Assembly: GCA_052034235.1 (NCBI GenBank)
Contig: JBPOIT010000009.1
Coordinates: 72,203 to 136,202, forward strand
Source: Candidatus Levyibacteriota bacterium
Lineage (GTDB): Bacteria > Patescibacteriota > Microgenomatia > Levybacterales > UBA12049
Reading direction: 5' to 3'
Length of the DNA: 64,000 nucleotides
Part shown: positions 1 through 64,000 of the stretch, piece by piece
Numbering within the stretch: the stretch's first letter is position 1
How the letters are laid out: each line of letters starts with the position of its first letter
Translations under genes and position numbers: made by a program
The notes under the pieces: model-generated
The model's database searches: none
Told to the model about the DNA's origin: nothing
The model's input: the letters and a program-made list of their open reading frames with translations, nothing else

Positions 1-87
1 GCGTTGTTTTATATATTCACCAAGTTTTTGAGCTTCGTCTTGACGAAAGCTAAGTGGATAAGAGGCCTCAGTTACGCGCTGATCCAT
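1..87 (-). CDS. 5' fragment of an unknown CDS running off the window start (N-term MDQRVTEASYPLSFRQDEAQKLGEYIKQR)
   Basis: ATG at complement 85-87 with an open frame to the window edge. Only 29 codons are visible. Confidence 0.2.
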   Translation of the reverse strand, partial: MDQRVTEASYPLSFRQDEAQKLGEYIKQR

Positions 88-208
88 TAGGCAATTGTAT
101 CTATTTTTCGTATGTTTGGCAATCTAGCATTTTGTGATAAATGTCACATATGTCAGGTAACGGTGTGATATACTATTGTTGAGCAGATCGGTACTTCCCT
201 CTAGTGTC

Positions 209-1375
209 ATGAAGTATATAGATGACGTCACCATTACACATAAGACAGTGCTCCTCCGGGTGGATTTTAACGTGTCATTAAACCTCAACCAGACAATTGC
301 AGATGATGTCCGTATCCAACAATCTCTCCCAACTATTAAATACCTGCTTAAGAATCACAACAAAATTATTATCCTCGCCCATTTAGGTGAACCTGAGAAA
401 CGTGATCCTGAATCCTCATTACACCTTGTTGCAAAAAGACTCCATGAATACTTACCAGAAAATAAGGTGACATTGGTTGATGACTTCACAGCAGATGACC
501 ATCAACTAAAAGAACAAACTGAAGATGAAATAATTCTTCTTGAAAATATCAGATTTTACCCGGGAGAACAAGCCAATGATCCAGACTTTGCCAAACAACT
601 CGCAAAATTAGGAGAGATATATGTTAACGACGCCTTCGGCGTATCACATCGTAAAGCAGCATCACTCGTTGGACTCCCAGCAATACTCCCCTCTTACGCA
701 GGACTTCTTATGAAGAAAGAGATTACTATGCTTGAAAAGCTGATGAAACACCCGTACAAACCTTTTGTAGCTATTGTTGGAGGAAAAAAGATTGCAACAA
801 AAATTAAATTCATAACAAAACTTACAACAATTGCAGATTACGTTCTTGTTGGAGGAGGCCTCGCCAATACCTTTCTCGTTGCCTTAGGCCACAAAGTTGG
901 TGAAAGTCTCATTGCTGAGGACGATATTGAACAAGCTAAAAAGATTCTGCATTTAGCAGCAAAAGAAAAAACACAAATCCTCTTCCCTACTGATGTGGTT
1001 GTTGCAAAAAGCCTCGACAGTCATTCAAGCGATGTTAGAAGGATTGACCAAATAGGAGCTCATGAACAAATACTTGATATTGGACCAGACACACAGGCAG
1101 CATTTGGCGCGGCGATTGCAACTGCTAAAACAATTGTATGGAACGGGCCTGTTGGCTATATGGAGAACCCAGAATTCAAAAGAGGCACTGATTTCCTTTA
1201 TTATGCAATCACTCATAATGTCGCCGCAATATCTGTCTTAGGAGGTGGAGATACACTTGCTGCTATTAATAAAAAGGAGTATTTAAATAAAATCACTCAT
1301 ATATCTACCGGCGGAGGCGCTATGTTAGAGTTTATAGAGAATGGTACGCTACCAGCCATCGAAGCTCTCAAGTAA
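209..1375 (+). CDS. pgk: phosphoglycerate kinase
   Basis: Carries the RVDFNV N-terminal motif and the hinge and C-terminal PGK motifs (VGGGLANTF, GGGAMLEF). ATG at 209 matches the canonical PGK N-terminus; the ORF track's alternative start is TTG at 176. Confidence 0.9.
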   Translation: MKYIDDVTITHKTVLLRVDFNVSLNLNQTIADDVRIQQSLPTIKYLLKNHNKIIILAHLGEPEKRDPESSLHLVAKRLHEYLPENKVTLVDDFTADDHQLKEQTEDEIILLENIRFYPGEQANDPDFAKQLAKLGEIYVNDAFGVSHRKAASLVGLPAILPSYAGLLMKKEITMLEKLMKHPYKPFVAIVGGKKIATKIKFITKLTTIADYVLVGGGLANTFLVALGHKVGESLIAEDDIEQAKKILHLAAKEKTQILFPTDVVVAKSLDSHSSDVRRIDQIGAHEQILDIGPDTQAAFGAAIATAKTIVWNGPVGYMENPEFKRGTDFLYYAITHNVAAISVLGGGDTLAAINKKEYLNKITHISTGGGAMLEFIENGTLPAIEALK

Positions 1376-1417
1376 TAACTATTTTTTAATCATATTCTTT
1401 TCTGCTATACTAGCAGA

Positions 1418-2122
1418 ATGGAACTTATTGATTTCATACTTCACTTTGATGAACATCTCAAAACGATAATTGCTACTCTTGGGCCTCTCACTTACCTTAT
1501 TCTGTTTCTTATCGTTTTCGCTGAAACAGGGCTTGTTGTCGTCCCCTTTCTTCCTGGAGACTCATTACTTTTTGCTGTTGGAGCTGTTTCAAAAAGTACA
1601 GAACTCAATTTCACTGTTGCTTATATTACACTTATAAGTGCTGCAATTATGGGAGACTCAGTAAATTACTGGATTGGTAATAAGATTGGTCCTAGGGTTT
1701 TCGCGAAAGAAAACTCCCGTGTTTTTAGAAAAGAATATCTCGAGAAAACACGCGCATTCTATGAAAAGCATGGCGGCAAAACAATTATACTAGCACGATT
1801 CGTTCCTATTGTCCGTACATTTGCACCATTTGTTGCTGGTGTTGGAAAAATGCACTACCGTACATTCCTTTCTTATAATGTCATCGGAGCATTTATCTGG
1901 GTAAGCTCACTCATGGCGGCAGGGTTTTTATTCGGAAGTATACCTTTTGTTGAAAAAAACTTTGAGTATGTCGTTATCGGTATTATTCTCTTCTCACTAC
2001 TTCCGATGTTAATCGAGTACATTAATCATAAAAGAGCTGGCGCTATTACAAAAAAAGAAAAGGTAACAACTTCCTATAGTGACATTGAAGAAACGTTTAC
2101 GAAAAAACATATCAACGATTGA
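1418..2122 (+). CDS. DedA/SNARE-associated family membrane protein
   Basis: DedA signature VPFLPGDSLLFAVGA with multiple TM helices. Confidence 0.75.
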   Translation: MELIDFILHFDEHLKTIIATLGPLTYLILFLIVFAETGLVVVPFLPGDSLLFAVGAVSKSTELNFTVAYITLISAAIMGDSVNYWIGNKIGPRVFAKENSRVFRKEYLEKTRAFYEKHGGKTIILARFVPIVRTFAPFVAGVGKMHYRTFLSYNVIGAFIWVSSLMAAGFLFGSIPFVEKNFEYVVIGIILFSLLPMLIEYINHKRAGAITKKEKVTTSYSDIEETFTKKHIND

Positions 2123-2178
2123 CATCTATACTTAGTTAAGACTCCTCTTTCCAATTTTTCTGTGCTATACTTATTCCC

Positions 2179-3117
2179 ATGGATATTATCTCAATGGTTC
2201 TTATTATCTTAGGCCTTATTCTCTTTGAGACGGTCAGCAGTATTGATAATGCAGTTATAAATGCTCAAGTACTGTCTACCATGTCTGACAGGGCAAAGAA
2301 ATGGTTCCTCACGTGGGGGCTTTTTATCGCTGTTTTTGCGATGAGAGGACTCTTACCTTTTGCAATCATCTGGGCAGTAAATCCAGCTTTAGGACCAATA
2401 GGAGCTATCACTGCAGCGTTCAGCTCTGACCCAAGCGTCAAAGAATCCGTAGAAAAATCTGCTCCAGTGCTCCTTATGGGTGGTGGCGTTTTCCTTCTTT
2501 TTCTCTTTTTCCACTGGATCTTTCTTGAACCAAAACATTACGGCTTAAAAGGCGAACGTTTTATTTATTCTCAAGGCGTTTGGTTTTATGCTGTCGTTTC
2601 AATATTACTCGCCACAATTATCTGGTATGCTATACAAATTGATCCTATGATGGCCTTCTCTGCAGTTGTCGGATCAACGGCTTTCTTTATTACCCACGGT
2701 TTCAAGGAAAATGCTGAAAAAGCAGAACGTGAATTACTCAAAGCAGATAGTGGTCAATCTGACTTAAGTAAGATATTTTATCTTGAAGCTATTGATGCGA
2801 CTTTCTCAATTGATGGTGTTTTAGGCGCTTTTGCTTTTACCCTTTCAGTACCACTGATTATTATTGGAAACGGCATAGGAGCATTTGTGGTTAGAGAGGC
2901 AACTATTAAAGGAATTAATCAAATCAAAAAGTATGTATACCTTAAAAATGGAGCTATGTATTCAGTTTTCTTCCTAGGCTGTGTTATGTTATATGATAGT
3001 TTTGGCCATCATCTACCAGAATTATTAACGCCTGTAACAACAATCTTCATCATCGGGTACTTCTTTCTTAAATCAAAAAAAGAAATCAAACCCGCTTCTG
3101 CAAAAGCTTCTAAATAA
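2179..3117 (+). CDS. TerC/DUF475-family integral membrane protein
   Basis: SIDNAV and EAIDATFSIDGV motifs with about 8 TM helices. Confidence 0.55.
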   Translation: MDIISMVLIILGLILFETVSSIDNAVINAQVLSTMSDRAKKWFLTWGLFIAVFAMRGLLPFAIIWAVNPALGPIGAITAAFSSDPSVKESVEKSAPVLLMGGGVFLLFLFFHWIFLEPKHYGLKGERFIYSQGVWFYAVVSILLATIIWYAIQIDPMMAFSAVVGSTAFFITHGFKENAEKAERELLKADSGQSDLSKIFYLEAIDATFSIDGVLGAFAFTLSVPLIIIGNGIGAFVVREATIKGINQIKKYVYLKNGAMYSVFFLGCVMLYDSFGHHLPELLTPVTTIFIIGYFFLKSKKEIKPASAKASK

Positions 3118-3118
3118 A

Positions 3119-5815
3119 TTATTTCTTTGAGAACTGAAAAATAATATCTTTATCCGAATCTAACTTTGTTTGATAACTTACTTTTCCTCCAATGTCTACT
3201 CCCCCACTCTCTTTGCTATTGAGGAATCCATAACCCGAAGGATATGCAACAATAAGACTGAAGGGATCAGAGACAGTGCCTGGTTGTTTAAAAAGTCTAA
3301 GGTTATAAAGCAGCTCTGGAGCATTTTGTTTTTTTACTTGTGGGATAGTAAAGTTAATTGCAATTGTTTTCTTACTGCCGGCAGGTACTTGATGAACAAA
3401 TCCAATTGCTCTTTTACCACTGATCGTTGTTTCTTCAAGTTCAAGTTCTGCGGGTGGTAAAAATCCAGTTTTTGTAAAAACTGCAGGATCTGCAATCGCG
3501 GGAGTTGTTTTAACTACTTGGTTATCAAAAAGAACGGAAGTTATTTGAGCAATATTAGGTAATAAGAACCTCACATAATTTTTGTAATCACCACCAAAAG
3601 GACTATCTTTCTTACTTGTATTCTCATACGTTACCGTCACCGTAGATTGCATATCAGACTCTCCTACTGAGACCTTTTGATCAATGACACGCTTGAGGTA
3701 ATAATTTGTTTTGTTTGCCCCAATATTTGCATCAATAACTCCAAGATAGTCAAGGATAGAACCCTCTGATTGAGATCTCGCATCCCACATGGCACCTGAA
3801 AGATTATTTACTGTGTATACTTCTTGTAATCCAATATCAGAGAAAGCTACCATTACATGTTTTCCCTTAATCGACTCTATAATGCCAGAACTAAGTAATG
3901 GTACTGATATTTGTTTTTTCTCTTGGATATGAAGGGTTATTGCGTTAAAGAGTGACCGAAGAAAATCCTTTTTTTGTGATGACCCAGGAAAAAAATCTTT
4001 TTCAGCATGTGTCTGCGTTAGCATATAAAAATTATCAGCGGTTACTGTCTCGTTATAATCCTCTACTTTGACTGAACCAATTGCTTTAAGTACTTTATGA
4101 AGGAATTCAGTGTCAACTGCGATTACACCATCAACTTTTTCATTTGTTTCAAGTTGCAGGAAGTTTGTAGCCAGCTGAGCGTTTTTTGTAAAATCTGGAT
4201 CAAAATTGCTATCACGCAGGAACCAATGAGCTGCACCTAAGTATCTTCGTAAACCATATGGCGGCTCAATATGTGTTGTAAGTTTGCCGTCAGCATCATA
4301 AACGTCATAAATTTGTAAAGGATCGTATTTACCGTTTTCAATTGAGAGTAATCCATAGGAACCAATGAATCCCCCACCCGGGCGGAGTTCCATATTATTT
4401 TGAAATAATACGAGATACTTTTTTTTGCCTTCAAAACCCAAAATAACAGGATACGTGTCTCCTGTATTTTCAAGAAGTATGATTATCTCTTCAAGTTTTG
4501 TCATTTTCGCTTCGATTTGTTGTGGCAATTTGTGTTCGGCTTTTAATTTTTGTAATGTTAATAATGAGTTCTTTGTACCGGCTAATGCTTGTAAGAAATC
4601 ATGTTTTGGCTGAGATGTCTTACCATCTGTAATTTTTTGCATAGTCTCTGCAGAATTAAGTAATTCACTTGCAACTTCTGTTACTTGTTTTCCCAAGGAG
4701 AGTTGTTCAGAAAGTGCGTGCTTTTGAGAGGCAGCTACATATTCCAAATAAATCAATGCTTCTGTCATGGTAGATGCTGAACTAAATGAGAAATCTGCAG
4801 CTGCAATATATTGTTTGGCTGAGGCAAAATTTGTCTTTTCTGCTTCCTTGATGGACATTTGCAACGAACTTACTCCGACAATTGAGAAAAGGCCAATAAG
4901 CACACCAGGTAAAATAATAAAATATAAAAGTATGATACCTATAATAAGTATTGGACTCCCCTTTTGTTTACCGGTTTTTTGCATTGTTTTTTTGAGGTGC
5001 ACTCTTTCACCTCTTGTTATTTGCTGTGTAAAATCAATATCTCGCAGTCTTGCTTCTAGATTGTAGTCAGGAAAACAATACGCTCCTTCTTGCGGAATAT
5101 AATATTGAGGCTGGCGTCTTTTGTATTTACGATAGTCCACTTTAAAATGAGGATGTATTTTCTGAATAATTCTCGCTACTGAGGTTTCACTAATTTCATG
5201 TTTTGGAAAGATAAAAAGTACTCTGCTTGTTCGAGTTTGCGAGAACGCGACTGCAATAAGCGCAGTAAGTAAATCCTCTAGATGAACCGGGTATAAATGC
5301 CCAGAACCATTGCTTGGAACTTCAATCCTCCCATGCAAACGTGCTTGGAAAATAAAATATGTTAATAAGTTTTCTTCGAGCAAATCATTATCAAATATTT
5401 CCCCATAAAGCACGATGTGTAAATGATGAAAAATATGTTTTGAAAGTGCTTTAAATAACGATGGACTACTATAAAAAAGTGATGTGATAAAAAACAATTT
5501 GCCTGCACTTTCATTAGCTTTTTTCATAAAAGAAGGCAGCATATCGAGCATCTCCTCTTCTCCGTTGTAGTACAGAAAAACATGTGAATAGATGTTATCG
5601 GGAATTAACGGGATTTTTTTTCTGTAAGGAATATGAATAATATTACGTTCAGTTGCCATTTCTTCGGGGATTTTCGGCGATACCAATACGACTAAGAATT
5701 GTCTATATAGTTTTCTTGCAAGCTCTATCCCCAATGCACCTGATTTGTCTATAATAAGTATGGGTAAAAGTGAAGTTCGTTCGGTAGTAACTAAGAGTGG
5801 TCTATTTTCAGCCAT
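3119..5815 (-). CDS. DUF4012-domain membrane protein with a degenerate N-terminal Rossmann-like (epimerase-like) cytoplasmic domain
   Basis: Has a central TM segment followed by the NNMELRPGGGFIGSYG...YDADG block typical of DUF4012. The N-terminus carries ILIIDKSGALGIELARKL, which resembles a GxGxxG NAD-binding fold with substitutions. Start placed at the ATG of MAENRP; the ORF track's start is TTG at 5860. Confidence 0.6.
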   Translation of the reverse strand: MAENRPLLVTTERTSLLPILIIDKSGALGIELARKLYRQFLVVLVSPKIPEEMATERNIIHIPYRKKIPLIPDNIYSHVFLYYNGEEEMLDMLPSFMKKANESAGKLFFITSLFYSSPSLFKALSKHIFHHLHIVLYGEIFDNDLLEENLLTYFIFQARLHGRIEVPSNGSGHLYPVHLEDLLTALIAVAFSQTRTSRVLFIFPKHEISETSVARIIQKIHPHFKVDYRKYKRRQPQYYIPQEGAYCFPDYNLEARLRDIDFTQQITRGERVHLKKTMQKTGKQKGSPILIIGIILLYFIILPGVLIGLFSIVGVSSLQMSIKEAEKTNFASAKQYIAAADFSFSSASTMTEALIYLEYVAASQKHALSEQLSLGKQVTEVASELLNSAETMQKITDGKTSQPKHDFLQALAGTKNSLLTLQKLKAEHKLPQQIEAKMTKLEEIIILLENTGDTYPVILGFEGKKKYLVLFQNNMELRPGGGFIGSYGLLSIENGKYDPLQIYDVYDADGKLTTHIEPPYGLRRYLGAAHWFLRDSNFDPDFTKNAQLATNFLQLETNEKVDGVIAVDTEFLHKVLKAIGSVKVEDYNETVTADNFYMLTQTHAEKDFFPGSSQKKDFLRSLFNAITLHIQEKKQISVPLLSSGIIESIKGKHVMVAFSDIGLQEVYTVNNLSGAMWDARSQSEGSILDYLGVIDANIGANKTNYYLKRVIDQKVSVGESDMQSTVTVTYENTSKKDSPFGGDYKNYVRFLLPNIAQITSVLFDNQVVKTTPAIADPAVFTKTGFLPPAELELEETTISGKRAIGFVHQVPAGSKKTIAINFTIPQVKKQNAPELLYNLRLFKQPGTVSDPFSLIVAYPSGYGFLNSKESGGVDIGGKVSYQTKLDSDKDIIFQFSKK

Positions 5816-5999
5816 ATACTCATGATACATCGAGGAGTAATGGGTGTAAACAAAAAACAAGTTTCTAGGTTCAAATTAGGTATAATTTTACTATTGGGTT
5901 ATGCATATTTTTCGATTAATTTGCATAACTACCAATCATATTGTATATTAATCTATTCTGTCAAGATACGAAAATAACTCGAATTAACAAGCTTTTTCA

Positions 6000-7352
6000 C
6001 TATGTTCCTATATTTTTCGCCTTACCCAAATGCAATGTCATTGAAAGGTTAGTCCAACTTAGTCCAAGTATAAAAGTAAACAAGAGTTGTCCTTGCTGTA
6101 GGGTAATCCAATAATGATCCATACTACCAGTAACTAGTATTACCGAGAAACAAACAAGAATTGGAATATGAGTCAACAATTGTTTTTTGTGGAACATACG
6201 CTTAAAAGTTTTCCCGAGAAATACGAACATAAACCCTAATCCTACAATCCCAATCTCAGCACCTATCAAAAGAAAAAGATTATGCACTGGTTGAAGATGT
6301 AAATGCATTAAAAGAGGGGATTGTGCCTCATACAGTGATGGAAGGAAATTACCAAGCCCTACGCCCTCTACAGGGCGTTTGACGACCATTGTTAAAGCAG
6401 CTTGTGCCAATAAATTTCTTTCTACGAATGATTCCTCCGTAACGGATGTCGTAAGAAAGCGAGGTGCGACAATTTGAGTAATGAGTAAAATACTTACGAC
6501 AGCGATAAAAGAATAACTAAATACCCTTAACTTTCCTAAGACTAATGCTTTATTGATAACTTGTCTCATAAACACTATCACAATAAATCCCACCCAGATA
6601 AGAATGGCAATCCTACTTAACGTAAGTAAGAGAGCTGCACTACCAAGGAGGAGAGAACTAACTGCAAGTATTCGTAGTGATTTGCGAGTCACTGGATATA
6701 AGTAAAAGAAGATAAGAAACATGCTCACAACAAGAAATCCTGCAAGCACATTGGGATGTGGGAATGTGCCATATGCACGCATCACAAGTTCTCCATTAAG
6801 AGACGCATTTGCTATCCCAGGAGTTGAAGCAGTAAATGAACGTTCTCCAAAAAAGTAAAATAGCCCACCGATTGAACTTTGAATATTATATTGAAGAATT
6901 GCTACTATTGATTCGAAAACGACACCGACAGCAAGTAAACTAGTTATTTGTTGTAAAGACATAATCTTTGGGACAGATGCTTTAATGTAAAAGAACAACA
7001 ATGCATATTCGACAAATTTAACCCAATGATAAAAACCGTTATAAATATTGCCAGAGACAAAAATATTAATAAGCAAAAAGAGAATAAAGAGAAGAAGAGG
7101 GAATGGGAATAGAAACTTTTTTAGAGATAGTTGCTTGTGGTTTGTATTACGAATAACCCAAACTATAAAAAGAGAAACAATCAATAAGTCTGTTGTATAG
7201 ATAGTGGGGGAGAGATAATCAATTCTAAGACCATTAACGACTGCAAATTCTGGCCAAAAGTGTTTACCAAACTGTGTAGGTAAAAGCAGAATTAAGAGAA
7301 TAAATGCAGTTTTTTCAAACAATATGAGAGGGTTTTTTATGAGTAATCGCAT
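6000..7352 (-). CDS. O-antigen ligase/polymerase-like (Wzy_C-type) polytopic membrane protein
   Basis: Has at least 10 TM helices with an extracytoplasmic loop, and sits adjacent to the DUF4012 gene. The family assignment comes from topology and context only. Confidence 0.45.
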   Translation of the reverse strand: MRLLIKNPLILFEKTAFILLILLLPTQFGKHFWPEFAVVNGLRIDYLSPTIYTTDLLIVSLFIVWVIRNTNHKQLSLKKFLFPFPLLLFILFLLINIFVSGNIYNGFYHWVKFVEYALLFFYIKASVPKIMSLQQITSLLAVGVVFESIVAILQYNIQSSIGGLFYFFGERSFTASTPGIANASLNGELVMRAYGTFPHPNVLAGFLVVSMFLIFFYLYPVTRKSLRILAVSSLLLGSAALLLTLSRIAILIWVGFIVIVFMRQVINKALVLGKLRVFSYSFIAVVSILLITQIVAPRFLTTSVTEESFVERNLLAQAALTMVVKRPVEGVGLGNFLPSLYEAQSPLLMHLHLQPVHNLFLLIGAEIGIVGLGFMFVFLGKTFKRMFHKKQLLTHIPILVCFSVILVTGSMDHYWITLQQGQLLFTFILGLSWTNLSMTLHLGKAKNIGT

Positions 7353-7416
7353 TTGTACGATTATAGCGCAGAATTTCTAATGTATATAAGGAAAAATGGT
7401 TAAGAGACGAGGGGGG

Positions 7417-7887
7417 TTATTTAGGTTTGATGATGAGTACACGGTCTTTGCCTTCTCCTGATGATTCTGACATGACCTGGTCGTCATCTTGTAAAAGAAC
7501 GTGAATGATTCTACGTTCCCAAGATTTCAGAGACATTAAGATTTGTTCCTGGTTTTCCTCAATTGCTTTTTCTTTTGTTTGTTGTGCGAGTTTCTCAAGA
7601 TATTCAGTTCTGTTTTTCTTGTAACCGTCAACTTCAATGGAAATGCGCATAAAGTGTCCGAGTTTCTTAGCAATTGCTAAAGAGAGGATGAGCTGCAGTG
7701 ATTCTAAAACTTCGCCGTGGTAACCAATAACCATACCTGTATCTTTGGTTTCCATCATGATATCAAGCGTTTCTCCGTTTGTTGCGATAGAGAACGTGCC
7801 ATCAATGCCTAATAATGAAAACAGCTCTTCAACGAGTTGTTCAATTGCTTTTTGATCTTTTGCTGTGATTTTGGTTGCTTCTTCCAT
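7417..7887 (-). CDS. jag: Jag/KhpB-like RNA-binding protein (KH plus R3H domains)
   Basis: KH-like GYHGEVLESLQ and R3H-like IHVLLQDDD motifs. It also sits in the conserved position next to yidC. Confidence 0.7.
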   Translation of the reverse strand: MEEATKITAKDQKAIEQLVEELFSLLGIDGTFSIATNGETLDIMMETKDTGMVIGYHGEVLESLQLILSLAIAKKLGHFMRISIEVDGYKKNRTEYLEKLAQQTKEKAIEENQEQILMSLKSWERRIIHVLLQDDDQVMSESSGEGKDRVLIIKPK

Positions 7888-7892
7888 AGTAT

Positions 7893-8717
7893 TTATGCTT
7901 TCTTGCCGCTTAATTTAGTGACCCATCCTTGGAGCCCACCCCATCCGCTGACAAGGTACTGCTGTATAATACCAAAAATCGTGTAAGTATTCCAGTAGAG
8001 AGATAAACCTACTGAAAACTGGAAAGAGAAGACTGCAATCATAATTGGAAGAATATAAAGTGTTTGCTTTTGAAATGTGGCCATGAAATCTTCAGGTTTT
8101 GGATCTCGAATTTGTTGCACTGTTTTCTTTGTAGAAGCAGGCATCATCATTTTTGATTGTGCAAATTGGAAAACTGCTGTTAATACAGGTACTAAAATTG
8201 CAAGTACCGGTGCAACAGCCATAAGTTGTGTTGGCGTTTTATCAAGTGCCAAACCAAAGAAATCAGTATTAAATGGCTGCATTATCTGAAGAGCTGGCGC
8301 ATAAGCCAAATTATTAACATACGTAACTAAATCTTTACCTTGCTTTGATAACACGTTCATAAGCGCAGGATAAAGACCAAAAAGTAAAATGACTATTTGT
8401 ACTAAACCTGGTAAACAACCAGCTGCTGGATTAACTCCATGTTCACGATAAAGAGCGAGTTGTGCCTGCTGCTGTTGTTTCATATCTCCCTTGTATTTCT
8501 CTTTTATCTTATTCATCAGCGGAGCAAGCTCCTGCATCTTTTTTGACATGGTGAGTTGATTGGTAACAAGGGGATACATGATGAGTCTAATAAAAACAGT
8601 TAATAGAATAATTGAAAATCCAAAAGCATAGGGAATATGCATCGAAGATAGCAGATGATAGAAGGCTAACAAGCTATTGGTAATTGGTTGAATTAAGATG
8701 ATATTAAATATGTCCAT
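7893..8717 (-). CDS. yidC: membrane protein insertase YidC/Oxa1 family
   Basis: Polytopic protein carrying a conserved YidC block (LALYREHGVNPAAGCLPGLVQIVILLFGLY). It also sits in the expected rnpA-yidD-yidC synteny. Confidence 0.85.
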   Translation of the reverse strand: MDIFNIILIQPITNSLLAFYHLLSSMHIPYAFGFSIILLTVFIRLIMYPLVTNQLTMSKKMQELAPLMNKIKEKYKGDMKQQQQAQLALYREHGVNPAAGCLPGLVQIVILLFGLYPALMNVLSKQGKDLVTYVNNLAYAPALQIMQPFNTDFFGLALDKTPTQLMAVAPVLAILVPVLTAVFQFAQSKMMMPASTKKTVQQIRDPKPEDFMATFQKQTLYILPIMIAVFSFQFSVGLSLYWNTYTIFGIIQQYLVSGWGGLQGWVTKLSGKKA

Positions 8718-8922
8718 ATGATTTACTGAAAGGCTGGCAGCTAAGTAATCTACGCATTGCCAATTGTACTCCTTTTAAAACACCGTGTTTTTCGACCGAT
8801 TGTTTCGCATATGCTGAACATGTAGGTGTGTATCTGCACATTGATTTGATACCGAGAAGCTGATTGATGGCAGGTGAAATAAATTGATATATGCTAATTA
8901 AACTAAGTAATATAAACTTCAT
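8704..8922 (-). CDS. yidD: membrane protein insertion efficiency factor YidD
   Basis: CRYTPTCSAYA motif. A 72-aa gene between rnpA and yidC. Confidence 0.8.
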   Translation of the reverse strand: MKFILLSLISIYQFISPAINQLLGIKSMCRYTPTCSAYAKQSVEKHGVLKGVQLAMRRLLSCQPFSKSYGHI

Positions 8923-8945
8923 TATGTGTAACTTTGGGTGAACAA

Positions 8946-9278
8946 TTATGATTTCAGCAGCTTCTTTATTGAAAGAAACTTATCAGTTTCACTTAAGAGG
9001 ATTTCTCTCTCAGCACCTATTATACCTTTTTTTAATAAAAAAAGCATGTCATACCCACCAATGATGTTTTCGAAACGTTCCTCAATGCATGATCTGAGTA
9101 TTCGTCTAGCTTTATTGCGATATACAGCTTGTTTTGCAACTGCCTTACCAATAATAAAACCGAATCTACTATATTCCTGTGCGTTAGGTATAACCTTAAC
9201 AAGAAAATATGCTGTTGGATAAACGGATGCGTTCCTAAAATGGACTGAAGCCGGTAAACGGTATTGACGGGGGAGCAT
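8946..9278 (-). CDS. rnpA: ribonuclease P protein component
   Basis: Basic 110-aa protein with an RnpA-like fold signature (FGFIIGKAVAKQAVYRNKARR), sitting immediately downstream of rpmH. Confidence 0.85.
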   Translation of the reverse strand: MLPRQYRLPASVHFRNASVYPTAYFLVKVIPNAQEYSRFGFIIGKAVAKQAVYRNKARRILRSCIEERFENIIGGYDMLFLLKKGIIGAEREILLSETDKFLSIKKLLKS

Positions 9279-9282
9279 GAAA

Positions 9283-9417
9283 TTAAACGGTTAGTCTAGC
9301 TCTACCTTGATCTCTTCTACGTTTGATTGTTTTACGACCGCCATGAGATTTCATCATGACCAAAAAGCCGTGTTTTCGCTTGCGCTTTACTTTTTTAATT
9401 TTTGTTAATCTTTCCAT
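9283..9417 (-). CDS. rpmH: 50S ribosomal protein L34
   Basis: Manual translation gives MERLTKIKKVKRKRKHGFLVMMKSHGGRKTIKRRRDQGRARLTV (44 aa), a canonical L34. This gene is not in the ORF track because it is shorter than 60 aa. Confidence 0.85.
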   Translation of the reverse strand: MERLTKIKKVKRKRKHGFLVMMKSHGGRKTIKRRRDQGRARLTV

Positions 9418-9538
9418 GACGTATAGTATAGCAAATTTAGTCACAATTAACAATTCTTAGATAATCACCGTTTATTCACCAAAACACACCAATTAGTACA
9501 GCTTGTTAAATAATGCCATTTCGAGTCTTGACAATGAG

Positions 9539-9547
9539 TTATCCACA
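9539..9547 (+). promoter_or_regulatory. perfect DnaA box TTATCCACA in the rpmH-dnaA intergenic region
   Basis: The exact 9-mer sits 18 nt upstream of the dnaA start. Confidence 0.6.
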
Positions 9548-9564
9548 TTATTAAATAGAAACCC

Positions 9565-10917
9565 ATGGACTCACATTTAGCCGCTATCTGGGATAAAGTA
9601 CTAACAGATATAAAACCAAAAATTTCTGATGGTAATTACGCTGTTCTTTTTAAGCCTACATATCTTCTTTCTCTTGCTGACGATATAGCAACAGTTGCTG
9701 CACCCAACACAATGATTATTAATCTTCTAAATAGACGTTTTCTTTCTGATATTAAATCTCTTCTTGATACACATACAGGAAAAGACCTTACTATTCTTTT
9801 TGTTCCCCGTGCACCACTCCCAGTTGAGAAAAAACATAATCATGAAGCAGGGCCTCTCTTTACTGAAAATAAGGTTCTTACCAAACCTATGGTCGGACAT
9901 CTTCCTCGTGTCAGACCAGAATATACCTTTCCTAATTTTGCCGTTTCTTCAAGTAATCAATTAGCGTTTGTTTCAGCGACAACAGTTGCTAAGAATATTG
10001 GACAGTCATACAACCCACTTTTTATCTATGGACCTGTCGGTGTCGGAAAAACCCATCTTATGCATGCCATTGCAAACTACGCATATCTGGGAGCTCCTGA
10101 AAAAAAAATTATTTATATAACCAGTGAAGAATTCACAAATGAAGTCATTGAGGCAATCCGAAATAATGATACTGCACGAATGAAGAAGCGTTTCCGTTCA
10201 GCATATGTTCTACTCATTGATGATATCCAGTTTATTGAAGGGAAGGATAAGGTTCAGGAAGAACTCTTCCATACCTTTAATATCCTTATTGATAACCAAT
10301 CACAAATTGTCCTTTCGTCTGATAGACCGCCGCATGAAATCAAAAAGCTTGAAAAGCGCTTATCTTCTCGCTTTGCAGGAGGTTTAACTGTTGATATTGA
10401 AAAACCGGATATTGAACTTAAAACAGCGATATTACAGAAGAAAGCAGAAAAATACGGCCATGAACTTCCGACAGACATTGCGATGTCACTTGCCGAGCAA
10501 GCAGAAGACACAAGAAGTCTTGAAGGTCTTTTGCTTCGGGTCATAACAGAAGCAACGACAAACAACACAAAAATCAGTCTTGAATCTGCACAAAATGCCA
10601 TGGGGAATTACGCACAAAAAAAGGCAGAACATATATATGCTGAAGATGTCATTAATGCCGTTTGTACATACTTTCATATAAAGACAACACAGTTAAAGGG
10701 TCCTAAAAGAGATGCATCATTGGTAAAAGCACGACAGCTCACCATGTACTTATTAAAACATGAATTAGGATTAACACTTGTTGAAATTGGAAATCTTCTT
10801 GGCGGCCGTGACCATACGACAATTAAGCACGGTGTGGATAAGATAGAGGTGCTTGTGGAAAACAAGGCTGCGGTCTCTCAGGATATCTCTGGGATAACTA
10901 AATCATTTCGGGGATAA
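9565..10917 (+). CDS. dnaA: chromosomal replication initiator DnaA
   Basis: Walker A GPVGVGKTHL, an AAA+ domain, and a C-terminal DnaA box-binding domain (KRDASLVKARQLTMYLLK). Confidence 0.95.
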   Translation: MDSHLAAIWDKVLTDIKPKISDGNYAVLFKPTYLLSLADDIATVAAPNTMIINLLNRRFLSDIKSLLDTHTGKDLTILFVPRAPLPVEKKHNHEAGPLFTENKVLTKPMVGHLPRVRPEYTFPNFAVSSSNQLAFVSATTVAKNIGQSYNPLFIYGPVGVGKTHLMHAIANYAYLGAPEKKIIYITSEEFTNEVIEAIRNNDTARMKKRFRSAYVLLIDDIQFIEGKDKVQEELFHTFNILIDNQSQIVLSSDRPPHEIKKLEKRLSSRFAGGLTVDIEKPDIELKTAILQKKAEKYGHELPTDIAMSLAEQAEDTRSLEGLLLRVITEATTNNTKISLESAQNAMGNYAQKKAEHIYAEDVINAVCTYFHIKTTQLKGPKRDASLVKARQLTMYLLKHELGLTLVEIGNLLGGRDHTTIKHGVDKIEVLVENKAAVSQDISGITKSFRG

Positions 10918-11158
10918 GTATGTGGGATAACTCTCTTCTTATTCTTATGAACATTTTATCCCAAAAGTTATGAACATTTTATCCACATTCTTTCAGTCAT
11001 AAAACCCAAAATTACATATATACTATATAGGATTTTAAAATATGCTAATTATTACTGTTTTATGAGGAAAGTTTAAAAAAAATGACACTTATGAGTCTTT
11101 TTGTTCTTGATTTTTTCCACATTTCCCTATACACTACTACAACTACAAGTATATATAT
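10918..11158. promoter_or_regulatory. candidate oriC: a dnaA-dnaN intergenic region with clustered DnaA boxes and an AT-rich DUE
   Basis: Contains a perfect TTATCCACA at 10979-10987, TGTGGGATAA at 10921-10930 (reverse orientation, one mismatch), TTTTATCCC and TTTTCCACA variants, and a terminal TATATATATAT tract. Confidence 0.55.
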
Positions 11159-12268
11159 ATGAAGGTTTCCCTATTGACGGCAAATTTACAAAAAAAGCTT
11201 TCGTTTCTTAATCACGCTATCTCTTCAAAGAACCAACTACCAGTATTACTTAATATACTCATCGAGGCAAATGGTGAAGTGATTACACTTAGCAGTACTG
11301 ACCTTGAAGTTGGAATAGAAATAAAGATACCAGCAATAATCGAAGAAGAGGGATCAACTACAGTTCCAGCAAAAACGTTCTCTGAACTTATTAACTCACT
11401 TTCTGAAGAAACAGTCACGCTTCACACAACTGATAATAAACTTGAAGTTGTAACACGAAAAACAAATAGTATCTTCCAAACAATTAACGCTGAAGAATTT
11501 CCTTCTCTTTATGAAGAGAAAGGAGAAAAGATCGCAACACTTCTTTCTGAAGATATACAAAAAGATTTTTCATCTGTTGTCTTTGCAGCAAGTCAAGATA
11601 CGACGCGTCCAGCACTATCCGGAGTATTAGTCAGAAGAGAGGACGAAGGCTTCTTGCTCGTCGCTACAGACGGTTACAGACTATCTCTTAAACATTACAA
11701 GACAGAGAAAGAAGGGGAGTCTGCAAATTCTTCATATATTATTCCTGCACGGGTTTTTAAAGAACTCTTATCGATGAAGGATGAAAAAGGCGAAATAACA
11801 ATGCATGTAGCCTCAGGAAAGAATCAAATCCTTTTTGAACAGAACCAAACGGTATTGGTCGGAAGATTAATTGAGGCAGAATTTCCGAATTTCGAAAAAA
11901 TTATCCCTGCAGATTTCTCAGTAAGTGTTTCGTTTGAAAAAGAAGATATGCAAAAAGCTGTGAAGATTTGTTCCATTTTTGCAAGAGATGCGGCGAATAT
12001 TATTAAATTTTCACTTAGAAAGGATCAGATAATCGTTTCATCACAATCACCAGCACTAGGTGAGAATACGGTTTCTGTTGACGCAAAGCTCAATGGCGAA
12101 GAAAACGAGATCGCATTTAACGCCCGCTACTTACTTGATCTCTTTTCAAACAGTGATGATAAAGAAATGGTCTTTGAAATGACAGGCCCGCTTAATCCAG
12201 GAGTTTTCAAAATAGCCAACGATCCATCCTATCTCCATCTCATCATGCCTATTAGGGTTCAGGGGTAA
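11159..12268 (+). CDS. dnaN: DNA polymerase III beta sliding clamp
   Basis: 369 aa with three-domain clamp architecture, sitting immediately downstream of dnaA. Confidence 0.9.
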   Translation: MKVSLLTANLQKKLSFLNHAISSKNQLPVLLNILIEANGEVITLSSTDLEVGIEIKIPAIIEEEGSTTVPAKTFSELINSLSEETVTLHTTDNKLEVVTRKTNSIFQTINAEEFPSLYEEKGEKIATLLSEDIQKDFSSVVFAASQDTTRPALSGVLVRREDEGFLLVATDGYRLSLKHYKTEKEGESANSSYIIPARVFKELLSMKDEKGEITMHVASGKNQILFEQNQTVLVGRLIEAEFPNFEKIIPADFSVSVSFEKEDMQKAVKICSIFARDAANIIKFSLRKDQIIVSSQSPALGENTVSVDAKLNGEENEIAFNARYLLDLFSNSDDKEMVFEMTGPLNPGVFKIANDPSYLHLIMPIRVQG

Positions 12269-12275
12269 AAGCTAA

Positions 12276-12953
12276 TTACTCGTAAATCTTTATATATTTA
12301 ATATAGTCATCAACAGTCATCGGAGGGAAAAGTCTAGTTTCAAGCACACTTCCTGTTTGTGAATTAGCTACGAAGGCGATACCTAAATTTGCATAAATAT
12401 ATTCTTCGGCGTTTGGGCCAAAAAATGATGATCCGATAATCTTATATTCTGGATTGCCATAGCTTTCTGTGAAGTGGCTAATTTGCGCTGCTGAATCAGC
12501 AGTAGTAATTTTGCGTTCAAGAAGAATGTTATTGCCCTGGGTAATATAAATATTAGGTCGAGAAGGATTTATTGAAGCTAATGTGTGTTTTACTAATCCA
12601 TTAGGAAGAGTTTCTGATTCTTGAAAGCCTGGCAATGTGTTTATGGGCGCTTCTAATTCTGTTTCATATTCAATTTGGTCAAAATTGATTGATGGAATAG
12701 GGAGTATTGTCATACTTGGTTGTGATGATGGTCTAGTTTGTCCAGGTAATGTTGTTGGTGTGAAAGTCGTATTTGATGTCTCAGGGGTTGATTTCTGAAC
12801 TGGAGTTTGTGGTTGAGATATATAAATTAGTAGCCCAATAAATAATAGTAAAGGTATCGCTGGAATCAGCAGCCATTTATATGTGGCAATAAACCCATAA
12901 ATTTTATCTTTGAAAGCAGAAACATTCATAATTATTAGCATCCAGGTTCCCAA
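12276..12953 (-). CDS. hypothetical membrane-anchored Thr/Pro-rich extracytoplasmic protein
   Basis: N-terminal TM (LLIPAIPLLLFIGLLIYI) followed by a T/P/S-rich linker. No recognisable domain. Confidence 0.4.
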   Translation of the reverse strand: MGTWMLIIMNVSAFKDKIYGFIATYKWLLIPAIPLLLFIGLLIYISQPQTPVQKSTPETSNTTFTPTTLPGQTRPSSQPSMTILPIPSINFDQIEYETELEAPINTLPGFQESETLPNGLVKHTLASINPSRPNIYITQGNNILLERKITTADSAAQISHFTESYGNPEYKIIGSSFFGPNAEEYIYANLGIAFVANSQTGSVLETRLFPPMTVDDYIKYIKIYE

Positions 12954-13669
12954 AAAGTTAATTTTTTTTGCAGTTTAATATCAACATGAAAATGATCATC
13001 GTGCCCAGCAATATATTTCATAACCAGTCCAGTAGATCTATTTGTATCACGTGCATATTTCAAAACAGCGGCATTTACTGCTTGATCGTTATACCAAATA
13101 TTCTCAATAAGATTTGTATCCACAAACATTTTACCAAGCTCAATTGTTTCAGTATCGTTGCTCATTTGAGCCACACGTCTTTTTCCATCAATGTCACCAT
13201 AAATATCTACTGCGCGGCCAATATTATGTGATTTATGACCTGATGCGTTTAAATCGCCTATCCATAATTTGCCATTTGGATATTTTTCTTTCCATCTTAT
13301 AGCAACTGTATTCAGCACACCGACAAGATCCTTATGACCATATCTTTGGTTAGAGCATGCATAGAGAGTATATAGTTCTTTTGGTGCTGGAATTGAGGAT
13401 ACTGGCATCAGGCAATATCCATCGGATTTACATGTTATATTTGGAGGATATGTAATACCTTCTGCTCCGACACCGCTATTACAATTAGGGGGAAGGTTCG
13501 CAGGTGTTCCTTGAATATTTATGTTTACAATAACACAGTTGCTCGTTACCGCTTGAGCTGATGATGTGAAAATGAACGTGAAGAAAACACTAAAGGTGAA
13601 AGTTACTACAGCTAAGAAAAGTGTGCGGTTAATCATAACTAAGATAATCTTACCTATTTTAACAACCAT
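12935..13669 (-). CDS. LAS-superfamily (M15/M74-like) zinc metallopeptidase, a putative peptidoglycan endopeptidase
   Basis: N-terminal TM, then HKSHNIGRAVDI (H-x3-6-D) and a C-terminal GHDDHFHVD (H-x-H). Together these form the LAS zinc-ligand signature. Confidence 0.55.
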   Translation of the reverse strand: MVVKIGKIILVMINRTLFLAVVTFTFSVFFTFIFTSSAQAVTSNCVIVNINIQGTPANLPPNCNSGVGAEGITYPPNITCKSDGYCLMPVSSIPAPKELYTLYACSNQRYGHKDLVGVLNTVAIRWKEKYPNGKLWIGDLNASGHKSHNIGRAVDIYGDIDGKRRVAQMSNDTETIELGKMFVDTNLIENIWYNDQAVNAAVLKYARDTNRSTGLVMKYIAGHDDHFHVDIKLQKKLTFWEPGC

Positions 13670-14201
13670 CAGGCAAGGGGTTAAAGTCTTTGATAGTCTG
13701 AGGATCGAGCGTTGCTTTTATATCGTAATTAAGGTAAAAGCTGACTGGGTAATTACATATACCTTCATCACTAACACCAAAGGTTCGGAACCAGTTTGTC
13801 GCAGCGGTTTTAGCTTCAGCAATATTTGCTGTGAGTATTTCAACTTGAAATGTATCTACGGAAGAGACATATTCTATACTGAACTGCGAAGACATATAAA
13901 GTATGCCTGATAATTGTCCAGGTGGTCGAAGTGAAAGAATCTTTTCTTTCGCAGCAATATCCCAACTTGCTAATGGAGATTTTTGTGATACTTGCTCAAG
14001 GTATCGCTGCTGAGGTGACGTGAATGGTGATTGAGTAAAATCAGGTGGAATAGATGAAGGTTGAACATTCATTGATGGCTGATTTGGGGATTCTTGGTAG
14101 TAACCAGTTGAGTAAATGATTATAAAGATAATCAAACATGCAAAGACTATAATTGTCGGTTTATACTTTTTTATGAATAATAAAAATGACATGATTAACA
14201 A
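13659..14201 (-). CDS. secreted/membrane-anchored hypothetical protein, paralog A
   Basis: N-terminal TM. The C-terminal block FQVEILT..A.AK..A..WFR..G.S..GIC..PV.FYLN.D...C is shared with the next gene. Confidence 0.5.
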   Translation of the reverse strand: MLIMSFLLFIKKYKPTIIVFACLIIFIIIYSTGYYQESPNQPSMNVQPSSIPPDFTQSPFTSPQQRYLEQVSQKSPLASWDIAAKEKILSLRPPGQLSGILYMSSQFSIEYVSSVDTFQVEILTANIAEAKTAATNWFRTFGVSDEGICNYPVSFYLNYDIKATLDPQTIKDFNPLPDGC

Positions 14202-14758
14202 CTATTTGCTAGTGGACTAAAAATGGTTCCTGTTCCGCGAAGTTTTGTCATGGTGTCAGAGTTGAGATAAAAGAGGACAGGAAGGTCACAAATGCCTTTT
14301 TGACTCATACCTCGCGCACGAAACCAAACGTTGGCTTCTGCTTTTGCAGCAGAAATGTCGGTTGTTAATATTTCAACCTGAAACATATTTGCATTGTTCG
14401 TGAAGTCAATAATAATTGTGTCAGATTGGTAGAGGATACCAGAAGGATTCTCCTTGGGTAATGTAGAGAGAATTGTCGCTTTTGCAAAGGTATCGTTATC
14501 TGATAGTGGTATGCGGTTTACAATTTTATCAAGGAGCTTGTCTTGGGCGATTTCGTTATAAGCAACTGGTGGTATATGTGAATTTAAGGAAGGGGTTGGT
14601 GAAAGTGTTGGCAGTATCCGTACTTTGTTTTCTGAAGTATCGTTCAGAGCGGGTTTAGATGAACTATTCGTAAATGCAATGAAAGCTGTTAAAACAACAA
14701 TGATTAGTAGGATTATGCCAAATACAAAAGAAAGAAGGTCACCTTTATTTTTTTTCAT
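14195..14758 (-). CDS. secreted/membrane-anchored hypothetical protein, paralog B
   Basis: Tandem paralog of 13659-14201 with the same conserved C-terminal block and terminal Cys. Confidence 0.5.
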   Translation of the reverse strand: MKKNKGDLLSFVFGIILLIIVVLTAFIAFTNSSSKPALNDTSENKVRILPTLSPTPSLNSHIPPVAYNEIAQDKLLDKIVNRIPLSDNDTFAKATILSTLPKENPSGILYQSDTIIIDFTNNANMFQVEILTTDISAAKAEANVWFRARGMSQKGICDLPVLFYLNSDTMTKLRGTGTIFSPLANSC

Positions 14759-14794
14759 AGTATGTCGTTAGTATAACTGCTTGAGGTATGAGCA

Positions 14795-16897
14795 TCAACG
14801 TGCGCATGACCAATATCTGCCCAAACTCCCAATTTTTTTGCCATAGGTTGTCGCATTTTCTGTTTGGATTTCCCAGTTCAAATCACCACGGTCATTTATA
14901 CCATTTTTACCTTCCGCCGGAGGAGGAAGCCCTGGTGGTGAACTGCTTCCCATCTGGTAAAGTCCCCAGGCACCAGCTGCATCAGGTGTTCCTGTATTTG
15001 GGTTTGCATACGCATTAGGGTTATAACCACTCTCACAAGGAACGATCTTATTAAACCAAACATCAGCATTTGCTGGGTCTGCCTGCTTGAGAAGTGCAAA
15101 TAATTTGTCTTTACTAAAATTACATTGAGGATTGCCAAAATTCTTTCCGATGGTGTTACCAAGAGCACCAGCTGCATCTTTGCCATTACACAGGATATTG
15201 CTTGGAGCTACCCATGTACCTGAAATACCTCCTACTGCTCCAATGGTGTTTACTTCAGCCCAAGTAACAAGGTGAGTCTTATCCTTTGTTACTTTATACT
15301 TTATTGTGATAGTAAAGTTTGGGGGATTAAGAAGTGGAGCAGTAACGTTTTCAGAAGCTTTCCATGTTATTGTTTTGGCTGTCGGATTGAAAAGACGTAC
15401 TTGCCAATCCGAAGTGATGTCAGCATCAAGTAAACTAATCCCGTCAGGTAAGTGATCAATAACGATTACCTCTTGTGCAGGCTTTGTATCTTTAACGGTG
15501 ATAGTAAAAGTGACAATGTCTCCAACTTTTGCATCAAGAAGTGGTGGCAATATTTTTACTTTTTCAACTGTTAATGTCTCAAGAATTGCGTTTTCATTCG
15601 CTCTTTTTTCTTCTTCTTTATCGTTGAAAATGAAAAGGAGAAACATAACAACTAAAAATAATACAATCGCGCCACCTAGTATAGCAAGGCCAACTGGTGT
15701 TTTCGTGAAGAAAAAGATAAGTCCTCTTTCTGCCAGTTTCTTAGTTGCTGCTCCGCCCAATGGATTTGAAGGAACTTTGGGAAATCCGCTTTTAAAATTT
15801 CGACTTGGCACTCTGCCCCGCCTACTATTTGGACCTCTACCATCGTTTCTGTTTCTATCCTCACCATTGTCAGAATCATCATCGTCTTGCGAATCGTCTT
15901 GTTCATATGGGCTTGAAGTGGGATACTCAGGCTGAGGCCCTGGTTCATAGAAGTCAGCTCTAGTATTGCCAAGGACATTGTCATCGTTTGGATTGCCAGG
16001 TTGTCCCCGGTCAAACTCCTCAATGGAATAAGGATCAAAGTCCTCGACAACCCTATCTTCTAGTGGAAGAGGAGGCGGGATATATTTTCGCAGTCCTGGA
16101 ATAACAGCATCTTTTTTGCTAGGAGGAAGTATTATTTTTGTTTTTGGTTTTTTTGTAACCGGCTTTATTTGATTAATTGATTGGTCAGTTTTACCAGCTG
16201 GTGTAGCCGCGGCTTTCGTTATTAGTGATATATCTGGTTTTGTGTTAAAGGGTGAAGATTTTGATCCTTGCGGCAATGGTTTATCGTAACTGCTTTTTTT
16301 CACTGGATCTGTATTCCCTCCACGGAAGATGTTGGTTACAGTTCGTTGCCGTGGAATTTTAGGGATATTCTGGTTGATTGGTATACTTTGGTTGATAGCT
16401 TTTGTGGATGGTGTGCTTACTCCGAACGGGGAAGTACTTTTACTTGTTCTCTCGGTAGAAGCTGCGACTGCTGCTGATACTGTAGTAAGATTTTTTTCGT
16501 CCTTCTTTATATCAGAATAATTACCATTTACTTCAAATGGATTTGGTTTTTTTACTGGACCATGATATCCTTCTTCTTCCTTTTTTTCTTTCTTCTCGGG
16601 TTTTTCTGTTGCAATTTTTCGTATCTCCAGTTCAGCTTCATGATGAATACGGGCGACTATAGCTTTTATATCAGCAATATTTTTTGTAGTAGATGTATCT
16701 CTTTTCGCTTTTAATACTGCATTTTTGATGAGGTCTATGACTTTTGGATTCATAAGTCCTGCCTCATTGGACGTAAGAGAAGAGTTTTTAGTAAGACGTG
16801 CTTCAGGAAGATCCATGAGGTGATCAACAAGTTCTTGGATTTCTTTGTTGAGCGTAGTTATTCGTTCTATTTTGGGATCCTTCGTATCGGTAGCCAT
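14795..16897 (-). CDS. bitopic membrane protein with a DUF11-type Ig-like domain and a C-terminal SLT-like lytic transglycosylase domain, a candidate VirB1 analog
   Basis: Low-complexity cytoplasmic N-terminus, a TM segment (ILGGAIVLFLVVMFLLFIF), and a DUF11-like segment (VGDIVTFTITVKDTKPAQEVIVIDHLPDGISLLD). The C-terminal CESGYNP...GAWGLYQM fits the SLT ES...GAxGLMQ catalytic motif. Confidence 0.55.
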   Translation of the reverse strand: MATDTKDPKIERITTLNKEIQELVDHLMDLPEARLTKNSSLTSNEAGLMNPKVIDLIKNAVLKAKRDTSTTKNIADIKAIVARIHHEAELEIRKIATEKPEKKEKKEEEGYHGPVKKPNPFEVNGNYSDIKKDEKNLTTVSAAVAASTERTSKSTSPFGVSTPSTKAINQSIPINQNIPKIPRQRTVTNIFRGGNTDPVKKSSYDKPLPQGSKSSPFNTKPDISLITKAAATPAGKTDQSINQIKPVTKKPKTKIILPPSKKDAVIPGLRKYIPPPLPLEDRVVEDFDPYSIEEFDRGQPGNPNDDNVLGNTRADFYEPGPQPEYPTSSPYEQDDSQDDDDSDNGEDRNRNDGRGPNSRRGRVPSRNFKSGFPKVPSNPLGGAATKKLAERGLIFFFTKTPVGLAILGGAIVLFLVVMFLLFIFNDKEEEKRANENAILETLTVEKVKILPPLLDAKVGDIVTFTITVKDTKPAQEVIVIDHLPDGISLLDADITSDWQVRLFNPTAKTITWKASENVTAPLLNPPNFTITIKYKVTKDKTHLVTWAEVNTIGAVGGISGTWVAPSNILCNGKDAAGALGNTIGKNFGNPQCNFSKDKLFALLKQADPANADVWFNKIVPCESGYNPNAYANPNTGTPDAAGAWGLYQMGSSSPPGLPPPAEGKNGINDRGDLNWEIQTENATTYGKKIGSLGRYWSCAR

Positions 16898-16944
16898 ACA
16901 TTAATAGTAGCAGAGAATATGTAGTTTGGTAAAACTTCTATAAC

Positions 16945-19308
16945 TTATGTTTTTGTTGGATCTTGTTTGCCAAGGCCGGTGGTAGGAGCTGAGACGTTAC
17001 CACCGACATGAGGAGAATTCATTAATGATGGGTGTGTTGCGTCATCTATGGGAGGAGTGCCTGGTGCAGCGCTCGTAGGGGCAGGTACGTCAAATGTTGC
17101 TGTTTGTTTGGTTAGAATCGGTGCAGCACTTGGGTCTTGACCAGCTGCTTTTTCTGCAGCTAATTTTTCTGCAGCGAGTGCAGCAGGACTTCCCGGGACA
17201 TGCTCGACTGGAGGAGGTGCCGTTGGGTTGCTGCTTAAATTTGCCCCAGTAGGCACTGCGTGTCCGTCTGCAGGTGTTTGGTGCTTTGTTGGTTCAGCAG
17301 CAGGAGCGGGTGCAACAGTGGCTCCTCCACCTGCCGGCGCATCTGGTGGTGGGGTATGTGTGGAATAGGAATGTGGAGCTGTCGGTTCTTCAGGTGGTGT
17401 GGCTGTTTCAGCATCAGCTTTGTCAGCTTCTTTTTCTGCTCCCTCTGCTTTGAGCATTCGTTCTTTGTCTTGCTGTCTTTTTAAGAGCTCAATAGGGTTG
17501 GAGGTTATCAGCTCATGTTCAAAAGGCGCGGCAAACACCTTCATAGCAACGTGATTTTGTCCTGCAAAAAAGAGTCCTTCTCCAACATCAGAGGAAAGGA
17601 GTAATGCTTTTTCACCTTCAGAAAGGTAAAAAGTTTCAGCGATCATGTCGACTTCAGCCGTGCCTTGTTTGAGAAGCACCTGAATGGAAGAGTTGGTGAG
17701 AACAGCTTTACCGTATTCATTTTTCAAAAAGTCTTCAACATCCTGCGTTGCAGTTGTGAGTCCCAGATAATATTTACGCGCACGTTTGGCGATAGAATAG
17801 ACAAAGGAAGCTGAGTCAGGATATTTCATCATGTACCAGCCTTCATCAAGAATCAAAATACGTTTCTTTAAGGATTTCTTCACTTTCGTCCACACGAAAT
17901 CAAGAATAATATGCATAGCCACAGGACGAAGCGCTTCCTCCATATTTCTGATAGAGAAGACAGTTAAAGGATTATTGATAGCAAAGTTTGACTGTTGGTT
18001 AAAAATACCGGCGGCACTTCCTTTGATGAACTTTTCAAGCATATAAGCAATTTCGCGAGAAGGCTGACTTTCCATACCCAGAAGTGTTTTATACAAATCT
18101 TCCATAAGTGGTGGCTCCCGTTTTTGGGTGGCAGGATCTGTTGTAATACCTTTCTGTCTGTATGTCTCAATAAGCGCACGGTCAAGGATAGCGTCGTGTT
18201 CTGCATCCAAATCCCCGGTAATAATTTTTAGTAACCCATGTAGAGAGAGAATTTTAAGCCCGAGCTCGTTTTCGCCTTCTTCGTAAATATCAGAAAGATC
18301 AAACGGATTAATTTTAATTTCAGAGCTTGACGAGAAATCAACAACTTCGCCCCCTAATGCAGGCGTTAAGGTAACATATTCTCCGTCAGGGTCAATAACG
18401 ATAACCTCAGCACCAAGCATAAATTGCCTACTGATTTCGAGTTTGATGGTATACGATTTTCCGGCACCGGATTTTCCTAACACAACTTCGTTAGCGTTTT
18501 CAAGAGAAAACCTATCAAAGATAATAAGTGATCCGTTTTGTTGATTGACTCCATACATAACACCTTTGTTTTGGGTCAGAATTGCGGACGTGAACGGAAA
18601 AGTCGACGCAAGAGAAGAGGTGTCCATATTGCGCGTGACATACAATTTATCAATACCCATAGGAACAGTCGTCTTGAAACCTTCTTCCATTTGCAGTGTC
18701 GCTATCTTTCCGGTGACAAGCAATCCTCCAAGTGCTGTTTGAAGTTCTTTTACGGTTTCTTTGAGCTTTGGCAGTTCTTCGTCCGAAATCGTCAGATAAA
18801 ATCCGAACTGAAAGAACCGCTCAATACCTTTTGCGAGTTCTTCTTGGAGTCCAAGTGCGTCTTCAAGCGCAGCTTCAACACTCGGATCTGCTACTTTTCC
18901 TTGTTCAGCATCAGATGAAAGTGTCGCTTCCATTTCTCCAATTTTTCTTTTTAAATCAGCTAACACGTCTGAGGAAGACGTAGGGTAACAAAACATAGCA
19001 ATATCAAGGGTATGATCATAATCAATAATTGGTTGCAGCCAGCCTGGTGATACGTAACGTGGGTATCCAGCGGCAAAAAGTGTCGTGTAATATGTATCGC
19101 CAACGCGTATGTATCGGAAATCAACTTCAACTGATGAAGGAGCTATGATGTCAACGACGGATGTAAGTCCTTTTTCTACAGTTTCAATTGCTTTACTTGT
19201 CGGTGGTGCTGCAACAGCAGCTTTTGCAGCTTTTCCAGCCATAGGAGCTGTGCCTGCTTTTTGAACAGTAGTGGTTGTGGGTTTTGCATTGCCGAATGGT
19301 AATTTCAT
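16945..19308 (-). CDS. virB4: VirB4/TrbE/CagE-family type IV secretion ATPase with a long Pro/Ala-rich C-terminal tail
   Basis: Walker A VVLGKSGAGKSYT and the VirB4-type ILILDEGWYMM (DEAW-like Walker B). The C-terminal tail of roughly 170 aa is low-complexity. Confidence 0.85.
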   Translation of the reverse strand: MKLPFGNAKPTTTTVQKAGTAPMAGKAAKAAVAAPPTSKAIETVEKGLTSVVDIIAPSSVEVDFRYIRVGDTYYTTLFAAGYPRYVSPGWLQPIIDYDHTLDIAMFCYPTSSSDVLADLKRKIGEMEATLSSDAEQGKVADPSVEAALEDALGLQEELAKGIERFFQFGFYLTISDEELPKLKETVKELQTALGGLLVTGKIATLQMEEGFKTTVPMGIDKLYVTRNMDTSSLASTFPFTSAILTQNKGVMYGVNQQNGSLIIFDRFSLENANEVVLGKSGAGKSYTIKLEISRQFMLGAEVIVIDPDGEYVTLTPALGGEVVDFSSSSEIKINPFDLSDIYEEGENELGLKILSLHGLLKIITGDLDAEHDAILDRALIETYRQKGITTDPATQKREPPLMEDLYKTLLGMESQPSREIAYMLEKFIKGSAAGIFNQQSNFAINNPLTVFSIRNMEEALRPVAMHIILDFVWTKVKKSLKKRILILDEGWYMMKYPDSASFVYSIAKRARKYYLGLTTATQDVEDFLKNEYGKAVLTNSSIQVLLKQGTAEVDMIAETFYLSEGEKALLLSSDVGEGLFFAGQNHVAMKVFAAPFEHELITSNPIELLKRQQDKERMLKAEGAEKEADKADAETATPPEEPTAPHSYSTHTPPPDAPAGGGATVAPAPAAEPTKHQTPADGHAVPTGANLSSNPTAPPPVEHVPGSPAALAAEKLAAEKAAGQDPSAAPILTKQTATFDVPAPTSAAPGTPPIDDATHPSLMNSPHVGGNVSAPTTGLGKQDPTKT

Positions 19309-19967
19309 TTCTTTGCCTCCGTAACCATTGTAGCTTGTATTCCTGGTTCTACTTGTTCCACATTAATCCCAGTTCCCTCATTATAAATATCATAAAAAAC
19401 CTTTATCAAATCTTCCTTCTCAAGCACTCTTGCTGAGGTCGCAAATTTTTGCAACTGACCGAGGAGTGTTGATGCTTTTGTATTCAATGCTTTCTTCGCA
19501 TCGACGGCAGTGATTTGTGCCTGAGACATGCCTTTTTGGACCGTTTGTGTTACAGCACTCACTCCAGCTTCAAGTGGAGAATAGGGGATAACGATATAAA
19601 ACGATTTACTCAAAACAACATTAACAGTAACCATCTCATGTACGAACGTGCGGTAATACTCAATATATTGTTTTAATTGTGGATTTTCAGTTTGGGCGAT
19701 AATCTCATCAAGCGATTTAAGATAGATTGAGATGTCGATGCGTTTATTTCTAATGAGAATTTGGATAGGGAAAGAGAGTGAGTTAAGAAGTGATGCGTAC
19801 GCAAAGATGCGGGTATCTTGTTCACGGCGTGATAGGAGCGCGAAGTTACTTGCTGTGATTTCGATAATCATGCAAGCAGCGCCTCCTTCAAGAACAACCA
19901 CATTGTCAACAAAGTCGACAATTTCGGTAAACTTTTGCGTTGTAGCATGTATTTTTTGGGCAGCCAT
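19305..19967 (-). CDS. hypothetical soluble protein translationally coupled to virB4 (ATGA start/stop overlap)
   Basis: 220 aa with no TM. The 4-nt overlap with the virB4 start implies they form an operon. Confidence 0.45.
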   Translation of the reverse strand: MAAQKIHATTQKFTEIVDFVDNVVVLEGGAACMIIEITASNFALLSRREQDTRIFAYASLLNSLSFPIQILIRNKRIDISIYLKSLDEIIAQTENPQLKQYIEYYRTFVHEMVTVNVVLSKSFYIVIPYSPLEAGVSAVTQTVQKGMSQAQITAVDAKKALNTKASTLLGQLQKFATSARVLEKEDLIKVFYDIYNEGTGINVEQVEPGIQATMVTEAKK

Positions 19968-19972
19968 ACGTT

Positions 19973-21295
19973 TTAATTAAATAATTGTTTTCGCAATTCT
20001 TCCCTCGCATCATGGGAAATAATTTCAATTGGTAACATAATTTGATTACTGGCGGTGATCTGAATGACGTCAAACGTGTGTTGTTTTTTTGGATCGTCAA
20101 GTTCAATTGTATAGATACCTTTTGCGAGAGGCGTTGCTGAAGCAAATTGTCCAAGGGCGTTTGTTTTAAACGCACGGACAGGATTACCATCTTTGTCTTT
20201 TACTTCGACAAGCATGTTTGGCAAGATGTTCCCACGAGGATCTTTGACAATTCCCACAACAACGTTTGGTGTATCTGAAATGTTTGGCAAGTCGACTTTT
20301 TTAGCGGGCGCCTGCGGTACCGTTTTCGCATACTGGGAAGCTGGAATTGCAACTGGTGAAGGTGCAGCGGCTGGAATTGGGGTTGGTGCAGCGGCTGCAA
20401 CAACCGGTTGTGCTACAACAGCAGGTTGCACAACTGTTGGTTGTGCTTTTTGTGCTACTAACTGGGATTGTAATTGTTGGATTTCCTGTTCCAATTTGAG
20501 TTTTTGCGTGTGAATCTCCTGAATTTGAGTTTCGAGAGTGGTAACTTTCTCGTGCGCTGCCGGAGCATGTGTTATATTTTCTTCCTGTTTTGCTGTTTGC
20601 AGTTCGTTTTGAAGCTGGTTCTCTTTTTGAGTCAATGATTGCTCTTTTTCCTGCTGGCCAGTAGCCGGCGTTTGCGTAGGTACAACAAGTGGTATTGCGA
20701 CAGCTGCCACTGTTGGTTTCATAGCGATGGGTTTTAAAGCTGGAGTAGGAGAGGCAGTCTGGGCAACAGAGTTTGTGACAGTTGGTAGTGATAATGAGCT
20801 AAGCATCGCTTGTTCCTTCTTATCGAGAGAGTTACTGCTCTGACTATGAGAATTTCGTAAAAATGCCTGCAATTGTGCTGCTTTTATGTCCACACCAGCT
20901 TGTTTTACTGATGCGGTTGTACTTTGTTTGGCGGGTTCTCCCTCAGCGGCAAGTGCAACTTTTGTATAGTTTACCGTCGAAAAACTGAATCTCCTACCAG
21001 TTTTTTTGTATATATATTGATTTGGAGAAAAAATTGCCTTAAAAAAGTTTCCTGCCATGACATCAACAGGTCTTCCTTCAATCGGAACAAATGCAATAAA
21101 CGCCCCACTACCCCCAAGGATTGGAATTAAAAGTACTTTTGTGAGTATTCCAAATATACCAGGCAGGGGTAAATAATAAAGAACAAAGGCCATAATAACA
21201 CCACTCGCGACGTAGCCAAATTGCTTGACGGTCATGGTACCGATGAGTTTAAACTGAAAACCTGTTACGTCTTGTGGAATTGGATGCTGATCCAT
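19973..21295 (-). CDS. PrgI/VirB3-like membrane protein with a coiled-coil, Gln/Ala/Pro-rich linker and a C-terminal beta-sandwich-like domain
   Basis: The N-terminus (FKLIGTMTVKQFGYVASGVIMAFVLYYLPLP) matches the PrgI-family TM hairpin. It has a long QELQ coiled-coil and a C-terminal VVGIVKDPRGN..VEVKDKDGNPV block that looks like a carboxypeptidase-regulatory domain. Start set at ATG 21295; the ORF track's start is GTG at 21322. Confidence 0.5.
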   Translation of the reverse strand: MDQHPIPQDVTGFQFKLIGTMTVKQFGYVASGVIMAFVLYYLPLPGIFGILTKVLLIPILGGSGAFIAFVPIEGRPVDVMAGNFFKAIFSPNQYIYKKTGRRFSFSTVNYTKVALAAEGEPAKQSTTASVKQAGVDIKAAQLQAFLRNSHSQSSNSLDKKEQAMLSSLSLPTVTNSVAQTASPTPALKPIAMKPTVAAVAIPLVVPTQTPATGQQEKEQSLTQKENQLQNELQTAKQEENITHAPAAHEKVTTLETQIQEIHTQKLKLEQEIQQLQSQLVAQKAQPTVVQPAVVAQPVVAAAAPTPIPAAAPSPVAIPASQYAKTVPQAPAKKVDLPNISDTPNVVVGIVKDPRGNILPNMLVEVKDKDGNPVRAFKTNALGQFASATPLAKGIYTIELDDPKKQHTFDVIQITASNQIMLPIEIISHDAREELRKQLFN

Positions 21296-21447
21296 ATAAA
21301 TAAACACAAACAGAATCTGCACTCATAGGTGCTTTACTGTTGCTAAAAGTGTATAACGTGAAAAATTTGATTGCAACTCCAACAAAGTGGGTCAAACAAC
21401 ATAGACATTTGAGGCTAATCGTGAAAAGGGGTGTTTTAGAGAGGGTG

Positions 21448-21852
21448 TTACTGACAGCCTCCAGTAGCTACAAGTTCTAGGTTTGTAATACAGTCGGAAG
21501 ATCCTGTGAGGAATCCTATAAAGTAAATAATTGCAAATGAGCCGAGAACAAGTATTACTCCCAGAACTGCAAAGGTTAGAATCTTACGTGCTTCCTGAGT
21601 TGCTTTTTGATCACCACCTGAATTAATAAATTTAACTCCTCCATAAATAAACATAACTGTTGCGGCAGCTCCAACGAACATAAGTGCTCCTGCAACTAAG
21701 TTATTAAAGAGAACAGGTATACAGCGCAGTGTTGCTACCTTGCTCTTTGCATCAACACAGTTTCCCCAGTCCTGGAATTGTGCTTGAACTGGAGTGGCAA
21801 CCACAGTAAGAAAAAAAGCTGTCAGTAGTGACAGAACAAGTAGCTTTTTCAT
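21448..21852 (-). CDS. VirB2/TrbC-like pilin paralog 1
   Basis: Signal peptide, two hydrophobic helices, and the motif INSGGDQKATQEARKILTFAVLG. Confidence 0.5.
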   Translation of the reverse strand: MKKLLVLSLLTAFFLTVVATPVQAQFQDWGNCVDAKSKVATLRCIPVLFNNLVAGALMFVGAAATVMFIYGGVKFINSGGDQKATQEARKILTFAVLGVILVLGSFAIIYFIGFLTGSSDCITNLELVATGGCQ

Positions 21853-21871
21853 AGATTAGGCTTGCGCGATT

Positions 21872-22315
21872 TTATGCGGCGGTAGGAATCTTAGGAAGGA
21901 CTAGATTTGTAAGACTTAGTCCGAAGAAACTCAAGACTACTGAGAGGATAAAGAAGGCGAGGAATGCGATAATTAAACCAACAATTGCGGCGATGACTGT
22001 TTTTCTTGCTTCATCAACTTTGCCTTTGTCACCACCTGAAGTTACCCATCGAAGACCACCGTAGATAAGGAAGAAGAGGGCAATGATTGCAACGATAATA
22101 AGGAGGAATGTTACAATTGCACCAATAATAGCCCCAAGATTGCCTGCTTCAAGGTTGCAAAGAGCTTGAAAGTTGGAATCGATTGTTGTACATGGATCGA
22201 CACTACCTGTCGCAAATGTTGGGAATGCTAGTCCTAAAAAGACTGCTCCGGATGCTGCTGTTGCTGAAAGTGTTGTTAGTAATTTTTTCATGTTTATTTT
22301 CTCTATACTCATCAT
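21872..22315 (-). CDS. VirB2/TrbC-like pilin paralog 2
   Basis: Signal peptide (MKKLLTTLSATAASGA), two TM helices, and the motif WVTSGGDKGKVDEARKTVIAAIVG. Confidence 0.5.
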   Translation of the reverse strand: MMSIEKINMKKLLTTLSATAASGAVFLGLAFPTFATGSVDPCTTIDSNFQALCNLEAGNLGAIIGAIVTFLLIIVAIIALFFLIYGGLRWVTSGGDKGKVDEARKTVIAAIVGLIIAFLAFFILSVVLSFFGLSLTNLVLPKIPTAA

Positions 22316-22367
22316 ATGCTACTTTTTTTATTGTTGTCAATAGATCAAAATAAGTCAGTATTTTTCT

Positions 22368-22712
22368 TTACAACTTTATGTTGAAGAATGAACCTAAAAT
22401 GTTGACAAACATAAAAGACAAAAGCACAATAACAAGTCCGACAATTGACCAGGTAAGCCGTGCTCGTGCTGATGCAACTTTTGCTTTATCTCCAGCTGAT
22501 GATGTCCATTGAATGCCAGCGCGTACTATCGAAATAAGGCAGAGGACGATCGCAATAATAACAAAGATTGTAATACCTCCTCCGACCGCTTGTTCAAGTC
22601 GTGCTTCTCCACCTTGAGGAATCGATTTCGGGGCATTAATCTGAACTCCCGGTTGTCCATCCGCACCAGGAAGTGTTAGCGTAATATATTCAACCATACT
22701 TATACCGTACAA
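22368..22712 (-). CDS. VirB2/TrbC-like pilin paralog 3
   Basis: Two TM helices and the motif WTSSAGDKAKVASARARLTWSIVG, shared with the two upstream paralogs. Confidence 0.45.
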   Translation of the reverse strand: MYGISMVEYITLTLPGADGQPGVQINAPKSIPQGGEARLEQAVGGGITIFVIIAIVLCLISIVRAGIQWTSSAGDKAKVASARARLTWSIVGLVIVLLSFMFVNILGSFFNIKL

Positions 22713-22787
22713 ACTTTTTTTTATAAAAGCAAGAGCGCAAATATTCCGAATTGAAGATTGTATATATTACGGGTACAATAAATTTGT

Positions 22788-24122
22788 ATGATTCAAGATC
22801 ATTTAGAAGCCCAATATCCAAGTGACAGCCGGGAGGAAGAAATTAGCAAAATTTTTGCCTTTGCCGCGGAAGGGAATTCGTGTCAGATTATTGGTATTCC
22901 AGGAACCGGAAGAACAAGCCTCCTCGAAATACTTGCATATAACAAAGAACTTCAAAAGAAACATTTAACGAATTTAGAAATGAAACCTCATTTCGTTATG
23001 GTTAATTTTTCTGAAATCAGGAATCGATCTTTGTTTGATGCCATGAAATTTATGTTTCTCAATCTTACGGAGTCACTTCGTGAAGAGAAAATGCCTGAGG
23101 AGCATAAAGTTGTCGGCGATAAATTTAGAGAACATTTGCAATTTCAGGATGAGCTGATACTTTTTCAAGGATTTAAAGAAGCTGTTGATTATATGGCAAA
23201 TGAAAAGAAAATAACTCTTGTCTTTTTGTTTGATCGTTTTGAAGAATATATTCCAATAGTCACAAGTGGATTCTTTACGAATTTACGGGTGCTTCGTAGT
23301 AATGCAAAATATCATTTTTCAATAGTTTTTTCACTGCCACGACCATTAGAATCACTCCTTGAACCTTCTCTTCTATCGGACTATTACGAATTCGTTGCAG
23401 ATAGGCATATTTATCTTAATCTTTATGATGTTCCATCGACCAGTTTCCGTTTATCTTACATAGAAAAGATTACCAGTAAAAAACTAGATAAGAAAGTGTT
23501 TGAAGAAATAGTCGGCATGACGGGTGGTCTTGGAAAACTGACAAAACTTGCTGTTGAGGCTGTTCTGGCAAATAATGGAACGCCTGAACGATTGCAGGAT
23601 TTTTTGCTTGCACAAAAGACTATACGGGCAGGACTTCGTGATATTTGGCAGACATTATCTCCTGCTGAGCAAGCAGATCTTCTTGAGAAGAAATTTGAAG
23701 ATCCAGATGTCGCAGTATATTTGGAACAAGTTGGCTTGATAAAAGATAAGCATATACAAATCCCATTAATAGCTGCATTTATCGACACTTTTGCAAATGA
23801 GCAATCAGCTGAAGCTCAAAAAATTGTTTATGATGAAAATACAAACACTATAAAAAAAGGTTCAGTAACACTTTCTGACCAGCTAACGTCATCTGAATTC
23901 CGATTACTCAGATATCTTTTGCAAAACCAGGAAAAGGTAGTTGAGAGAGATGAACTTATTGGTGTCGTGTGGCAGGGGAATAAATCGACGGCAGGTATTA
24001 CAGACCAGGCAGTTGATCAGCTCGTATTTCGTGTTCGTCGCAAAATTGAAGAAGACCCCAACAATCCTCAACACCTGCAGACTGTAAAGGGTCGCGGGTT
24101 TAAATTTGTTTCTTCAATGTAG
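22788..24122 (+). CDS. transcriptional regulator with an N-terminal P-loop NTPase-like domain and a C-terminal OmpR/PhoB-type winged helix
   Basis: Walker-A-like GIPGTGRTSLLE, with Arg in place of the canonical Lys. The C-terminus (EFRLLRYLLQNQEKVVERDELIGVVW...AVDQLVFRVRRKIEEDP...LQTVKGRGFKF) is a typical trans_reg_C domain. There is no receiver domain. Confidence 0.65.
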   Translation: MIQDHLEAQYPSDSREEEISKIFAFAAEGNSCQIIGIPGTGRTSLLEILAYNKELQKKHLTNLEMKPHFVMVNFSEIRNRSLFDAMKFMFLNLTESLREEKMPEEHKVVGDKFREHLQFQDELILFQGFKEAVDYMANEKKITLVFLFDRFEEYIPIVTSGFFTNLRVLRSNAKYHFSIVFSLPRPLESLLEPSLLSDYYEFVADRHIYLNLYDVPSTSFRLSYIEKITSKKLDKKVFEEIVGMTGGLGKLTKLAVEAVLANNGTPERLQDFLLAQKTIRAGLRDIWQTLSPAEQADLLEKKFEDPDVAVYLEQVGLIKDKHIQIPLIAAFIDTFANEQSAEAQKIVYDENTNTIKKGSVTLSDQLTSSEFRLLRYLLQNQEKVVERDELIGVVWQGNKSTAGITDQAVDQLVFRVRRKIEEDPNNPQHLQTVKGRGFKFVSSM

Positions 24123-24187
24123 TTGTAAGCTTTTTGTTACCCCAATATAAAGCAGTTTTTAACTGAGACACGTAAAATAGCCTCATT

Positions 24188-27100
24188 ATGAGTAATCCAA
24201 ACGAAGAAGAAAAATTGACACCAAGTTCGGCGAAAGGCTATGATGGAGATAGTACTCAAATGGCTGAAAAACCTGAAATTGAAAATTCTGATGAAGAAAG
24301 AGATCCTCACGATAGTGAGGTAGACCCTCATGGAGAAGATAAACCGGAAACGAATGAACAGCAAAATACAGAGACGAAAAAAAATACTATTGCTGAAATG
24401 TTTAGTGCACTTCTTTCCTCAGTAAATCCTGAGAATGGTGGTCCGGAAGATAAAATCTTCAAAACAGTTGTTGAGGCAGTTACAGACGCAACTTCAAAAA
24501 ATAAGAATCCCAATAAAGCAATTGCTGAAGTAATGAGCTCATTTCTTCTTCCCAATAAGCCAGCTGCAGATTCTACGGAGGAAGAGTTGGAAGGAACAAA
24601 AAAAGCGAGAGTGGTTTTTGATACCATTCTTGAGAGTGCAGAGGAAGCACATCTTGATTCAAAAGCAATTTTAAAAGAGCTTGCAGGTATCGCTAAAGAA
24701 CAGCAGGAAGAACTACCTACAACGGCTCAAGATAGATATGTAGTATTTGAGCAGCATTTGAAAAAAACCCTTAATACTGCTTCTGACGAGGCACTTCAGA
24801 TTATGCACGAAGACCTGAAAAAACTTCGTGCAGAGATAGCCAATGACACCCAGCTCGATGAAGGCGTGTACGAAGCGGTTTTAGATTCGGAAACGCTTCT
24901 CGCAGAAGTGGTAGAAGTAAAAGAAGACACAGCAACGCAGGAATTTATAGAAATTCAACAGGCAAATGATAAAAAATTTGCTCAAGTTATCGTAACTGTT
25001 TTTGAATCAGTTGCAGAGACCCGATTCACAAATCTTACTCCTGGCAAAGAAGTTAATTTGCGAAAAGAAGAACAGCTGAAAGCAGATCATCTCATGAAAC
25101 TCTTATTGGCGAGTGATGATCCTAAGCAACAAAAGCAGGAATTAGTTGCAGCACTGCTGACGAGTTATCCAGTTGCAGGTTCAAGTGCTGAGCAGCAAGA
25201 AGCACTTGCAATGAGAGAACGAATCATGGGTTATGCAAAACTTGCCGGGTTGGACGAGAAAGCAATTTTAGACAATCAAGCGATTATTGCAGCTGAGGAT
25301 ATGCTTGTGTCAAAAACAGATGCAGTAAATGATTCTGAGTCTATAGTTGGGTCTGATCTCAATGCGTTTGAGAGAAAAGTTGAACAGCAAATTGCCAATG
25401 CTTCAGCGGAAAGAGTGAAAGAGATTCAGGATACATGGAAGGATTTACTAGAAAGTGTTGATCCCAATAGTGAAACGGCTCGTGAAGCTCTAGAAGCAAT
25501 CGCGGTGCTTGATAACATTATCCAACTAAAAGAAATGCAAGCAGCTCGAGATCGAGGGGAATCTGTTGATTTCAGTACACTTCCGGTGCCAAAGGAATAC
25601 AAACATAATGATCACGAAGCAAAAGAATCGGCAAGCAAAAGTGAATCTGATAAAGAATTAGCAGCTTTACTCGCCAAGCTTTTCTCACCGCTTCGTAAAG
25701 GTGACAAAGCAGAAGATTATGCGCTGGTAAGTGTAATTACCGATTTTATTCTTGCGTCAGAACATACCAAAGAAGAAAAAGAAGCACTAATTGCTGGTAT
25801 TGCCAAATGCTTCTCTCAAAAAGATACCCATACATCTGAAGCGAATGACATACCCTCCTATCTCCGAATATATGCGGATTCCGTGGCATTAGCTCAGCCA
25901 ACAGTTGATGCAGGAACATCAGAAAAAGAAGGACATGAAGACACACCTGAGTTATTGCAGAAACTTATCGAAGAAGCATTAGCTAAAGTTTCTCACAAAG
26001 ACCTTATTCAGTTAAAAGGTGCACTGGGCTTTGTTGCTATTAAAGAAAAACCTTCAGCTGAGATTAAAGAACAGATTACACAAACGATAGCTTTTATTAA
26101 TGCTCTGCCAACTGATAAAGAAAATGCAAAAAAAGCTGATGCATCACAGCGGCCTGTCGAGAAGCCAGAGAAAGCGATCAAAGCTGAAGATGCAGAGAAA
26201 ATAGAAGAAAGATTGGTTGAAGGCTCAATGCAGACAATAGAAGCAAAGAGGCAATCATTCTTCGAAGAGACGCACTTTATTAATGAAGAAAACAATATCG
26301 AGCGGTTTAATGTTGTGCGTTTAGAGAATTATGCAAACAACCTGAAGGATTTAGGTAGTCAACTCTCTGAGTCGGAGCTCAAGTCAGCTTATATGGCGCT
26401 GCAAAAACAGATAACACTTTCCAGAAGAGCTCCGGAATTTAATGGCAATTTTCATTTGGACGAAGTATTACACGTCAACGAGATTTCTAATGATGCGCTG
26501 CGTGATATCGTGGCTCGGTTGCGAGAAACAATGGCTCCTGCCGAGGTAATGAAGTTCATTAATGAGACAAAACGCTCGTTGAGAGATAATAAAGCATATA
26601 ACGAGCGACTTTCTCTACCTCCACGAGTTTACAATATGGAGCCAACGGTTGTTGAAGCTTCTGTTGGTAATCGATACTACGAACCCGGCTCGAGGTTTCA
26701 ATTAGGGAACGCTATTAACGAGATTCGTTCCATGTCCACGACGCCAGATCCTGCTTTGCCAGCAAATTTAGGATCTGATTATACAGAAATTGCAACAAAT
26801 ATAAAGACCCAACAGGAATTTTCTAATACGGCAGTATTGGAAGATCGTATGCATAAGCTTAACTCTCTGATGTCTGAAGGTATGAGAGCAGGTATCAATC
26901 TTAAGGACATGACACAGGCACAGGCTTTGGCGCAGCAATTACATGCACAGCGACAAGAAATAGCAGTAATGGAGCAAATGTATAAAGGTCAGATGGATGA
27001 ACGAACATATAAAGCTGAAGATGAAGCACTCTACGAAGGTTATATACATACAGCTCTTGGAGAACGGATTAAACGTATTCAAATCGAGTTGGAGATCAAA

Positions 27101-30100
27101 TCCGGATTGCGATCACGTACTTATGTTGATTCGAGTGGGAATACCCACACGCATAAGGTTCGAACAGACGAAGAGCTTATAGCTTATTACACAGAACTGC
27201 GAAAATGGGCAAAAATTCTTCTAAAAAATGATGTGCGAAATAATGCGGGTAAAGCAGGGCAAGAAGGGGCGCTTAATTTATCGAACGAACGGTTTAAGCG
27301 ATATAGTGACATTGTAAAAGCTCTCCCAGACTCTTTTGATCTTGCAAATGCGACGGATACTGCAGCTATGCTAAGTAACGTTAATTACATGTTTGATATA
27401 ACAACATCAGGAGGAGATTTTTTGCGCTACTTTATGAGAAATACGAAAAATCCAAAAGGAATTGATCCAGAGAAACATGACTCAATAGATTTTAATCCTC
27501 ATGAATTACTGGGGGTCGATTATCGCCATGCTGAAGGTACCAGTTCGTTCGGGTTGCCGAAATCTCTGGAGGATACCATGGCAATTATGGCAAGACAGTA
27601 CTCTACAGAGAAAATTAATTATAGAACTGGAGGAGATCACGAATTATTCGATGGGGAAGGAAATTTTAAATTCAACAATTTCTATTACCTCATTCGTGAA
27701 CAGATTCTGAACAATGATATCTTATATAACAAAGATGGACAGATTAACCCAATGCAAAAAATTACCGTAAAGGGTGATGCTTCATCAGTCTCTCTGGCAG
27801 AGTTATTGGTTTTAATGCCTGAATATTTATCCCAAAGAACGTTTGATATCGTTGTCGATAACGATGGAGACGTTACTTCAGGATGGGGGCGTCCAACAGA
27901 ACACCCTGAATTTACGTGGGCACAAGCACAACAGTTGGGTGCTGAAGTTGAATTTAGAATCATGACTCACGAAGCGAGAATTCAGTATGTCCAAGCGTCA
28001 CTTGCTGGGGATAAAGGGAAGTATTTGCAACTTATGGAGTATTTGCATAAATCAAATCATTGGGTTCGTGCGAATAATATTATGTGGCTGCTTGGTTTAC
28101 CATCAGCGGTAACAAATGGTTCGCAGGAAATTATAGATGTCGTTGGTCCCAAAGAAACCCAAGGCACACTCGGAAAAGCAGTGAGCGATATGCTCGTTGG
28201 GTATAATTATATAAATGAAGTCTCAAAATATTACAAACATGCAAATGGGGAAGAGAAAACCTTCAATGAAAACATGTTTTATAGATTTTGGGAACCAAAT
28301 GGCGCAAATAAATTTCTTGTAACTATGACTGAAGAGACATTAAATAACTACAGTGACGCCAAAAGAGAATATGGGCGATTTATTCAGGAGCGCATACAGG
28401 CGGCAGCAGTGAGGGCTCGCTCTCTTGCGGGAGGAGATGCTGTCAAACTCGAAAAAATTGACCGCCAACTACAAGACCAAACACAAGCAATTCAGGCGGA
28501 AATGGATAAACAAAATGTAGGACTTGATATTCGGTTTACCAAAGACAGTCATTTAATGAAATTTTTACAATATACAGAAAAAGAAGTGTTGGGAAGGAAA
28601 TTCCGTAATAAAAAAGAAGAAGAAGAGTATTTCAAATTTACGGTGCGTGATGATCTCCTTGATAATTTAAAAGGCGGTTTGTTTACAAAATTAGCTGATA
28701 TGCAAGTTCATGAACTTGATACACTTGTAGATAAAAATAATAAGACCAAAGATCGTCCTGATACCTATCTTTTTCTTCGGGCAAAACAGAATAAAATGCG
28801 CTTTGGGGACATACGTTTTGATGGGCAGACGATAGAAGAGTTGTTAAACGACTTTAACCCTGAGCAAATCAAACGGTTTGATTACACAAACAAGGCAGAT
28901 GATCCACGAAATCACTTCAGTGCTTTCGCAAATGATCCTGATCGATTGCGAAGAGAATTGGATACGTATATGGATGCGAAAATTAATCCAGAGAATTACA
29001 AGTTCTTTAAACATAACGAAAAAATGATGCTTGCCTTTCTCAAACATGTAACGCGAATTGATCGGGCATGGCTTAATCATTTCCGTGATATTCCGGAGAA
29101 TGAAGTTGTAAAAGATATGGAGAAACGCGCAATGGAAGAATGTGTACAGCTAGTCCATGGTGTTGATGACATAGAAGCGACATACGCATGGTGGCAAGCA
29201 CGAGATTATATCTATATTTGGGGAATTGGTGATTGGTTGGATGATAGTGGTATCGGATTCAGAACTGGTGGTAAACTTTTTCATACTGGCAAATGGCGTG
29301 CACATAGAGGTGGCAAAGACGGTGCTGGGAATAAAGACACCTTCGACGAATTTGGAGCAGTGGCGCTACCCTTCTTAAACACTATTCAAATTCATGATAT
29401 AGAAGGGCATCAAGAGCTTGGGCATCAAAGTATTTTTAGTTTACTACAAGGCGGGCATGGCTATAATATTACACCACGTGCTGCACGTGAGTTTAAACCA
29501 CGTAGTCGGTACTCGATAGCGCATGATTCTGAAGAGTTATATGTCGCAAATATGCTTTCAAACGCAGCAGAACTTGCAGATTTACTCTCAACGACGGAAG
29601 TTGACTTTACGAATATTGTTGCGACAGATCCTTTGGGTAATATTGTTTTTGATTATGGAAAAGCACGAGAGCTGTTTAAAAAATGGCGTAAAGCTATCAG
29701 ATATTCATATCAAAAAAACGGTATTGATTATCGCGAGAAAATCTGGGTTGACGGACAGGAGAAAACCCTGTATGAATTTTGTTTTGGTAAAAAAACACGT
29801 GCAATTAATGAACTGATCAGACAAGAAACTGGTCGCTCTATTGACGATATGTTTCGTGATACGGCAGATGCTGTTATGGCATCAATTATTGCTGCTGAAG
29901 TCTATGAACACAGGAAAATGCATTTGAGTGGCCATCACTGGACAATCGAGAATGTGATTGAACTCGAAAAAGTTATCCGGGAGTTTATGGATGAGTCTGA
30001 TTTAGAAGAAGACGAACATGGAGATGTTGAGCTCGTGCGTAAAGGCAATGCCTTCACAAAAAAAGTCTTCAGCGGCGCACTGAAAGCATATCATACAAGT

Positions 30101-30211
30101 TATGAAAAAATGTATATGGCAGAATTGAATTCATCTTTCTGGGGAGGTTTGTTCGCAGGCTTATGGGCAGGATTGAATGCCTCACTCACGAAAGGGAAAT
30201 GGATATATTAG
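24188..30211 (+). CDS. giant (2007 aa) hypothetical protein with an acidic low-complexity N-terminus, no signal peptide, and a short hydrophobic C-terminus
   Basis: An uninterrupted 6 kb open frame in an AT-rich genome. No recognisable catalytic motif. The C-terminal FWGGLFAGLWAGL segment is hydrophobic/amphipathic. Its stop overlaps the convergent virB6-like gene. Confidence 0.7.
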   Translation: MSNPNEEEKLTPSSAKGYDGDSTQMAEKPEIENSDEERDPHDSEVDPHGEDKPETNEQQNTETKKNTIAEMFSALLSSVNPENGGPEDKIFKTVVEAVTDATSKNKNPNKAIAEVMSSFLLPNKPAADSTEEELEGTKKARVVFDTILESAEEAHLDSKAILKELAGIAKEQQEELPTTAQDRYVVFEQHLKKTLNTASDEALQIMHEDLKKLRAEIANDTQLDEGVYEAVLDSETLLAEVVEVKEDTATQEFIEIQQANDKKFAQVIVTVFESVAETRFTNLTPGKEVNLRKEEQLKADHLMKLLLASDDPKQQKQELVAALLTSYPVAGSSAEQQEALAMRERIMGYAKLAGLDEKAILDNQAIIAAEDMLVSKTDAVNDSESIVGSDLNAFERKVEQQIANASAERVKEIQDTWKDLLESVDPNSETAREALEAIAVLDNIIQLKEMQAARDRGESVDFSTLPVPKEYKHNDHEAKESASKSESDKELAALLAKLFSPLRKGDKAEDYALVSVITDFILASEHTKEEKEALIAGIAKCFSQKDTHTSEANDIPSYLRIYADSVALAQPTVDAGTSEKEGHEDTPELLQKLIEEALAKVSHKDLIQLKGALGFVAIKEKPSAEIKEQITQTIAFINALPTDKENAKKADASQRPVEKPEKAIKAEDAEKIEERLVEGSMQTIEAKRQSFFEETHFINEENNIERFNVVRLENYANNLKDLGSQLSESELKSAYMALQKQITLSRRAPEFNGNFHLDEVLHVNEISNDALRDIVARLRETMAPAEVMKFINETKRSLRDNKAYNERLSLPPRVYNMEPTVVEASVGNRYYEPGSRFQLGNAINEIRSMSTTPDPALPANLGSDYTEIATNIKTQQEFSNTAVLEDRMHKLNSLMSEGMRAGINLKDMTQAQALAQQLHAQRQEIAVMEQMYKGQMDERTYKAEDEALYEGYIHTALGERIKRIQIELEIKSGLRSRTYVDSSGNTHTHKVRTDEELIAYYTELRKWAKILLKNDVRNNAGKAGQEGALNLSNERFKRYSDIVKALPDSFDLANATDTAAMLSNVNYMFDITTSGGDFLRYFMRNTKNPKGIDPEKHDSIDFNPHELLGVDYRHAEGTSSFGLPKSLEDTMAIMARQYSTEKINYRTGGDHELFDGEGNFKFNNFYYLIREQILNNDILYNKDGQINPMQKITVKGDASSVSLAELLVLMPEYLSQRTFDIVVDNDGDVTSGWGRPTEHPEFTWAQAQQLGAEVEFRIMTHEARIQYVQASLAGDKGKYLQLMEYLHKSNHWVRANNIMWLLGLPSAVTNGSQEIIDVVGPKETQGTLGKAVSDMLVGYNYINEVSKYYKHANGEEKTFNENMFYRFWEPNGANKFLVTMTEETLNNYSDAKREYGRFIQERIQAAAVRARSLAGGDAVKLEKIDRQLQDQTQAIQAEMDKQNVGLDIRFTKDSHLMKFLQYTEKEVLGRKFRNKKEEEEYFKFTVRDDLLDNLKGGLFTKLADMQVHELDTLVDKNNKTKDRPDTYLFLRAKQNKMRFGDIRFDGQTIEELLNDFNPEQIKRFDYTNKADDPRNHFSAFANDPDRLRRELDTYMDAKINPENYKFFKHNEKMMLAFLKHVTRIDRAWLNHFRDIPENEVVKDMEKRAMEECVQLVHGVDDIEATYAWWQARDYIYIWGIGDWLDDSGIGFRTGGKLFHTGKWRAHRGGKDGAGNKDTFDEFGAVALPFLNTIQIHDIEGHQELGHQSIFSLLQGGHGYNITPRAAREFKPRSRYSIAHDSEELYVANMLSNAAELADLLSTTEVDFTNIVATDPLGNIVFDYGKARELFKKWRKAIRYSYQKNGIDYREKIWVDGQEKTLYEFCFGKKTRAINELIRQETGRSIDDMFRDTADAVMASIIAAEVYEHRKMHLSGHHWTIENVIELEKVIREFMDESDLEEDEHGDVELVRKGNAFTKKVFSGALKAYHTSYEKMYMAELNSSFWGGLFAGLWAGLNASLTKGKWIY

Positions 30212-32064
30212 CGCTTCTGTCCGTCTGCAAATCCATTAAATTTGACCAGTTTGTAACGGAGACGTTTCATTGCAGGTACATATGATTGTCTATTACCCCA
30301 ACTGAAGTTTGGATCCCCAGTCTCTGCACCTTTTCCGGCAGCGACTCTTCGTAGCCATCCAGCATCATGTTCGTGCAGTTTGGCATTGCGTGTGCCATGG
30401 TTCCACATTGCGCCAAACGCAGCTCTTGGTACTGCTGCTCCAGCTGCAAGTCCTGCTCCAATTGCTGCTCCATGTTTTGTCCCAGTCACTTTAAGAGATT
30501 CCTGAAGAATGGCGAGCATTGATGGTGACATCAAGAGTAGTCCAAAAGCAATAAGCCATCCCATAAGCCCAAGGATATTTGGATTTCCTATAAGCGGGGC
30601 GATAAAATAGTCTGGAGTGCCGGCTGCGATCGCAGAATCTCCAGCAGCAGCGGCAGCAGTGCTTTTATTACTGAATAACTCCACAAACAAACGTGCTAGC
30701 ACAAAGACAAAGGCTGTAACAGGAAAAACTGCGAGATTAGCAACCATTGAGCGAAGCCATTTTTCAAAACCAAGTGGTTTACCAGGTAGTAATCCCATCA
30801 CAATAAAGAACGGGGCAGCTATAGAATAAATTATGACATAGGTGTAGGCTTTAAGTAGGGTAAACCATACACTAAAAAGTACTTTCAAAATTGTAATAAG
30901 AATAATAAGCCATAAGAGCATTTTTGCAATAAAACCAATGACAGTTGCAAAGCATCCTCTAAACGAAAATCCACCTAGACCAATACCACAATCATCTGTA
31001 TTTTTTATATTCATCATCTGCTTAATAAGTTGTTCCATAAATTGTCCCAAACTGTATGAAACTTCCTGGGTAATATTTTTAATGCCTATATCAATATCAT
31101 TGTCGCCAAAATTCAAAACGTCATTGTTCTCAGCGACTCTAAACACGTTATTCACATAGGTCAAAGGCATTTGGAGTAAATTAGCGGTAGCTACATCAGA
31201 AAGTGGACGAGTTTGTGAATTAGGATCTTTGGCGTTGCCGTTTGCGTCAAGTGATGTATCTAAATTTTTATCACCGGGAACCATGGGATTTGTGATTGAG
31301 TTTTCGCCTGGGCCTCCTGCTGATGTAATGACGTTGATGCCGACATAAGTCGTTAGCCACATTGTATCAATGAGTAACCCTGCAATTCCGTATGAAAAAG
31401 TTACGAGAATAATACAAACTATAATGCGAGGAATTTGATTTTGAATTGTCATAATTGTTCGAGGAGACATTTCAATTCGAAGCATTATGCCAAGGCCGAT
31501 GATGACGAACGCAACCATCAAAAGAAAATATGCCATATTTCGAATAGCAGTCCAGAGTGTTAATAAGGGGTTTAGCCCTTGAAACCCATATCCAAATTCC
31601 TGCGCATATGCGGGTTTCACTATGCCGAAGTTCTGTGCGAGATAGTCTGTATACTGACTTGTACTGATTGTTGGTGTATATAAGGCACTAATCAAATTTG
31701 TAGAAGCACCCACAATACCTCCAATTTTTGGAGAACCATCCTTATCCAGTGAAGCAGGATTATACCCAATTTTGCCGGTGGTAGGATTAACGTCCAAACA
31801 AGCATGGTTTTGATCCACTGGATCTATTCCGACGAGTATACACATCGTTGATGCCATGAGATCAATCATGAGTGTTTGTACCCTCGTGTGTTGGTTCACC
31901 GGAACATTGGAGTCGGTATTTGGCAAATTGTAGGAGTTGCCTGTATTTGACGTTGGATATGAAGATTGTGTTGATGTTTGAGCAAGCACTGGTGAGGTCC
32001 CAAAAAAGAACGTCACAAGTGATAAACAGAAGACTACAATAAAAGCGCGGGCAGCAAAGCGCAT
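30208..32064 (-). CDS. VirB6/TrbL-like polytopic membrane protein
   Basis: Signal peptide, a roughly 150-aa S/T/N-rich extracytoplasmic region, then at least 6 TM helices with long loops. It sits within the T4SS-like locus. Confidence 0.45.
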   Translation of the reverse strand: MRFAARAFIVVFCLSLVTFFFGTSPVLAQTSTQSSYPTSNTGNSYNLPNTDSNVPVNQHTRVQTLMIDLMASTMCILVGIDPVDQNHACLDVNPTTGKIGYNPASLDKDGSPKIGGIVGASTNLISALYTPTISTSQYTDYLAQNFGIVKPAYAQEFGYGFQGLNPLLTLWTAIRNMAYFLLMVAFVIIGLGIMLRIEMSPRTIMTIQNQIPRIIVCIILVTFSYGIAGLLIDTMWLTTYVGINVITSAGGPGENSITNPMVPGDKNLDTSLDANGNAKDPNSQTRPLSDVATANLLQMPLTYVNNVFRVAENNDVLNFGDNDIDIGIKNITQEVSYSLGQFMEQLIKQMMNIKNTDDCGIGLGGFSFRGCFATVIGFIAKMLLWLIILITILKVLFSVWFTLLKAYTYVIIYSIAAPFFIVMGLLPGKPLGFEKWLRSMVANLAVFPVTAFVFVLARLFVELFSNKSTAAAAAGDSAIAAGTPDYFIAPLIGNPNILGLMGWLIAFGLLLMSPSMLAILQESLKVTGTKHGAAIGAGLAAGAAVPRAAFGAMWNHGTRNAKLHEHDAGWLRRVAAGKGAETGDPNFSWGNRQSYVPAMKRLRYKLVKFNGFADGQKR

Positions 32065-32130
32065 AGCTATTTTAGTTTGATTTATTTAGCAAAGGTTGTC
32101 AAGTCGAATTGGCCAGAAAAACCATTCCTG

Positions 32131-32153
32131 ACAAAGCCTGATCAGGCTTTGTT
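32131..32153 (-). terminator. perfect 22-nt palindrome (ACAAAGCCTGA/TCAGGCTTTGT) just 3' of tRNA-Ser(GGA), a possible terminator hairpin
   Basis: Seen directly in the sequence. The downstream T-run is weak (GGTTTTTCTGG, 9 nt away). Confidence 0.3.
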
Positions 32154-32155
32154 TA

Positions 32156-32245
32156 TGGCGGAGAGAGGGGGATTCGAACCCCCGATAGCCTTGCGGCCAT
32201 ACACGCTTTCCAAGCGTGCGCACTCGACCACTATGCGATCTCTCC
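32156..32245 (-). tRNA. tRNA-Ser(GGA), class II, with CCA encoded
   Basis: Manual fold: acceptor GGAGAGA/TCTCTCC, anticodon loop TTGGAAA, long variable arm, T-loop GGTTCGAATCC. Confidence 0.8.
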
Positions 32246-32387
32246 AAAAGTTGTTTCTTTTATAAACTTTTTGTAAGCTTCCTATCAAGTTGTATATCAT
32301 TCCTGAGAGTATACTTATCGTGTCATTATATCGCATTTACAAGGTATTTGCATAAATGACAGAGAGATTGTAATATTAGGAGGAATT

Positions 32388-33125
32388 ATGAGTAATGAAA
32401 ATTCAGCAGAAGAAGGTGCAGTAGTCAAACCAGAGAGAGCTCATGAAGGTAATGCAGAGGTTGGAGAACCTCTGCCTGATCGCACAGCACCAAGTCGTTT
32501 GCAACCGCCAGAAACGGTTAATGTAGACGGTGAAAATTCTCCGAGTCAACCGGACCACGAGACACCATCTCCAGAGTTTAATGATTTGCACCCCGATGAA
32601 CGGAAAGCATTTGAGGAGCAAGGTATTACGAGCGATGTGTACGACGAGTTAAAGGAGTTAAGTCAGGAGATTATACAAAATGGCAGCCTTCCTCCAGAAA
32701 AACAAGAAAGGCTTGATGAAATGGTTGATAAACTGCAGGATTTGTCACCAGATATAAAACAGAAACTGGGTGAAATGTTAACGGCTGAGAACCAAAAGTT
32801 GAGCGAAGAGTTAGACAAACCCGATCCAGCTGCAGCGCTTGAAGTGGATCCTCAAACGGTTTCTGCACTCGGTGAAGCACAGGGGGCGGTTAATCATTTG
32901 CTTGCAAGTGATGAGAGAGAATTAGATATCGATCGGGCAAAAGCAGCGTCTGATGCATTACATAAAGCTCGAGAGAAGCTCGATCTTGAGAAAGCAGACA
33001 AATTAGGGGAAGGTCCGTCTAAGGCTTATAGGATATGGGTTACTTTGGGGATAATGTTTTATCTCTATGTAGGAGCGCAGTATGCGATGGCTAAATTTGT
33101 TGGCGGTTTTAGTTCCAATAAGTAA
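32388..33125 (+). CDS. acidic hypothetical protein with a C-terminal TM anchor
   Basis: Glu/Asp/Pro-rich with a coiled-coil-like segment. C-terminal YRIWVTLGIMFYLYVGAQYAMA. Confidence 0.45.
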   Translation: MSNENSAEEGAVVKPERAHEGNAEVGEPLPDRTAPSRLQPPETVNVDGENSPSQPDHETPSPEFNDLHPDERKAFEEQGITSDVYDELKELSQEIIQNGSLPPEKQERLDEMVDKLQDLSPDIKQKLGEMLTAENQKLSEELDKPDPAAALEVDPQTVSALGEAQGAVNHLLASDERELDIDRAKAASDALHKAREKLDLEKADKLGEGPSKAYRIWVTLGIMFYLYVGAQYAMAKFVGGFSSNK

Positions 33126-33187
33126 ATACCCGTGTAAGAATCCAAACTTCTTGATAGCATGTGAATTCTACACGGTAACCAATAATG

Positions 33188-33271
33188 CGGAGAGGGGGGG
33201 ATTCGAACCCCCGAGGCTCATCGCCTGGCGGTTTTCAAGACCGCTGCACTAAACCACTATGCGACCTCTCC
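33188..33271 (-). tRNA. tRNA-Ser(TGA), class II
   Basis: Manual fold: anticodon loop CTTGAAA, long variable arm, T-loop GGTTCGAATCC. Confidence 0.8.
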
Positions 33272-33337
33272 AGTCGTCTGTGTATTGTATCAAAAATTTT
33301 CCTTGACTTCATCCAGAGAATCATTTACAGTGAAGAT

Positions 33338-33985
33338 ATGAGTGAAGCTGCCCTTCAACCACAAGATCAACCTCAAGTGCCGCCTCAGGAGCCCCAACAA
33401 GCGCCTCCTCCTCCTATTCAGCAGCGGCCATATGATTCCAATCAGCCCTACCAACCAATGTATGCTAACCGATATGATCCCCGCGTCTCACACGATGTTA
33501 AAACATTTTTAACATGGCACGCTCCTGGTAGACCTTTTAAAGAGCACTCAAAGGAATACTTTATTAATGGTTTTCTTATTATGATGGCTCTTGAGATTAT
33601 CCTCTTTTTGTTTGCCCAATATCTTCTTATGTTGGTGGTTTTCTCGTTTGTCTTTTTGTCTTACTCGCTTGCCATTGTTCCGCCGAAAGATTTTTATTAC
33701 AAGATAACAAGCGAAGGCATTCGTATAGAGGACCATGTGTTTATTTGGGAAGAACTATATGATTTTTACTTTTTAACCCATCATGAAGAGGATACATTAC
33801 ATATCAGAACGAAGGCATATCTTCCCGGAGAATTAACTATTACGTTAGGAGATATCTCTGTTGGTCAGATTAAGAAAGTATTACTTCCATATCTTCCGTA
33901 TCGGGAATACGTCAGACCCAATTTTACTGAACAAGCCGGAGATTGGTTAACCCAAAACTTTCCTCTTGAAAGATCCACACAATAA
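33338..33985 (+). CDS. hypothetical membrane protein with a Pro/Gln-rich N-terminus
   Basis: The ORF track begins this ORF at 33185, but its first 51 codons are antisense to tRNA-Ser(TGA). The first ATG clear of the tRNA is 33338 (MSEAALQ...). Two TM helices. Confidence 0.5.
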   Translation: MSEAALQPQDQPQVPPQEPQQAPPPPIQQRPYDSNQPYQPMYANRYDPRVSHDVKTFLTWHAPGRPFKEHSKEYFINGFLIMMALEIILFLFAQYLLMLVVFSFVFLSYSLAIVPPKDFYYKITSEGIRIEDHVFIWEELYDFYFLTHHEEDTLHIRTKAYLPGELTITLGDISVGQIKKVLLPYLPYREYVRPNFTEQAGDWLTQNFPLERSTQ

Positions 33986-34038
33986 TTTGATTGCAAGCCT
34001 CAGATAAGGTAAAATACACATGTTGCTTTGCAAAATAC

Positions 34039-34112
34039 GCACCCGTAGCTCAGTTGGATAGAGCGCAACATTGCGGATGTTGAGGCCGGAAGTTCGAATC
34101 TTCTCGGGTGTA
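34039..34112 (+). tRNA. tRNA-Arg with apparent anticodon GCG (G34 instead of the usual A34)
   Basis: Manual fold: acceptor GCACCCG, D-loop AGTTGGATAGAGC, anticodon stem CAACA/TGTTG, loop TTGCGGA. It is closely similar to bacterial tRNA-Arg(ACG) except at position 34. Confidence 0.7.
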
Positions 34113-34119
34113 CACAGTT

Positions 34120-34209
34120 GGAGGGATCGCATAGTGGTCGAGTGCGGCGGTTTCGAAAACCGCTGTCCTGGATTTTCCGGGACCGTGGGTTCGAATCCCA
34201 CTCCCTCCG
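34120..34209 (+). tRNA. tRNA-Ser(CGA), class II
   Basis: Manual fold: anticodon loop TTCGAAA with a long variable arm. Confidence 0.8.
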
Positions 34210-34244
34210 CACAAAACAAAGATCAATTTTAATGCGAAATATCT

Positions 34245-34700
34245 TTAATGTTCCCAATAAAAATCAGGGGGTTCACCTTCACATGTTTGGGCAACAAAAT
34301 CTGGCTGAATGCCATCTCTCCAGGCAATAAGGACACAGCTTTTCGCTTTACCTCCACGTTCTTCAACTGCGCCTACCGCTTTACGAGTAAGGAGTCCTCG
34401 TTTACTGGCTTCATCAATGACAAGTACTTGTCGATTAGAACAATCTCCCAAACTAACTAATGTATCATCAAGATGATAATCTCCAGTTTCGTCTTTGTAC
34501 ACAGGAATCCCCACAACATTACGGCTTTTGATTTTCAGTCGTTTTGCAATTGCAGCAGCAACCGGAAAACCACCAGTACTTAATGCCAGAATAGTATCCG
34601 GTAGAAATGTATCGTCAGCTGCTATCTGTTCAAGGATTTCATCAAGAAGTCTATTAAATTTGTCCAATGTAACAATTTCTTTACTAGCGGATGCACTCAT
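34245..34700 (-). CDS. type I phosphoribosyltransferase (purine/xanthine-guanine PRTase-like)
   Basis: PRPP-binding motif VLVIDEASKRG. 151 aa. Confidence 0.65.
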   Translation of the reverse strand: MSASASKEIVTLDKFNRLLDEILEQIAADDTFLPDTILALSTGGFPVAAAIAKRLKIKSRNVVGIPVYKDETGDYHLDDTLVSLGDCSNRQVLVIDEASKRGLLTRKAVGAVEERGGKAKSCVLIAWRDGIQPDFVAQTCEGEPPDFYWEH

Positions 34701-34761
34701 ACATGGAGTATATCATTTTCAATTGTTTACGATGAACGGGGGAATTAAGTATGAAAACTTC

Positions 34762-34797
34762 GGGGCGGGCCAGATGGAACGATATTGGAACTTTTTT
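34762..34797 (+). repeat. tRNA-Ser(GCU) 3'-end-like direct repeat, copy 1
   Basis: GGGGCGGGCCAGATGGAACGATATTGGAACTTTTTT. It aligns to the acceptor-3'/T-arm of tRNA-Ser(GCT) at 37532-37560. Confidence 0.7.
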
Positions 34798-34830
34798 AGT
34801 ACTGCCAATGGTATAATTGACTAATTATTT

Positions 34831-35265
34831 ATGAAAAAAGTTATTAAAAAAGTTAATAAACCTATTTTCATTTTTGTCGCAGGGATTTTAAGCGCAATTA
34901 TAATTGGTGATTTGTTTAAAAATTTTTATAGAGATTTTATTTATAAAGATACAGACGACGTTATACTTCAAGAAGCTAAAAATTCACCCACTGATTATTT
35001 AACTGAACAATATACTGCTATATCTTTTGTAAATATGGGTGGTGGCGCTGCAGGGTATTGTGGGACATGGGTTTCAGTTGTGCCCATAAAAAAATTTGAT
35101 GAATTTCAAAAAGCACCATATTCGCTTGCTTATACTACAGATTGTGGAGCAGATATATCCTTAAAATGGATTGACAAAACAACATTAGAAATCAGTGGGA
35201 TAATTGATGACGAATACAACGAAAATAAAAATAGTGACGGGAAAGTAAAAATTATTTACAAATAA
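34831..35265 (+). CDS. hypothetical secreted/membrane-anchored protein
   Basis: N-terminal TM/signal anchor, 144 aa. The only plus-strand gene in the cassette array. Confidence 0.45.
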   Translation: MKKVIKKVNKPIFIFVAGILSAIIIGDLFKNFYRDFIYKDTDDVILQEAKNSPTDYLTEQYTAISFVNMGGGAAGYCGTWVSVVPIKKFDEFQKAPYSLAYTTDCGADISLKWIDKTTLEISGIIDDEYNENKNSDGKVKIIYK

Positions 35266-35303
35266 CACATTTTTTATCTAACACAGTTGATGCTAAGACT
35301 CTG

Positions 35304-35337
35304 AGCGGGCCAAAAGGGACGATGTTGGAACTTCTTT
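35304..35337 (+). repeat. tRNA-Ser(GCU) 3'-end-like direct repeat, copy 2
   Basis: GAGCGGGCCAAAAGGGACGATGTTGGAACTTCTTT. Confidence 0.65.
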
Positions 35338-35370
35338 ATCAAACAATACTAATTTTAGGCGAAATTAGTT

Positions 35371-35787
35371 TTATAATTCGACAGGATCATCATAGGCATC
35401 TTTCAGTAATTTAATTCTTTCGCCAAAAGCATCAAGTTGAGCGGGTTCAACTTTAAGCATGAGTGTACATTCTTCTGCGACTTCATATACTTCTTCAAAT
35501 ACTATTTTGAATTTTAAAATAATTAATCCTGTATTATTTGCTTTGAACCCTTCAATCTTTACACTTTTAACTTTACCATCAGATCCTTGCAGTTCCCAAA
35601 GGAATTTATTATCTGAGAGAATATTGGTAGTCAAATTTCTACCCCACGTTTTTTGTAAATCTTCTAGTGAAGCATAGCAATTGAAATTTGCAGACAGTCG
35701 GGCATTTGCTACATGTATATTCAATTCAATGAGATCCAGTAGTGAATCATCAACCCATCTAATATTAAAAATTAATTTATTTATCAT
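35371..35787 (-). CDS. hypothetical cytoplasmic protein (cassette gene)
   Basis: 138 aa with no recognisable domain. The minus-strand sequence TGCTATAAT lies 6 nt upstream of its ATG. Confidence 0.5.
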   Translation of the reverse strand: MINKLIFNIRWVDDSLLDLIELNIHVANARLSANFNCYASLEDLQKTWGRNLTTNILSDNKFLWELQGSDGKVKSVKIEGFKANNTGLIILKFKIVFEEVYEVAEECTLMLKVEPAQLDAFGERIKLLKDAYDDPVEL

Positions 35788-35793
35788 CCTTTG

Positions 35794-35856
35794 ATTATAG
35801 CAGAATTGAGGCTACGAAATATTGCGGGACAGTTGGGACAAAGTTTGAAGTTTTAT
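35794..35856 (+). repeat. degenerate repeat unit, copy 3 (ATTATAGCAGAATTGAGGCT plus a decayed tRNA-like part)
   Basis: GATTATAGCAGAATTGAGGCTACGAAATATTGCGGGACAGTTGGGACAAAGTTTGAAGTTTT. Confidence 0.55.
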
Positions 35857-35866
35857 CATTAAAAGC

Positions 35867-36334
35867 TCATTCTCTCATTATATTTAGTTTATAAAATATC
35901 GTATCTCTATATAGATCCATATCATCAGGTACTGAATCTACTTTTTGAAAACCTTCTTTCATGTAAAATTTATTTGCCGCAATCAAAGCTTTAATTGTTC
36001 CTAAAAATATATCATGATATCCATTGTCTTTCGCAAAAAACTTTAGTGTAGAAATCAGTTCATGTGCTACGCCCTTCCCTCTAAAGGTTTTATCTACGTA
36101 CATTCTTTTAAGATAGCCTCGATTACTGCCACAATTTTTCAGAGCAATAGTTCCGATTACTCTGTCATTCACAATCGCAATCCAAAAATTGCTTTTATCA
36201 TTTTGATAAACTTCAGGGATTTTGTCTAAGTCAGGTCGACTAACACCCGTTAATCCAAACTCATCCTCAAGGATATTTAAAATAAACTGCTTTGTTTTGC
36301 TTTTATATTCCTCCGAATACGTGCGTATTTCCAT
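35867..36334 (-). CDS. GNAT family N-acetyltransferase
   Basis: Acetyl-CoA-binding R/Q-x-x-G-x-G/A motif (FRGKGVAHELI). Start set at the ATG of MEIRTYS; the ORF track's N-terminal extension is a translation of the upstream repeat. Confidence 0.65.
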   Translation of the reverse strand: MEIRTYSEEYKSKTKQFILNILEDEFGLTGVSRPDLDKIPEVYQNDKSNFWIAIVNDRVIGTIALKNCGSNRGYLKRMYVDKTFRGKGVAHELISTLKFFAKDNGYHDIFLGTIKALIAANKFYMKEGFQKVDSVPDDMDLYRDTIFYKLNIMRE

Positions 36335-36396
36335 AAAAAGATTATAGCAAAGTTCCAAAGCACACAGAGTCTCTAAAAGAATTGAGGCTAGGAAAC

Positions 36397-36430
36397 GGGG
36401 CGGGCTAGAGGGGACTATATTGGAACTTTT
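36397..36430 (+). repeat. tRNA-Ser(GCU) 3'-end-like direct repeat, copy 4
   Basis: GGGGCGGGCTAGAGGGGACTATATTGGAACTTTT. Confidence 0.7.
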
Positions 36431-36716
36431 ATTCAATATAATGAGTATTTTTTACAGATTCAGGGGGGATAGTTAAACAGACAAAAATCAGTTCTTCATT
36501 AGAATCGTTTATTACTTCATGAACTTCACCTTTTTGGTAGATATATGTTTGACCTTCTTTATGAGTTTTGCAGTTACCTTTAATGACGTGGACTATTTCA
36601 ATACCATCATGAAAATGTTTCTTTTCAATGACGCCAGGTTTCATATAGTACACATCACAAGATCCAAAATCATCATGAGTTATTTTATGTGATTTTCTAT
36701 ATGGTGAAGTTGCCAT
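36429..36716 (-). CDS. cupin-domain protein
   Basis: Cupin_2-like metal-binding motif HFHDGIEIVHVIKG...GEVHEV. Start set at the ATG of MATSPYR; the upstream ORF-track extension translates the repeat. Confidence 0.6.
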   Translation of the reverse strand: MATSPYRKSHKITHDDFGSCDVYYMKPGVIEKKHFHDGIEIVHVIKGNCKTHKEGQTYIYQKGEVHEVINDSNEELIFVCLTIPPESVKNTHYIE

Positions 36717-36748
36717 TGAAGTAATTATACCAGTTCCAAAAAAGCTGT

Positions 36749-36783
36749 GGGGTGGGCCAGAAGGGACGATATTGGAACTTTTT
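36749..36783 (+). repeat. tRNA-Ser(GCU) 3'-end-like direct repeat, copy 5
   Basis: GGGGTGGGCCAGAAGGGACGATATTGGAACTTTTT. Confidence 0.7.
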
Positions 36784-36800
36784 GCCAATCTCGACAGTAA

Positions 36801-37094
36801 CTAATCACCAATAAATTTTATATATTCTAGATCATCTGCATTTTTTATAAAATTTATCATTTCGTTCTTAAGGTTTTGATTAATATTAAATCTTTGCAGT
36901 TCAGTAATTAAATCAGGTTTTTGAAGATCATTAAAATACGTATCGCCATAAGGGTCAATATATGAAAGTAAAGGAAATTTAGATTTATAATCCTTTATCT
37001 TATATAACTCACCCATAAAATCTGCAAAATTAATTCCACTTACTTTCAAGGTTTCTCCATCCTCGTTGATTTTTCTAATACCTATATGTTGCAT
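36801..37094 (-). CDS. hypothetical small protein (cassette gene)
   Basis: 97 aa with no recognisable domain. The minus-strand TGCTATAAT lies 6 nt upstream of its ATG. Confidence 0.5.
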   Translation of the reverse strand: MQHIGIRKINEDGETLKVSGINFADFMGELYKIKDYKSKFPLLSYIDPYGDTYFNDLQKPDLITELQRFNINQNLKNEMINFIKNADDLEYIKFIGD

Positions 37095-37100
37095 AATTGA

Positions 37101-37162
37101 ATTATAGCAGATATGAGGCTAAGCCGAGTAGCGGGCTAGATGGGACGATATTGGAACTTTTT
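37101..37162 (+). repeat. full repeat unit, copy 6 (ATTATAGCAGATATGAGGCT plus the tRNA-3'-like part)
   Basis: It aligns nearly base for base with 37501-37560, which is the flank plus 3' end of tRNA-Ser(GCT). Confidence 0.75.
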
Positions 37163-37184
37163 GCGCTCAAAGTTGAAAACGGAA

Positions 37185-37493
37185 TCAATAAATTAAGGGT
37201 AAAAGTTTTAATAATGATACTACGAAAAATACTAGCCCAACAATCAATGTCACGATCTGTTGAATCAGGAGCGCCCACTTCTCGGAAGCTGGAACAGGCT
37301 TATTATTCCAGTCCTTATACGCAAATTCTCCAAGTTGCCTAAATTTTATTATTAAGAATAATCCTGCCAATAATCCAAAAAAGTATCCATTTCCATCAAT
37401 TGCCATTAAAACCGATGCAGCTACTAAAAGTATGCCAGCTAAAATAGCGAAGGATTTTAGATGATCAATCATTTTTTTTGAAGTTTTAGTCAT
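37185..37493 (-). CDS. small membrane protein with 3 TM helices (first cassette gene after the tRNA)
   Basis: Start set at the ATG of MTKTSKK; the ORF-track extension runs antisense through tRNA-Ser(GCT). The minus-strand TGCTATAAT lies 7 nt upstream of the ATG. Confidence 0.5.
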   Translation of the reverse strand: MTKTSKKMIDHLKSFAILAGILLVAASVLMAIDGNGYFFGLLAGLFLIIKFRQLGEFAYKDWNNKPVPASEKWALLIQQIVTLIVGLVFFVVSLLKLLPLIY

Positions 37494-37531
37494 ATGAAAT
37501 ATTATAGCAGAATTGAGGCTGGGAAGCTGGG

Positions 37532-37620
37532 CGGAGGAGATGGGATTCGAACCCATGTGAGAGGTTTTAACTCTCGGTGGTTTAGCAAACCACTCCACTA
37601 GGCCACTATGGGACTCCTCC
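37532..37620 (-). tRNA. tRNA-Ser(GCT), class II
   Basis: Manual fold: acceptor GGAGGAG/CTCCTCC, anticodon stem GTGGT/ACCAC, loop TTGCTAA, long variable arm, T-loop GGTTCGAATCC. Confidence 0.8.
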
Positions 37621-37623
37621 AGC

Positions 37624-38625
37624 TTATAGAATTTGGTTATGTTTACGTAATCTTGCATTATGTGTGCCCACTATTTGCAGATATCTGTTAACTTCCTGCT
37701 CATTATACAACCAAACCTTTTTATTTTCTATCTTATCAATTATTTTTGGTGTGAATCCTAATCCTTCCAATGTTTGTGATACAAACAATAGCAGAGGTTT
37801 AGATCTATTTGTAAAACAGATTTTTTTATAAACATATTCCTTGTTGTTTCCTTTATATTTGTGCAAAAACACTCCACCGTCTGTATCCATAAGACCTCGT
37901 AAACAAGCAATTTTATATTCTTGCATTGAGGAGATCCAATCAGGTACCCCAACTTGCTGTTTTACTTTACTACCTATTTTCAAACCAAGTGTTGTAAGAT
38001 AATGAACTAAAGATACACCATTATAATAAAGAGATACGCCTTTATCATTTTTGTGTTTATGTATCCTTGGACTTTCTCCAAACAATTCTTTTCCAATCTG
38101 GCAAACGAAGAGAATATATTCTCTGTCTGCTTCACTATTTAACGTTATACAAATCTGTCCAGGGGTTAATCCGCCGTCTCCAAGCATAATCCCAATATAT
38201 TCTGCTAACTTGCTGCTATATCCTGAAGGAAGTGTATAACTTTTACAGAATGGTATAATCCCTTTCTCTCTAAGAAGAGCTAGCGCTTTTTTCCCACCCT
38301 TACTTCTTCCTTCTTTAGTCGCTTGACATCCATATTTTTTATATGCTGCAATTCCACCTATTGCATTTGCTTTTTGCTGAGCAGTTTTCCATCTTAGAAT
38401 CAGTACTTCTTTCTCTTCAGGTAAATGAAGATTAAATTTCTCACAGAATATCTCTGCCGCTCTTAGAGACAATGTTAGCTTCTCTTTTTTCCAATCTAGT
38501 AAACTTCGAGGATGAACATCAACCATTTTTGCCAACTGTTGGGTTGTTAAACCACTACTTGTATAAACATCTTTTAAGAAGCTTTTTTGCTGATTTAATT
38601 GGAACTTGACCCTTATATTTTTCAT
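37624..38625 (-). CDS. free-standing double-motif LAGLIDADG homing endonuclease with an N-terminal HTH
   Basis: Two LAGLIDADG motifs (IGIMLGDGGL and LRGLMDTDGGVF) and an N-terminal HTH-like segment (LTTQQLAKMVDVHPRSL). Its stop lies 3 nt from the tRNA-Ser(GCT) 5' end. Confidence 0.75.
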   Translation of the reverse strand: MKNIRVKFQLNQQKSFLKDVYTSSGLTTQQLAKMVDVHPRSLLDWKKEKLTLSLRAAEIFCEKFNLHLPEEKEVLILRWKTAQQKANAIGGIAAYKKYGCQATKEGRSKGGKKALALLREKGIIPFCKSYTLPSGYSSKLAEYIGIMLGDGGLTPGQICITLNSEADREYILFVCQIGKELFGESPRIHKHKNDKGVSLYYNGVSLVHYLTTLGLKIGSKVKQQVGVPDWISSMQEYKIACLRGLMDTDGGVFLHKYKGNNKEYVYKKICFTNRSKPLLLFVSQTLEGLGFTPKIIDKIENKKVWLYNEQEVNRYLQIVGTHNARLRKHNQIL

Positions 38626-38735
38626 ATCGGCTACGCAGATCCTCTATAAAACTGATCCTATCAATTTTAACTTCACACTACAATAGGAGATTCATAATTG
38701 AGTATTTTATGCTACAATCAAAAACATCCTAACTT

Positions 38736-38820
38736 GGAGAGGTCGCATAGTGGCCGAGTGCAGAAGTTTACTAAACTTCCGACCTGCAAGGGTCCGCGGG
38801 TTCGAATCCCGCCCTCTCCG
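38736..38820 (+). tRNA. class-II Ser-type tRNA with apparent anticodon ACT (a non-canonical A34); possibly a variant or a pseudogene
   Basis: Acceptor and D-arm are identical to tRNA-Ser(TGA). The anticodon stem GAAGT/ACTTC encloses the loop TTACTAA, so positions 34-36 read ACT. Long variable arm and a canonical T-arm. Confidence 0.6.
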
Positions 38821-39019
38821 CATCTATTCATGCAAGAGTTTTATGCTACAATATTTACATGTCCCTCCTCGATTTTCTTTTTCCTAAGCGGTGTGTCCGT
38901 TGCCAAAAAATTGGGTCTTATATTTGTCCTCAGTGTTCTACCTATATTTCTTTTACTGACACAATAATCTGCGTTTCGTGTCAGCGTCCGGCGATTGGTG
39001 GTATTATGCATCCTGATCT

Positions 39020-39286
39020 TCAATTCTGATAACCTTTCTGCGTTGTAGGATCAGATAATTCAGAGGCATCAGTTGGTGCTTGTGGTAAATGATTAGGAAT
39101 CTCCGTTCCTACTAGCTCTACTAATCGTTTCGGCAAATCAGGGTCAATGTCAGCGATCTCCCTAGTTAATTCACCTATTACTTCAGCTCTGTCTTCCGGA
39201 ATTATTCCTCCATATGAAAAGAGCTTTTCTATTTTCGCTCGTTCAATGCCATTCTCTTCAAGCTTCGTTCTAATATCTCGTGGCAA
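39020..39286 (-). CDS. hypothetical acidic small protein
   Basis: 88 aa with no recognisable domain. Confidence 0.35.
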   Translation of the reverse strand: MPRDIRTKLEENGIERAKIEKLFSYGGIIPEDRAEVIGELTREIADIDPDLPKRLVELVGTEIPNHLPQAPTDASELSDPTTQKGYQN

Positions 39287-39454
39287 ACCCTCATACGTGA
39301 ACGTAGCAGAATCTGTAGTCCACAGAACCTTGCTCTCCTGCTTGCTGTTAAGAGTTGTTTGGGGTATTGTACTTAACGGCTTTTGGTTATGATCGTAGCA
39401 TGGTGGTATTCGTCGGCGGCGAAAAAAATGTGTAGGAATTGTTTGGGAGAGAAA

Positions 39455-42400
39455 TTAGGATTTGGATTTTTCTGCTTTACCTTCTTCTTTTTGGAAGACG
39501 AGGTAGTAGACGACAGGGATGAAAATAAGCATGATTGTTCCTGAGAACAGGAGTCCTGAAATAATTGCACCGCCGAGTCCTCTCCAGAATGGATCTGAAA
39601 GAGTAATTGGGATAAGACCGAGAATTGCGGCGATTGATGTTAACGTAATTGGTTCAAGTCTACTTTCTGCTGCTTCAGCAATTGCCTGACGGAATTCCAT
39701 TTTTTCTTTGAGATTTTGATTGATTTTATCAACGATAAGAATTGAATTTTTAACAACAATACCAAAAAGCGCGAGTACACCGATCAGTGCAGGGAATGAG
39801 AGTGGTGTATGTGTAAGCCCGAAGACAATAAACACTCCTGAGATAGAAAGCGGGATAACAAGCATAACGATAAATGCTTTTCTGAAAGATGAGAATTGCA
39901 AAACCATGGTGACAATAATTAAGAAGAATGATAATAACATTGCTTGCAAAATAGCATTTACCGAGTTTTGATTTTCTTCATTAATGCCTCCTGTTTGCCA
40001 CTCATAACCTTCTGGCAGTGTGAGTGTGTTTGCAAACTGTTCCAGTTTGGCATTTTCTTCGGTCGGAAGGACGCCTTTGGTAACCCCAGCTGAAACTGAA
40101 ATAGTACGTTTGCCGCCTTCTCTTGTGATAAGAGAAGGGTTTGGGCGAAGCTCAAATGAGCCAAGAGCTGAAAGCGGTACTGGTCCGTTTTGCGTTGCGA
40201 TGACGATCGTGCCGGCAGATTGTGCAGTTTGTTGAGTTGTTGCTGTTCTTAGGACTATGTTTTGGCTGTCAGAAGATTCCGCTTGGAGTTTTGCATCTTC
40301 CTTCATCGTAAAACCGCTTGCGTATGTTCTCATGAACAGACCCAATTGATCTTCCGTGACACCAGCTGCGAGCATTTTATCTGTGTCGGGGACAAAAACA
40401 ATTTTACTCGTACCTGCTTTTATCGATTTAGACACATTGGTGACTCCTGATTGTTTTTCTAAAAACTGAACTAATTGGTCAGCATATCTATCAAGAACAG
40501 CAAGATCGTCACCAGATAGTTTAATTTGCAAATCAGATCCTGCTGGTGGCCCGCCGCTTTCTTCAATTACTGAAATCTTGCCGTTAGAATATCCAGCATA
40601 TTTTGCTCTGAAGTTTTCTGCCATATCGATTGAGGAAATAGGTCTTTCATTTTCTGGCGGCAAAAGTACTGTTATAAGAGCTGTATTATCACTTGCTCCA
40701 GAAAACCCTCGCGCTGGATCGATACCGAGACGAGGTGTTGCTGTGACAAATTTTACATGTTCGGTTTTCCGAATATCTTCAAGGAGAACCATCATTTCTT
40801 TGGTCGTTTGTTGCAAGTTTGTTCCTTGCGGGAGTTCTACTGAAATGTATAAATATTCAGAATCACTCTTTGGGAAGAATTCGTTTTTGACAAAACCAAA
40901 CGGTACCAATAAATAAGAGAAAAGTGAAAAGATGACAACTGCAAGTACGGTTTTCCGTCTATTTATTGATTTTGCCAGAATGCGATCAATCAGTGAACGG
41001 TATTTTCTTTCAACAATTGAAAAATTAATCACACCATGATTCACATATTGTGAGAGATTTGCAGAACTTTTTTTTGTGGTTCTCGATTGAATATTTTTCC
41101 TAGCGCGATTAAATAAAATATATCTAACTTGAAAATAGACAAAAAGATTGAGGAGAAAAAGCAGCAACGCTGGAATAAAAAGTGGCCCTTGCGGCATGAT
41201 TGCAAGAAAAATGGCAAAGACAACAGCAACGCCGATCAGTCGGAACAACACCACAACGCGATAGGGAATAGTTGATTTCAAGAGCAGTAGTAAAAGTGGC
41301 AAGGTGACAAAAAGTGCTACACCAAGTGACGCTATGAGTGTACTTGAAACAACAATTGGGATTGCACGTATAAATTCTCCGATAATACCGGTTGAGAGAA
41401 GAAGTGGTACAAAAGCCCAAACTGTTGTTAACGTTGTTGTCAAAATTGGTGTTTTAAAATCACGCCAGACAAGCATTCCAGCTTCAAAAGGAGTAAATTT
41501 GCCTGTGCGGTAATAAGCAGTAACTGCCGAAATGACAACGATCGTATCATCAACTAACAATCCGAGTGATAATAGAAGTGAGAAAAATGCGATGAAACTT
41601 AATGGCACACCAGTGACATTCATAACTAAAAACGTAACAAGAAATGTTAATGGGATAGCAAAGGAGGCGATGACTGCTTGTCTAATGCCAAGGAATAAAA
41701 AGAGTGCGATAAACACTAAGGTGACGGTTATTAAAAAGTCACGAATAAGTTCATAAAACTGTTCGTCAATTTGTTCTCCCGTATTAAGAATAGTTGAAAC
41801 AGTATAGGTGTCACCATATGCTTTGATGACTTCATCAGTCACTTTTTTTGCCTCTTCAACGGGTTTTGTGATGTTTGCAGAACCAGTTTTATAAACATCA
41901 AAACGTATTGTTTCACTCTGTGTTTGTGAGCCTGTTGCGATATATGATGTTGCAGAATCTGGTTTAATACGCTGCTGAATTGTAGCAACATCAGAAAGCA
42001 TGATTGTGGTCATTCCAGTTTTAATTTTGATATTTCGCAGGTCGTTAACAGTTGTGACTGTTGGATCAATGCTCAGACCAAATGAAGATCCGTTTGTTGC
42101 AATTGTCCCGGCAGGGAATGATCCCGTCGCAGTTTTTATGGTTTGTGCGATAACTGCTGGATTTATTCCGTAGAGCGCTATCTTTTCAGGTTCTATTAAA
42201 ATTTGTATTTCTTCATCATCAATGCCAGCGACTTCTACTCTTTCAATACTTGGCAAATCTTCAAGTCGATCTCGAATTGTTTTTGAAAGACGTGTCAGAC
42301 TTAACGAATCTACACTTTTGCTGCTCAGTGCAAATGTCCAAACTGGCTGATTTTCAAAATCAAGTTTTTGCACTCTGGGATTTTCTGCATTTTCCGGAAG

Positions 42401-42811
42401 ATCTGAAATACTATCTACTGCTGACTGCACATCAGCTTTTGCTTTATCGGGACTTACACCAGATTCAAATTCAAGGGTTACGATAGAAACTGAGTCTTGT
42501 GACGTTGACGTTATTGTTTTTACATCAGGCAAATCACTGAGACTGTCTTCAATAGGAATCGTGACAAGAGATTCAATATCATCAGGAGATGCTCCAGGAA
42601 GAGGTGTTGCAATCGTGACAATAGCAATATTAATTTCAGGATTTAAGACGCGGGGTAGACTCAAAAAACTTGTGAGACCTACCATGCAAACAAGAAACAC
42701 AAGAAGTACCACCAACCGAGTATTCCGAAGATATTTCGCAAACGGAGTATTGCTCAGTCGGGGGTCAAATTTGAGTTTCTTAAGATAAGATGTTAGTTCT
42801 GCCATATACAA
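39455..42811 (-). CDS. RND-superfamily efflux transporter permease (AcrB-like)
   Basis: 1118 aa with a 12-TM, two-large-loop architecture and the conserved GLLVDDTIVV block. Confidence 0.8.
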   Translation of the reverse strand: MYMAELTSYLKKLKFDPRLSNTPFAKYLRNTRLVVLLVFLVCMVGLTSFLSLPRVLNPEINIAIVTIATPLPGASPDDIESLVTIPIEDSLSDLPDVKTITSTSQDSVSIVTLEFESGVSPDKAKADVQSAVDSISDLPENAENPRVQKLDFENQPVWTFALSSKSVDSLSLTRLSKTIRDRLEDLPSIERVEVAGIDDEEIQILIEPEKIALYGINPAVIAQTIKTATGSFPAGTIATNGSSFGLSIDPTVTTVNDLRNIKIKTGMTTIMLSDVATIQQRIKPDSATSYIATGSQTQSETIRFDVYKTGSANITKPVEEAKKVTDEVIKAYGDTYTVSTILNTGEQIDEQFYELIRDFLITVTLVFIALFLFLGIRQAVIASFAIPLTFLVTFLVMNVTGVPLSFIAFFSLLLSLGLLVDDTIVVISAVTAYYRTGKFTPFEAGMLVWRDFKTPILTTTLTTVWAFVPLLLSTGIIGEFIRAIPIVVSSTLIASLGVALFVTLPLLLLLLKSTIPYRVVVLFRLIGVAVVFAIFLAIMPQGPLFIPALLLFLLNLFVYFQVRYILFNRARKNIQSRTTKKSSANLSQYVNHGVINFSIVERKYRSLIDRILAKSINRRKTVLAVVIFSLFSYLLVPFGFVKNEFFPKSDSEYLYISVELPQGTNLQQTTKEMMVLLEDIRKTEHVKFVTATPRLGIDPARGFSGASDNTALITVLLPPENERPISSIDMAENFRAKYAGYSNGKISVIEESGGPPAGSDLQIKLSGDDLAVLDRYADQLVQFLEKQSGVTNVSKSIKAGTSKIVFVPDTDKMLAAGVTEDQLGLFMRTYASGFTMKEDAKLQAESSDSQNIVLRTATTQQTAQSAGTIVIATQNGPVPLSALGSFELRPNPSLITREGGKRTISVSAGVTKGVLPTEENAKLEQFANTLTLPEGYEWQTGGINEENQNSVNAILQAMLLSFFLIIVTMVLQFSSFRKAFIVMLVIPLSISGVFIVFGLTHTPLSFPALIGVLALFGIVVKNSILIVDKINQNLKEKMEFRQAIAEAAESRLEPITLTSIAAILGLIPITLSDPFWRGLGGAIISGLLFSGTIMLIFIPVVYYLVFQKEEGKAEKSKS

Positions 42812-42872
42812 TAAAATTCGAATCCCAACCTTCTAAATTGCATTTTTATTTCCAACTGCGGGCTTCGAATTC

Positions 42873-44375
42873 TTAGTTAATTTTCACTTTGTCTCCAGTA
42901 ATGACATTTCTGTTTAGGATGATTTGGTCGCCGCTTTTGAGGCCATTTTCGATCTGCACATAGCCACCGAACACTTCTCCTGGAGTAATAGTTCTGGTTT
43001 CAGCTTTTTCTTTACTTGCAACTAGAACAAAGGCTTTTTCTTTTGTTTGATAAACAGCATCAATTGGGATGAGTGGTGCCGCTGCTGTTGTCTTGGCTTT
43101 GCCAAGTGGTACTTTGATGGAGATGTACTCACCATCAATTACTTTTTCTTGCTGTTCTTCTGGTATATCGTAAAAGACTGAATACTGCTGACCATCAGTT
43201 GCTTGTGTTGAAACATAATAGGGTGTAACGGCAACTGATTTGCCTCCTATCAATAGATGACTTGGTTCTCCCTGACCTATGACTTGTGCGACAGCTTGAG
43301 GGACTGAAAGCACAGCTGTTGATTCGACACTATCTGACGTTATGGTTGCGAGGACGGTGCCAGGATTAACAGCTTGTCCTACTTTTACATTAATTCTTTC
43401 CACAGTTCCTGCAAAAGGACTTGAAGGATACATAAGGGCTTCACTGACATACGCAAGACTTACTTGCAGTCTCGAAACTTCTTTGCCTAAATTGATTGAT
43501 TTTTCTTGTACTTCAAGTTGTTTCAGAGCGATTTCTTTTTGCAGATTACTAAGAAGTGCAGGAGATTTGTCTTCTGCTGATTGGAGATCTGCTGCTCGTT
43601 GAGATGCCCGGAGTTGATTTATGCCGCCTTGTAACTGATTTATTTGACCAGGAAGTTGTTGATAAGCTGTATATGCTGTTTCGTTGGTTGGCGCTGGTGG
43701 ATTTTGTTGAAGTGTTTCGTACTGTTCACGAAGTTTATCAAGCTGGTCTTCGTTTGCATCAATGAGTCCAGTGGTATCATTTACTGATTGTCTGGTGATA
43801 TCTCTTGTTTGCTGTGCCTGACCGGCTGATGCAGTTGCAACATCACGCTGTTTATTTATGAGATCCATTTGCGGACCGTAACTATCAATGGCGTTTTGAT
43901 ATTGTGTTTGAGCAATTTGTCTTTGCACAGATGCTGCATTTCCACCCTGATAATTATTGGCGAGTGAAACAATAAGTTGTCCTTTCGTAACTTCTTGTCC
44001 TTCCTTAACAGGAATATTTTGGACGATACCGCCTGATTGGGCAATTATTTTAACAACGCCTGATTTTTCAACTTTTGCTTGAAATTCTGCTTGCGGACCT
44101 TCTCCGATGCTGTAGACGTTAACATTTTTTGTTATTTGTTGTTCACCTTTTTCTTCAGGCTGTGGTTGCAATAGTCTGCCTGCAATAAGAAAAATGAGAA
44201 GTAGTCCTAGAAGGATGAGAAAACTAGCAAGAGGGCGGCGTTTTATAAAACGCGTACTTTTTGTGTAAGCATTTTTTGAGCCGTTAATAACTCTGTCTTT
44301 AATAACAATCTCGTTCGTATCAGTTGTTATTTTTCTGATCGCTTTTCTTTCTGCCATAAGATAAATGAGGAACAA
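42873..44375 (-). CDS. efflux membrane-fusion (HlyD/periplasmic adaptor) protein
   Basis: N-terminal TM, a biotinyl/lipoyl-like hairpin (GGIVQNIPVKEGQEVTKGQLIVSL), a long coiled-coil, and a C-terminal beta-barrel. Adjacent to the RND gene. Confidence 0.7.
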   Translation of the reverse strand: MFLIYLMAERKAIRKITTDTNEIVIKDRVINGSKNAYTKSTRFIKRRPLASFLILLGLLLIFLIAGRLLQPQPEEKGEQQITKNVNVYSIGEGPQAEFQAKVEKSGVVKIIAQSGGIVQNIPVKEGQEVTKGQLIVSLANNYQGGNAASVQRQIAQTQYQNAIDSYGPQMDLINKQRDVATASAGQAQQTRDITRQSVNDTTGLIDANEDQLDKLREQYETLQQNPPAPTNETAYTAYQQLPGQINQLQGGINQLRASQRAADLQSAEDKSPALLSNLQKEIALKQLEVQEKSINLGKEVSRLQVSLAYVSEALMYPSSPFAGTVERINVKVGQAVNPGTVLATITSDSVESTAVLSVPQAVAQVIGQGEPSHLLIGGKSVAVTPYYVSTQATDGQQYSVFYDIPEEQQEKVIDGEYISIKVPLGKAKTTAAAPLIPIDAVYQTKEKAFVLVASKEKAETRTITPGEVFGGYVQIENGLKSGDQIILNRNVITGDKVKIN

Positions 44376-44484
44376 TGCACATGTGGCAGATAATGCAGGT
44401 TAATCCATATGTAGTATATCTCATATAGCCTCAATTGTCAAAGTTTAAGGACTCTTCGGCATAATAGTTTGGTACAATAGAATC

Positions 44485-45501
44485 ATGGTTATTCGTTCCA
44501 TTGAGACTACTGAGAAAAAAGAATACAACGCAGTTGTTGAACATCCTTTGCAAAGTTTTGAATGGGGTGAATTTCGTCAGAAAACGGGAGTCAAAGTAAT
44601 TCGTCGTGGGTTCTTTGAAAACGAAAAACTCGTTTCGGGTTTTCAATTAACAATTCATAAAATTCCCAAAACCCCTTTTACCATTGGATATTTACCAAAA
44701 GGAGAAATGCCGACAAAAGAAGTGATTGAAGAACTGCAGAAAATTGGTAGGGAAGAAAAGTGTCTTTTTATTCAGTTTGAACCGAATATTGAATATAGCA
44801 AAGAGCAAGAAACAAAAATAAAAAATTTGGGATTGATCGATGCTGCGCATCCGTTATTTACCAAATATACATTTGTTTTGGATCTCACGAAGACAGAAGA
44901 CGAGTTATTGCAAAACATGCACCAAAAAGGACGTTATAACATAAAAGTTGCGACAAAACACGACGTAACTGTTATCGAAGATAACACTCAGAAAGCATTT
45001 GAAGCATATTGGCAATTGACCGAAATGACAACAAAGAGGCAGAAGTTTTATGCACATACAAAACAATATCACCTGCAGCAATGGGAAACGTTTGAGCATA
45101 TCGCTAAAAGTAATCAATTATCATCACATTTATTTACAGCTCGTTATGATGGGAAAATAGTAACAACAATGCTCTTTTTTGTGTTTCATGACACACTGTA
45201 TTATCCATACGGAGCATCAAGTAGCGAACATAGAAATGTTATGCACTCTAACCTTACGATGTGGGAAGGTATTCGGTTTGGCAAAAAACTGGGACTTAAA
45301 AAATTTGATATGTGGGGTGCGCTTGGTCCAGATCCAGATCCAAAAGATCCATGGTTTGGGTTCCATAACTTCAAAGAAAAATACGGGCCAAATCATGTTG
45401 AATTTCTTGGCAGTTATGATTTGGTAATATATCCTCTTCTATATCAGGCATATAAAGTAGCTGATAAACTCAGATGGTTCCTTCTTAAATTAAAATCTTA
45501 A
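44485..45501 (+). CDS. FemAB-family peptidoglycan interpeptide-bridge aminoacyltransferase-like protein
   Basis: 338 aa with FemAB/GNAT-fold-like blocks (YYPYGASSSEHRN...MWEGI..G...G...FDMWG). Confidence 0.5.
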   Translation: MVIRSIETTEKKEYNAVVEHPLQSFEWGEFRQKTGVKVIRRGFFENEKLVSGFQLTIHKIPKTPFTIGYLPKGEMPTKEVIEELQKIGREEKCLFIQFEPNIEYSKEQETKIKNLGLIDAAHPLFTKYTFVLDLTKTEDELLQNMHQKGRYNIKVATKHDVTVIEDNTQKAFEAYWQLTEMTTKRQKFYAHTKQYHLQQWETFEHIAKSNQLSSHLFTARYDGKIVTTMLFFVFHDTLYYPYGASSSEHRNVMHSNLTMWEGIRFGKKLGLKKFDMWGALGPDPDPKDPWFGFHNFKEKYGPNHVEFLGSYDLVIYPLLYQAYKVADKLRWFLLKLKS

Positions 45502-46412
45502 GCAAATTTTTGTGGTTTAAAGACAGCGATATATACTGCTACGAAAAGGACAAGTGCTCCAATTAAAAATGTTATCGTTGGGATTTCGTGGTAAAACAAA
45601 AATCCTAAAAGCACTCCGATAAGAGGCTCAACCATCATTACCATGGTGCCTGTGCTTGCAGGAATTGTTGTAAAGCCTTTGTTCATAAGATTGAATGCGG
45701 CAAAGTTAAAAAATCCAAAAAGCAGTAGAAGCAGCCATGGTTCTGAAGTCGTTGGTAGTGTGATAGTTTCAAATCGAAAAGCACCAATACCAGATGTGAG
45801 TACGGCAATCCAGACACTCCAAAGTGTTACTGTCTCAGGTGCGTTGCCGCGTTTTGTCATTATACGAATACAAACAATATATAACGCAACACTTATAGCT
45901 GTTAACACTGCATACATGTTCCCGGTGAAGTATTTTGATGAAGAAAGATCTTGGGGATTAAAAAAGAGAAATACTGCAATAATAAGCAGTCCAAGAGACA
46001 GAATAATATGTCTGGTGAGTTTTTCTTTAAGGAAAAAGTATGCAAGTATCGCAGTGATAATAGGATATGCAGAATTAATAAATAATGTATTTCCTATGGT
46101 TGTGTGATAGACAGCAAGAGTAAAGAAAATAATTTGGAATCCATAACCAGCAACTCCAGTTATAAGCATCAAATAATAATCCTTTTTATGTTTCAGAAGA
46201 AAATGTTTTTTTGTGAGAATAACGAGTAAAAGTGTTAAAAGCCCGGAAACAATCAGACGTAAAAATGTCTGAGTAAACGGTCCGAAATCGGTACTTAAAC
46301 TTCTGACGACAACACTCATTGAGGCATAACTAAGTGAAGCGAGAAGTAAATACGTGTAGCCGTTCATGTTATTCCTTTTTCCTTTGTGGAATTTGGTAGA
46401 CGTAGACTTCAT
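45498..46412 (-). CDS. EamA/DMT-family transporter
   Basis: 10 TM helices and two EamA-like repeats. Confidence 0.65.
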   Translation of the reverse strand: MKSTSTKFHKGKRNNMNGYTYLLLASLSYASMSVVVRSLSTDFGPFTQTFLRLIVSGLLTLLLVILTKKHFLLKHKKDYYLMLITGVAGYGFQIIFFTLAVYHTTIGNTLFINSAYPIITAILAYFFLKEKLTRHIILSLGLLIIAVFLFFNPQDLSSSKYFTGNMYAVLTAISVALYIVCIRIMTKRGNAPETVTLWSVWIAVLTSGIGAFRFETITLPTTSEPWLLLLLFGFFNFAAFNLMNKGFTTIPASTGTMVMMVEPLIGVLLGFLFYHEIPTITFLIGALVLFVAVYIAVFKPQKFA

Positions 46413-46899
46413 TCATTTGATCATCTGCAATGAGTGGTAGGTCTAATTTATAGACAAAGGTTACGATTCTTGTTCCTGGCTGCAGTTCTTTGAGGAGTTT
46501 TGGTTTTAATTTATTCATTGCTTTTGGGACGAGATACATAAAGATAACTGTCGCGTCTGAAATGTTTACGTCAAAAAAGTTTTTCCTCTCGATTTTTATA
46601 TCTGTTGAAACACCATTTAACATGACGGCAAGACGAGAAATAATAACCCGCAGCGGGTCAATTTCAACTCCTACTCCTCGGGCGCCTTTTAATTTCGCTG
46701 CAGTGATAAGGGCAGTTCCGTCACCTGAACCCAAGTCATAAATAACATCGTCTCTTGTTATTTTTGCAAGATTGATCATAACTTTTGCCGTTTTAGCTGA
46801 CGTTCTCCACCAGGGCGACCACGGACTATCGGGCGGCCAAATCATTGAAATGATAAAAAGTAGGATTGCGACTGGAATTAAAATAAGAAGTATAACCAT
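46369..46899 (-). CDS. class I SAM-dependent methyltransferase with an N-terminal TM anchor
   Basis: Motif I VIYDLGSGDGTALITAA and post-I acidic residue GVEIDP. Confidence 0.65.
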   Translation of the reverse strand: MVILLILIPVAILLFIISMIWPPDSPWSPWWRTSAKTAKVMINLAKITRDDVIYDLGSGDGTALITAAKLKGARGVGVEIDPLRVIISRLAVMLNGVSTDIKIERKNFFDVNISDATVIFMYLVPKAMNKLKPKLLKELQPGTRIVTFVYKLDLPLIADDQMNEVYVYQIPQRKKE

Positions 46900-47190
46900 T
46901 TAGTATGCGATGACCTTTCCAAGTATTTGATCTCTTCCAATCATACCAAATTTCCTACTGTCTGTACTGTCTGATTGATTATCTCCCGCAACAAAATAAT
47001 TATTATGATTCATTTTTGTAATTCTTTTAATGAGAATCTTTTCCTCAACAGGACTTTCTATGGCAATGATGTCATTTATTTTTGGAGTGCGAAGAAGATA
47101 CGGGATTGCACTGACAATGACTGTTTGGTTTTCTTTTATTGTCGGTTCCATACTGTGTCCGTTGATTACAAAACGAGAGAGGATAATCAT
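46900..47190 (-). CDS. sodX: short S26-family signal-peptidase-like protein, a candidate NiSOD maturation peptidase (SodX-like)
   Basis: SPase I box B GHSMEPT and box E GDNQSDSTDSRKFG in a 96-aa protein with no TM anchor. It sits directly downstream of sodN. Confidence 0.55.
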   Translation of the reverse strand: MIILSRFVINGHSMEPTIKENQTVIVSAIPYLLRTPKINDIIAIESPVEEKILIKRITKMNHNNYFVAGDNQSDSTDSRKFGMIGRDQILGKVIAY

Positions 47191-47194
47191 GAAG

Positions 47195-47611
47195 TTATTT
47201 TGCAGCGGCTTTTGTTTGGTTAAAAACGTCAGTTATTTCCGCAATGAGATCAAGCAATTTTTGTCCATCAGCTGGATCAACTGATTTTTTTGTTTGTCCT
47301 GCTGCTTTTGTTGCTCTCCAAAAAAGATCGTGTAAATGTGGAAACTTTTCGAGATGTTCAGGCTTAAAGTAATCTGTCCATAAAACCCAGAGATGATGCT
47401 TGACCAGTTCTGCTCGCTGTTCTTTAATAATAATTGCTCGAATCTTTTGTTCTTCTTCATGGAAACCTGCATATTTCTGCATGATTTGCATCACGCTCTC
47501 TGCTTCGATCCGTGCTTGGGCAGGATCGTATACACCGCACGGAAGATCACAATGTGCATAAGCAATATGTTTGGGAAGAAGATTTGAAATGAGGGAAAAG
47601 AGCTTCGTCAT
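47195..47611 (-). CDS. sodN: nickel superoxide dismutase precursor
   Basis: A 19-aa leader followed by the Ni-hook HCDLPCGVYDP and a four-helix-bundle length of about 120 aa. Confidence 0.8.
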   Translation of the reverse strand: MTKLFSLISNLLPKHIAYAHCDLPCGVYDPAQARIEAESVMQIMQKYAGFHEEEQKIRAIIIKEQRAELVKHHLWVLWTDYFKPEHLEKFPHLHDLFWRATKAAGQTKKSVDPADGQKLLDLIAEITDVFNQTKAAAK

Positions 47612-47738
47612 GAGAAAAATATAGCTGTTTGTTTGTCAGAAATCAAGTGTGAATTCAGTAAGACCCGAGTGTTTTTGTTAGGAAACTGTCCGAGTTGATG
47701 TCCAGCAAGTTAATTCATATGAACATATACTTGTCATT

Positions 47739-49094
47739 ATGGTAATGAAACAAGTTGATACTCAATGGACACGCGTGCAAAGACAATTTGAAGAAATAGG
47801 CGATCTTTTGAATCTTGATGCACAATTTGCGTCATATCTTTCTGAACCTGAGCAGATTGTCGAGGTTAGTTTGCCGTTAAAACGGGATGATAATTCAATA
47901 ACACACGTAAAGGGTATGCGTGTGCAACATAATAGTTTGCGCGGACCATATAAAGGAGGTTTGCGGTATCATCATGCTGTTTCACTTGACGAAATGAAAA
48001 CACTGTCATTTCTTATGACGATAAAGAATGCGCTTATCGATGTTCCGTTCGGTGGGGGTAAAGGCGGACTCATCGTTAATCCAAAAGCGCTCACAGAGCA
48101 GGAACTGGAGCGCTTAACTCGTCTTTTTGCTAAACATTTAGCTCCATCAATTGGTCCGGATGTCGACATCCCCGCACCTGATGTTAATACGAATCCAACT
48201 GTTATGTCCTGGTTTGTAGATGAGTATAAAAAGCATGCAAATCATTCTGCACCGCATGCAGTTGTCACCGGTAAACCCCTTGAAAAAGGAGGTTCACTCG
48301 GACGGACTGAGGCGACAGGTTTGGGAGGAGCTATTGCGCTTCTACAAACACTCAAATTACTCAACGAAAAGCCAAAAGGCTTAACCGTTGCGGTGCAGGG
48401 ATTTGGCAATGTCGGATACTACGTCGCATATTTTTTGCAGCAGTTTGGATTAAAAATTGTTGCGATTTCAGATTCAAAAGGCGGTGTTTATGTGCCTGAT
48501 GGCATTGCAGATATTAAAGCACTGCAAAGATGTCGTGAGTCAAAAGGTATGCTTGCGGGATGTTACTGCGTTGGTGGAGTCTGTGATATTAAAAATAAAG
48601 AAGTCGTAAATGGTCGAGATATTACACCGGATGAGATTCTTACTCTGCCTGTTGATATTGTAATTCCTGCAGCACTTGAAGACGTCATTACCGAAGAAAT
48701 TGCGAAAAAAATGAAAGCACAAATTGTTTTGGAAATGGCAAATGCTCCAACGACAGCAAAAGGAGAAAGGATACTTAACGAGCGGGGGATACTTGTTATC
48801 CCTGACGTGCTAGCAAATTCCGGAGGTGTGGCAGTTTCATATTTTGAATGGTACCAAAATATGAAAAATGAATCATGGAGCAAAGAAAAAGTGTTCTCGC
48901 GTCTGAAATCAAAAATGGAACGAGCAACAGAACTTGTTGTTCAGGCAAAAGAAGAGCATGAGGTAACACTTAGAGAAGCAGCTTTTATTGTAGCAGTGAA
49001 GAGAATAGAAAAAGCGTGGTATACTAAACATGAAAATCGGAAAAAGACAATAAAGAAAGAGCACAATGTTCAAAGCAATACCTACACTTACTGA
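47739..49094 (+). CDS. gdhA: Glu/Leu/Phe/Val-family (glutamate) dehydrogenase
   Basis: Catalytic Gly-rich block IDVPFGGGKGG and NAD(P)-binding GFGNVG. Confidence 0.85.
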   Translation: MVMKQVDTQWTRVQRQFEEIGDLLNLDAQFASYLSEPEQIVEVSLPLKRDDNSITHVKGMRVQHNSLRGPYKGGLRYHHAVSLDEMKTLSFLMTIKNALIDVPFGGGKGGLIVNPKALTEQELERLTRLFAKHLAPSIGPDVDIPAPDVNTNPTVMSWFVDEYKKHANHSAPHAVVTGKPLEKGGSLGRTEATGLGGAIALLQTLKLLNEKPKGLTVAVQGFGNVGYYVAYFLQQFGLKIVAISDSKGGVYVPDGIADIKALQRCRESKGMLAGCYCVGGVCDIKNKEVVNGRDITPDEILTLPVDIVIPAALEDVITEEIAKKMKAQIVLEMANAPTTAKGERILNERGILVIPDVLANSGGVAVSYFEWYQNMKNESWSKEKVFSRLKSKMERATELVVQAKEEHEVTLREAAFIVAVKRIEKAWYTKHENRKKTIKKEHNVQSNTYTY

Positions 49095-50025
49095 TCATAT
49101 CCTCAAAGAGCAAAGACATCATAAACAGGTTACACCTGAATTTTATATTGTCCTTTTGCAAATTCAGAATACAGTCAAAGTTATTGCAAGTCATGTGCGA
49201 GCATCCGGACTTGTTGATATTCTGGGGAAAACAGGCAAGGAAAATAGTTTTGGAGAAGAAGTCCAAAAGCTCGATGAATTTGCAAATCAACTATTAATTG
49301 ATCGATTGCTTGCTAGTGGGTATGTCTATGCAGTTGTCTCAGAAGAAGAGAAAGAGCCAATATTTGCAAAAAAAGAATTAGCAGGTGACTATATCGTGTA
49401 TTTTGATCCGCTTGATGGTTCATCAAATATCGATACAAATTCTCCGATTGGAACGATATTTTCAATCTATCATAAAGAGGGTGGTATCTTGCAAAAAGGT
49501 GAACAGCAGCTTGCAGCTGGATATGCAATTTATGGTTCGAGTGTCATGTTTGTTTACAGCGTTGGAAGCGGGGTAAATGGTTTTACTTTTGATCCTGCAA
49601 TTGGCAGTTTCCTTCTTTCTCATCCCAATATGACTATGCCTAAAAAAGCGCAGATATATTCCATAAACGAAGGTTATGGGGATATGTATGATGACAGTGT
49701 GAAAGCGTATCTCCAATACATTAAAGAAACGAGAGCTTATAAGGGAAGATGTGTAGGTTCGCTCATTGCTGATGCGCATCGAACCTTTATAAAAGGTGGA
49801 ATATTCCTCTACCCGAGACATACGAAATCTCCTGAGGGGAAATTGCGCTTAATGCTTGAGGTGAACCCTTTTGCTTTTTTAACTGAACAAGCTGGAGGCA
49901 TTGCACTTGGTACAGATAATATTAGTCCACTGGCAATAATGCCAAAACATATTCATGATAGAGAGCCATTTATTATGGGAAGTGTAGAAAATATTGAAGA
50001 GTATCTCAAGTTTTTTAGTTCGTAA
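49066..50025 (+). CDS. fbp: fructose-1,6-bisphosphatase class 1
   Basis: Metal-binding DPLDGSSNID motif and an N-terminus typical of class 1 FBPase. It overlaps the gdh 3' end by 29 nt. Confidence 0.8.
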   Translation: MFKAIPTLTDHILKEQRHHKQVTPEFYIVLLQIQNTVKVIASHVRASGLVDILGKTGKENSFGEEVQKLDEFANQLLIDRLLASGYVYAVVSEEEKEPIFAKKELAGDYIVYFDPLDGSSNIDTNSPIGTIFSIYHKEGGILQKGEQQLAAGYAIYGSSVMFVYSVGSGVNGFTFDPAIGSFLLSHPNMTMPKKAQIYSINEGYGDMYDDSVKAYLQYIKETRAYKGRCVGSLIADAHRTFIKGGIFLYPRHTKSPEGKLRLMLEVNPFAFLTEQAGGIALGTDNISPLAIMPKHIHDREPFIMGSVENIEEYLKFFSS

Positions 50026-51034
50026 ACTCCTGACTGTACATTTTGCCGTAAATTCCTCCGTCAATAACACCAACTCCTATTTTTTTGAAGTTGGGATTTA
50101 AGATATTTGCTCTATGACCAGGACTATTCATTAGCCCTTGCATTGCAAGTTGTGTGCTTGGTGCGAGTGCAAGATTTTCACCAGCATAAATATATTCAAT
50201 ATCTTCATTATTCATACGGTCAAAGGGTGAAACACCGTCTGGTGTGTAGTGAGAGAAGTAACCGCGTTTGAACATGTCCGTGGAGTGATTACGGGCTACG
50301 TCACGCAGCTGATTATCAAAGGCAAGCAGCTCGAGACCGGCCTTTGTTCGCTCTGTATTTACAAGACGAAACATTTCTTGTTCGGCTTCTTCATCAATGG
50401 TACCGTTCTGAACGGTAAAACGCAGATTAACCAGTTCGTTACTCTCTGGTTTAACCGTCATAAAATTAAGCGTTTCATTGAGTGCTCCACCAAATATGCC
50501 GTTGAGCTGTTTCTCAAAAAGTGATGTGTTTGAAACGAGTACTGAGCCAACTTGAGAATTGTTAACTAGTTTTTTAATAAGTGGTGAAGAAGGGAGGGAC
50601 ACAATAACGGTAAGTAAAAAAGAGAGTACAATAAATGCAGAAATTATCCCCGGAACAATGCCGAAATAGTGATTTGTTTTACTGAAAAAATGTGTAATGC
50701 CCTGATTGGTACGAATCTTTGGAATACGCATAAGTAATTTCCGAAACAAAATATTGAGAAGAATTTCACATAAAAGCGCTAAAAAGAAAAACCCAACAGC
50801 ATTGGCAATACCTATTGGCATCGAAAACGAAGTAACGAGAAGGTTTGCTGCGAAACCATAAAACTTCAGAGCCACAATAAAAGACGTAATGAAACTGATA
50901 AGATCAAGCAGTGCAAGTGTGAATCCAAGTGTATATCCCTCGTATGCGTAGAAGAAAATTATTGCTACGATAATAATATCTAGCAGATTCAAACCAAACG
51001 TAAACTGTGTCAGTAAGGCTCCCAAATCCGGCAT
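50015..51034 (-). CDS. CvpA-family membrane domain fused to a C-terminal CAP/SCP (PR-1-like) domain
   Basis: N-terminal 4-TM CvpA-like region. The C-terminus has the CAP motifs HYT.....VG and GHRANILNP..KKIGVGV. Confidence 0.55.
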   Translation of the reverse strand: MPDLGALLTQFTFGLNLLDIIIVAIIFFYAYEGYTLGFTLALLDLISFITSFIVALKFYGFAANLLVTSFSMPIGIANAVGFFFLALLCEILLNILFRKLLMRIPKIRTNQGITHFFSKTNHYFGIVPGIISAFIVLSFLLTVIVSLPSSPLIKKLVNNSQVGSVLVSNTSLFEKQLNGIFGGALNETLNFMTVKPESNELVNLRFTVQNGTIDEEAEQEMFRLVNTERTKAGLELLAFDNQLRDVARNHSTDMFKRGYFSHYTPDGVSPFDRMNNEDIEYIYAGENLALAPSTQLAMQGLMNSPGHRANILNPNFKKIGVGVIDGGIYGKMYSQEFTN

Positions 51035-51091
51035 TGTCTCTTTATTATAAGTGTGTTGCGTTAGAATGTATAGGGAAGAGACTTTGTTGTT

Positions 51092-53305
51092 TTGAAGCTA
51101 TCTGCTACAATTAAAAATAGCCTTCTCAAAATTTTTATGGTGAAAAAGCATTACAGAAAGGTACTGAAAAGGGCAAAGAAAATTTCTTTAAAAAAGTCAT
51201 TTTTGGTACTGATGATTTTACTCATTATTGGCCTGAGCGCTTTAGGTGCGCTTTATTATTTCTTACTAAAAGATCTCCCTTCTCCTACGAAGTTGAATAA
51301 CAATACTGCGTCTTATTCCAGTCAAATCTATGATAGGCACGGAACTCTTCTCTATACACTCTATACGGATCGTAATCAAACATTTGTACCGCTTGATAAA
51401 ATCCCGAAGTACATGCAGCAAGCAACCATAGCGATTGAGGATAAAGATTTCTACCGACATGGTGCGGTAGATTTTAAGGGAATTATTCGCGCAGCTTATT
51501 CGATTGTTGTCCATAAACAGTTGCAGGGAGGATCAACCTTAACACAGCAGTTAGTAAAAACCAGCCTCCTTACGCTTGAACGTACTTGGGAGAGAAAAAT
51601 TAAGGAAGTTATTCTCGCTTTTGCGACGGAACTTATGTATGACAAAGATAAAATTTTGGAGATGTATCTTAATCAGGTTCCGTACGGTGGTACAGCTTAC
51701 GGTGTTGAAGCAGCATCTCAAACCTATTTTGGTAAACATGTCGGAGAATTAACTATTGCAGAAGCGGCATATATGGCTGGACTCCCAGAATCTCCAAGTA
51801 CATTGTCTCCCTTTGGTTCTCATCCTGAACAAGGAAAAAAGCGCCAGGAAGAGGTTTTACGGAAAATGGCGGAACAAGGCTATATTACAACAAAACAGAG
51901 GGATGAAGCTCTCAAGCAAGATCTGAATTTTGAAAAGATCAGTAATCCAATAAAGGCGCCACATTTCGTTTTTTATGTTAAAGACTTTTTGGTTAAAAAG
52001 TATGGTGAAAAGCGAGTTGAACAAGGTGGACTCAAAATAATCACATCCCTTGATTTGTCGCTTCAGGATTTTGCCCAGTCGACAGTAGCCTCGGAGGTAG
52101 CCAAATTGAAAAATAATAAAGTTGGGAATGGGGCTTCAATTATCACTGATCCTGGAACAGGTGAAATTTTGGCGATGGTTGGAAGTAAAGATTATTTTGA
52201 CGAAGAGCATGGAAACGTAAACATCACACTTGCACTTCGGCAGCCTGGCTCGTCGATTAAGCCTATCAATTACGCTGTTGGCTTGACCAAGGGATATAGT
52301 GCAGCAACACCGTTTGTCGATGCTCCTGTTTGCTTCCCTCAATCAAGCGGCCCAGCTTATTGTCCCCGCAATTATGATGGAAAATTTCACGGTATCGTAA
52401 ATATGCGTGATTCACTTGGCAATTCTTTAAACATTCCTGCCGTCCAAATGCTGAAACTTAACGGCATTGAGTCTATGATAAAAATCGCAAATTCGATGGG
52501 GCTTGAAACATTGCAGGATCCTAGTAAATACGGATTATCTTTAACCCTCGGTGGTGGAGAAGTCACAATGATACATATGGCGACAGCTTTTGGTGTTTTC
52601 GCTAATCAGGGATATCGTATCGATCCACATCCAATTCTCAAGATTACTGACCGGGAAGGAAAGATAGTTGAGGAATATAAACCTCCAACGAGTCCAATAT
52701 TTGGTAAAAGAGTTTTGTCATCAGAAGTTTCCTATATTATTTCTGATATTCTGGCTGACAATAATGCGAGAAGAATGGCTTTCGGTTCAAATTCTGAACT
52801 CAAAATTGATAAGCAGCGAGTTTCTGTCAAAACAGGCACGACCAATGATTATCGTGATAACTGGACAATAGGCTACACGCCTTCATACCTCGTTGCAGTT
52901 TGGGTTGGAAATAACGACAACAAACCGATGAGTGGGGTTGTTTCAGGTGTAACAGGAGCAGCACCTATTTGGCATGATATTATGGCGCATATTCTTGAGG
53001 GCAAAAAACCTGAAATTCCCCAGAAACCTCCAAAAGTGGTGGGAAAATATGTTTGTGGTGCGACTGGTCAAACTGCTCCTGAAGGACAACAATGCTCAAG
53101 TCGTTATGAGTACTTTATTAAAGATGCGCCAAAGGTAAAGGAGGGCGGAACATCACGTCAAAAAGTCTTTATTGATAAAACAACTGGGGCTGAAGCCAAA
53201 CCAGGACAAACAGAAAACGTGGAAGAGCGAGAAGAAACAGTATTTATCGATCCCTCAGGGGCAAAATATTGTGTCAGTTGTGCAAGACCTTCACCAGCTC
53301 CTTAA
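51092..53305 (+). CDS. class A penicillin-binding protein (bifunctional glycosyltransferase/transpeptidase)
   Basis: GT51 motifs EDKDFYRHGAVD and GGSTLTQQL, plus the transpeptidase motifs SSIKP (SxxK), SLN and KTGTTND. Confidence 0.85.
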   Translation: MKLSATIKNSLLKIFMVKKHYRKVLKRAKKISLKKSFLVLMILLIIGLSALGALYYFLLKDLPSPTKLNNNTASYSSQIYDRHGTLLYTLYTDRNQTFVPLDKIPKYMQQATIAIEDKDFYRHGAVDFKGIIRAAYSIVVHKQLQGGSTLTQQLVKTSLLTLERTWERKIKEVILAFATELMYDKDKILEMYLNQVPYGGTAYGVEAASQTYFGKHVGELTIAEAAYMAGLPESPSTLSPFGSHPEQGKKRQEEVLRKMAEQGYITTKQRDEALKQDLNFEKISNPIKAPHFVFYVKDFLVKKYGEKRVEQGGLKIITSLDLSLQDFAQSTVASEVAKLKNNKVGNGASIITDPGTGEILAMVGSKDYFDEEHGNVNITLALRQPGSSIKPINYAVGLTKGYSAATPFVDAPVCFPQSSGPAYCPRNYDGKFHGIVNMRDSLGNSLNIPAVQMLKLNGIESMIKIANSMGLETLQDPSKYGLSLTLGGGEVTMIHMATAFGVFANQGYRIDPHPILKITDREGKIVEEYKPPTSPIFGKRVLSSEVSYIISDILADNNARRMAFGSNSELKIDKQRVSVKTGTTNDYRDNWTIGYTPSYLVAVWVGNNDNKPMSGVVSGVTGAAPIWHDIMAHILEGKKPEIPQKPPKVVGKYVCGATGQTAPEGQQCSSRYEYFIKDAPKVKEGGTSRQKVFIDKTTGAEAKPGQTENVEEREETVFIDPSGAKYCVSCARPSPAP

Positions 53306-53345
53306 CCTGTAATCCCTTTTTAAAAACTGTTATTATATATGTGTC

Positions 53346-53537
53346 ATGGCAGAAAAAATAAGTCCTTACAGTCAGCGTTCAGCAAGAAAAACAATGATTT
53401 TTGTTATAGTTTTGCTTGCGATTGCAGCTCTTATTGCTATTTTTGCAATCTACATGACATATAAACAATCTTCAGTGATGACCCAGTCTACGTATTTTGA
53501 AAAACCAACTCCTGCTACGGGTTCTTCTGAGGAGTAA
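53346..53537 (+). CDS. small single-TM protein
   Basis: 63 aa with one hydrophobic helix, sitting between the two PBP genes. Confidence 0.35.
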   Translation: MAEKISPYSQRSARKTMIFVIVLLAIAALIAIFAIYMTYKQSSVMTQSTYFEKPTPATGSSEE

Positions 53538-53706
53538 TTGTAAGAAAATTCTTACAAAGCAATAAATTACCGCATTTTTTGAATCTCCTTCTTTTCAATG
53601 TCTTAGGGCTTTAGTATAATTTTCCCAGCTTCTCAACCGAAACAATTAACACGGCACCTCCTTACTCCCGCTTGTTAAGAGTCTTTGGTTTGTTCTGTGT
53701 TCGATC

Positions 53707-55926
53707 ATGCGTATTGTACTTTATATCATTTTCCTCTTTTTTATAGGCTTGATTGCTCTTGAAAACGGAGTTGCAGCAGTTATCAACTTCATTACAGGTA
53801 CAAGTAGAAATATCTGGAAGCATATACGGCATCCGAGAATGACTATTCCCTTAATACCAAAGAAACGTTTATCTACCATGAAAGTGAAACGTTTCAAGGT
53901 TAAAAGAATAAATTTTTCCTTATTTACAAAAAAGAAAAAGAAAAAACGAACGACTCAGCCTCACGGCATCTTTGTCAGGACAAAAATAAAATATTTCTTT
54001 ATTGGTAGTTTTTTTTCAATGCTCTTTGTCTTCTTGCCTTTGGTTTTGTTAATTTTTATTCAGGATTTGCCAAGCCCCAAAGAATTATCACTGCACCAAA
54101 TGCCTCAGACAACCAAAATTCTTGACCGTAACGGTAAGCTGCTTGCTGAAATATATACAAATCAAAATCGAACGGTCATACCACTTTCTGATGTACCTAT
54201 ACATCTTCGTCAAGCAACGCTTTCAATTGAAGATAAAAATTTTTATAAACATCCAGGTTTTGATGTGCCATCACTCATCCGGGCATTTCGTGAAACAGTT
54301 ACAAAGAATAATCGTCAGGGTGGGTCAACTATTACTCAGCAGCTGATTAAATCATCAATGTTAACACCAGAACAAAGCCTTTCTCGAAAAGCCAAGGAAC
54401 TTGTGCTTGCCTTCTGGGCTGAACATATTTACACAAAAGATCAGATTCTGGAAATGTACTTCAACCAAGTTCCATACGGAGGAACTGCTTGGGGAATCGA
54501 AGCTGCATCTGAAACGTATTTCAATAAATCTGTCAAAGAAATATCACTTGCTGAATCTGCATTTCTTGCAGGTCTTACTTCAGCGCCAAGTTATTATTCT
54601 CCCTATGGTAATTATCCAAATGCTTGGAAGGGGCGACAAAAAGAAGTATTAAAACGAATGGTTGCCACAGGTTATATCTCTCAAAAACAAGCTGATGTTG
54701 CTGCAAAAGCACCAATTACTTTTAGAAAACAACAAATTGCGCTCCATGCACCACATTTTGTGACATATGTAAGAGAGCAGTTAACGGCAAAATACGGATA
54801 TGCTGCCGTCGAAAAAGGAGGATTATCAATTACGACATCACTTGATCTCTCAAAACAGGAAATGGCTGAGAAGTATGTCGCTGCAGAAGTCGCAAAAAGC
54901 GTCTCTTTGAATTTTACCAATGGTGCGGCAATTATTACTGATCCCCAAAATGGTGATATCTTAGCTATGGTTGGTAGTCATGATTTTTTTGATGAGAATG
55001 GTGGCAATGTAAACATAGCAACAAGTCAAAGACAGCCAGGATCGAGTATAAAAGTGGTTGCATATGCAGCAGCTCTTGAAAAAGGGATGACTGCAGCGAC
55101 CATACTCGATGACGCTCCTGTCAGTTATCCAAGCGGTGGGGGTACGTATTCTCCAGTTAATTACGATGGTCGGTTCCATGGACGAGTGCCTTTGCGTACT
55201 GCACTTGCAAACTCCTACAATATTCCTGCAGTTAAGATTCTTGACCAAATAGGTGTTCCTGCTATGGTTAATCTCGGCAAAAAAATGGGAATAACCAGTT
55301 GGGGAGAGCCTGAACAATATGGATTATCCCTTTCTCTCGGTGCTGGGGAAGTGACAATGGTGGATATGGCTCATGTTTATGGCACAATGGCAAATGAAGG
55401 AATTCGTCAGGATTTGGATCCAATACTCAAAATTACTGACTCAAAAGGAACAGTTTTGCAGGAGAAAAAAACAAAACCTGGCAGGCAAGTGCTCGCAAAA
55501 GGTGTTGCTTTTATCATGTCTGATATTTTGGCTGATAATAATGCTCGCTCTGCTGCCTTTGGTCCAAATTCTGTATTACATATTCCCGGCAGAACTGTCT
55601 CGGTGAAAACAGGGACGACAGATAATAAACGTGATAACTGGACTGATGGGTTTACAAGAGATTACGTAGTTATTGTATGGGTAGGTAATAACGATAATCA
55701 ACCAATGAGTCCGACACTTGCTTCTGGTATAACAGGTGCCGCTCCTATATGGAACAATATCATGAAAGATCTTCTTGCAAAAAAGCCTGATAATAAACCA
55801 ACTCCTCCTGCGGAAGTAGTTAAAAAAACATGTTTTGGAAAACCTGAATATTTTGTTAAAGGAACTGAAAATTCAGTGAGTTGTGGGTTTCTTTCCCCGC
55901 CAAAAGGTGCCTACAGTTTTCGCTAA
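53707..55926 (+). CDS. class A penicillin-binding protein, a paralog of the first
   Basis: EDKNFYKHPGFD, GGSTITQQL, SSIKV, KTGTTDN. The true start is probably an internal Met after the basic N-terminal stretch. Confidence 0.8.
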   Translation: MRIVLYIIFLFFIGLIALENGVAAVINFITGTSRNIWKHIRHPRMTIPLIPKKRLSTMKVKRFKVKRINFSLFTKKKKKKRTTQPHGIFVRTKIKYFFIGSFFSMLFVFLPLVLLIFIQDLPSPKELSLHQMPQTTKILDRNGKLLAEIYTNQNRTVIPLSDVPIHLRQATLSIEDKNFYKHPGFDVPSLIRAFRETVTKNNRQGGSTITQQLIKSSMLTPEQSLSRKAKELVLAFWAEHIYTKDQILEMYFNQVPYGGTAWGIEAASETYFNKSVKEISLAESAFLAGLTSAPSYYSPYGNYPNAWKGRQKEVLKRMVATGYISQKQADVAAKAPITFRKQQIALHAPHFVTYVREQLTAKYGYAAVEKGGLSITTSLDLSKQEMAEKYVAAEVAKSVSLNFTNGAAIITDPQNGDILAMVGSHDFFDENGGNVNIATSQRQPGSSIKVVAYAAALEKGMTAATILDDAPVSYPSGGGTYSPVNYDGRFHGRVPLRTALANSYNIPAVKILDQIGVPAMVNLGKKMGITSWGEPEQYGLSLSLGAGEVTMVDMAHVYGTMANEGIRQDLDPILKITDSKGTVLQEKKTKPGRQVLAKGVAFIMSDILADNNARSAAFGPNSVLHIPGRTVSVKTGTTDNKRDNWTDGFTRDYVVIVWVGNNDNQPMSPTLASGITGAAPIWNNIMKDLLAKKPDNKPTPPAEVVKKTCFGKPEYFVKGTENSVSCGFLSPPKGAYSFR

Positions 55927-55938
55927 AAAAGATAGTGG

Positions 55939-56637
55939 TTATTTACCTTGCAGTTCCTGAAGCTTTTTCTCAAGCAGTTTGAATTGTTCCTCTGGTGTCT
56001 CTGTTTGATTAAATAAATAACTTGTGGCGACAAATCTATTTGCACCAGCAGCAGCAGCGAGTGCAATTGTTTCGTCGTTAATGCCGCCATCCACTTCAAT
56101 CGGCAGAAATTCATTTTTTTCTCGTAAGGTTTTCACTTTTTGCAGGAGAGATTCTTCAAAAGTTTGTCCTGAAAAGCCTGCTTGTATAGTCATGACAAGA
56201 ACTGCATCCAGGTCATCAAGTGGGACTTTAATAGCGTCAAGTGTTGATTGCTTATCAATTGCTAATGCGACTTCTCCATAGAGTTGAGCTTCTGCTACAA
56301 ATGCTTCCTGGTCAGGCATTTTTTCTATATGACCAATAAATCGGTGGAACCCTGCATCAGCCCATTTTTTAATATGAGCAAGCGGGTCTTCAACCATAAG
56401 ATGCACTTCAAAAACAAGTCCTTTATCATTTACAAATTGTCCACGCTGTCCGCCAGGTAATTCTTTGGTCCATTTCATAAACGGAGTAGGGTCTGCAAAA
56501 GTTGTATTATTGGCAAATTTGCCGTCGATAACATCGATGTGGACTGTTTTTATAAGCGGCTTAACTTTCTCGATTTTCTCTTCGATTTCTTCAAAATTTT
56601 TATTCTCAGTACCAGGGCTGGGGACTATTTCAAACAT
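55939..56637 (-). CDS. rpe: ribulose-phosphate 3-epimerase
   Basis: Rpe catalytic blocks HIDVIDG, HLMVEDP and DGGIN. Confidence 0.8.
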   Translation of the reverse strand: MFEIVPSPGTENKNFEEIEEKIEKVKPLIKTVHIDVIDGKFANNTTFADPTPFMKWTKELPGGQRGQFVNDKGLVFEVHLMVEDPLAHIKKWADAGFHRFIGHIEKMPDQEAFVAEAQLYGEVALAIDKQSTLDAIKVPLDDLDAVLVMTIQAGFSGQTFEESLLQKVKTLREKNEFLPIEVDGGINDETIALAAAAGANRFVATSYLFNQTETPEEQFKLLEKKLQELQGK

Positions 56638-56640
56638 AGG

Positions 56641-57144
56641 TTAGTAATTCTCTAATATCTTTATCTTTTCAATTCGTCGCATGTGGCGCGGATTTGTCGG
56701 ACCTGGTGCTGAAAGAAAAAGTTCAACTGCTTTAAAAACGTCTTCTTCTTTTACAAACCTGATGCCAATTGAAAGGACATTTGAACCATTATGTTCACGT
56801 GTGAGTTTAAGCATTTCAAATGAGTCAGTACTTTGCGATCCTTCAGCATTGATTGCTTGTGTAGGAACAGCGGGGGTATAGAACAATGCGCAGCGGACGC
56901 CTTTAATTTTGTTTGCAACCATAGCTTCACCTTGTCCAGAACCGCCAAAGACAATACCTCTCGCATTTTCAGGATCCTTCCCAACTGCTAGTGCAGCTTT
57001 GCTGATAAAATCAGGATAATCATCGTCCTTATCATACGTATATGCTCCGCAATCCTCAACCTCATAACCTTTTTCTTTCAAAAACGGTATGAGTTTACCT
57101 TTTAATTCGACCCCTGTATGATCTGTTGCCAAATAAACTTTCAT
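56641..57144 (-). CDS. rpiB: ribose-5-phosphate isomerase B (RpiB/LacAB family)
   Basis: MKVYLATDHTG...GIVFGGSGQGEAMVANK. Start set at the internal ATG 57144; the ORF track's 5' extension has no homology and overlaps the neighbouring gene. Confidence 0.75.
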   Translation of the reverse strand: MKVYLATDHTGVELKGKLIPFLKEKGYEVEDCGAYTYDKDDDYPDFISKAALAVGKDPENARGIVFGGSGQGEAMVANKIKGVRCALFYTPAVPTQAINAEGSQSTDSFEMLKLTREHNGSNVLSIGIRFVKEEDVFKAVELFLSAPGPTNPRHMRRIEKIKILENY

Positions 57145-57148
57145 AGTT

Positions 57149-57688
57149 TTACTTACCGACGATAACTTCTGCGTCTTGGGTAATTGTATCATCAACTGCT
57201 GCTGAAATACTTGCATTGGGATTAGCATCACGAATGTCTTTTTCAAGTAGTGATAAATAGCTATTTTTGCTTTGTTTGACATGAATCGTAATGCCGGTGT
57301 ATGTGAATTTAGCTGCATTACCGATTGTGCCAATATTGTAGCCCAGTTCATCGAGCGTTGATGAAACTCCTTTTGCTGCACCTGCAGTACCGCTGCCATT
57401 AAGAATTGCGACTGTTAACTCACTGCGTTCAAGCTGAGGAGTTGTCGGTGTTGGTAGTGATGTTGGTACAACTGCAACTATCGGTGTTGGAGTAGAAACA
57501 GGAGCAATTGTTTGCAAAATATTTTTTCCACTGCTTGCACCAATGAAATAAAGTGCTGCGAGTGCGGCAATAATTAACAATAGCACGATGAAAAATATGA
57601 GAAAAAGCCGTGGCCTAGGGGATGACCGTTCGACGTAAGAAGGGAATTCAGAAAATGAATCGCTCATGTAAAATTTATTTGCCTGCAT
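57149..57688 (-). CDS. membrane-anchored LytR_C (LytR/CpsA/Psr C-terminal) domain protein
   Basis: N-terminal TM, a Pro/Thr linker, then LTVAILNGSGTAGAAKGVSSTLDELGYNIG, typical of LytR_C. Confidence 0.55.
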   Translation of the reverse strand: MQANKFYMSDSFSEFPSYVERSSPRPRLFLIFFIVLLLIIAALAALYFIGASSGKNILQTIAPVSTPTPIVAVVPTSLPTPTTPQLERSELTVAILNGSGTAGAAKGVSSTLDELGYNIGTIGNAAKFTYTGITIHVKQSKNSYLSLLEKDIRDANPNASISAAVDDTITQDAEVIVGK

Positions 57689-57736
57689 GTTTATTCAGGC
57701 AGATTATGCATAGATACTAGCATATTTTGCTTCACT

Positions 57737-59515
57737 TTGGAATGGTATACTTACTGTATGAAAGAAAAAATTCCCAATAATCCAATACTTTTCGGTTTAT
57801 ATATAAGTAAGATACATAAAAAATGGGCAATGCTTGCACTCCTGTTTGTTTTTATTGCAACGGCAATAAGTCGTTCAACAGTACTCGTTCTCAGTAATCT
57901 CACAGATGCAATTGCTGCCACACCTCTTTCAATGAATGCAATTTGGCTTTGGGCAATTATCTATCCATTGATATTTTTTATGGGCGAAAATACTTGGCGA
58001 CTGAGTGGGTTTTCTGGTATGCGTTGGTTTATGAATTTTCGCTATTCAGGATATCAAATACTTTTTGAATATTTAACTCAACACAGTAAGGAATATTTTA
58101 ATAGTCGTTTTGCGGGATCTCTCTCAAACAAAATAACCAATGCTGTTGACGGAACACAAGCAATTTTTGAACGTTCCCTGTGGAATTTTTTACCGCTCCT
58201 TTTAGGTTTGATATGGTTTAGTGTTTTTGCATTTTCTAGTAATCAACTGCTTGGGATTATCATGTCGTCTTGGTCGATACTCTTTTTGGCAATGAATATC
58301 TGGTTTGCAACACATCTTCAACCACGGTCGTATCTATCTGCCAAAGCAGGATCAGTCCTTAAGGGGAGAATTGTTGATTCTCTTTCTAATATCTCTTTGG
58401 TTCACGAATATGCTTACGTAGCAGGGGAGCATTCCTACATACGGAAATTTGTTAAAAGAGATCGAGATGCTGGGTTTGCCTTATGGAGAATGAGTGAATG
58501 GATGCTCTTTATTAACGGTGTTTTGATTACGGTTTTTATGCTTGGGATGATTGGTACTTCAATATTCCTTTTTCAACAGCAAACAGTAAGTGCAGGAGTT
58601 GTGGTCATGGTTATCGCTATTTCACTCAAACTTTCTGATCAGTTATTATTTTTGGGTATGGAAATACGTGATGTCACAAGGTTTTATGGAGAAGCAAAGG
58701 AAGGATTAGAGGAAATTCTTAAGGAACTTGTCATTATTAATGCCCCAGGTGCTCTGAGTGTCGATTTTGAAAAAGGTTTAATTGAGATTGAATCTATAGA
58801 ATTTGAGTATGAAAATACCAAAGTTTTTTCTGATTTTTCTCTGCATATTCCTGCAGGACAAAAAATAGGTTTTGTAGGAAGAAGTGGTGCGGGTAAAACA
58901 ACATTTGTTTCACTGCTGCTTCGGCATTTTGATATTCAAAAAGGCGAAATAAAAATTGACGGACATAATATCTCAAGTGTCACACTTGAGAGTTTGAGAC
59001 GTGCGATTGCTTTTGTGCCGCAAGATACAAGTCTTTTTCATAGAACAATTACTGAGAACATTCGTTACAGTAATCCAACGGCAACTGATGAACAAGTTAT
59101 TAAAGCAGCACATTTGGCTCAAGCACATGATTTTATTGAAAAACTTCCCGAAGGATATAATACGTTAGTGGGAGATCGGGGTGTGAAATTATCAGGAGGG
59201 CAAAGACAGCGAATCACAATTGCCAGAGCTTTTCTTAAAAATGCCCCTGTACTTATACTTGATGAAGCAACAAGTAGTCTTGATAGTGAAAGCGAACATG
59301 CAATTCAGATGTCACTTGAAGAGCTAATGAAAAATCGTACAGTCATTGCAATTGCTCATAGACTTTCAACACTGAAAAAAATGGACAGAATAATAATTAT
59401 CGAAGACGGAAAAATTGTTGAAGATGGGGCTCCAGATTTCTTATTGCAAAGGAATGATAGTCTTTTCAAAAGTATGTGGGATCATCAAGTGAAGGGCTTT
59501 ATCGTTGATGACTAA
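57737..59515 (+). CDS. ABC transporter fused permease/ATPase exporter (MsbA-like)
   Basis: 6-TM N-terminal domain, Walker A GRSGAGKTT, ABC signature LSGGQRQR, and Walker B ILDEATS. Confidence 0.85.
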   Translation: MEWYTYCMKEKIPNNPILFGLYISKIHKKWAMLALLFVFIATAISRSTVLVLSNLTDAIAATPLSMNAIWLWAIIYPLIFFMGENTWRLSGFSGMRWFMNFRYSGYQILFEYLTQHSKEYFNSRFAGSLSNKITNAVDGTQAIFERSLWNFLPLLLGLIWFSVFAFSSNQLLGIIMSSWSILFLAMNIWFATHLQPRSYLSAKAGSVLKGRIVDSLSNISLVHEYAYVAGEHSYIRKFVKRDRDAGFALWRMSEWMLFINGVLITVFMLGMIGTSIFLFQQQTVSAGVVVMVIAISLKLSDQLLFLGMEIRDVTRFYGEAKEGLEEILKELVIINAPGALSVDFEKGLIEIESIEFEYENTKVFSDFSLHIPAGQKIGFVGRSGAGKTTFVSLLLRHFDIQKGEIKIDGHNISSVTLESLRRAIAFVPQDTSLFHRTITENIRYSNPTATDEQVIKAAHLAQAHDFIEKLPEGYNTLVGDRGVKLSGGQRQRITIARAFLKNAPVLILDEATSSLDSESEHAIQMSLEELMKNRTVIAIAHRLSTLKKMDRIIIIEDGKIVEDGAPDFLLQRNDSLFKSMWDHQVKGFIVDD

Positions 59516-59555
59516 ATTCATGCATGGTTTGATCTAATTTGCTATAATAGACTCC

Positions 59556-61262
59556 ATGCCCATGAAAAAATTACTTACTACTCTTCTTGTCGTCGTCGCA
59601 GTTTTTTCTTCTTTTGTACTCTTTCAGTCTCAAGCTCAGGCTGATGAACTTGAGGATATTAATAAAGAACTCGCCAAATTAAGTGATGAACTTACCAAAT
59701 CAGTAGCAGCAACAAAACCTCTTGAATCTGAACTTGTTAGTATACAAGGGAGAATCGTCAGTATAAAAGGTCGGGTAGGGCAAATTGAACAGGATATGGT
59801 TGTTAAACGGAAAGAAATAGATAAAGGCTATAAAGCGCTTACGGAAAAGGAAAAAGTGTTGTCAAAGACGATTCGCGAATTTTATGTACAGAGTTATTAT
59901 GATTCACCACTCCTTGTTTTTTTATCACTTGACTCTGCTTCTCAAGTAACCCAGGCACTTGCCTATCAAAAAGCAAAAACAGACCAAGATAAAGCAATTA
60001 TTACTAACGTTGCACTCTCACTTGTTGATTTGGAGAAGAAAAAAAACCAGCTCGAAATTGAACAAAAACAGATGGTATCCCTTAAAGCCTCTCTTGATAC
60101 TCAGTCCGCAAAACTTGATGAAGTTGTTAAAGGGGCAAAAAGTTACCAGGCAAACTTAAGCGGTAAAATTTCAGAACTCTCTGCTAAACAGCAGGAAATT
60201 ATTAATGCGAAAAGTGGAGGATTTACCGTCAGTGGGAATAACGAACTTGCTGATGAATATATAGCCTCAATCCAGGGATTTCGTGAATCTGCGCCTGCAG
60301 GGTCTTTTGGTATTTTCTCTTTTGGTGCATATACCCACCGTAATGGTATGAGCCAATATGGTGCAAAAGCAAGAGCAGATGCCGGTCAATCTGTTGAAGA
60401 TATTTTAAAGGCATATTATCCCAACGCGACCCTTAAAAAGGACTATTCAGTTATGGGAACGATTCAAGTTGATGGTCATGGCTCCATGCCTTTTGAAGAT
60501 CAATATTTGCAGGGAATTTATGAAATGCCTGGAGGTTGGCATATTAATGCATTGAAAGCACAAGCCGTTGCCGCTCGCACATATGCCGTTCGCTATACAG
60601 ATAATGGATCAAAGGCAATTTGTACAACTGAGTCGTGTCAGGTCTTTAAAAATGAGAAAAAAGGAGGTAATTGGGAAGTGGCGGTTAATGAAACAAAAGG
60701 TTGGGTGCTTGTCGATAGCGGTGGAGGTCTGGTTTCTACACAATATGCATCAACGCATGGAGGATTCAGTAACACTGGCGGGTGGGACACAACAGACGGC
60801 GCAGGTGGAGCTAATTTTATTGATAAAGCATACGAAAAACTAGGAGGTTCTCCATGGTTATACAAAGCATGGTGGCGAGAACATTACAGTAATTCAGGAG
60901 CAACATGTGGACGGTCTAGTCCTTGGTTAAGTGCCGTTGAGATGGCAGATATCGTTAATGCTGCAATCGCCCTCAAAACACCAGGTATTGACACTGGCAG
61001 AATTACACCAGTAACCACGTCGTGCTGGGGTGGAAATCCTTATAGTCATGATGAGCTGAGAAAGATGGTTGAAGGAAATGGTGGTTTAAGTGCCGCAACG
61101 AGTGTCTCAGTATCACAAGGTAATGGATCAACAAATTCGGTAACTATTAATGGCGTCAATATCAATGGAAATGATTTTAAGACAGCATTTAATTTGCGTG
61201 CACCAGGATATGTTCGTATACCACAAACAGGATTTGCCTTCTTTAATATTGAAAAGAAATAA
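59556..61262 (+). CDS. secreted coiled-coil protein with a C-terminal SpoIID/LytB domain
   Basis: Signal peptide, a long coiled-coil, then GWHINALKAQAVAARTYAV, typical of SpoIID. Confidence 0.65.
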   Translation: MPMKKLLTTLLVVVAVFSSFVLFQSQAQADELEDINKELAKLSDELTKSVAATKPLESELVSIQGRIVSIKGRVGQIEQDMVVKRKEIDKGYKALTEKEKVLSKTIREFYVQSYYDSPLLVFLSLDSASQVTQALAYQKAKTDQDKAIITNVALSLVDLEKKKNQLEIEQKQMVSLKASLDTQSAKLDEVVKGAKSYQANLSGKISELSAKQQEIINAKSGGFTVSGNNELADEYIASIQGFRESAPAGSFGIFSFGAYTHRNGMSQYGAKARADAGQSVEDILKAYYPNATLKKDYSVMGTIQVDGHGSMPFEDQYLQGIYEMPGGWHINALKAQAVAARTYAVRYTDNGSKAICTTESCQVFKNEKKGGNWEVAVNETKGWVLVDSGGGLVSTQYASTHGGFSNTGGWDTTDGAGGANFIDKAYEKLGGSPWLYKAWWREHYSNSGATCGRSSPWLSAVEMADIVNAAIALKTPGIDTGRITPVTTSCWGGNPYSHDELRKMVEGNGGLSAATSVSVSQGNGSTNSVTINGVNINGNDFKTAFNLRAPGYVRIPQTGFAFFNIEKK

Positions 61263-61318
61263 ATTAAGTAGTAAAGCTTATCAAAGACACATAAATGATA
61301 TAATAAAACACACGAACT

Positions 61319-62014
61319 ATGCCTGATATTTTTACAGCACCCCAACAGAAAACACAGGATGAGCCTATTCGGGAGATTCCTTCTCCAACACCTCCTCGTG
61401 AGGAAAGATTGAGTACCTCACTTCCTGCATCAAACAAGGGTACAACGCCAGGTTTATTTACTTCCTATAGACCATTTCCAATAGGTATTAAATTTATCAA
61501 TCAAGAGCATGATGAGCAAATTGTGCTTTTTCTTAGGCGTCACTTTATTACAAATGTACCATGGATATTTTATACAGTGGTGTTTTTGCTGCTTCCTCCA
61601 CTCGTTTTCACTCTTCTTGCAATTACCAATGTCACATTTTTCTCGCTCACTCCTCAGTTGACGTTTGTCTTGGTCGCTTTCTATTATCTTGTTGTTATTA
61701 ACTATGCCTTGGTGAGGTTTATTATTTGGTTTTACCACGTAGGCGTTGTAACAAAGAAGCGGCTTCTAGACTTAGATGTTGACAATATTTTAACCTATCA
61801 TTTGGCTGAGACAAATATTGCTGACATTGTTGATGTTTCTTATTCTCAAAAAGGCTTTTTTCAAAGTTTTTTCAATTTTGGAGATGTGCCAATCCAAACG
61901 GAAGCAATCAAAGCGAATTTCGAGTTTGAGCATACACCGCATCCAGCAGATGTTGCTGATATCTTAACTGATTTGCGGCCCGAATTGAAAGGAAAAAAAC
62001 ATCATGCAACCTAA
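61319..62014 (+). CDS. hypothetical membrane protein
   Basis: Ser/Pro-rich N-terminus and two TM helices. No recognisable domain. Confidence 0.45.
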   Translation: MPDIFTAPQQKTQDEPIREIPSPTPPREERLSTSLPASNKGTTPGLFTSYRPFPIGIKFINQEHDEQIVLFLRRHFITNVPWIFYTVVFLLLPPLVFTLLAITNVTFFSLTPQLTFVLVAFYYLVVINYALVRFIIWFYHVGVVTKKRLLDLDVDNILTYHLAETNIADIVDVSYSQKGFFQSFFNFGDVPIQTEAIKANFEFEHTPHPADVADILTDLRPELKGKKHHAT

Positions 62015-62255
62015 TTTTTCAAACATTATGAATGTGCTCCCGGATGATGCAATACTGCTGATTTTTAAAGTGCTTTTACTGGCTTTAATATTTGTTTTTA
62101 TACTCTTCAGTTTTATTGTCATCAGTCGTGTACGAACGCTAGATCGCACATTATCACTCAGTGCAGCAAATGCGTCAGCTTTTCTAAAAATCGCTGCATT
62201 TTTAATTTTCATGTCGGCTATCTCGCTTTTTATTATTACTCTTGTTATAGTATAA
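62004..62255 (+). CDS. small two-TM membrane protein
   Basis: 83 aa, hydrophobic. Confidence 0.35.
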   Translation: MQPNFSNIMNVLPDDAILLIFKVLLLALIFVFILFSFIVISRVRTLDRTLSLSAANASAFLKIAAFLIFMSAISLFIITLVIV

Positions 62256-62257
62256 AT

Positions 62258-64000
62258 AATGCCCGAATCTTCACTACATCTGTCCAAACCAACCTTGGCA
62301 TACGCAAAACTTGTTGCTACGCCAACTGAGACCTCCTGGTCCCAGGTATATAATGCCGGCAATTTATTCGCTTGTGTCTCCATAACCGTTGAAGGGGAAG
62401 CGGATGAATCCGTTTCACTTGCATCAACAGGCAAAAAACTTCTTGATAATCTTCAGGCAGAGTTCTTTGTTCTCGAAGAAAAATCATTGGTATCAATAAC
62501 GGAGGTAATTCAAAAATGCCTTCAAGAAATTCCTGACTATCTATCTGTTGCAATGACAATAGGCTTTTTTAAGGAAAGCATTTTATATATCTTCGTCGTT
62601 GGACAGGGGCGTGTCATGATGAAGAGGCAAGGGAAAGTCGGTATCCTTTTGGAGAATAAAATACCTCAAAAAGATGTCTTAACAGCCTCGGGATATTTGC
62701 ACAATGAAGATACTATTATTTTGGAGACAAAGCCATTCGCAGAAGATATCAATGATGAAACATTGGTAACAGCGCTTGAACTCTCCATTCCTAACGACAT
62801 CGCGGAAGCACTCTCTCCGCAGTTACATGCAAAAGAAGATGGGCGGCAAGCTGCAATTATTGTCGTTTATCATGGTGTTAGTAAAGGAGTGATGGTCGAT
62901 ACCTCCATGGAAGAGGAAGAAGAGACAATTGGTGAACCATTGCCGTTGGTTGCGGAGGAACATTCTATGAACGCAGAAGATCAACAGAGAGATCCTATTT
63001 TTGAGGAACAGCAAGAAAGAGACGATTTTGAAGAAGCAGAGGAAAATGAAGAACCGAGTGAAAAATCGAGAAAGAAGACAAAATTTACGTTCCCCAAAAT
63101 AGCTGCATTAGGCTTTTTGAATGGAATAGGATCAAAGATTTCAATTCCTGGAGGTTTTAAAATTTCACATACGCGAAAACTCTTTTTAAGTATTATTGTA
63201 ATATTGGTTGTTCTATTGACAGTGAGTATCTTTTTTACCAAAAAAAAGGAAAATGATGCTCAACAACAAGCACTTTTTAAACAAGTTTATGAACCTGCCC
63301 TTAATAAATATGAAGGAGCAAAAGCACTTGAAACCCTCAATAAGGATGTAAGTTATGAAGATTATTTAGAAGCGAAAAAAATACTAACAGCCAGCAGCAA
63401 TAAATTTCCTGAGGGTTCAGAAGAGTCAAAAAAAATAAAAGAGCTTTTAGCAAAAATAGAAGCCGAGTTGTCAGAATCATCTCCAGTGCAATCCGCAAAC
63501 GCAACAGAGGCAAAAGTCGGTCCAAATAGTCTCCTCTCAATTGCAAAAGCAAATAAAGATGCGAAAGCATTTACGCAGGATGATACTGCTGTGTATTATG
63601 TTACCGATAAAGCAATTGTTTCAGTTTCAAAAGGCAGTGGTAGTAAAACAGAAATTATTAAAAACGACGCAGTATGGGAAGACGCAGTAGGAATAGCAAC
63701 GTATCTTGGTAATTTTTATGTGCTTGATCGTAAAAAAGGAATTATTAAATTTGCTGCAGGAGGATATGCTCAGTCATCGTACTTTAAAGACAAACCCGAT
63801 GTCACCTCAGCCAAAGATTTGGCAATCGATAGCTCAGTATGGCTACTTCTTCAAGACGGCACAATCTTAAAATATACAAGCGGTGTCTCTGATGGATATA
63901 AAGCGCCAAAACTTGAAAAAGCAATGTCTGATCCTGCCAAAATCTTTACTGATGCAAACACAAGTAATATCTATATTCTCGACAGGGGAAATAGTCGGGT
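62258..64000 (+). CDS. 5' portion (over 580 codons) of a large membrane protein running off the window: degenerate PP2C-like N-terminal domain, one TM, and an extracytoplasmic repeat region
   Basis: My manual translation from ATG 62258 found no stop through the window end. It is absent from the ORF track, presumably because no stop lies within the window. The IFVVGQGRVMMKRQG block resembles the PPM GDSR region. TM LSIIVILVVLLTVSIFF. C-terminal repeats YVLDRKKG and YILDRGNS. Confidence 0.5.

Follow-up and report, generated by a model that had tools for sequence, protein, structure and literature searches.

Patescibacteria, which live attached to other microbes, account for a large part of the bacterial diversity that is uncultivated. 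To our knowledge, no T4SS before theirs had been shown to be essential to the cell that carries it, and no other monoderm lineage has a T4SS with VirB2-like pilins. The MPF-FATA origin of this system, its pilin arrays, its lack of a relaxase and its origin-proximal position were described by Wang 2023 (Cell; PMC10633639) and Quinonero-Coronel 2025 (Microb Genom; PMC12102498). In Southlakia epibionticum the homologous locus, SEML1_0006-0019, has pilins, lacks any recognisable relaxase or coupling protein, and is essential for epibiotic growth, a requirement established by Tn-seq in this one Saccharimonadia species only (PMC10633639). A phylum-wide survey collected 2,474 virB4 genes from 2,417 of 3,035 genomes; these form a monophyletic clade nested in MPF-FATA, and the survey reports TrsD, pilin arrays that are abundant in Microgenomatia, rare relaxases, and virB4 neighbours that include dnaA, dnaN and rnpA (PMC12102498).

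Here we analyzed such a locus in a Levyibacteriota genome, within a window of 64 kb (the whole stretch of DNA examined). It is very probably a chromosomal, vertically inherited T4SS of Patescibacteria (CPR; Microgenomatia, Levyibacteria-like), descended from monoderm conjugation machinery (MPF-FATA) and most likely serving an epibiotic lifestyle. Loci of this type were already published in 2023-2025, and the window adds to them an example rather than a discovery. It holds nothing conceptually new, and offers a clean, complete Microgenomatia case in which every gene is assigned or bounded, with a credible VirB6 and a protein in the PrgL position whose model is not VirB8-like. Its conserved giant protein and its regulator could steer the search for cargo and control.

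Genomic setting and conservation

Both ends of the block coincide with ORF boundaries in the ORF list: the 225-aa ORF stops at 12276, and the 618-aa ORF starts at 32064 (Table 1). The 225-aa ORF is convergent with dnaN, separated by 8 nt from the dnaN stop at 12268. A cluster of DnaA boxes at 10833-11121, with one further box at 9539, probably marks oriC, and perfect TTATCCACA boxes occur three times in the window, all in the dnaA/dnaN region. The dnaA/dnaN context anchors the T4SS locus at the replication origin, and the housekeeping surroundings in the window are typical of CPR. G+C is 0.40-0.44 in the block and 0.35-0.37 in the flanks, the higher values coinciding with Ala/Pro-rich linker regions. 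A promoter and terminator scan returned counts equal to those in shuffled sequence.

Table 1. Annotated features of the locus and its flanks, in window coordinates
Feature	Position	Strand	Basis
dnaA	9565-10917	+	translation; Pfam Bac_DnaA precomputed on identical gene
dnaN	11159-12268	+	translation; Pfam DNA_pol3_beta precomputed on identical gene
p225 (225 aa), last gene of operon	12276-12953	-	TM prediction, synteny
LAS-family (M74, MepA-like) murein endopeptidase, secreted or membrane-anchored	12935-13669	-	Pfam, NCBIfam
p180, bitopic membrane protein	13659-14201	-	paralog of p187
p187, bitopic membrane protein	14195-14758	-	paralog of p180
p700, putative VirB1/PrgK-like bitopic cell-wall hydrolase	14795-16897	-	TIGR01451, TM prediction, family profile
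VirB4 ATPase, MPF-FATA, CD1110 type	16945-19308	-	Pfam, NCBIfam NF045971
p220 (220 aa), TrsD-like, predicted split-off VirB4 N-domain	19305-19967	-	NCBIfam NF045975, NF041427
PrgI/VirB3-like membrane protein, 449 aa	19973-21322	-	Pfam PrgI (PF12666)
Three-pilin array, divergent, VirB2-like	21448-21852, 21872-22315, 22368-22712	-	PF18895 T4SS_pilin
NTPase-wHTH regulator, 444 aa, divergently transcribed	22788-24122	+	Pfam
p2007, large acidic protein (2007 aa)	24188-30211	+	hhalign, synteny
p618, VirB6/TrbL-like polytopic protein, signal peptide, ~7 TM helices	30208-32064	-	
tRNA-Ser(GGA), right-hand edge of block	32156-32245	-	ARAGORN + Rfam

We compared the locus with 80 related species-level loci, nearly all from MAGs of Levyibacteriota, Microgenomates, Gottesman-, Woese- or Shapirobacteria. 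The conserved order reads VirB6-like / large ORF / regulator / three pilins / PrgI / TrsD / VirB4 / hydrolase / p187 / (p180, LAS) / p225 / dnaN / dnaA / rnpA, which bears out the synteny of the dnaN-to-virB6 block that an earlier note, made from the letters and their translations, had proposed to check. PrgI-TrsD-VirB4 recurs in 75-76 of the 80 loci (the PrgI/VirB3-like gene in 75, the p220 gene adjoining that of VirB4 in 76), and dnaN lies within 10 kb of the T4SS and convergent with it in 58. In more distant Microgenomatia the VirB6-like gene lies upstream of the PrgI gene in the same orientation, and no pilin or regulator gene was detected in the interval. VirB4 identity follows that of DnaA and DnaN (rho 0.75-0.79), conservation being 48-86% for VirB4 versus 35-71% for DnaA.

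Relaxase, coupling protein and integrase, absent according to the earlier note, were likewise missing from our Pfam scan for relaxases, VirD4/FtsK-type ATPases and integrases, which covered the principal ORFs (at least ~110 aa) of the 64-kb window and omitted a few shorter or antisense-overlapping ones; recognition of an oriT depends on having the relaxase family. The block has no att-like direct repeats at its flanks, and the 3' end of the tRNA-Ser(GGA) gene, which is not an att site, has no repeat near dnaN. The genome may encode a VirD4-like T4CP outside the window; such genes occur in most Patescibacteria, distant from virB4 (PMC12102498).

VirB4, its split N-domain and the PrgI/VirB3-like protein

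The earlier note had named a VirB4 ATPase, a PrgI/VirB3-like protein, three VirB2-like pilins, a LAS endopeptidase, a K-to-R NTPase joined to an OmpR winged helix and a 2-kaa ORF, all of which stood, with the scores given here and below; its SLT motif and its VirB6-like protein held at the level of family, fold and gene linkage and fell short on the window proteins themselves. VirB4 carries GKSGAGKS and DEGW in its translation, matches Pfam P-loop_TraG (2.6e-24) and AAA_10, and scores above cutoff against NCBIfam NF045971, 'VirB4-like conjugal transfer ATPase, CD1110 family' (366.7 bits, cutoff 325), where the match spans profile positions 182-734 of 752. It is without the usual N-terminal domain and ends in a Pro/Ala-rich tail. 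Its homologs number at least 7,987 at E<=1e-20; the best 120 of these share 70-100% identity with it across the aligned part, and the taxon-named few among those 120 are metagenome-assembled genomes, including Levyibacteriota.

The p220 gene shares 4 nt with the start of virB4, and its product matches NCBIfam NF045975 (VirB4) over positions 128-265 (3e-9) and TrsD NF041427 over the full length (4.4e-4, below the curated cutoff). The link between the two proteins came from these VirB4/TrsD profiles; aligning the p220 family directly with the window-type VirB4 family gave an hhalign probability of 0.3%, which fits p220 being the N-domain that is absent from the window VirB4. We assign p220 as a predicted TrsD-like VirB4 N-terminal domain on a separate gene, a small addition of this analysis. 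The 449-aa PrgI/VirB3-like protein matches Pfam PrgI at 1.1e-6 (29.5 bits, cutoff 27) and continues through an Ala/Pro/Gln-rich linker into a C-terminal CarboxypepD_reg-like beta-sandwich (3.3e-6, below cutoff).

Pilins and the VirB6-like protein

All three pilins exceed the PF18895 cutoff of 26.6 bits (28.2, 37.3 and 30.6). Each is predicted to have two hydrophobic helices in its mature part, and their pairwise identity is 29-36%. Pilin arrays occur in 35 related loci, with 106 pilin ORFs in total. The window p618 has no match to VirB6/TrbL PF04610 at E<=0.01; 12 of 60 homologs (35-45% identical) do match, the best at 1.9e-5. Its predicted fold is polytopic and helical like that of TrwI, and the gene is linked to virB3/virB4. 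With p618 itself below the family threshold, a VirB6-like assignment through orthologs and structure models is credible.

Wall hydrolases and bitopic membrane proteins

The layout of p700 comprises a low-complexity cytoplasmic region of ~400 aa, a TM helix at 406-424, a DUF11 repeat (TIGR01451, 6.3e-8) and a C-terminal lysozyme/SLT-like domain. The SLT match of the window protein is weak (E=0.15); at the family level, 8 of 18 orthologs match SLT in Pfam (best 2e-5), the profile of the C-terminal domain matches C-type lysozyme 2fbd at 1.1e-4, and the Glu in the catalytic position is invariant in a CES.YNPNAY motif. On its own sequence p700 is below family thresholds, and we assign it as a putative hydrolase through orthologs and structure models. 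A thiolase identity for its C-terminus, suggested by single-sequence phmmer against PDB, was rejected as spurious; the family profile was required. The LAS ORF matches Pfam Peptidase_M74 (1.4e-8, 35 bits, cutoff 25) and NCBIfam murein endopeptidase (3.2e-8), and carries H..D and HFH motifs in its translation.

Both p180 and p187 have an N-terminal TM helix, a linker, an alpha/beta domain of ~120 aa and an invariant C-terminal Cys, and they occupy the PrgL/VirB8 position. The earlier note had suggested looking for an NTF2 fold near VirB4. No VirB8-like (NTF2 fold) subunit was found in the locus, where p187 was the one candidate folded; judged by its model, p187 is not NTF2-like, and the predicted absence of a VirB8-like fold at the PrgL position is another small addition. 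p225 has a single N-terminal TM helix and a conserved extracytoplasmic domain, gave no match in Pfam, NCBIfam or PDB, and sits at the same position in 17-22 related loci.

The regulator and the giant protein p2007

The regulator combines an OmpR/PhoB-type winged helix (Trans_reg_C, 5.7e-19) with an N-terminal region that is P-loop NTPase-like (AAA_16 weak, 18.3 bits, below the cutoff of 32.6). Its Walker A reads GIPGTGRTS, Arg replacing Lys; 23 orthologs cover the motif GxPGxxR[ST], and Arg is found in 20 of these. Two distant orthologs have GKS. The gene is present in 24 related loci, and the gap at the divergent regulator/pilin junction is 76 nt.

The p2007 ORF is intact, and its product has neither a signal peptide nor a TM helix. 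The C-terminal ~1000 aa of p2007 align with positional orthologs of ~1000 aa (hhalign 98.9%, E 3.6e-17), and all 17 loci checked have a large ORF, 0.9-2.4 kaa elsewhere, flanked by the VirB6-like gene and the regulator. A crude mixed-family HMM missed large ORFs homologous to p2007; a lineage-specific insertion was rejected, a homologous large ORF filling the gap in every one of these 17 loci. The family has only 35 representatives among 1.84e9 proteins, p2007 has no match in Pfam, PDB or PADLOC, and PADLOC defence models gave nothing significant for the unassigned proteins of the locus. Sequence comparison places the C-terminal part of p2007 in a conserved, fast-evolving family, also a small addition of our analysis. 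A 30-nt repeat is common to the starts of p2007 and p245 (32388-33125); the candidate relationship that it prompted us to consider gave E=2 in BLASTP, with no relation detected.

Function and alternative explanations

The earlier note had argued for a chromosomal, origin-proximal, non-conjugative T4SS-like machine in a monoderm-type organism, a reading supported by the present data and by published work (PMC10633639, PMC12102498, PMC12857230). The machine may serve, as the earlier note suggested, as a pilus, in DNA uptake or in cell-cell contact. With no relaxase or coupling protein in the window and a position fixed beside oriC, an epibiotic role is most likely, not plasmid or ICE transfer. 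By analogy with homologous systems, the hydrolases would breach the wall, the membrane platform would consist of VirB3, VirB6 and the split VirB4, and VirB4 hexamers would extract pilins from the membrane and polymerise them into a VirB2-type pilus or channel reaching the host cell that carries the ultrasmall bacterium. The epibiotic role would then consist in contact with the host and in exporting or exchanging cargo, be it protein or something else. A more speculative extension, which we consider improbable, is that p2007 is a dedicated T4SS cargo or host-contact factor (an effector or tip protein whose delivery to the host bacterium would need no coupling protein), that its rapid divergence reflects host specificity, and that p187/p180/p225 replace VirB8 in the wall-spanning part.

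It is unlikely that the locus builds purely an adhesion organelle, with VirB2-type pili attaching to the host and nothing translocated. The divergence of the three pilin genes suggests surface variation, the T4CP, the usual substrate receptor, is absent from the window, and VirB4 alone is enough for pilus biogenesis in Gram-negative systems (PMC12857230); however, type IV pili already serve adhesion in Patescibacteria (PMC12857230), and the conserved VirB6-like channel subunit and large cytoplasmic protein fit translocation at least equally well.

We give a low probability to a DNA-import machine like H. pylori ComB or archaeal Ced, in which VirB4 and pilins would bring host DNA or nucleotides into a bacterium that is unable to make them. 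VirB4 does match CedB (7e-12), but far more weakly than it matches the CD1110 family, and relaxase and T4CP are missing from the window as they are in ComB and Ced. ABY1-class T4SS loci adjoin comF, recG and radA (PMC12102498), whereas competence and recombination genes are absent from this locus. Moreover, competence in S. epibionticum depends on T4P and ComEC, and deleting comEC abolishes transformation and leaves the cells viable, whereas the T4SS is essential (PMC12857230).

That the block is a conjugative element, intact or decayed, integrated between dnaN and tRNA-Ser is close to refuted: the tRNA gene abuts the right end of the block, G+C is slightly above that of the flanks and the VirB4 type is otherwise found on Gram-positive conjugative elements, but the raised G+C falls in the linkers, integrase, relaxase and T4CP were not found in the ORFs scanned across 64 kb, the tRNA end has no repeat near dnaN, VirB4 diverges in step with DnaA/DnaN, and recurrence of the order beside dnaN/dnaA in those 58 species-level genomes argues that the locus is vertically inherited.

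Comparison with known systems

The label 'non-canonical', used in the earlier note, fits against textbook systems only; in Patescibacteria this arrangement is standard. Compared with Gram-negative VirB/D4 systems (MPF-T; R388 Trw, A. tumefaciens VirB), the window lacks VirB5, VirB7, VirB9, VirB10, VirB11 and an outer-membrane core, and its VirB4 belongs to another clade. With T4CP-less T4SSs (Bordetella Ptl, Brucella VirB, H. pylori ComB, archaeal Ced) it shares the absence of a coupling protein in the locus and of conjugation; those systems are diderm or archaeal, with other subunit sets and known cargoes (toxin, effectors, imported DNA).

Closer are the Gram-positive MPF-FATA systems (pCF10 PrgH-PrgL; C. 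difficile CTn2 CD1110; pGO1 TrsD). The window VirB4 clears the equivalog cutoff for CD1110, the locus has a TrsD-like protein as in pGO1, and its hydrolase is laid out like PrgK, with a TM helix between an intracellular domain and an extracellular, muramidase-like one. Unlike the conjugative members, the window has no T4CP (PcfC) or relaxase (PcfG), no recognised adhesin (PrgB) and no NTF2/VirB8-like protein found in the locus; it has VirB2-like pilins, and is chromosomal and vertically inherited, not borne on a plasmid or ICE. We know of no Gram-positive conjugative MPF-FATA system with VirB2-type pilins, a surface adhesin standing in their place. The gene order, which the earlier note had called unlike PrgA-L, was misjudged for the core: VirB6-like ... 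VirB3-(TrsD)-VirB4-VirB1 (the bitopic wall hydrolase) lie on one strand, collinear with prgH-I-J-K of pCF10 (order from PMC12857230).

Closest of all is the Patescibacteria-clade T4SS, which likewise lies on a Patescibacteria/CPR chromosome adjoining dnaA/dnaN/rnpA, has an MPF-FATA-type VirB4 with a TrsD-like gene beside it, PrgI/VirB3, VirB6, tandem divergent VirB2-like pilins (PF18895), and a peptidase and a lysozyme-like gene just downstream of virB4, and is without relaxase and T4CP nearby. The VirB6-like gene of the window is of a kind mostly missed by the survey HMMs in Microgenomatia, and the survey's main text does not mention the extras of the Levyibacteria-type locus, namely the K-to-R NTPase-wHTH regulator, the fast-evolving protein of 1-2.4 kaa, and p187/p180/p225 (PMC12102498). 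Set against the Saccharimonadia system of Southlakia epibionticum with its six pilins, the window presents a Microgenomatia version with three.

Layout of the locus and the probable replication origin

The T4SS block is flanked on its left by rnpA, dnaA and dnaN and on its right by a tRNA gene cluster. Several gene ends within it overlap by 4-19 nt. dnaN and the last gene of the block are convergent, and their stop ends lie 8 nt apart. Because the window's three perfect DnaA boxes all cluster at dnaA/dnaN, beside two one-mismatch boxes, oriC most likely lies there. The 10-kb T4SS operon reads toward this probable origin, head-on to the rightward replication fork.

Features of the locus and its surroundings (window positions)
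Feature	Position	Strand	Basis
Perfect DnaA boxes	9539, 10833, 10979		
One-mismatch DnaA boxes	10854, 11113		
Minus-strand gene set, tightly packed (T4SS operon)	22712 down to 12276	-	ORF calls
VirB4 Pro/Ala-rich C-terminal tail	16945-17450		
PrgI-like protein, low-complexity linker	20000-20900		
Divergent gene pair	22788-30211	+	ORF calls
Start of 2007-aa gene resembling p245 start	24185-24214		
Further single gene (VirB6-like p618)	30208-32064	-	ORF calls
p245	32388-33125	+	
Membrane protein, ~215 aa	33338-33985	+	
tRNA-Ser(GCU)	37528-37621	-	
LAGLIDADG_3 ORF	37624-38625	-	
tRNA-Ser(ACU)	38736-38821	+	Rfam, 52.2 bits
AcrB-type RND transporter and HlyD-like protein	39455-44375	-	

In Pfam scans of the principal window ORFs (at least about 110 aa, including the ORF running off the right end and leaving out a few shorter or antisense-overlapping ORFs), we detected no relaxase, VirD4/FtsK-type ATPase, integrase or transposase; the scanned ORFs otherwise encode housekeeping and envelope functions. 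The flanks of the block held no direct repeats that could serve as att sites. An earlier note had reported no coupling protein, relaxase or integrase nearby, which these scans bear out.

Components of the locus

The 787-aa VirB4 matches P-loop_TraG, DUF87 and AAA_10 (Pfam) and scores 366.7 bits against NCBIfam NF045971 ('VirB4-like conjugal transfer ATPase, CD1110 family'), above the curated cutoff of 325. This match spans profile positions 182-734 only, and the N-terminal domain is therefore absent from the ORF. Directly upstream, with a 4-nt overlap, the 220-aa ORF p220 matches two NCBIfam models: a second VirB4 profile at positions 128-265 (3e-9) and, along the whole protein but below cutoff, the TrsD/TraD family (4.4e-4). 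VirB4 is thus encoded by two genes, one for a TrsD-like N-domain and one for the ATPase. In the 449-aa ORF a PrgI (VirB3-like) domain, above cutoff in Pfam, precedes a long linker and a CarboxypepD_reg-like domain, and three small ORFs are T4SS pilins, each matching PF18895 above cutoff, with pairwise identities of 29-36% and a two-helix hydrophobic pattern in each.

Two ORFs are wall hydrolases by homology. The 244-aa ORF matches M74 (LAS) murein endopeptidases (Pfam/NCBIfam), as the earlier note had it. The other, p700, in which that note had seen an SLT motif, has about 400 low-complexity cytoplasmic residues, then a single TM helix, and beyond it a DUF11 repeat and a C-terminal domain whose family profile matches C-type lysozymes (1.1e-4); Pfam SLT is matched by 8 of 18 orthologs (best 2e-5), and the Glu of the CES.YNPNAY motif is invariant in the family. 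Its architecture is PrgK/VirB1-like. The 444-aa ORF joins an OmpR-type winged helix to a P-loop NTPase-like domain, for which the AAA_16 match is weak and below cutoff; its Walker A has the Lys-to-Arg change noticed earlier, which recurs in 20 of 23 orthologs, while two distant ones keep GKS. The conserved bitopic membrane protein p187, in the PrgL position, is predicted from structure models to lack an NTF2-like fold, so the suggestion of a VirB8-like protein near VirB4 is unsupported for p187. The family profile of p225, the last gene of the operon, gave no match in PDB.

Low-complexity tracts, namely a Pro/Ala-rich C-terminal tail of about 170 aa on VirB4 and long linkers in the PrgI-like protein and p700, coincide with the locally raised G+C (0.42-0.44) of the block.

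Conservation and inheritance across related genomes

Searching one genome per GTDB species yielded 80 loci whose VirB4 is a close relative, at 48-89% identity; almost all belong to MAGs of Levyibacteriota, Microgenomates, Gottesman-, Woese- or Shapirobacteria, and some of the names carry evident placeholder taxonomy. By tblastn of every window protein, with counts that are lower bounds because contig ends cut many loci, the TrsD-like gene accompanies VirB4 in 76 of the 80 loci and the PrgI gene in 75; dnaN lies within 10 kb, always convergent, in 58, and dnaA in 57. The head-on orientation is thereby kept, and the block's place beside dnaN, which the earlier note had proposed to check for synteny, proved conserved. 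Pilin arrays were found in about 35 loci, the VirB6-like gene in 27, the p700 hydrolase and the NTPase-wHTH regulator in 24 each, and p187 in 23. HMM searches of the loci agree with this picture.

The Levyibacteria-type order runs VirB6-like, large ORF, regulator, pilins, PrgI, TrsD, VirB4, hydrolase, p187, (p180, a p187 paralog, and LAS), p225, dnaN. More distant Microgenomatia carry the VirB6-like gene upstream of PrgI and on its strand, and neither a pilin nor a regulator gene was detected in between. VirB4 identity tracks that of DnaA and DnaN (Spearman 0.75 and 0.79) and in the same genomes exceeds both (48-86% against 35-71% and 29-76%), a constraint unusually strong for a secretion ATPase; the locus is therefore vertically inherited under strong constraint, and is no mobile element.

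The large protein p2007

The 2007-aa ORF gave only three weak tblastn matches in the 80 loci, and exhaustive phmmer against 1.84 billion representatives recovered only 35 relatives (120-2358 aa), the shortest probably fragments. A gap of 3.2-5.1 kb separates the VirB6-like gene from the regulator in all 17 loci that have both, and in 17/17 it is filled by a single large ORF (884-1326 aa) on the same strand as p2007; on this ground we dropped the reading of p2007 as an insertion. Profile-profile comparison joins the p2007 group to these ORFs (probability 98.9%, E 3.6e-17, p2007 residues 1028-1992), and the conserved module is C-terminal in full-length relatives. Searches against Pfam, PDB and PADLOC gave no match for the family, and no signal peptide, TM helix or invariant catalytic-type residues were found in it. 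It is a conserved, fast-diverging component of the locus.

Genes to the right of the block

The acidic, coiled-coil-like p245 ends in a hydrophobic tail. The first 30 nt of its gene are 77% identical to the beginning of the 2007-aa gene, but no similarity was detectable between the proteins. Just beyond the tRNAs, a membrane protein of about 215 aa without a Pfam match has a listed start overlapping a tRNA-Ser (the true start is probably Met52), and in five loci of distant Microgenomatia (L046, L048, L054, L057, L071) a homolog, 30-36% identical, sits immediately downstream of VirB4 on the other strand. Five of the six window tRNAs are tRNA-Ser. One, tRNA-Ser(ACU), has A at position 34 (anticodon loop TTACTAA) and lies 1.1 kb from an ordinary tRNA-Ser(GCU), with a homing-endonuclease-like ORF between them. 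An AcrB-type RND transporter (1e-151) adjoins a HlyD-like membrane-fusion protein in a host presumed to lack an outer membrane.

Comparison with known systems

Our analysis establishes which parts are present, their membrane topologies, how conserved they are and that the locus is fixed on the chromosome. VirB4, PrgI/VirB3 and pilins match above curated cutoffs, and the earlier reading of a chromosomal, non-conjugative T4SS-like machine was essentially right. By analogy with homologous systems, the lysozyme-like and M74 hydrolases would open the wall, VirB3, VirB6 and VirB4 (with TrsD) would form the membrane platform, VirB4 would drive extraction and polymerisation of the VirB2-like pilins, and the machine may make contact with a host cell. 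The core order B6-B3-B4-B1 is that of prgH-prgI-prgJ-prgK in pCF10 (order per PMC12857230); the claim that the order differs from PrgA-L is therefore incorrect for the core.

The system itself has been described. Wang et al. 2023 reported that Southlakia epibionticum, a saccharibacterium, has an essential T4SS (SEML1_0006-0019), closest in likeness to Gram-positive conjugative T4SSs; its pilin series is essential, and neither a coupling protein nor a relaxase could be recognised (PMC10633639). Quinonero-Coronel et al. 2025 found virB4 in 2,417 of 3,035 Patescibacteria genomes as a monophyletic clade nested in MPF-FATA, with TrsD the most abundant associated component, relaxases rare, VirB8 nearly undetectable, and dnaA, dnaN, rnpA and rpmH frequent neighbours in Microgenomatia and Paceibacteria (PMC12102498); a 2025 review already counts Patescibacteria T4SSs as a recognised subtype (PMC12857230). 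Because of these reports, our locus is an independent rediscovery. VirB6 homologs were scarce in Microgenomatia and divergence was suspected (PMC12102498); p618 and its roughly 440 homologs are probably that divergent VirB6.

Beyond the published picture stand the conserved PrgL-position protein p187, predicted not to be NTF2-like, and the NTPase(K-to-R)-wHTH regulator and giant protein, conserved parts of the Levyibacteria-type locus that the survey's main text does not mention (PMC12102498). The published explanation, gene dosage, does not cover orientation, and to the known system we add that transcription of the entire operon runs toward the probable oriC, an orientation that is conserved.

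Follow-up and report, generated by a model that had tools for sequence, protein, structure and literature searches.

Regulators that join an OmpR-type winged helix to a STAND nucleotide-binding module are known from Streptomyces, where AfsR (~990 aa) and other large SARPs consist of an OmpR-type DNA-binding domain, a BTAD, a STAND NOD, and TPRs. The NOD and TPR of AfsR restrain its DNA-binding domain, and this inhibition is relieved by the binding of ATP and not of ADP (PMC10936776). In the MalT/LAL/GutR proteins, a STAND NTPase with a GRExE-like motif before the P-loop is followed by sensor repeats and a LuxR-type HTH. The OmpR/PhoB response regulators carry their DNA-binding domain at the C-terminus, and ORC/Cdc6 proteins consist of an NTPase, a lid, and a C-terminal DNA-binding winged helix. 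KpAvs8 is a STAND protein whose Walker A and B motifs are both degenerate and which presumably lacks ATPase activity (PMC13581612). Nearly all classes of Patescibacteria encode a chromosomal type IV secretion system (T4SS) of unknown function without conjugation components (PMC12102498).

The gene described here lies in the window (the whole 64-kb stretch of DNA that was analyzed; feature coordinates are given in Table 1). Like the large SARPs, its product contains both an OmpR-type winged helix and a STAND-like module, and the ATP-relieved inhibition of AfsR corresponds to the mechanism that we propose below. Unlike AfsR, however, the regulator carries its DNA-binding domain at the C-terminus (residues 365–440) rather than at the N-terminus, has neither a BTAD match nor a TPR sensor, has Arg in place of Lys in Walker A, is only 444 aa long, and comes from a Patescibacteria host in which T4SS genes, and no antibiotic clusters, are linked to it. 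With MalT, LAL, and GutR it shares the order of an N-terminal STAND-like module and a C-terminal DNA-binding effector as well as the GRExE-like motif, but its effector is OmpR-type instead of a LuxR-type HTH, it has no SUPR or TPR sensor, and its Walker A is non-canonical. The C-terminal domain is of the same fold and family as that of the OmpR/PhoB response regulators, whereas a receiver domain and the phospho-acceptor Asp are missing; the drive for assembly would have to come from the NTPase-like module. The closest sequence families of that module, reached through distant homologues, are the nSTAND1/NACHT-like STAND NTPases (PF20703 and PF05729), although the regulator itself is sub-threshold, lacks repeat sensors as well as death or effector domains, and is a chromosomal core gene rather than a variable gene of a defense island. 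The predicted overall plan is shared with ORC/Cdc6, but the terminal domain is OmpR-type, the synteny is with T4SS genes, and there is no ORC/Cdc6 sequence match. KpAvs8-type proteins set a precedent for STAND modules that function despite degenerate Walker motifs; those are phage-sensing defense proteins with large sensor domains, whereas the regulator has a specific, selected Lys-to-Arg replacement in the context of a transcription factor. The T4SS cluster of Patescibacteria has been described, and this gene is absent from the description (PMC12102498). A search of the open-access literature found neither a dedicated regulator of the Patescibacteria T4SS nor a description of a STAND NTPase whose C-terminal domain is OmpR-type.

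Table 1. Features of the regulator gene and its neighborhood, numbered from the first nucleotide of the window.
Feature	Position	Strand	Residues	Description and basis
Regulator gene	22788..24122	+	1-444	444 aa; ATG start, TAG stop; STAND-like nucleotide-binding module, then C-terminal OmpR/PhoB winged helix
Predicted regulator promoter, sigma-70-type	22751..22779	+		TTGAAG, 17 nt, TACAAT (promoter scan)
Nucleotide-binding domain, alpha/beta P-loop fold	22830..23417	+	~15-210	Model secondary structure, Foldseek
R15-x-x-E18, GRExE-like motif	22830..22841	+	15-18	Helix before strand 1; R15 in 112/120 and E18 in 114/120 homologues
Walker A / P-loop GIPGTGRTS	22893..22919	+	36-44	Arg42 in the normally invariant Lys position
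Walker B region VFLFDRFEEY	23220..23249	+	145-154	hhhhD, then x-F-E-E; extended NACHT-like acidic motif
Arg185 (FSIVFSLPRP)	23340..23342	+	185	After strand 4 (strand 177-183 in model); R 66, K 5 in 71 orthologues
Putative helical lid and small winged-helix subdomain	23430..23762	+	~215-262 and ~269-325	Lid includes conserved TGGxGKLTKL; model, conserved columns
OmpR/PhoB-type winged-helix DNA-binding domain	23820..24110	+	345-441	Pfam PF00486 Trans_reg_C, PDB sequence matches, Foldseek
VirB2-like T4SS pilin gene	22368-22712	-		Pfam T4SS_pilin, E=3.7e-7
VirB2-like T4SS pilin gene	21872-22315	-		Pfam T4SS_pilin, E=3e-9
VirB2-like T4SS pilin gene	21448-21852	-		Pfam T4SS_pilin, E=2.1e-6
Rest of T4SS operon	12276..21322	-		Pfam matches; gene order as in related loci
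PrgI-like gene	19973-21322	-		T4SS operon
TraC-like gene	19305-19967	-		220 aa; T4SS operon
VirB4-like ATPase gene	16945-19308	-		T4SS operon
Peptidase_M74-like cell-wall hydrolase gene	12935-13669	-		T4SS operon
DUF11 protein gene and genes for small proteins	within 12276..21322	-		DUF11 protein of 700 aa; T4SS operon
ORF X	24188..30211	+		Giant ORF, 2007 aa; immediately downstream of regulator
ORF Y	30208..32064	-		618 aa; N-terminal hydrophobic segment (possible signal peptide) and ~8 hydrophobic segments

The regulator protein retrieved more than 800 homologues of ~442 aa, and the assigned start codon is backed by a conserved N-terminus (M..EHFEAQFP) in over 100 of them. The -10 box of the promoter ends 8 nt 5' of the ATG, and no Shine-Dalgarno sequence was found upstream of this codon. 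Of 66 related loci, 40 likewise have TAnAAT 4–10 nt before the start of the regulator, compared with a frequency of 1.8% for random positions, and an SD-like core is missing from all 66. The lack of a Shine-Dalgarno sequence, combined with a -10 box 8 nt before the ATG, implies that the mRNA is leaderless or near-leaderless. A hydropathy scan gave no membrane segment in the protein, no second copy of the gene was found within the window, and Rfam matches in the window were limited to tRNAs.

The fold of the N-terminal ~340 aa was examined with an AlphaFold2 model of the 444-aa protein (pLDDT 90, pTM 0.87). Foldseek matched this part with probability 1.0 to ORC4/Cdc6/Orc1, the archaeal ATPases 2qen and 2fna, CED-4, and MalT (8bob, E 1.9e-4). 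The best matches overall were ORC4, Cdc6, and archaeal Orc1/Orc2, with E values of 1e-6 to 1e-5 (7tjh_D at 1.1e-6; 1w5t, 2v1u, and 1fnn) and low TM-scores of the model to ORC structures (0.34–0.41). Against Pfam, the N-terminal part gave a weak AAA_16 match (E=0.0035) starting at residue 15, and the scores of the regulator for AAA_16 (18.3 bits, cut-off 32.6), nSTAND6 (14.5 bits, cut-off 27.7), and nSTAND3 (13.1 bits, cut-off 27.2) were all below cut-off. A phmmer search with residues 1–335 resulted in distant homologues (E 1e-9 to 1e-20) that carry a canonical GxxGxGKS aligned with the P-loop of the regulator. When 99 full-length relatives were compared with Pfam, 36 matched nSTAND1 (best E 1.2e-11), 36 matched AAA_16, and 8 matched NACHT; the ORC/Cdc6 family was matched by neither the regulator nor any of these 99. 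A profile search of PDB sequences with a diverse alignment yielded OmpR-type domains only; among solved structures, the N-terminal module thus had no sequence relative. No Pfam NTPase threshold is reached by the regulator itself; it is therefore the predicted fold and the transitive homology that support a STAND/AAA_16-like nucleotide-binding module. The helix before strand 1 carries R15-x-x-E18, which we take to be a GRExE-like motif as in AAA_16/STAND regulators. Residues 215–262 of the model are helical (helices 215–229, 235–245, and 249–261), and residues 269–325 form three helices (within 269–314) and a hairpin (317–322), an order that fits the NBD-HD-WHD plan also present in ORC/Cdc6; going by this order of helices and strands, the domain, lid, and small winged helix would constitute an NBD-HD-WHD module. 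No Pfam match to a repeat-type sensor (TPR, WD40, LRR, or SUPR) was obtained, and the NOD and the OmpR domain account for all 444 residues.

At the C-terminus, Trans_reg_C covers residues 365–440 at profile positions 5–77 of 77 (E=5.7e-19; 68.4 bits against a Pfam cut-off of 26.2), and searches of PDB sequences matched the DNA-binding domains of RegX3, OmpR, PhoB, and WalR, down to 8e-10. The modeled fold comprises an N-terminal beta-sheet (strands 346–349 and 354–357), three helices (368–379, 387–394, and 406–420), and a C-terminal beta-hairpin wing (430–440), and Foldseek matched it to the DNA-binding domain of YycF (2d1v, TM 0.80 on the target). Just before the recognition helix, the KSTAGIT loop (residues 399–405) is nearly invariant among homologues; in OmpR/PhoB activators the corresponding loop touches RNA polymerase. 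The regulator had no Pfam match to Response_reg, and NCBIfam response-regulator models matched residues 328–443 only, with 24–48 bits against cut-offs of 250–500.

Nucleotides 22893–22928 (GGT ATT CCA GGA ACC GGA AGA ACA AGC CTC CTC GAA) encode GIPGTGRTSLLE, residues 36–47 with the P-loop, and the AGA codon at 22911–22913 places Arg42 at the Lys position of GxxxxGK[ST]. Arg is found at this position in 119 of 120 close homologues, and among 68 species-level orthologues the residue is R in 60, K in 7, and Q in 1, so that 67 of the 68 have a basic residue. All six Arg codons are used across the orthologues (AGA 23, AGG 6, CGT 11, CGG 9, CGC 7, and CGA 3), and the codon usage together with the prevalence of Arg indicates that the residue is under selection and is the product of neither chance nor a sequencing error. 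Other canonical positions are relaxed. Of 120 homologues, 69 have N or S where the regulator has Gly41, and 100 have Asp149. Among the orthologues, 11 of 68 carry G, A, or N in place of Ser43, and 17 of 71 carry N, E, S, or H at the position of Asp149. Some relatives have Glu in place of the Ser/Thr after the Arg (GRED/GREQ), and a sister clade without any P-loop (GMKRVGIS) keeps the architecture. R150, F151, E152, and E153 of the Walker B region are invariant or nearly so among homologues; an extended D-x-x-[DE]-E Walker B is typical of NACHT. Arg185 is a candidate sensor-1 arginine. Of all segments, Walker B has the highest mean column conservation (0.80); the values are 0.73 for the P-loop and 0.70 for the DNA-binding domain. 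The nucleotide-binding domain is as well conserved as the DNA-binding domain. The high conservation of the pocket motifs suggests that the site is in use, while the alternation of Arg and Lys among orthologues in identical synteny, the relaxation of Gly41, Ser43, and Asp149, and the sister clade without a P-loop speak against catalysis as the selected activity; catalysis is probably not what selection maintains. From these alignments, the module most likely binds a nucleotide or another phosphate ligand, with slow or absent hydrolysis; the invariant Glu152/Glu153 and Arg185 could, however, sustain residual hydrolysis. In many STAND proteins, engineered Lys-to-Arg replacements kill function beyond hydrolysis alone, as in NLR mutants, so the ligand of the regulator may be no nucleotide.

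The N-terminal module retrieves ~394 clusters at 50% identity, and all 99 full-length members sampled have a C-terminal Trans_reg_C. The roughly 400 clusters are labeled merely 'winged helix-turn-helix domain-containing protein' or similar; the family is thus common, yet neither annotated nor named. Distant members of the same architecture are found at sites that have no T4SS nearby, and two distant members adjoin genes for TCAD9-domain, NB-ARC, and TPR proteins. A sequence-only reading of this DNA had proposed an N-terminal, STAND-like domain of the P-loop NTPase type with Arg in the Walker A Lys position, a C-terminal trans_reg_C of ~100 aa, and no receiver domain, and the fold matches, the homologues with canonical Walker A, and the Pfam and NCBIfam results agree with it on each of these points. 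Its prediction of a binding-only or pseudo-ATPase module is plausible. It had also called the architecture unusual, which holds in that the protein differs from characterized regulators but not in the sense of rarity, given the number of clusters. The database search led to neither of the outcomes that it had named against itself, an N-terminal region of a non-NTPase family or a common annotated family, as this family is common but un-annotated.

The gene lies in a type IV secretion cluster of Patescibacteria, close to oriC, and not in a type IV pilus locus. The genes transcribed divergently from the regulator, which the sequence-only reading had called pilin genes, encode VirB2-like T4SS pilins (PF18895) rather than components of type IV pili, and they are candidate targets of the regulator. 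The giant ORF that it had placed after the gene, ORF X, is indeed there, with no Pfam domain and no TM helix predicted from hydropathy. The sole direct BLASTP match of ORF X is weak (E=8e-5, residues 1773–1990) and is to an 828-aa ORF of related locus L005, which in turn matches ORFs of 994 and 1281 aa; an iterative profile search combined with synteny places a member of the ORF X family on the side of the regulator opposite the pilins. ORF Y, whose homologues in related loci are 38–46% identical, is by hydropathy a polytopic membrane protein, and its resemblance to VirB6 is limited to topology. A close orthologue of the regulator was found in 73 species-level genomes by a genome scan that used a close-clade alignment and hence sampled the close clade. 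At the 47 related loci with enough flank, a pilin gene directly adjoins the regulator in every case, X or Y is likewise within the flank in all 47, and VirB4/PrgI is within 10 kb in 40. Two gene orders occur, with the regulator divergent from the pilins in 27 loci and the first gene on the pilin strand in the other 20, and the linkage to pilins thus persists through rearrangement. It is also kept in a 37%-identical K-type relative, the 10-kb flanks of which contain neither dnaA nor dnaN. The unbroken adjacency to pilins across the 47 loci makes it very probable that the gene encodes the regulator of its locus, as had been suggested. In the window, dnaA-dnaN is located ~10 kb from the T4SS cluster, and DnaA or DnaN is encoded within 10 kb in 16 of the 47 loci. 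The dnaA-dnaN intergenic region contains repeats at 10951–10989.

Related loci were searched for a binding site of the OmpR-type domain. In 67 loci, the region before the regulator was searched for exact 6-mer direct repeats with 10–12 bp spacing, and nothing general emerged. Among 5-mer direct repeats in 315 intergenic segments of the cluster, TCAAA was found in 12 loci and TGTAA in 7; both were rejected as operators, as they trace to species-specific heptamer arrays. These tandem arrays were in turn rejected as a general operator: they precede the regulator in 15 of 65 loci, 16 of 209 other ORF-free gaps contain them too, the array sequence varies from species to species, and none is located in the window. 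A conserved 17-mer, TTGATATTTACCTTACA, is located upstream of the regulator in eight loci, in seven of which the regulator is co-oriented with the pilins. It was rejected as the operator of the present gene, near which it is absent; one match with three mismatches, at 55936, is at chance level. No shared direct repeat or conserved operator of the related loci was transferable to the window, and no operator can be named. Good -35 and -10 boxes are present in both divergent promoters, that of the regulator and that of the first pilin gene; there is hence no obvious need for an activator.

On balance, we lean towards reading the gene as a cytoplasmic transcription factor dedicated to its Levybacteria-type T4SS cluster, built as a sensor-less STAND switch that binds its ligand with little or no hydrolysis. 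We infer its DNA targets, its oligomerization, the identity of its ligand, and the sign of regulation as follows. The protein would be a minimal STAND-type switch, in which NBD, helical lid, and small winged helix are fused straight to the OmpR/PhoB winged helix. This last domain would bind the short intergenic region (22713–22787) from which the regulator and the first pilin gene are divergently transcribed, and possibly also sites upstream of the other pilin genes and of ORF X, to activate or to repress. The nucleotide-binding module would take the place of a phosphorylated receiver and govern access to, or self-association of, the DNA-binding domain. Considering the Walker A Arg and the relaxed Gly41, Ser43, and Asp149, the ligand would most likely be bound and hydrolyzed slowly or not at all, and occupancy rather than turnover would set the state, in parallel with the activation of AfsR by binding of ATP and not ADP.

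In an alternative reading, the module is a decayed pseudo-NTPase scaffold that binds no ligand and serves as a constitutive oligomerization or stability domain, leaving an unregulated, autoregulated DNA-binding factor. The relaxed P-loop positions, the sister clade that keeps the architecture without a P-loop, the Glu after Arg in some relatives, and the lack of a sensor domain would all suit such a protein. A ligand-free site would be expected to drift, however, whereas no part of the protein is better conserved than P-loop and Walker B, and Arg42 has been kept through synonymous codon turnover, with a basic residue in all but one orthologue; we consider this reading unlikely. Slightly less likely still is a DNA-handling accessory of the T4SS that recognizes or recruits a DNA or nucleoprotein substrate and so replaces missing relaxosome or coupling functions. 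The strict embedding of the gene within the cluster is consistent with it, as is the fact that a relaxase and other parts of the conjugation machinery are mostly missing from the T4SS clusters of Patescibacteria (PMC12102498), and an NTPase-like module joined to a DNA-binding domain, with ORC/Cdc6 as top fold matches, follows the logic of DNA processing or loading. Arguing against it are the full-length, typical OmpR/PhoB domain with its near-invariant loop before the recognition helix, the missing membrane segment, the lack of similarity to VirD4/TraG-type coupling proteins or relaxases, and the distant members of the same architecture that have no T4SS nearby.

The same ORC4, Cdc6, and Orc1/Orc2 matches, taken with the ~10 kb that separate the cluster from dnaA-dnaN and with DnaN or DnaA in the vicinity of 16 of 47 loci, could point to an ORC/Cdc6- or DnaA-like origin factor, an AAA+-type module with a winged helix near oriC whose T4SS neighborhood is incidental. 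It is the pilins, though, that are adjacent in every locus, and they stay with the regulator in the relative that has neither dnaA nor dnaN in its flanks. The relatives match nSTAND1, NACHT, and AAA_16 and never an ORC/Cdc6 model, and the TM-scores to ORC are low. Moreover, the T4SS itself is known to be located near dnaA in these classes of Patescibacteria (PMC12102498), and an origin factor is therefore very improbable. Least credible is a role in immunity or conflict, in which the protein would be a STAND-type sensor as in nSTAND/ternary systems and its winged helix would act as effector or detect foreign DNA, an idea raised by the nSTAND1 matches of distant members and by the two of these beside TCAD9-domain, NB-ARC, and TPR genes. 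In the Levybacteria clade the gene is single-copy and, in all 47 loci, keeps the same place within a conserved cluster on the chromosome, PADLOC gave nothing of note (best E=0.0012, over the P-loop stretch), and sensor repeats and a toxic effector domain are both missing.

The preferred reading of a dedicated T4SS regulator can be taken further, to a master switch of the Patescibacteria T4SS that acts as a hydrolysis-independent sensor of nucleotide occupancy, although we regard this extension as doubtful. Patescibacteria are thought to be largely unable to make their own nucleotides. As such a master switch, the sensor-less STAND module with its Lys/Arg-interchangeable P-loop would read the cellular ATP/ADP or NTP pool and, via the OmpR-type winged helix, couple that reading to expression of the pilins and of the secretion machine used towards the host, on which these bacteria are described as dependent (PMC12102498).

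The gene is a strong candidate for the regulator of the T4SS, is conserved like a core gene, and is small enough for in vitro and reporter work. The alternation of Arg, Lys, and Gln in the same context, within a conserved pocket, amounts to a natural experiment on the Walker A lysine and on the role of a P-loop in which catalysis would not be selected, and a domain model of the N-terminal module would better annotate the ~400 clusters. Patescibacteria (Candidate Phyla Radiation), which account for a large part of the diversity of bacteria, live attached to other cells; if the master-switch proposal is true, the regulator would be a one-protein substitute for a two-component system and would offer a first regulatory handle on this epibiotic lifestyle.

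The ORF encoding the regulator is intact, and residues 36–47 of its product read GIPGTGRTSLLE. As the sequence-only reading had proposed, the P-loop (GIPGTGRTS) carries an Arg, Arg42, at the Walker A Lys position, the C-terminus is an OmpR/PhoB winged helix, and a receiver domain is lacking; with all three found alongside the ORF itself, that observation is correct as written. Trans_reg_C (residues 365–440, E = 5.7e-19) was the sole significant Pfam domain, at 68.4 bits against a Pfam cut-off of 26.2 bits. No receiver domain was found in the Pfam, NCBIfam, or PDB sequence searches: the NCBIfam matches were to response-regulator models only, were confined to residues 328–443, and scored far under the cut-offs, and the PDB sequence matches were the DNA-binding domains of OmpR, PhoB, RegX3, and WalR.

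The same reading had assigned an NTPase domain to the N-terminus. The protein's own Pfam matches there, to the P-loop families AAA_16 (E = 0.0035), nSTAND6, AAA_18, nSTAND3, and AAA, are all sub-threshold, and the assignment is upheld by predicted fold and by distant homologues. An AlphaFold2 model for which 65 homologues were used was confident (pLDDT 90, pTM 0.87) and consists of an alpha/beta domain, a helical bundle, and a three-helix-plus-hairpin unit, then a linker helix leading into the OmpR-type domain. When this model was compared with the PDB using Foldseek, ORC4, Cdc6, and archaeal Orc1/Orc2 were matched at E values of about 1e-6 to 1e-5, further matches were the archaeal ATPases 2qen and 2fna, CED-4, and MalT (all with probability 1.0 and low global TM-scores of 0.3–0.4), and the C-terminus matched the YycF DNA-binding domain. 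When residues 1–335 were searched with phmmer against 1.84 billion representatives, 394 clusters were retrieved (106 with E ≤ 1e-10), and nearly all full-length members were 410–500 amino acids long. The more distant homologues carry a canonical GxxGxGKS aligned to GIPGTGRTS, and the 99 full-length members matched nSTAND1 (36; best E 1.2e-11), AAA_16 (36), AAA_22 (31), NPHP3_N (14), and NACHT (8). Judging from model and sequence, the N-terminal 340 residues are a predicted STAND/AAA_16-type nucleotide-binding module; we read its motifs as GRExE-like and NACHT-type by comparison with STAND proteins. A C-terminal Trans_reg_C was present in all 99 full-length members, so the arrangement, which had been called unusual, is new relative to known STAND regulators but is not rare.

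Arg42 is present in 119 of the 120 closest homologues, and the preceding Gly41 column is G in 51, N in 36, and S in 33. In the GTDB genome set, species-level orthologues have R in 60, K in 7, and Q in 1 of 68 at the Walker A Lys position; the adjacent Ser/Thr position is G, A, or N in 11/68, and Asp149 is replaced by N, E, S, or H in 17/71. All six Arg codons are used at the Walker A Lys position, indicating that the amino acid itself has been preserved through long divergence, and K-type orthologues have exactly the gene neighbourhood of R-type ones. In a rough neighbour-joining tree of the superfamily, Lys is the common state and Arg occurs in at least four separate lineages. The nucleotide pocket is not decaying: conservation is highest in the P-loop (0.73) and Walker B (0.80) columns, compared with 0.69 for the whole nucleotide-binding domain and 0.70 for the DNA-binding domain. 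Arg42 is thus a selected feature within a wider P-loop relaxation, a pattern suggesting that a phosphate-holding basic residue is needed and that catalysis is probably not. A few relatives have GRED or GREQ. One clade without any P-loop left (GMKRVGIS), which retains the C-terminal OmpR domain, is a second and more radical departure from the NTPase site. In this clade (P0176, P0189, P0193, P0196, P0202, P0244, P0248, P0249, P0257, P0259, and P0266; locus L083) a conserved G-M-K-R-V-G-I-S-N-F-L-R replaces the whole P-loop and F-x-R-F-D-R replaces Walker B.

Features of the regulator locus in the window and of the regulator protein (residue numbering)
Feature	Position	Strand	Remarks
dnaA	9565–10917		near window start
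11-bp repeat	10951–10989		ACATTTTATCC x3.5; dnaA–dnaN spacer
dnaN	11159–12268
Peptidase_M74-like hydrolase		-	minus-strand operon
Small proteins and 700-aa DUF11 protein		-	minus-strand operon
VirB4-like ATPase	16945–19308	-	minus-strand operon
TraC-like protein		-	220 aa; minus-strand operon
PrgI-like protein	19973–21322	-	minus-strand operon
Three VirB2-like T4SS pilins	21448–22712	-	minus-strand operon
Second pilin promoter	22311–22340	-	TTGACA-18-TATGAT (11/12)
First pilin promoter		-	TTGCTT-17-TACGGT-6 nt-ATG; ATG at 22697
Regulator promoter	22751–22779	+	TTGAAG-17-TACAAT; ends 8 nt before ATG
Regulator	22788–24122	+	444 aa
Arg42 codon	22911–22913	+	AGA
ORF X	24188–30211	+	2007 aa; downstream of regulator
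ORF Y	30208–32064	-	618 aa; about eight hydrophobic segments
Six tRNA genes	32156–38821		within 7 kb
tRNA-Ser	33187–33271	-
ORF overlapping tRNA-Ser	33185–33985	+
tRNA-Ser(ACT)	38736–38821
R15-x-x-E18	residues 15–18		GRExE-like; N-terminal to P-loop
Alpha/beta domain	strands 32–35, 67–73, 143–149, 177–183, 207–209		AlphaFold2 model
Walker B VFLFDRFEE			extended acidic pair, NACHT-type
Arg185	residue 185		conserved; after strand 4
Helical bundle	residues 215–262		AlphaFold2 model
Three-helix-plus-hairpin unit	residues 269–325		AlphaFold2 model

The operon next after dnaN, whose first pilin gene is transcribed divergently from the regulator, identifies the cluster as the chromosomal, relaxase-less T4SS of Patescibacteria, which lies near dnaA (PMC12102498); neither that paper nor its supplements mention a winged-helix or OmpR-type gene. 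No Pfam domain or hydrophobic segment was found in ORF X, and only one of the 828–1281-aa ORFs at the same position elsewhere gave a direct BLASTP match, weak and at the C-terminus only. ORF Y encodes a polytopic membrane protein, 38–46% identical to its counterparts in related loci and, on topology alone, possibly a VirB6-like channel component; X and Y converge, and their 3' ends share 4 nt.

A genome scan with one genome per species yielded 73 loci, the majority from Levybacteria/Levyibacteriota or 'Patescibacteria group' MAGs, and neighbours were assigned by iterative profile searches with the window's own proteins. Many records with this cluster (L009, L010, L014, L021, and others) are titled 'uncultured Gammaproteobacteria bacterium', and others Methylomirabilota, Acidiferrales, or Lysobacterales; given their gene content and 0.9–1.6 Mb contigs, these look like mislabelled MAGs. 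In 47 loci the flanks reach at least 3 kb on either side; a pilin gene directly adjoins the regulator in all 47 and X or Y is likewise present in every one, which supports the earlier proposal of a likely locus regulator between the pilins and the giant ORF. VirB4 or PrgI lies within 10 kb in 40/47 and DnaN or DnaA is found in 16/47. In 27 loci, including the window, the order is pilins(-), regulator(+), X(+), Y(-); in the other 20 it is Y(+), X(-), regulator(+), pilins(+), PrgI, TraC, VirB4, so that the regulator leads the pilin/VirB4 strand and X is transcribed away from it. The regulator is therefore always between X and the pilins, in either orientation, and at least one inversion of the flanking blocks relative to the regulator has occurred. 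The linkage is kept in a 37%-identical K-type relative, whose locus adjoins ribonucleotide reductase genes. Distant members (20–25% identity) are located outside the T4SS setting: one adjoins gyrB and gyrA, one lies among hydrolase and transporter genes, and two, at L081 (P0213) and L082 (P0275), adjoin TCAD9-domain, NB-ARC, TPR, or histidine-kinase genes. The architecture is thus a general one, of which the T4SS-linked clade represents a specialised branch. L081 and L082 differ markedly in setting from the T4SS loci and are reminiscent of 'ternary' conflict or signalling systems.

Elsewhere in the window, the repeat between dnaA and dnaN contains the DnaA-box-like TTATCC and probably belongs to oriC; the regulator lies about 12 kb away. 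Five of the six tRNA genes encode tRNA-Ser, with anticodons GGA, TGA, CGA, GCT, and the unusual ACT; bacterial tRNAs other than tRNA-Arg(ACG) rarely have A as the first anticodon base. The ORF overlapping a tRNA-Ser gene probably starts further downstream because of that overlap.

In the window, at 22751–22790 and at 22695–22745 on the minus strand, the -10 boxes of the regulator and first pilin promoters end 6–8 nt before the ATG, Shine-Dalgarno sequences are absent, and the -35 boxes stand back to back. A TAnAAT ending 4–10 nt (mostly 6–7) before the regulator start was found in 40 of 66 non-redundant loci, compared with 1.8% of random positions, and a Shine-Dalgarno core upstream of the regulator in none of the 66. 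The regulator mRNA is probably leaderless, and that of the first pilin also appears to be. For the first pilin ORF, the listed TTG start (22712) is probably wrong, since the promoter is correctly placed for the ATG at 22697 (MVEYITL...). A further near-consensus promoter belongs to the second pilin gene, so the pilin genes do not form one simple operon; because the -10 box of this promoter overlaps the ATG listed as the start (22315), translation probably begins at the downstream MKKLL. A protein bound between the back-to-back -35 boxes could affect both promoters; no operator was identified. Tandem 7-bp or 8-bp arrays of 3–15 copies, with species-specific units (GTCGAAA x15, TTTTGAC x7, and CTAGTTG x5, for example), lie immediately upstream of the regulator, within the last 120 nt before its start, in 15/65 loci (including L027, L030, L033, L037, L040, L049, L053, and L073) and are also present in 16/209 ORF-free gaps elsewhere in these loci; the window has none. 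Such arrays could be phase-variation tracts prone to slippage, or an intergenic feature found genome-wide in some Levybacteria.

The closest characterised analogue is AfsR, in which the nucleotide-binding and TPR domains hold the DNA-binding domain in check until ATP, as opposed to ADP, is bound (PMC10936776). MalT has the same N-to-C logic but a different DNA-binding domain. In the regulator the module is fused straight to the winged helix without sensor repeats, where it probably replaces a receiver domain, gating or assembling the DNA-binding domains. Because Arg and Lys interchange, ligand occupancy, not hydrolysis, would set its state. In RecA and Rad51, Lys-to-Arg variants still bind ATP but no longer hydrolyse it; in many NLRs such a change abolishes function. 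KpAvs8 is a precedent for STAND proteins with degenerate motifs (PMC13581612).

That the protein regulates the T4SS cluster we regard as likely, and that it binds without hydrolysing, a prediction from its motifs, as about an even call; the combined explanation, a regulator of the cluster that binds but does not hydrolyse, is slightly favoured. A scaffold free of ligand would suit the relaxed P-loop positions and the clade that has lost the motif, sits poorly with the conserved pocket, and seems improbable. A T4SS accessory that recruits DNA would fit the same linkage and the pairing of an NTPase-like with a DNA-binding domain; we rate it marginally lower, the winged helix being a typical OmpR/PhoB domain and distant members of the architecture lying outside any T4SS setting. 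The ORC/Cdc6 matches and the nearby dnaA would fit an origin-binding ORC-like factor, which we consider very unlikely given that a pilin gene adjoins the regulator in all 47 loci and DnaN or DnaA is nearby in only a minority; a defence STAND, compatible with the nSTAND1 matches of distant members and at odds with the same linkage, has the least to recommend it.

The regulator is of a known kind, a STAND-type transcription factor with a known DNA-binding domain; what is new is the OmpR domain C-terminal to the nucleotide-binding oligomerisation module, the lack of a sensor domain, the selected Lys-to-Arg P-loop, and the probable dedication to the Patescibacteria T4SS. The family is common in metagenomes and unnamed, its members being labelled 'winged helix-turn-helix domain-containing protein', 'DNA-binding response OmpR family regulator', or 'hypothetical protein', and we found no paper on it. 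Its orthologues form a natural series of Walker A variants, and the regulator is a concrete, testable candidate controller of a secretion system believed to play a central part in a vast group of bacteria that is still poorly understood.

Follow-up and report, generated by a model that had tools for sequence, protein, structure and literature searches.

A hypervariable, recombination-exchanged giant gene in the type IV secretion loci of Levybacteria-like Patescibacteria and its candidate roles

A type IV secretion system (T4SS) is indispensable for epibiotic growth in the sole genetically tractable patescibacterium; what it does is called "completely unknown," and it lacks an identified substrate (PMC10633639; PMC11665869). 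For the Saccharibacteria T4SS that have been studied no substrate is known, neither a coupling protein nor a relaxase has been recognised in or near the clusters, and protein export has been speculated upon (PMC10633639; PMC12102498; PMC11665869). The Southlakia epibionticum locus SEML1_0006-0019 (PMC10633639) and the systems surveyed across the Patescibacteria (PMC12102498) are chromosomal, dnaA-proximal and of the monoderm type, and carry, besides VirB4, TrsD and PrgI, VirB2-like pilins in arrays together with cell-wall hydrolases. VirB6 is scarce in Microgenomatia, "suggesting extreme sequence divergence," and some T4SS lack a coupling protein (PMC12102498). SEML1_0011 of S. epibionticum encodes an essential, unannotated protein of 998 aa (PMC10633639).

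The window analysed here, a stretch of 64,000 nucleotides from a Candidatus Levyibacteriota bacterium, carries a T4SS locus that resembles these systems in being dnaA-proximal and of the monoderm type and in having the genes just listed, with neither a relaxase nor a coupling protein recognised in or near it (Table 1); like other loci with a member of the family described below, it is chromosomal and origin-proximal. It also carries a 6-kb gene for a 2007-aa protein (hereafter, the giant): no counterpart of the family to which the giant belongs, or of the hypervariable cassette in which it lies, is described in PMC10633639 or PMC12102498.

Table 1. Features of the T4SS locus and of the giant gene (positions in the window).
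Feature	Position	Strand	Evidence
Core T4SS genes	16945..21322	-	Pfam/NCBIfam: NF045971 E 2.3e-109; PrgI E 1.1e-6; TrsD E 4.4e-4
VirB4, CD1110 family	16945-19308	-	
TrsD/TraC-like protein	19305-19967	-	TrsD E 4.4e-4
PrgI/VirB3 with CarboxypepD_reg domain	19973-21322	-	PrgI E 1.1e-6
Three small two-TM proteins (134, 147, 114 aa), putative VirB2-type pilins	21448..22712	-	TM pattern; L001 orthologues
Regulator: P-loop N-domain (AAA_16-like, weak match) and OmpR-type wHTH	22788..24122	+	Trans_reg_C E 5.7e-19; AAA_16 E 0.0035
Complete gene, 2007-aa protein, enlarged member of an undescribed T4SS-locus family	24188..30211	+	ORF, translation, homologues, conserved synteny
N-terminal linear motif, residues 10-27, LTPSSAKGYDGDSTQMAE	24215..24268	+	Member counts, alignment
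Hypervariable cassette exchanged by recombination: gene body after N-motif and last ~77 codons of VirB6-like gene	24270..30440	.	DNA identity profiles
Internal repeat in acidic helical N-half	24506..25297	+	Self-BLAST
Conserved C-terminal module, residues 1040-2007	27305..30208	+	Profile search; AlphaFold2
C-terminal tail, residues 1982-2007, SSFWGGLFAGLWAGLNASLTKGKWIY: glycine-zipper hydrophobic helix, then basic end	30131..30208	+	Motif, family composition
Polytopic membrane protein of 618 aa, convergent to the giant; VirB6-like only in topology and position	30208..32064	-	TM prediction

The giant protein and its family

The giant is strongly acidic, with a net charge of -88 over the whole protein and -17 over residues 1-100. 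No Sec- or Tat-like signal was found at its acidic N-terminus, and it has no transmembrane (TM) segment, no 19-residue window reaching a Kyte-Doolittle value of 1.6; the sole hydrophobic element is the C-terminal FWGGLFAGLWAGL. Its stop codon (TAG, 30209-30211) overlaps that of the convergent gene (TAA, 30208-30210). An uninterrupted 6-kb frame, an acidic N-terminus, the absence of a signal peptide, a single hydrophobic stretch at the C-terminal end and overlapping stops had all been claimed in the original prediction, and each was borne out. Its suggestion of a surface fibre or adhesin, taken classically, found no support: the giant lacks the signal peptide, the LPXTG or other wall anchor and the beta-rich repeats expected of a Sec-dependent monoderm protein of that kind, and the structural models are mostly alpha-helical.

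The giant had also been labelled an orphan, a label that must be withdrawn: although no curated family matches (searches of Pfam and NCBIfam gave nothing above noise for the giant or 30 relatives), a conserved C-terminal module was recovered in at least 106 protein clusters (profile search, E ≤ 1e-3), lying at the C-terminus in all. Named members are hypothetical proteins of Levybacteria or of the "Patescibacteria group." Members of this hitherto undescribed family are 900-2358 aa long, share identities down to ~20%, are built of four parts (a near-invariant N-terminal peptide, then an acidic spacer that varies in length, then the module, and last a C-tail that is Gly-rich and ends in basic residues), and occur as a single copy in every examined T4SS locus of Levybacteria-like Microgenomates (Patescibacteria).

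The module (~900-970 aa) consists of two conserved blocks, residues ~1114-1500 and ~1619-1996 of the giant, joined by a more variable helical/beta linker. It was modelled by AlphaFold2 with a pLDDT of 84.7 and a pTM of 0.84; this and a second confident model in the family (pTM 0.72) are mostly alpha-helical. No match for the giant or its module was found in the PDB by single-sequence or profile search, and Foldseek searches of the PDB and BFVD with the confident family models returned no neighbour. The module is predicted to form a two-block alpha/beta fold that, at ~900 aa, has no Foldseek neighbour among solved structures. The N-half of the giant (residues 1-1040) is shared in full only with its five closest "giant" relatives (phmmer against family members), while P0011 and the fragment P0008 match only the last ~170-190 residues of this half (849-1040). 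Within it, residues 107-171 resemble residues 311-370, and possibly 517-542, in a weak repeat (self-BLAST 35% identity, E 0.002); the acidic helical spacer of the giant has been lengthened to ~1000 aa, in part by duplication.

Family members of the full range of length and identity given above are represented among the 11 loci that have enough flanking DNA for gene order to be compared. In all 11, the family member is flanked on one side by the wHTH regulator and the pilin genes, and on the other by a convergent polytopic protein (~540-620 aa); the regulator adjoins it in 11 of 11, on the same or the divergent strand, and VirB4, TrsD and PrgI are adjacent wherever the contig extends to them. 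The predicted placement of the giant next to a regulator was correct, and its proposed link to the T4SS is strongly supported: orthologues without a T4SS, which had been named as evidence against such a link, did not appear, since every locus with context carries T4SS neighbours. The L001 orthologues of the three two-TM proteins are 96-99% identical to those of the window and carry PF18895 (T4SS_pilin). No VirD4- or TcpA-like coupling protein was found among window ORFs of ≥150 aa or in related loci; one may be encoded elsewhere in the genome. The 618-aa neighbour has a signal-peptide-like N-terminus and 6-7 TM segments, and searches of Pfam, NCBIfam and the PDB (the last by sequence and by 10-sequence profile) matched it to none of VirB6, TrbL and PrgH, so the name "VirB6-like," taken over from the original prediction, denotes position and topology; the convergent orientation and the position given in that prediction stand.

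Exchange of the gene body between conserved flanks

In strains whose T4SS genes are 90-100% identical, the family members are just 40-58% identical. Between the window and L001, VirB4 is 97%, TrsD 98%, the pilins 96-99%, the regulator 96% and the VirB6-like protein 90% identical, against 50% for the N-half and 58% for the module of the giant. At the DNA level, identity is 88.6% up to ~24282; inside the gene no more than patches can be aligned, at 66-70%, and ~90% identity is regained between 30323 and 30440. The same cassette structure is seen between L009 and L013, where DNA identity of the flanks is 98.7-99.2%, VirB4 is 99.9% and TrsD and PrgI are 100% identical, and the family member is 39.5% identical. 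The breakpoints match in these two lineages, whose VirB4 proteins are ~65% identical: on the left just after the N-terminal motif (codons ~28 and ~33), on the right inside the VirB6-like gene, with ~77-80 codons left to its end. The VirB6-like protein accordingly divides into a body that is 95% identical and a last 75 aa that are 48% identical between the window and L001; between L009 and L013, identity is 100% over 450 aa and drops thereafter to 54% and on to 20%. These C-terminal ~77 residues (encoded by 30208-30440) are basic (net +6 to +12), retain a conserved (D/E)xGxLRxxAxG motif, and vary together with the giant.

Synonymous divergence of the giant between the window and L001 is saturated (pS 0.75, vs dS 0.2-0.74 in flanking genes), and the tree of the module conflicts with that of the flanks: the module of the window is closer to L012 (67%) than to L001 (58%), while its regulator is 96% identical to that of L001 and 82% to that of L012. 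Saturated synonymous sites together with conflicting trees point to ancient alleles that were moved by recombination, instead of to fast local evolution. Homologous recombination exchanges, as one cassette, the body of the gene after the N-peptide and the last ~77-80 codons of the VirB6-like gene between strains.

All comparison sequences are metagenomic contigs, and the variability could in principle be an artefact of a spurious ORF, of assembly chimeras or of pseudogene decay; we consider this extremely improbable. The giant frame is open from ATG to TAG over 2007 codons, and with stops expected at ~6% of random codons at the GC content of ~0.39-0.40, its origin by chance is impossible (estimate ~e^-130). 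Alleles and junctions recur in independent samples (L011 has the window allele, L002 has the L001 allele, and the P0111 allele is found on 19 contigs), which makes assembly chimeras unlikely. The allele of the giant is present in two independent assemblies at 99% DNA identity, and comparison of these copies reveals purifying selection (dN/dS 0.15), with 1 non-synonymous vs 10 synonymous changes in the module; each cassette allele is functional and under purifying selection, and the AlphaFold models are confident.

Cassettes that are swapped by recombination between conserved genes are familiar from capsule and O-antigen loci, phage receptor-binding proteins and polymorphic toxin loci. The present cassette shares with such antigen and specificity cassettes sharp and fixed breakpoints, old alleles in near-identical backgrounds, and conflict between cassette and flank trees; it differs in joining a single gene for a non-Sec protein to the 3' end of a gene for a T4SS membrane protein, a combination of which a literature search found no description. 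A hypervariable gene that is swapped by recombination in near-identical loci suggests selection from outside the cell, and in this way indirectly favours the substrate or effector role put forward in the original prediction.

Terminal elements and candidate functions

The N-terminal motif follows the family pattern LT-x(5-7)-[Y/L]-x(1-8)-M-x-[E/D], which is present in 60 of 93 full-length members vs 4-5% of shuffled or internal controls; its L, T and M do not vary in an alignment of 31 sequences whose mean column identity is 21%, and it was found in none of the other ORFs of the window and fetched loci. In the model of a short member, residues 1-86 have pLDDT <50, and the motif is predicted to be disordered, not docked on the module. 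The C-tail of the giant has a single GxxxGxxxG (residues 1987-1995); across the family, Gly makes up 15.6% of the tail vs 7.2% overall, and in 78% of members the last 12 aa carry a net positive charge (mean +1.27 vs -0.25). An amphipathic C-tail fitting C-terminal T4SS signals had been proposed: the tail is indeed conserved, Gly-rich and mostly basic at its end, but its amphipathicity across the family is barely above control, and there is no validated signal model for monoderm or patescibacterial systems. The N-terminal peptide, rather than the C-tail, is the best-conserved terminal element.

Our preferred reading, to which we give about an even chance, is that the giant is a dedicated T4SS cargo or host-contact protein, with ends that dock to the machine and a body that is swapped by recombination. 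The constant N-peptide, and perhaps the C-tail too, would dock the giant to conserved parts of the machine; the basic, cytoplasmic tail of the VirB6-like protein may be an allele-matched docking site for the strongly acidic giant; and the variable body would act on the host bacterium or be recognised by it. If the body faces the host in this way, diversifying or frequency-dependent selection would keep old, divergent alleles in circulation. In a narrower and more tentative form, the family would be the long-sought cargo of a patescibacterial T4SS, a host-range or host-manipulation protein with a new N-terminal peptide signal, docked on its allele-matched VirB6-like tail and swapped with it as one cassette; were this true, it would constitute a modular "cargo plus adaptor" specificity switch, which has not been described for any T4SS. 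The family offers a concrete, testable candidate for T4SS delivery or host recognition, at least in Levybacteria-like lineages; the N-peptide, C-tail and VirB6-like tail are defined elements open to mutation or reporter fusion, and metagenomic work on host specificity at strain level has a ready marker in the allele-swap pattern.

The giant resembles effectors that VirB/VirD4 or Dot/Icm systems translocate, such as CagA, Bep proteins and X-Tfe toxins: it is large and made in the cytoplasm without a Sec signal, its gene lies in or next to a T4SS locus, one of its terminal elements is conserved, and its C-terminus shows a tendency towards basic and hydrophobic residues; its rapid diversification fits a host-facing function. 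It differs from them in the lack of a coupling protein in its locus and window, in the N-terminal position of its best-conserved terminal element, and in being present as one copy per locus lineage-wide instead of as a variable repertoire, and no homology to them was found. Another reading is an interbacterial polymorphic toxin, delivered like X-Tfe effectors and with alleles in step with matching immunity: the conserved N-terminal element with its variable remainder and the allele swapping resemble polymorphic toxin loci, the C-terminal glycine zipper could in principle insert into membranes, and alpha-pore-forming toxins do occur among the Foldseek hits, though only non-significantly (E 1.4-6.4). 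We regard it as improbable: only the giant and the end of the VirB6-like gene lie in the swapped segment, with no small immunity-like ORF, the C-terminal region is one homologous module family-wide where unrelated toxin domains would be expected, and searches for a toxin domain gave none.

A cytoplasmic role unrelated to secretion, in defence or sensing, co-regulated by the P-loop/wHTH regulator and merely linked to the T4SS, would agree with the constant adjacency of family member and regulator and with the lack of any known type of export signal; defence genes, too, are hypervariable and horizontally exchanged. We think it quite unlikely, as neither PADLOC nor PHROGs gave a match and gene order within the T4SS locus is strictly kept in all cases; that the swapped segment includes the tail of a T4SS membrane protein, with identical breakpoints in two lineages, ties the giant to the machine.

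The main rival to our preferred reading, which we rate as real though less likely, is that the giant stays in the cytoplasm as a structural or adaptor part of the T4SS (a coupling-protein substitute, gate or platform), held in place through its C-terminal helix and the basic VirB6-like tail and not exported. It would agree with the single copy and fixed position in every examined locus, with a large fold kept down to ~20% identity, with the absence of a signal peptide, and with the failure to recognise a coupling protein in the window or in or near the patescibacterial clusters studied. The C-terminal Gly-rich helix bears some resemblance to the membrane-targeting helices of peripheral proteins such as MinD and FtsA, and co-variation of the giant with the VirB6-like tail suggests physical contact between the two. 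For a purely internal subunit, it would be unexpected to be the sole hypervariable gene of the locus (40-58% identity, vs 96-100% for VirB4, TrsD, PrgI and the pilins) or to exist as ancient alleles shuffled by recombination. A known T4SS component (VirB1-11, VirD4/TcpA, PrgA-L/Trs/Con) was rejected: there is no curated-family match, no match to the sequence or fold of a solved component, and no NTPase motif, the stretch QGSLGKA not fitting the Walker A pattern GxxxxGK[ST].

CagY of the Helicobacter pylori cag T4SS, a VirB10 homologue of ~2000 aa with TM segments, varies by in-frame rearrangement of internal repeats. The giant is alike in being a T4SS-locus protein of ~2000 aa whose sequence recombination remodels in an otherwise constant machine; it differs in the absence of a VirB10 domain (Pfam) and of a TM anchor, and in the replacement of whole alleles with saturated synonymous divergence, and with its one weak repeat a CagY/VirB10-type variable subunit was rejected. 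The extended VirB6 proteins of Rickettsiales, which have large hydrophilic C-terminal domains (PMC7648143; reviewed in PMC12857230), likewise tie a very large hydrophilic polypeptide to a VirB6-type channel protein; the giant is by comparison encoded by a separate, convergent and unfused gene, beside a 618-aa protein for which sequence searches gave no VirB6 match, and is inherited together with the C-terminal tail of that protein.

The gene, its product and its family

The giant gene is a single uninterrupted frame, as originally predicted, in a window with a GC content of ~0.39–0.40; a frame of 2007 codons cannot remain open by chance, thus the ORF is real. The same gene is found at 99% DNA identity in L011, an independent assembly (ENA), with a dN/dS of 0.15. 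The encoded giant protein is strongly acidic (net charge −88, of which −17 falls within the first 100 residues) and lacks a Sec/Tat-like N-terminus; no segment reaches a Kyte-Doolittle value of 1.6, and the sole hydrophobic element is the C-terminal FWGGLFAGLWAGL, which contains one GxxxGxxxG. Its stop codon (TAG) overlaps that of the convergent VirB6-like gene (TAA). The acidic start without a signal peptide, the restriction of hydrophobicity to the C-terminus and the stop overlap had each been proposed from the sequence, and each was confirmed. In a motif check, Walker-A ATPase, HUH relaxase, HExxH protease and LPXTG adhesin were considered and rejected; a promoter/terminator scan gave a result no different from shuffled sequence.

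Features of the window discussed in the text (positions in the window)
Feature	Position	Strand	Remark
Split VirB4	16945–19967	−	787-aa VirB4 and 220-aa TrsD/TraC-like protein
Regulator gene	22788–24122	+	wHTH
Giant gene	24188–30211	+	ATG start, 2007 codons
VirB6-like gene	30208–32064	−	618 aa, polytopic, convergent to giant gene
tRNA cluster	32156–38821		six genes: five tRNA-Ser and tRNA-Arg(GCG)
245-aa acidic protein	32388–33125	+	C-terminal TM (tail-anchored topology), between two tRNA-Ser genes
266-aa ORF	33185–33985	+	
tRNA-Ser	33187–33271	−	
Adjacent ORF 1	35867–36436	−	starts SSNIVPSSPP or SSNIVPSGPP (near-identical pair), slight overlap with ORF 2
Adjacent ORF 2	36429–36788	−	as for ORF 1
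LAGLIDADG-type ORF	37624–38625	−	directly between tRNA-Ser(GCT) and tRNA-Ser(ACT)

The giant protein had been described as an orphan, but it belongs to a family: conservation is concentrated in its C-terminal half, and an exhaustive profile search with residues 1040–2007 (the module) matches 106 cluster representatives at E ≤ 1e-3, 31 of them at E ≤ 1e-30, with the module C-terminal in every member. Word-indexed search with the giant protein recovers only four homologues (99, 58, 51, and 37% identity), and the same kind of search with a 10-sequence module alignment returned nothing despite the presence of members in the database, which is attributed to the word-index step. Most members are 900–1200 aa long and a few reach 2000–2350 aa (up to 2358 in the loci examined); the named relatives of the giant protein are hypothetical proteins of Levybacteria or the "Patescibacteria group." None of 30 members matched Pfam, and scans of the giant protein, its relatives and its neighbors against Pfam, NCBIfam, PADLOC, and PHROGs gave no match for the giant protein. 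Searches of PDB sequences, with the single sequence and with a profile, returned noise only (e.g., huntingtin poly-Q at E 0.004). Two degenerate-peptide-pattern scans of GTDB genome contigs found no relatives, an outcome that depends on the pattern and is not evidence of absence; tblastn of plasmids found no match, thus nothing points to an origin on a conjugative plasmid. AlphaFold2 models are confident for the module of the giant protein (pLDDT 84.7, pTM 0.84) and for a complete 900-aa member (pLDDT 81.6, pTM 0.72), and the module fold is without Foldseek neighbors among solved structures, the models having no significant match in PDB or BFVD.

Four parts are common to members: an N-terminal peptide, an acidic spacer, the two-block module, and a Gly-rich C-terminal helix. 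The N-terminal motif, LT-x(5-7)-[Y/L]-x(1-8)-M-x-[E/D] inside the first ~45 residues, is present in 60 of the 93 full-length members vs. 4–5% in controls. Few columns of a 31-sequence alignment are invariant, and the L, T, and M of the motif belong to these. Because pLDDT is <50 over residues 1–86 in the full-length member model, this motif is predicted to be a free linear peptide outside the fold; an HMM built from it found no further carrier among the ORFs encoded in the window or in 13 loci. The spacer ranges from 150 to 1400 aa across members. In the giant protein it spans ~1000 aa and contains an internal repeat (residues 107–171 resemble 311–370); it is common in full only to the five closest giants, and two other family members (P0011 and the fragment P0008) match only its last ~170–190 residues. 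At the other terminus, the helix is 15.6% Gly (vs. 7.2% overall), and 78% of members carry a net positive charge over their last 12 residues; amphipathicity, as originally proposed for the tail, is raised only marginally.

Linkage to a type IV secretion system

The window is chromosomal, lies near the replication origin, and carries yidC, dnaA, dnaN, PGK, PBPs, FemAB, and DUF4012. Its monoderm-type T4SS includes a CD1110-family VirB4 (NF045971, E 2.3e-109; closest named VirB4 from Candidatus Levyibacteriota) and, as separate proteins, a TrsD/TraC-like protein and PrgI/VirB3. Three small pilin-like proteins with two TM segments each, a protein with DUF11 repeats, and an M74-like peptidase are also encoded. 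The same dnaA-proximal layout is seen in published patescibacterial T4SSs, in or near whose clusters no relaxase or coupling protein has been recognized (PMC12102498; PMC10633639). The splitting of VirB4 is as reported for Patescibacteria; the TrsD/TraC-like protein overlaps the start of VirB4 by 4 nt (19305–19308).

Upstream of the giant gene lies a P-loop/OmpR-wHTH regulator (Trans_reg_C, E 5.7e-19), in whose P-loop (GIPGTGRTS) Arg replaces the usual Walker A Lys; the AAA_16 match of its N-terminus is weak (E 0.0035). The convergent neighbor has a signal-peptide-like start and 6–7 TM segments. Homology to VirB6, TrbL, or PrgH is not detectable in it, even with a 10-sequence profile, thus "VirB6-like" refers to position and topology.

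In all 11 loci with usable flanks (members of 900–2358 aa; one more contig is too short to judge), the member adjoins the regulator and pilin genes and is convergent to a polytopic protein of 533–618 aa, and VirB4, TrsD, and PrgI come next on every contig that extends far enough. Across these loci the proposed co-occurrence with T4SS genes is therefore seen, with no T4SS-less orthologue among them; beside this strict synteny, a cytoplasmic function unrelated to secretion is a minor alternative. Orientation of the regulator relative to the member flips by lineage (same strand in the window, divergent in L007, L008, and L010).

Cassette-type allele exchange with fixed boundaries

Between the window and the related metagenomic locus L001, flanking proteins are 97% (VirB4), 98% (TrsD), 90% (PrgI), 96–99% (pilins), and 96% (regulator) identical, and the VirB6-like protein is 90% identical overall; the giant protein reaches only 58% identity in the module and 50% in its N-terminal half (residues 1–1040). 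At the DNA level the two loci are 88.6% identical as far as ~24282, alignable DNA within the giant gene consists only of 66–70% patches, and ~90% identity is regained between 30323 and 30440. Synonymous divergence is 0.2–0.74 in flanking genes and saturated in the giant gene (pS 0.75), thus its alleles long predate the genomic background. In the module, identity is higher to L012 (67%) than to L001, and all flanking genes show the reverse. Within alleles selection is purifying, 99%-identical module copies differing by 1 non-synonymous vs. 10 synonymous changes. In the same database, VirB4 has >100 clusters at 70–91% identity and the giant protein a single relative at >60%.

The pattern is replicated in Levybacteria by loci L009 and L013, whose flanks are 98.7–99.2% identical in DNA (VirB4 99.9%, TrsD and PrgI 100%) and whose members are 39.5% identical; their VirB6-like proteins are 100% identical over 450 residues, and the last ~90 residues fall to 54% and 20%. 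In both lineages the left breakpoint falls directly after the N-terminal motif (codon ~28 and ~33) and the right one ~77–80 codons short of where the VirB6-like gene ends. That this variability is an artefact is a minor alternative: alleles and junctions repeat in independent samples (L002 and L011; the allele of member P0111 on 19 contigs), which argues against assembly chimeras. DGR-type mutagenesis was rejected because indels and synonymous saturation extend over 6 kb; the changes are neither A-specific nor confined to a short repeat.

The swapped VirB6-like end is strongly basic (+6 to +12 over the last 80 residues) and Gly/Ala-rich, and contains a conserved (D/E)xGxLRxxAxG motif. It is thereby complementary to the strongly acidic member, and the positive-inside rule makes a cytoplasmic location probable. 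Elsewhere, the VirB6-like protein has a short variable, indel-bearing loop between TM segments (residues ~250–290), and outside this loop and the tail it is ~98% identical to that of L001.

We give about an even chance to the giant protein being a cargo or host-contact protein of the T4SS. On this reading the agent selecting on member alleles is external, so that the member would either be exported to the host or face it from outside the cell; the constant N-terminal peptide, perhaps with the C-terminal tail, may serve recognition by the machine, and the VirB6-like tail could be an allele-matched docking site. The main rival, a non-exported cytoplasmic adaptor or gate replacing a coupling protein, accounts for the presence of one copy in every locus and for the conservation of the fold but leaves the hypervariability unexplained, and we regard it as rather unlikely. 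A toxin with immunity is a minor further reading of the gene. Large proteins linked to a T4SS are familiar in kind, as are specificity loci swapped by recombination; what is new is the combination of a conserved N-terminal peptide, a module without known fold neighbor, and a cassette that takes in the tail of the channel protein. Neither family nor cassette is mentioned in the Patescibacteria T4SS survey, the S. epibionticum study, the 2025 T4SS nomenclature review, or the other literature searched.

The adjacent tRNA region

The 245-aa protein is a second hypervariable gene product, sharing 28–30% identity with the L001 (336 aa) and L012 (262 aa) versions in surroundings ~90% identical in DNA to L001; only its C-terminal TM region is well conserved (W..ALK.LGVAFY.YVG.QY). 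The first ~29 codons of the 266-aa ORF (MRRGGDSNPRGSS...) are a reverse-strand reading of a tRNA-Ser gene, thus the listed start is spurious and translation probably begins at Met-52 (MSEAALQ...). The tRNA-Ser genes of the cluster have the anticodons GGA, TGA, CGA, GCT, and the unusual ACT, and the position of the LAGLIDADG-type ORF could mean that a homing endonuclease has inserted at a tRNA gene or that a duplication took place there. The shared starts of the two adjacent ORFs suggest that a gene start was duplicated or that a short DNA element is repeated here.
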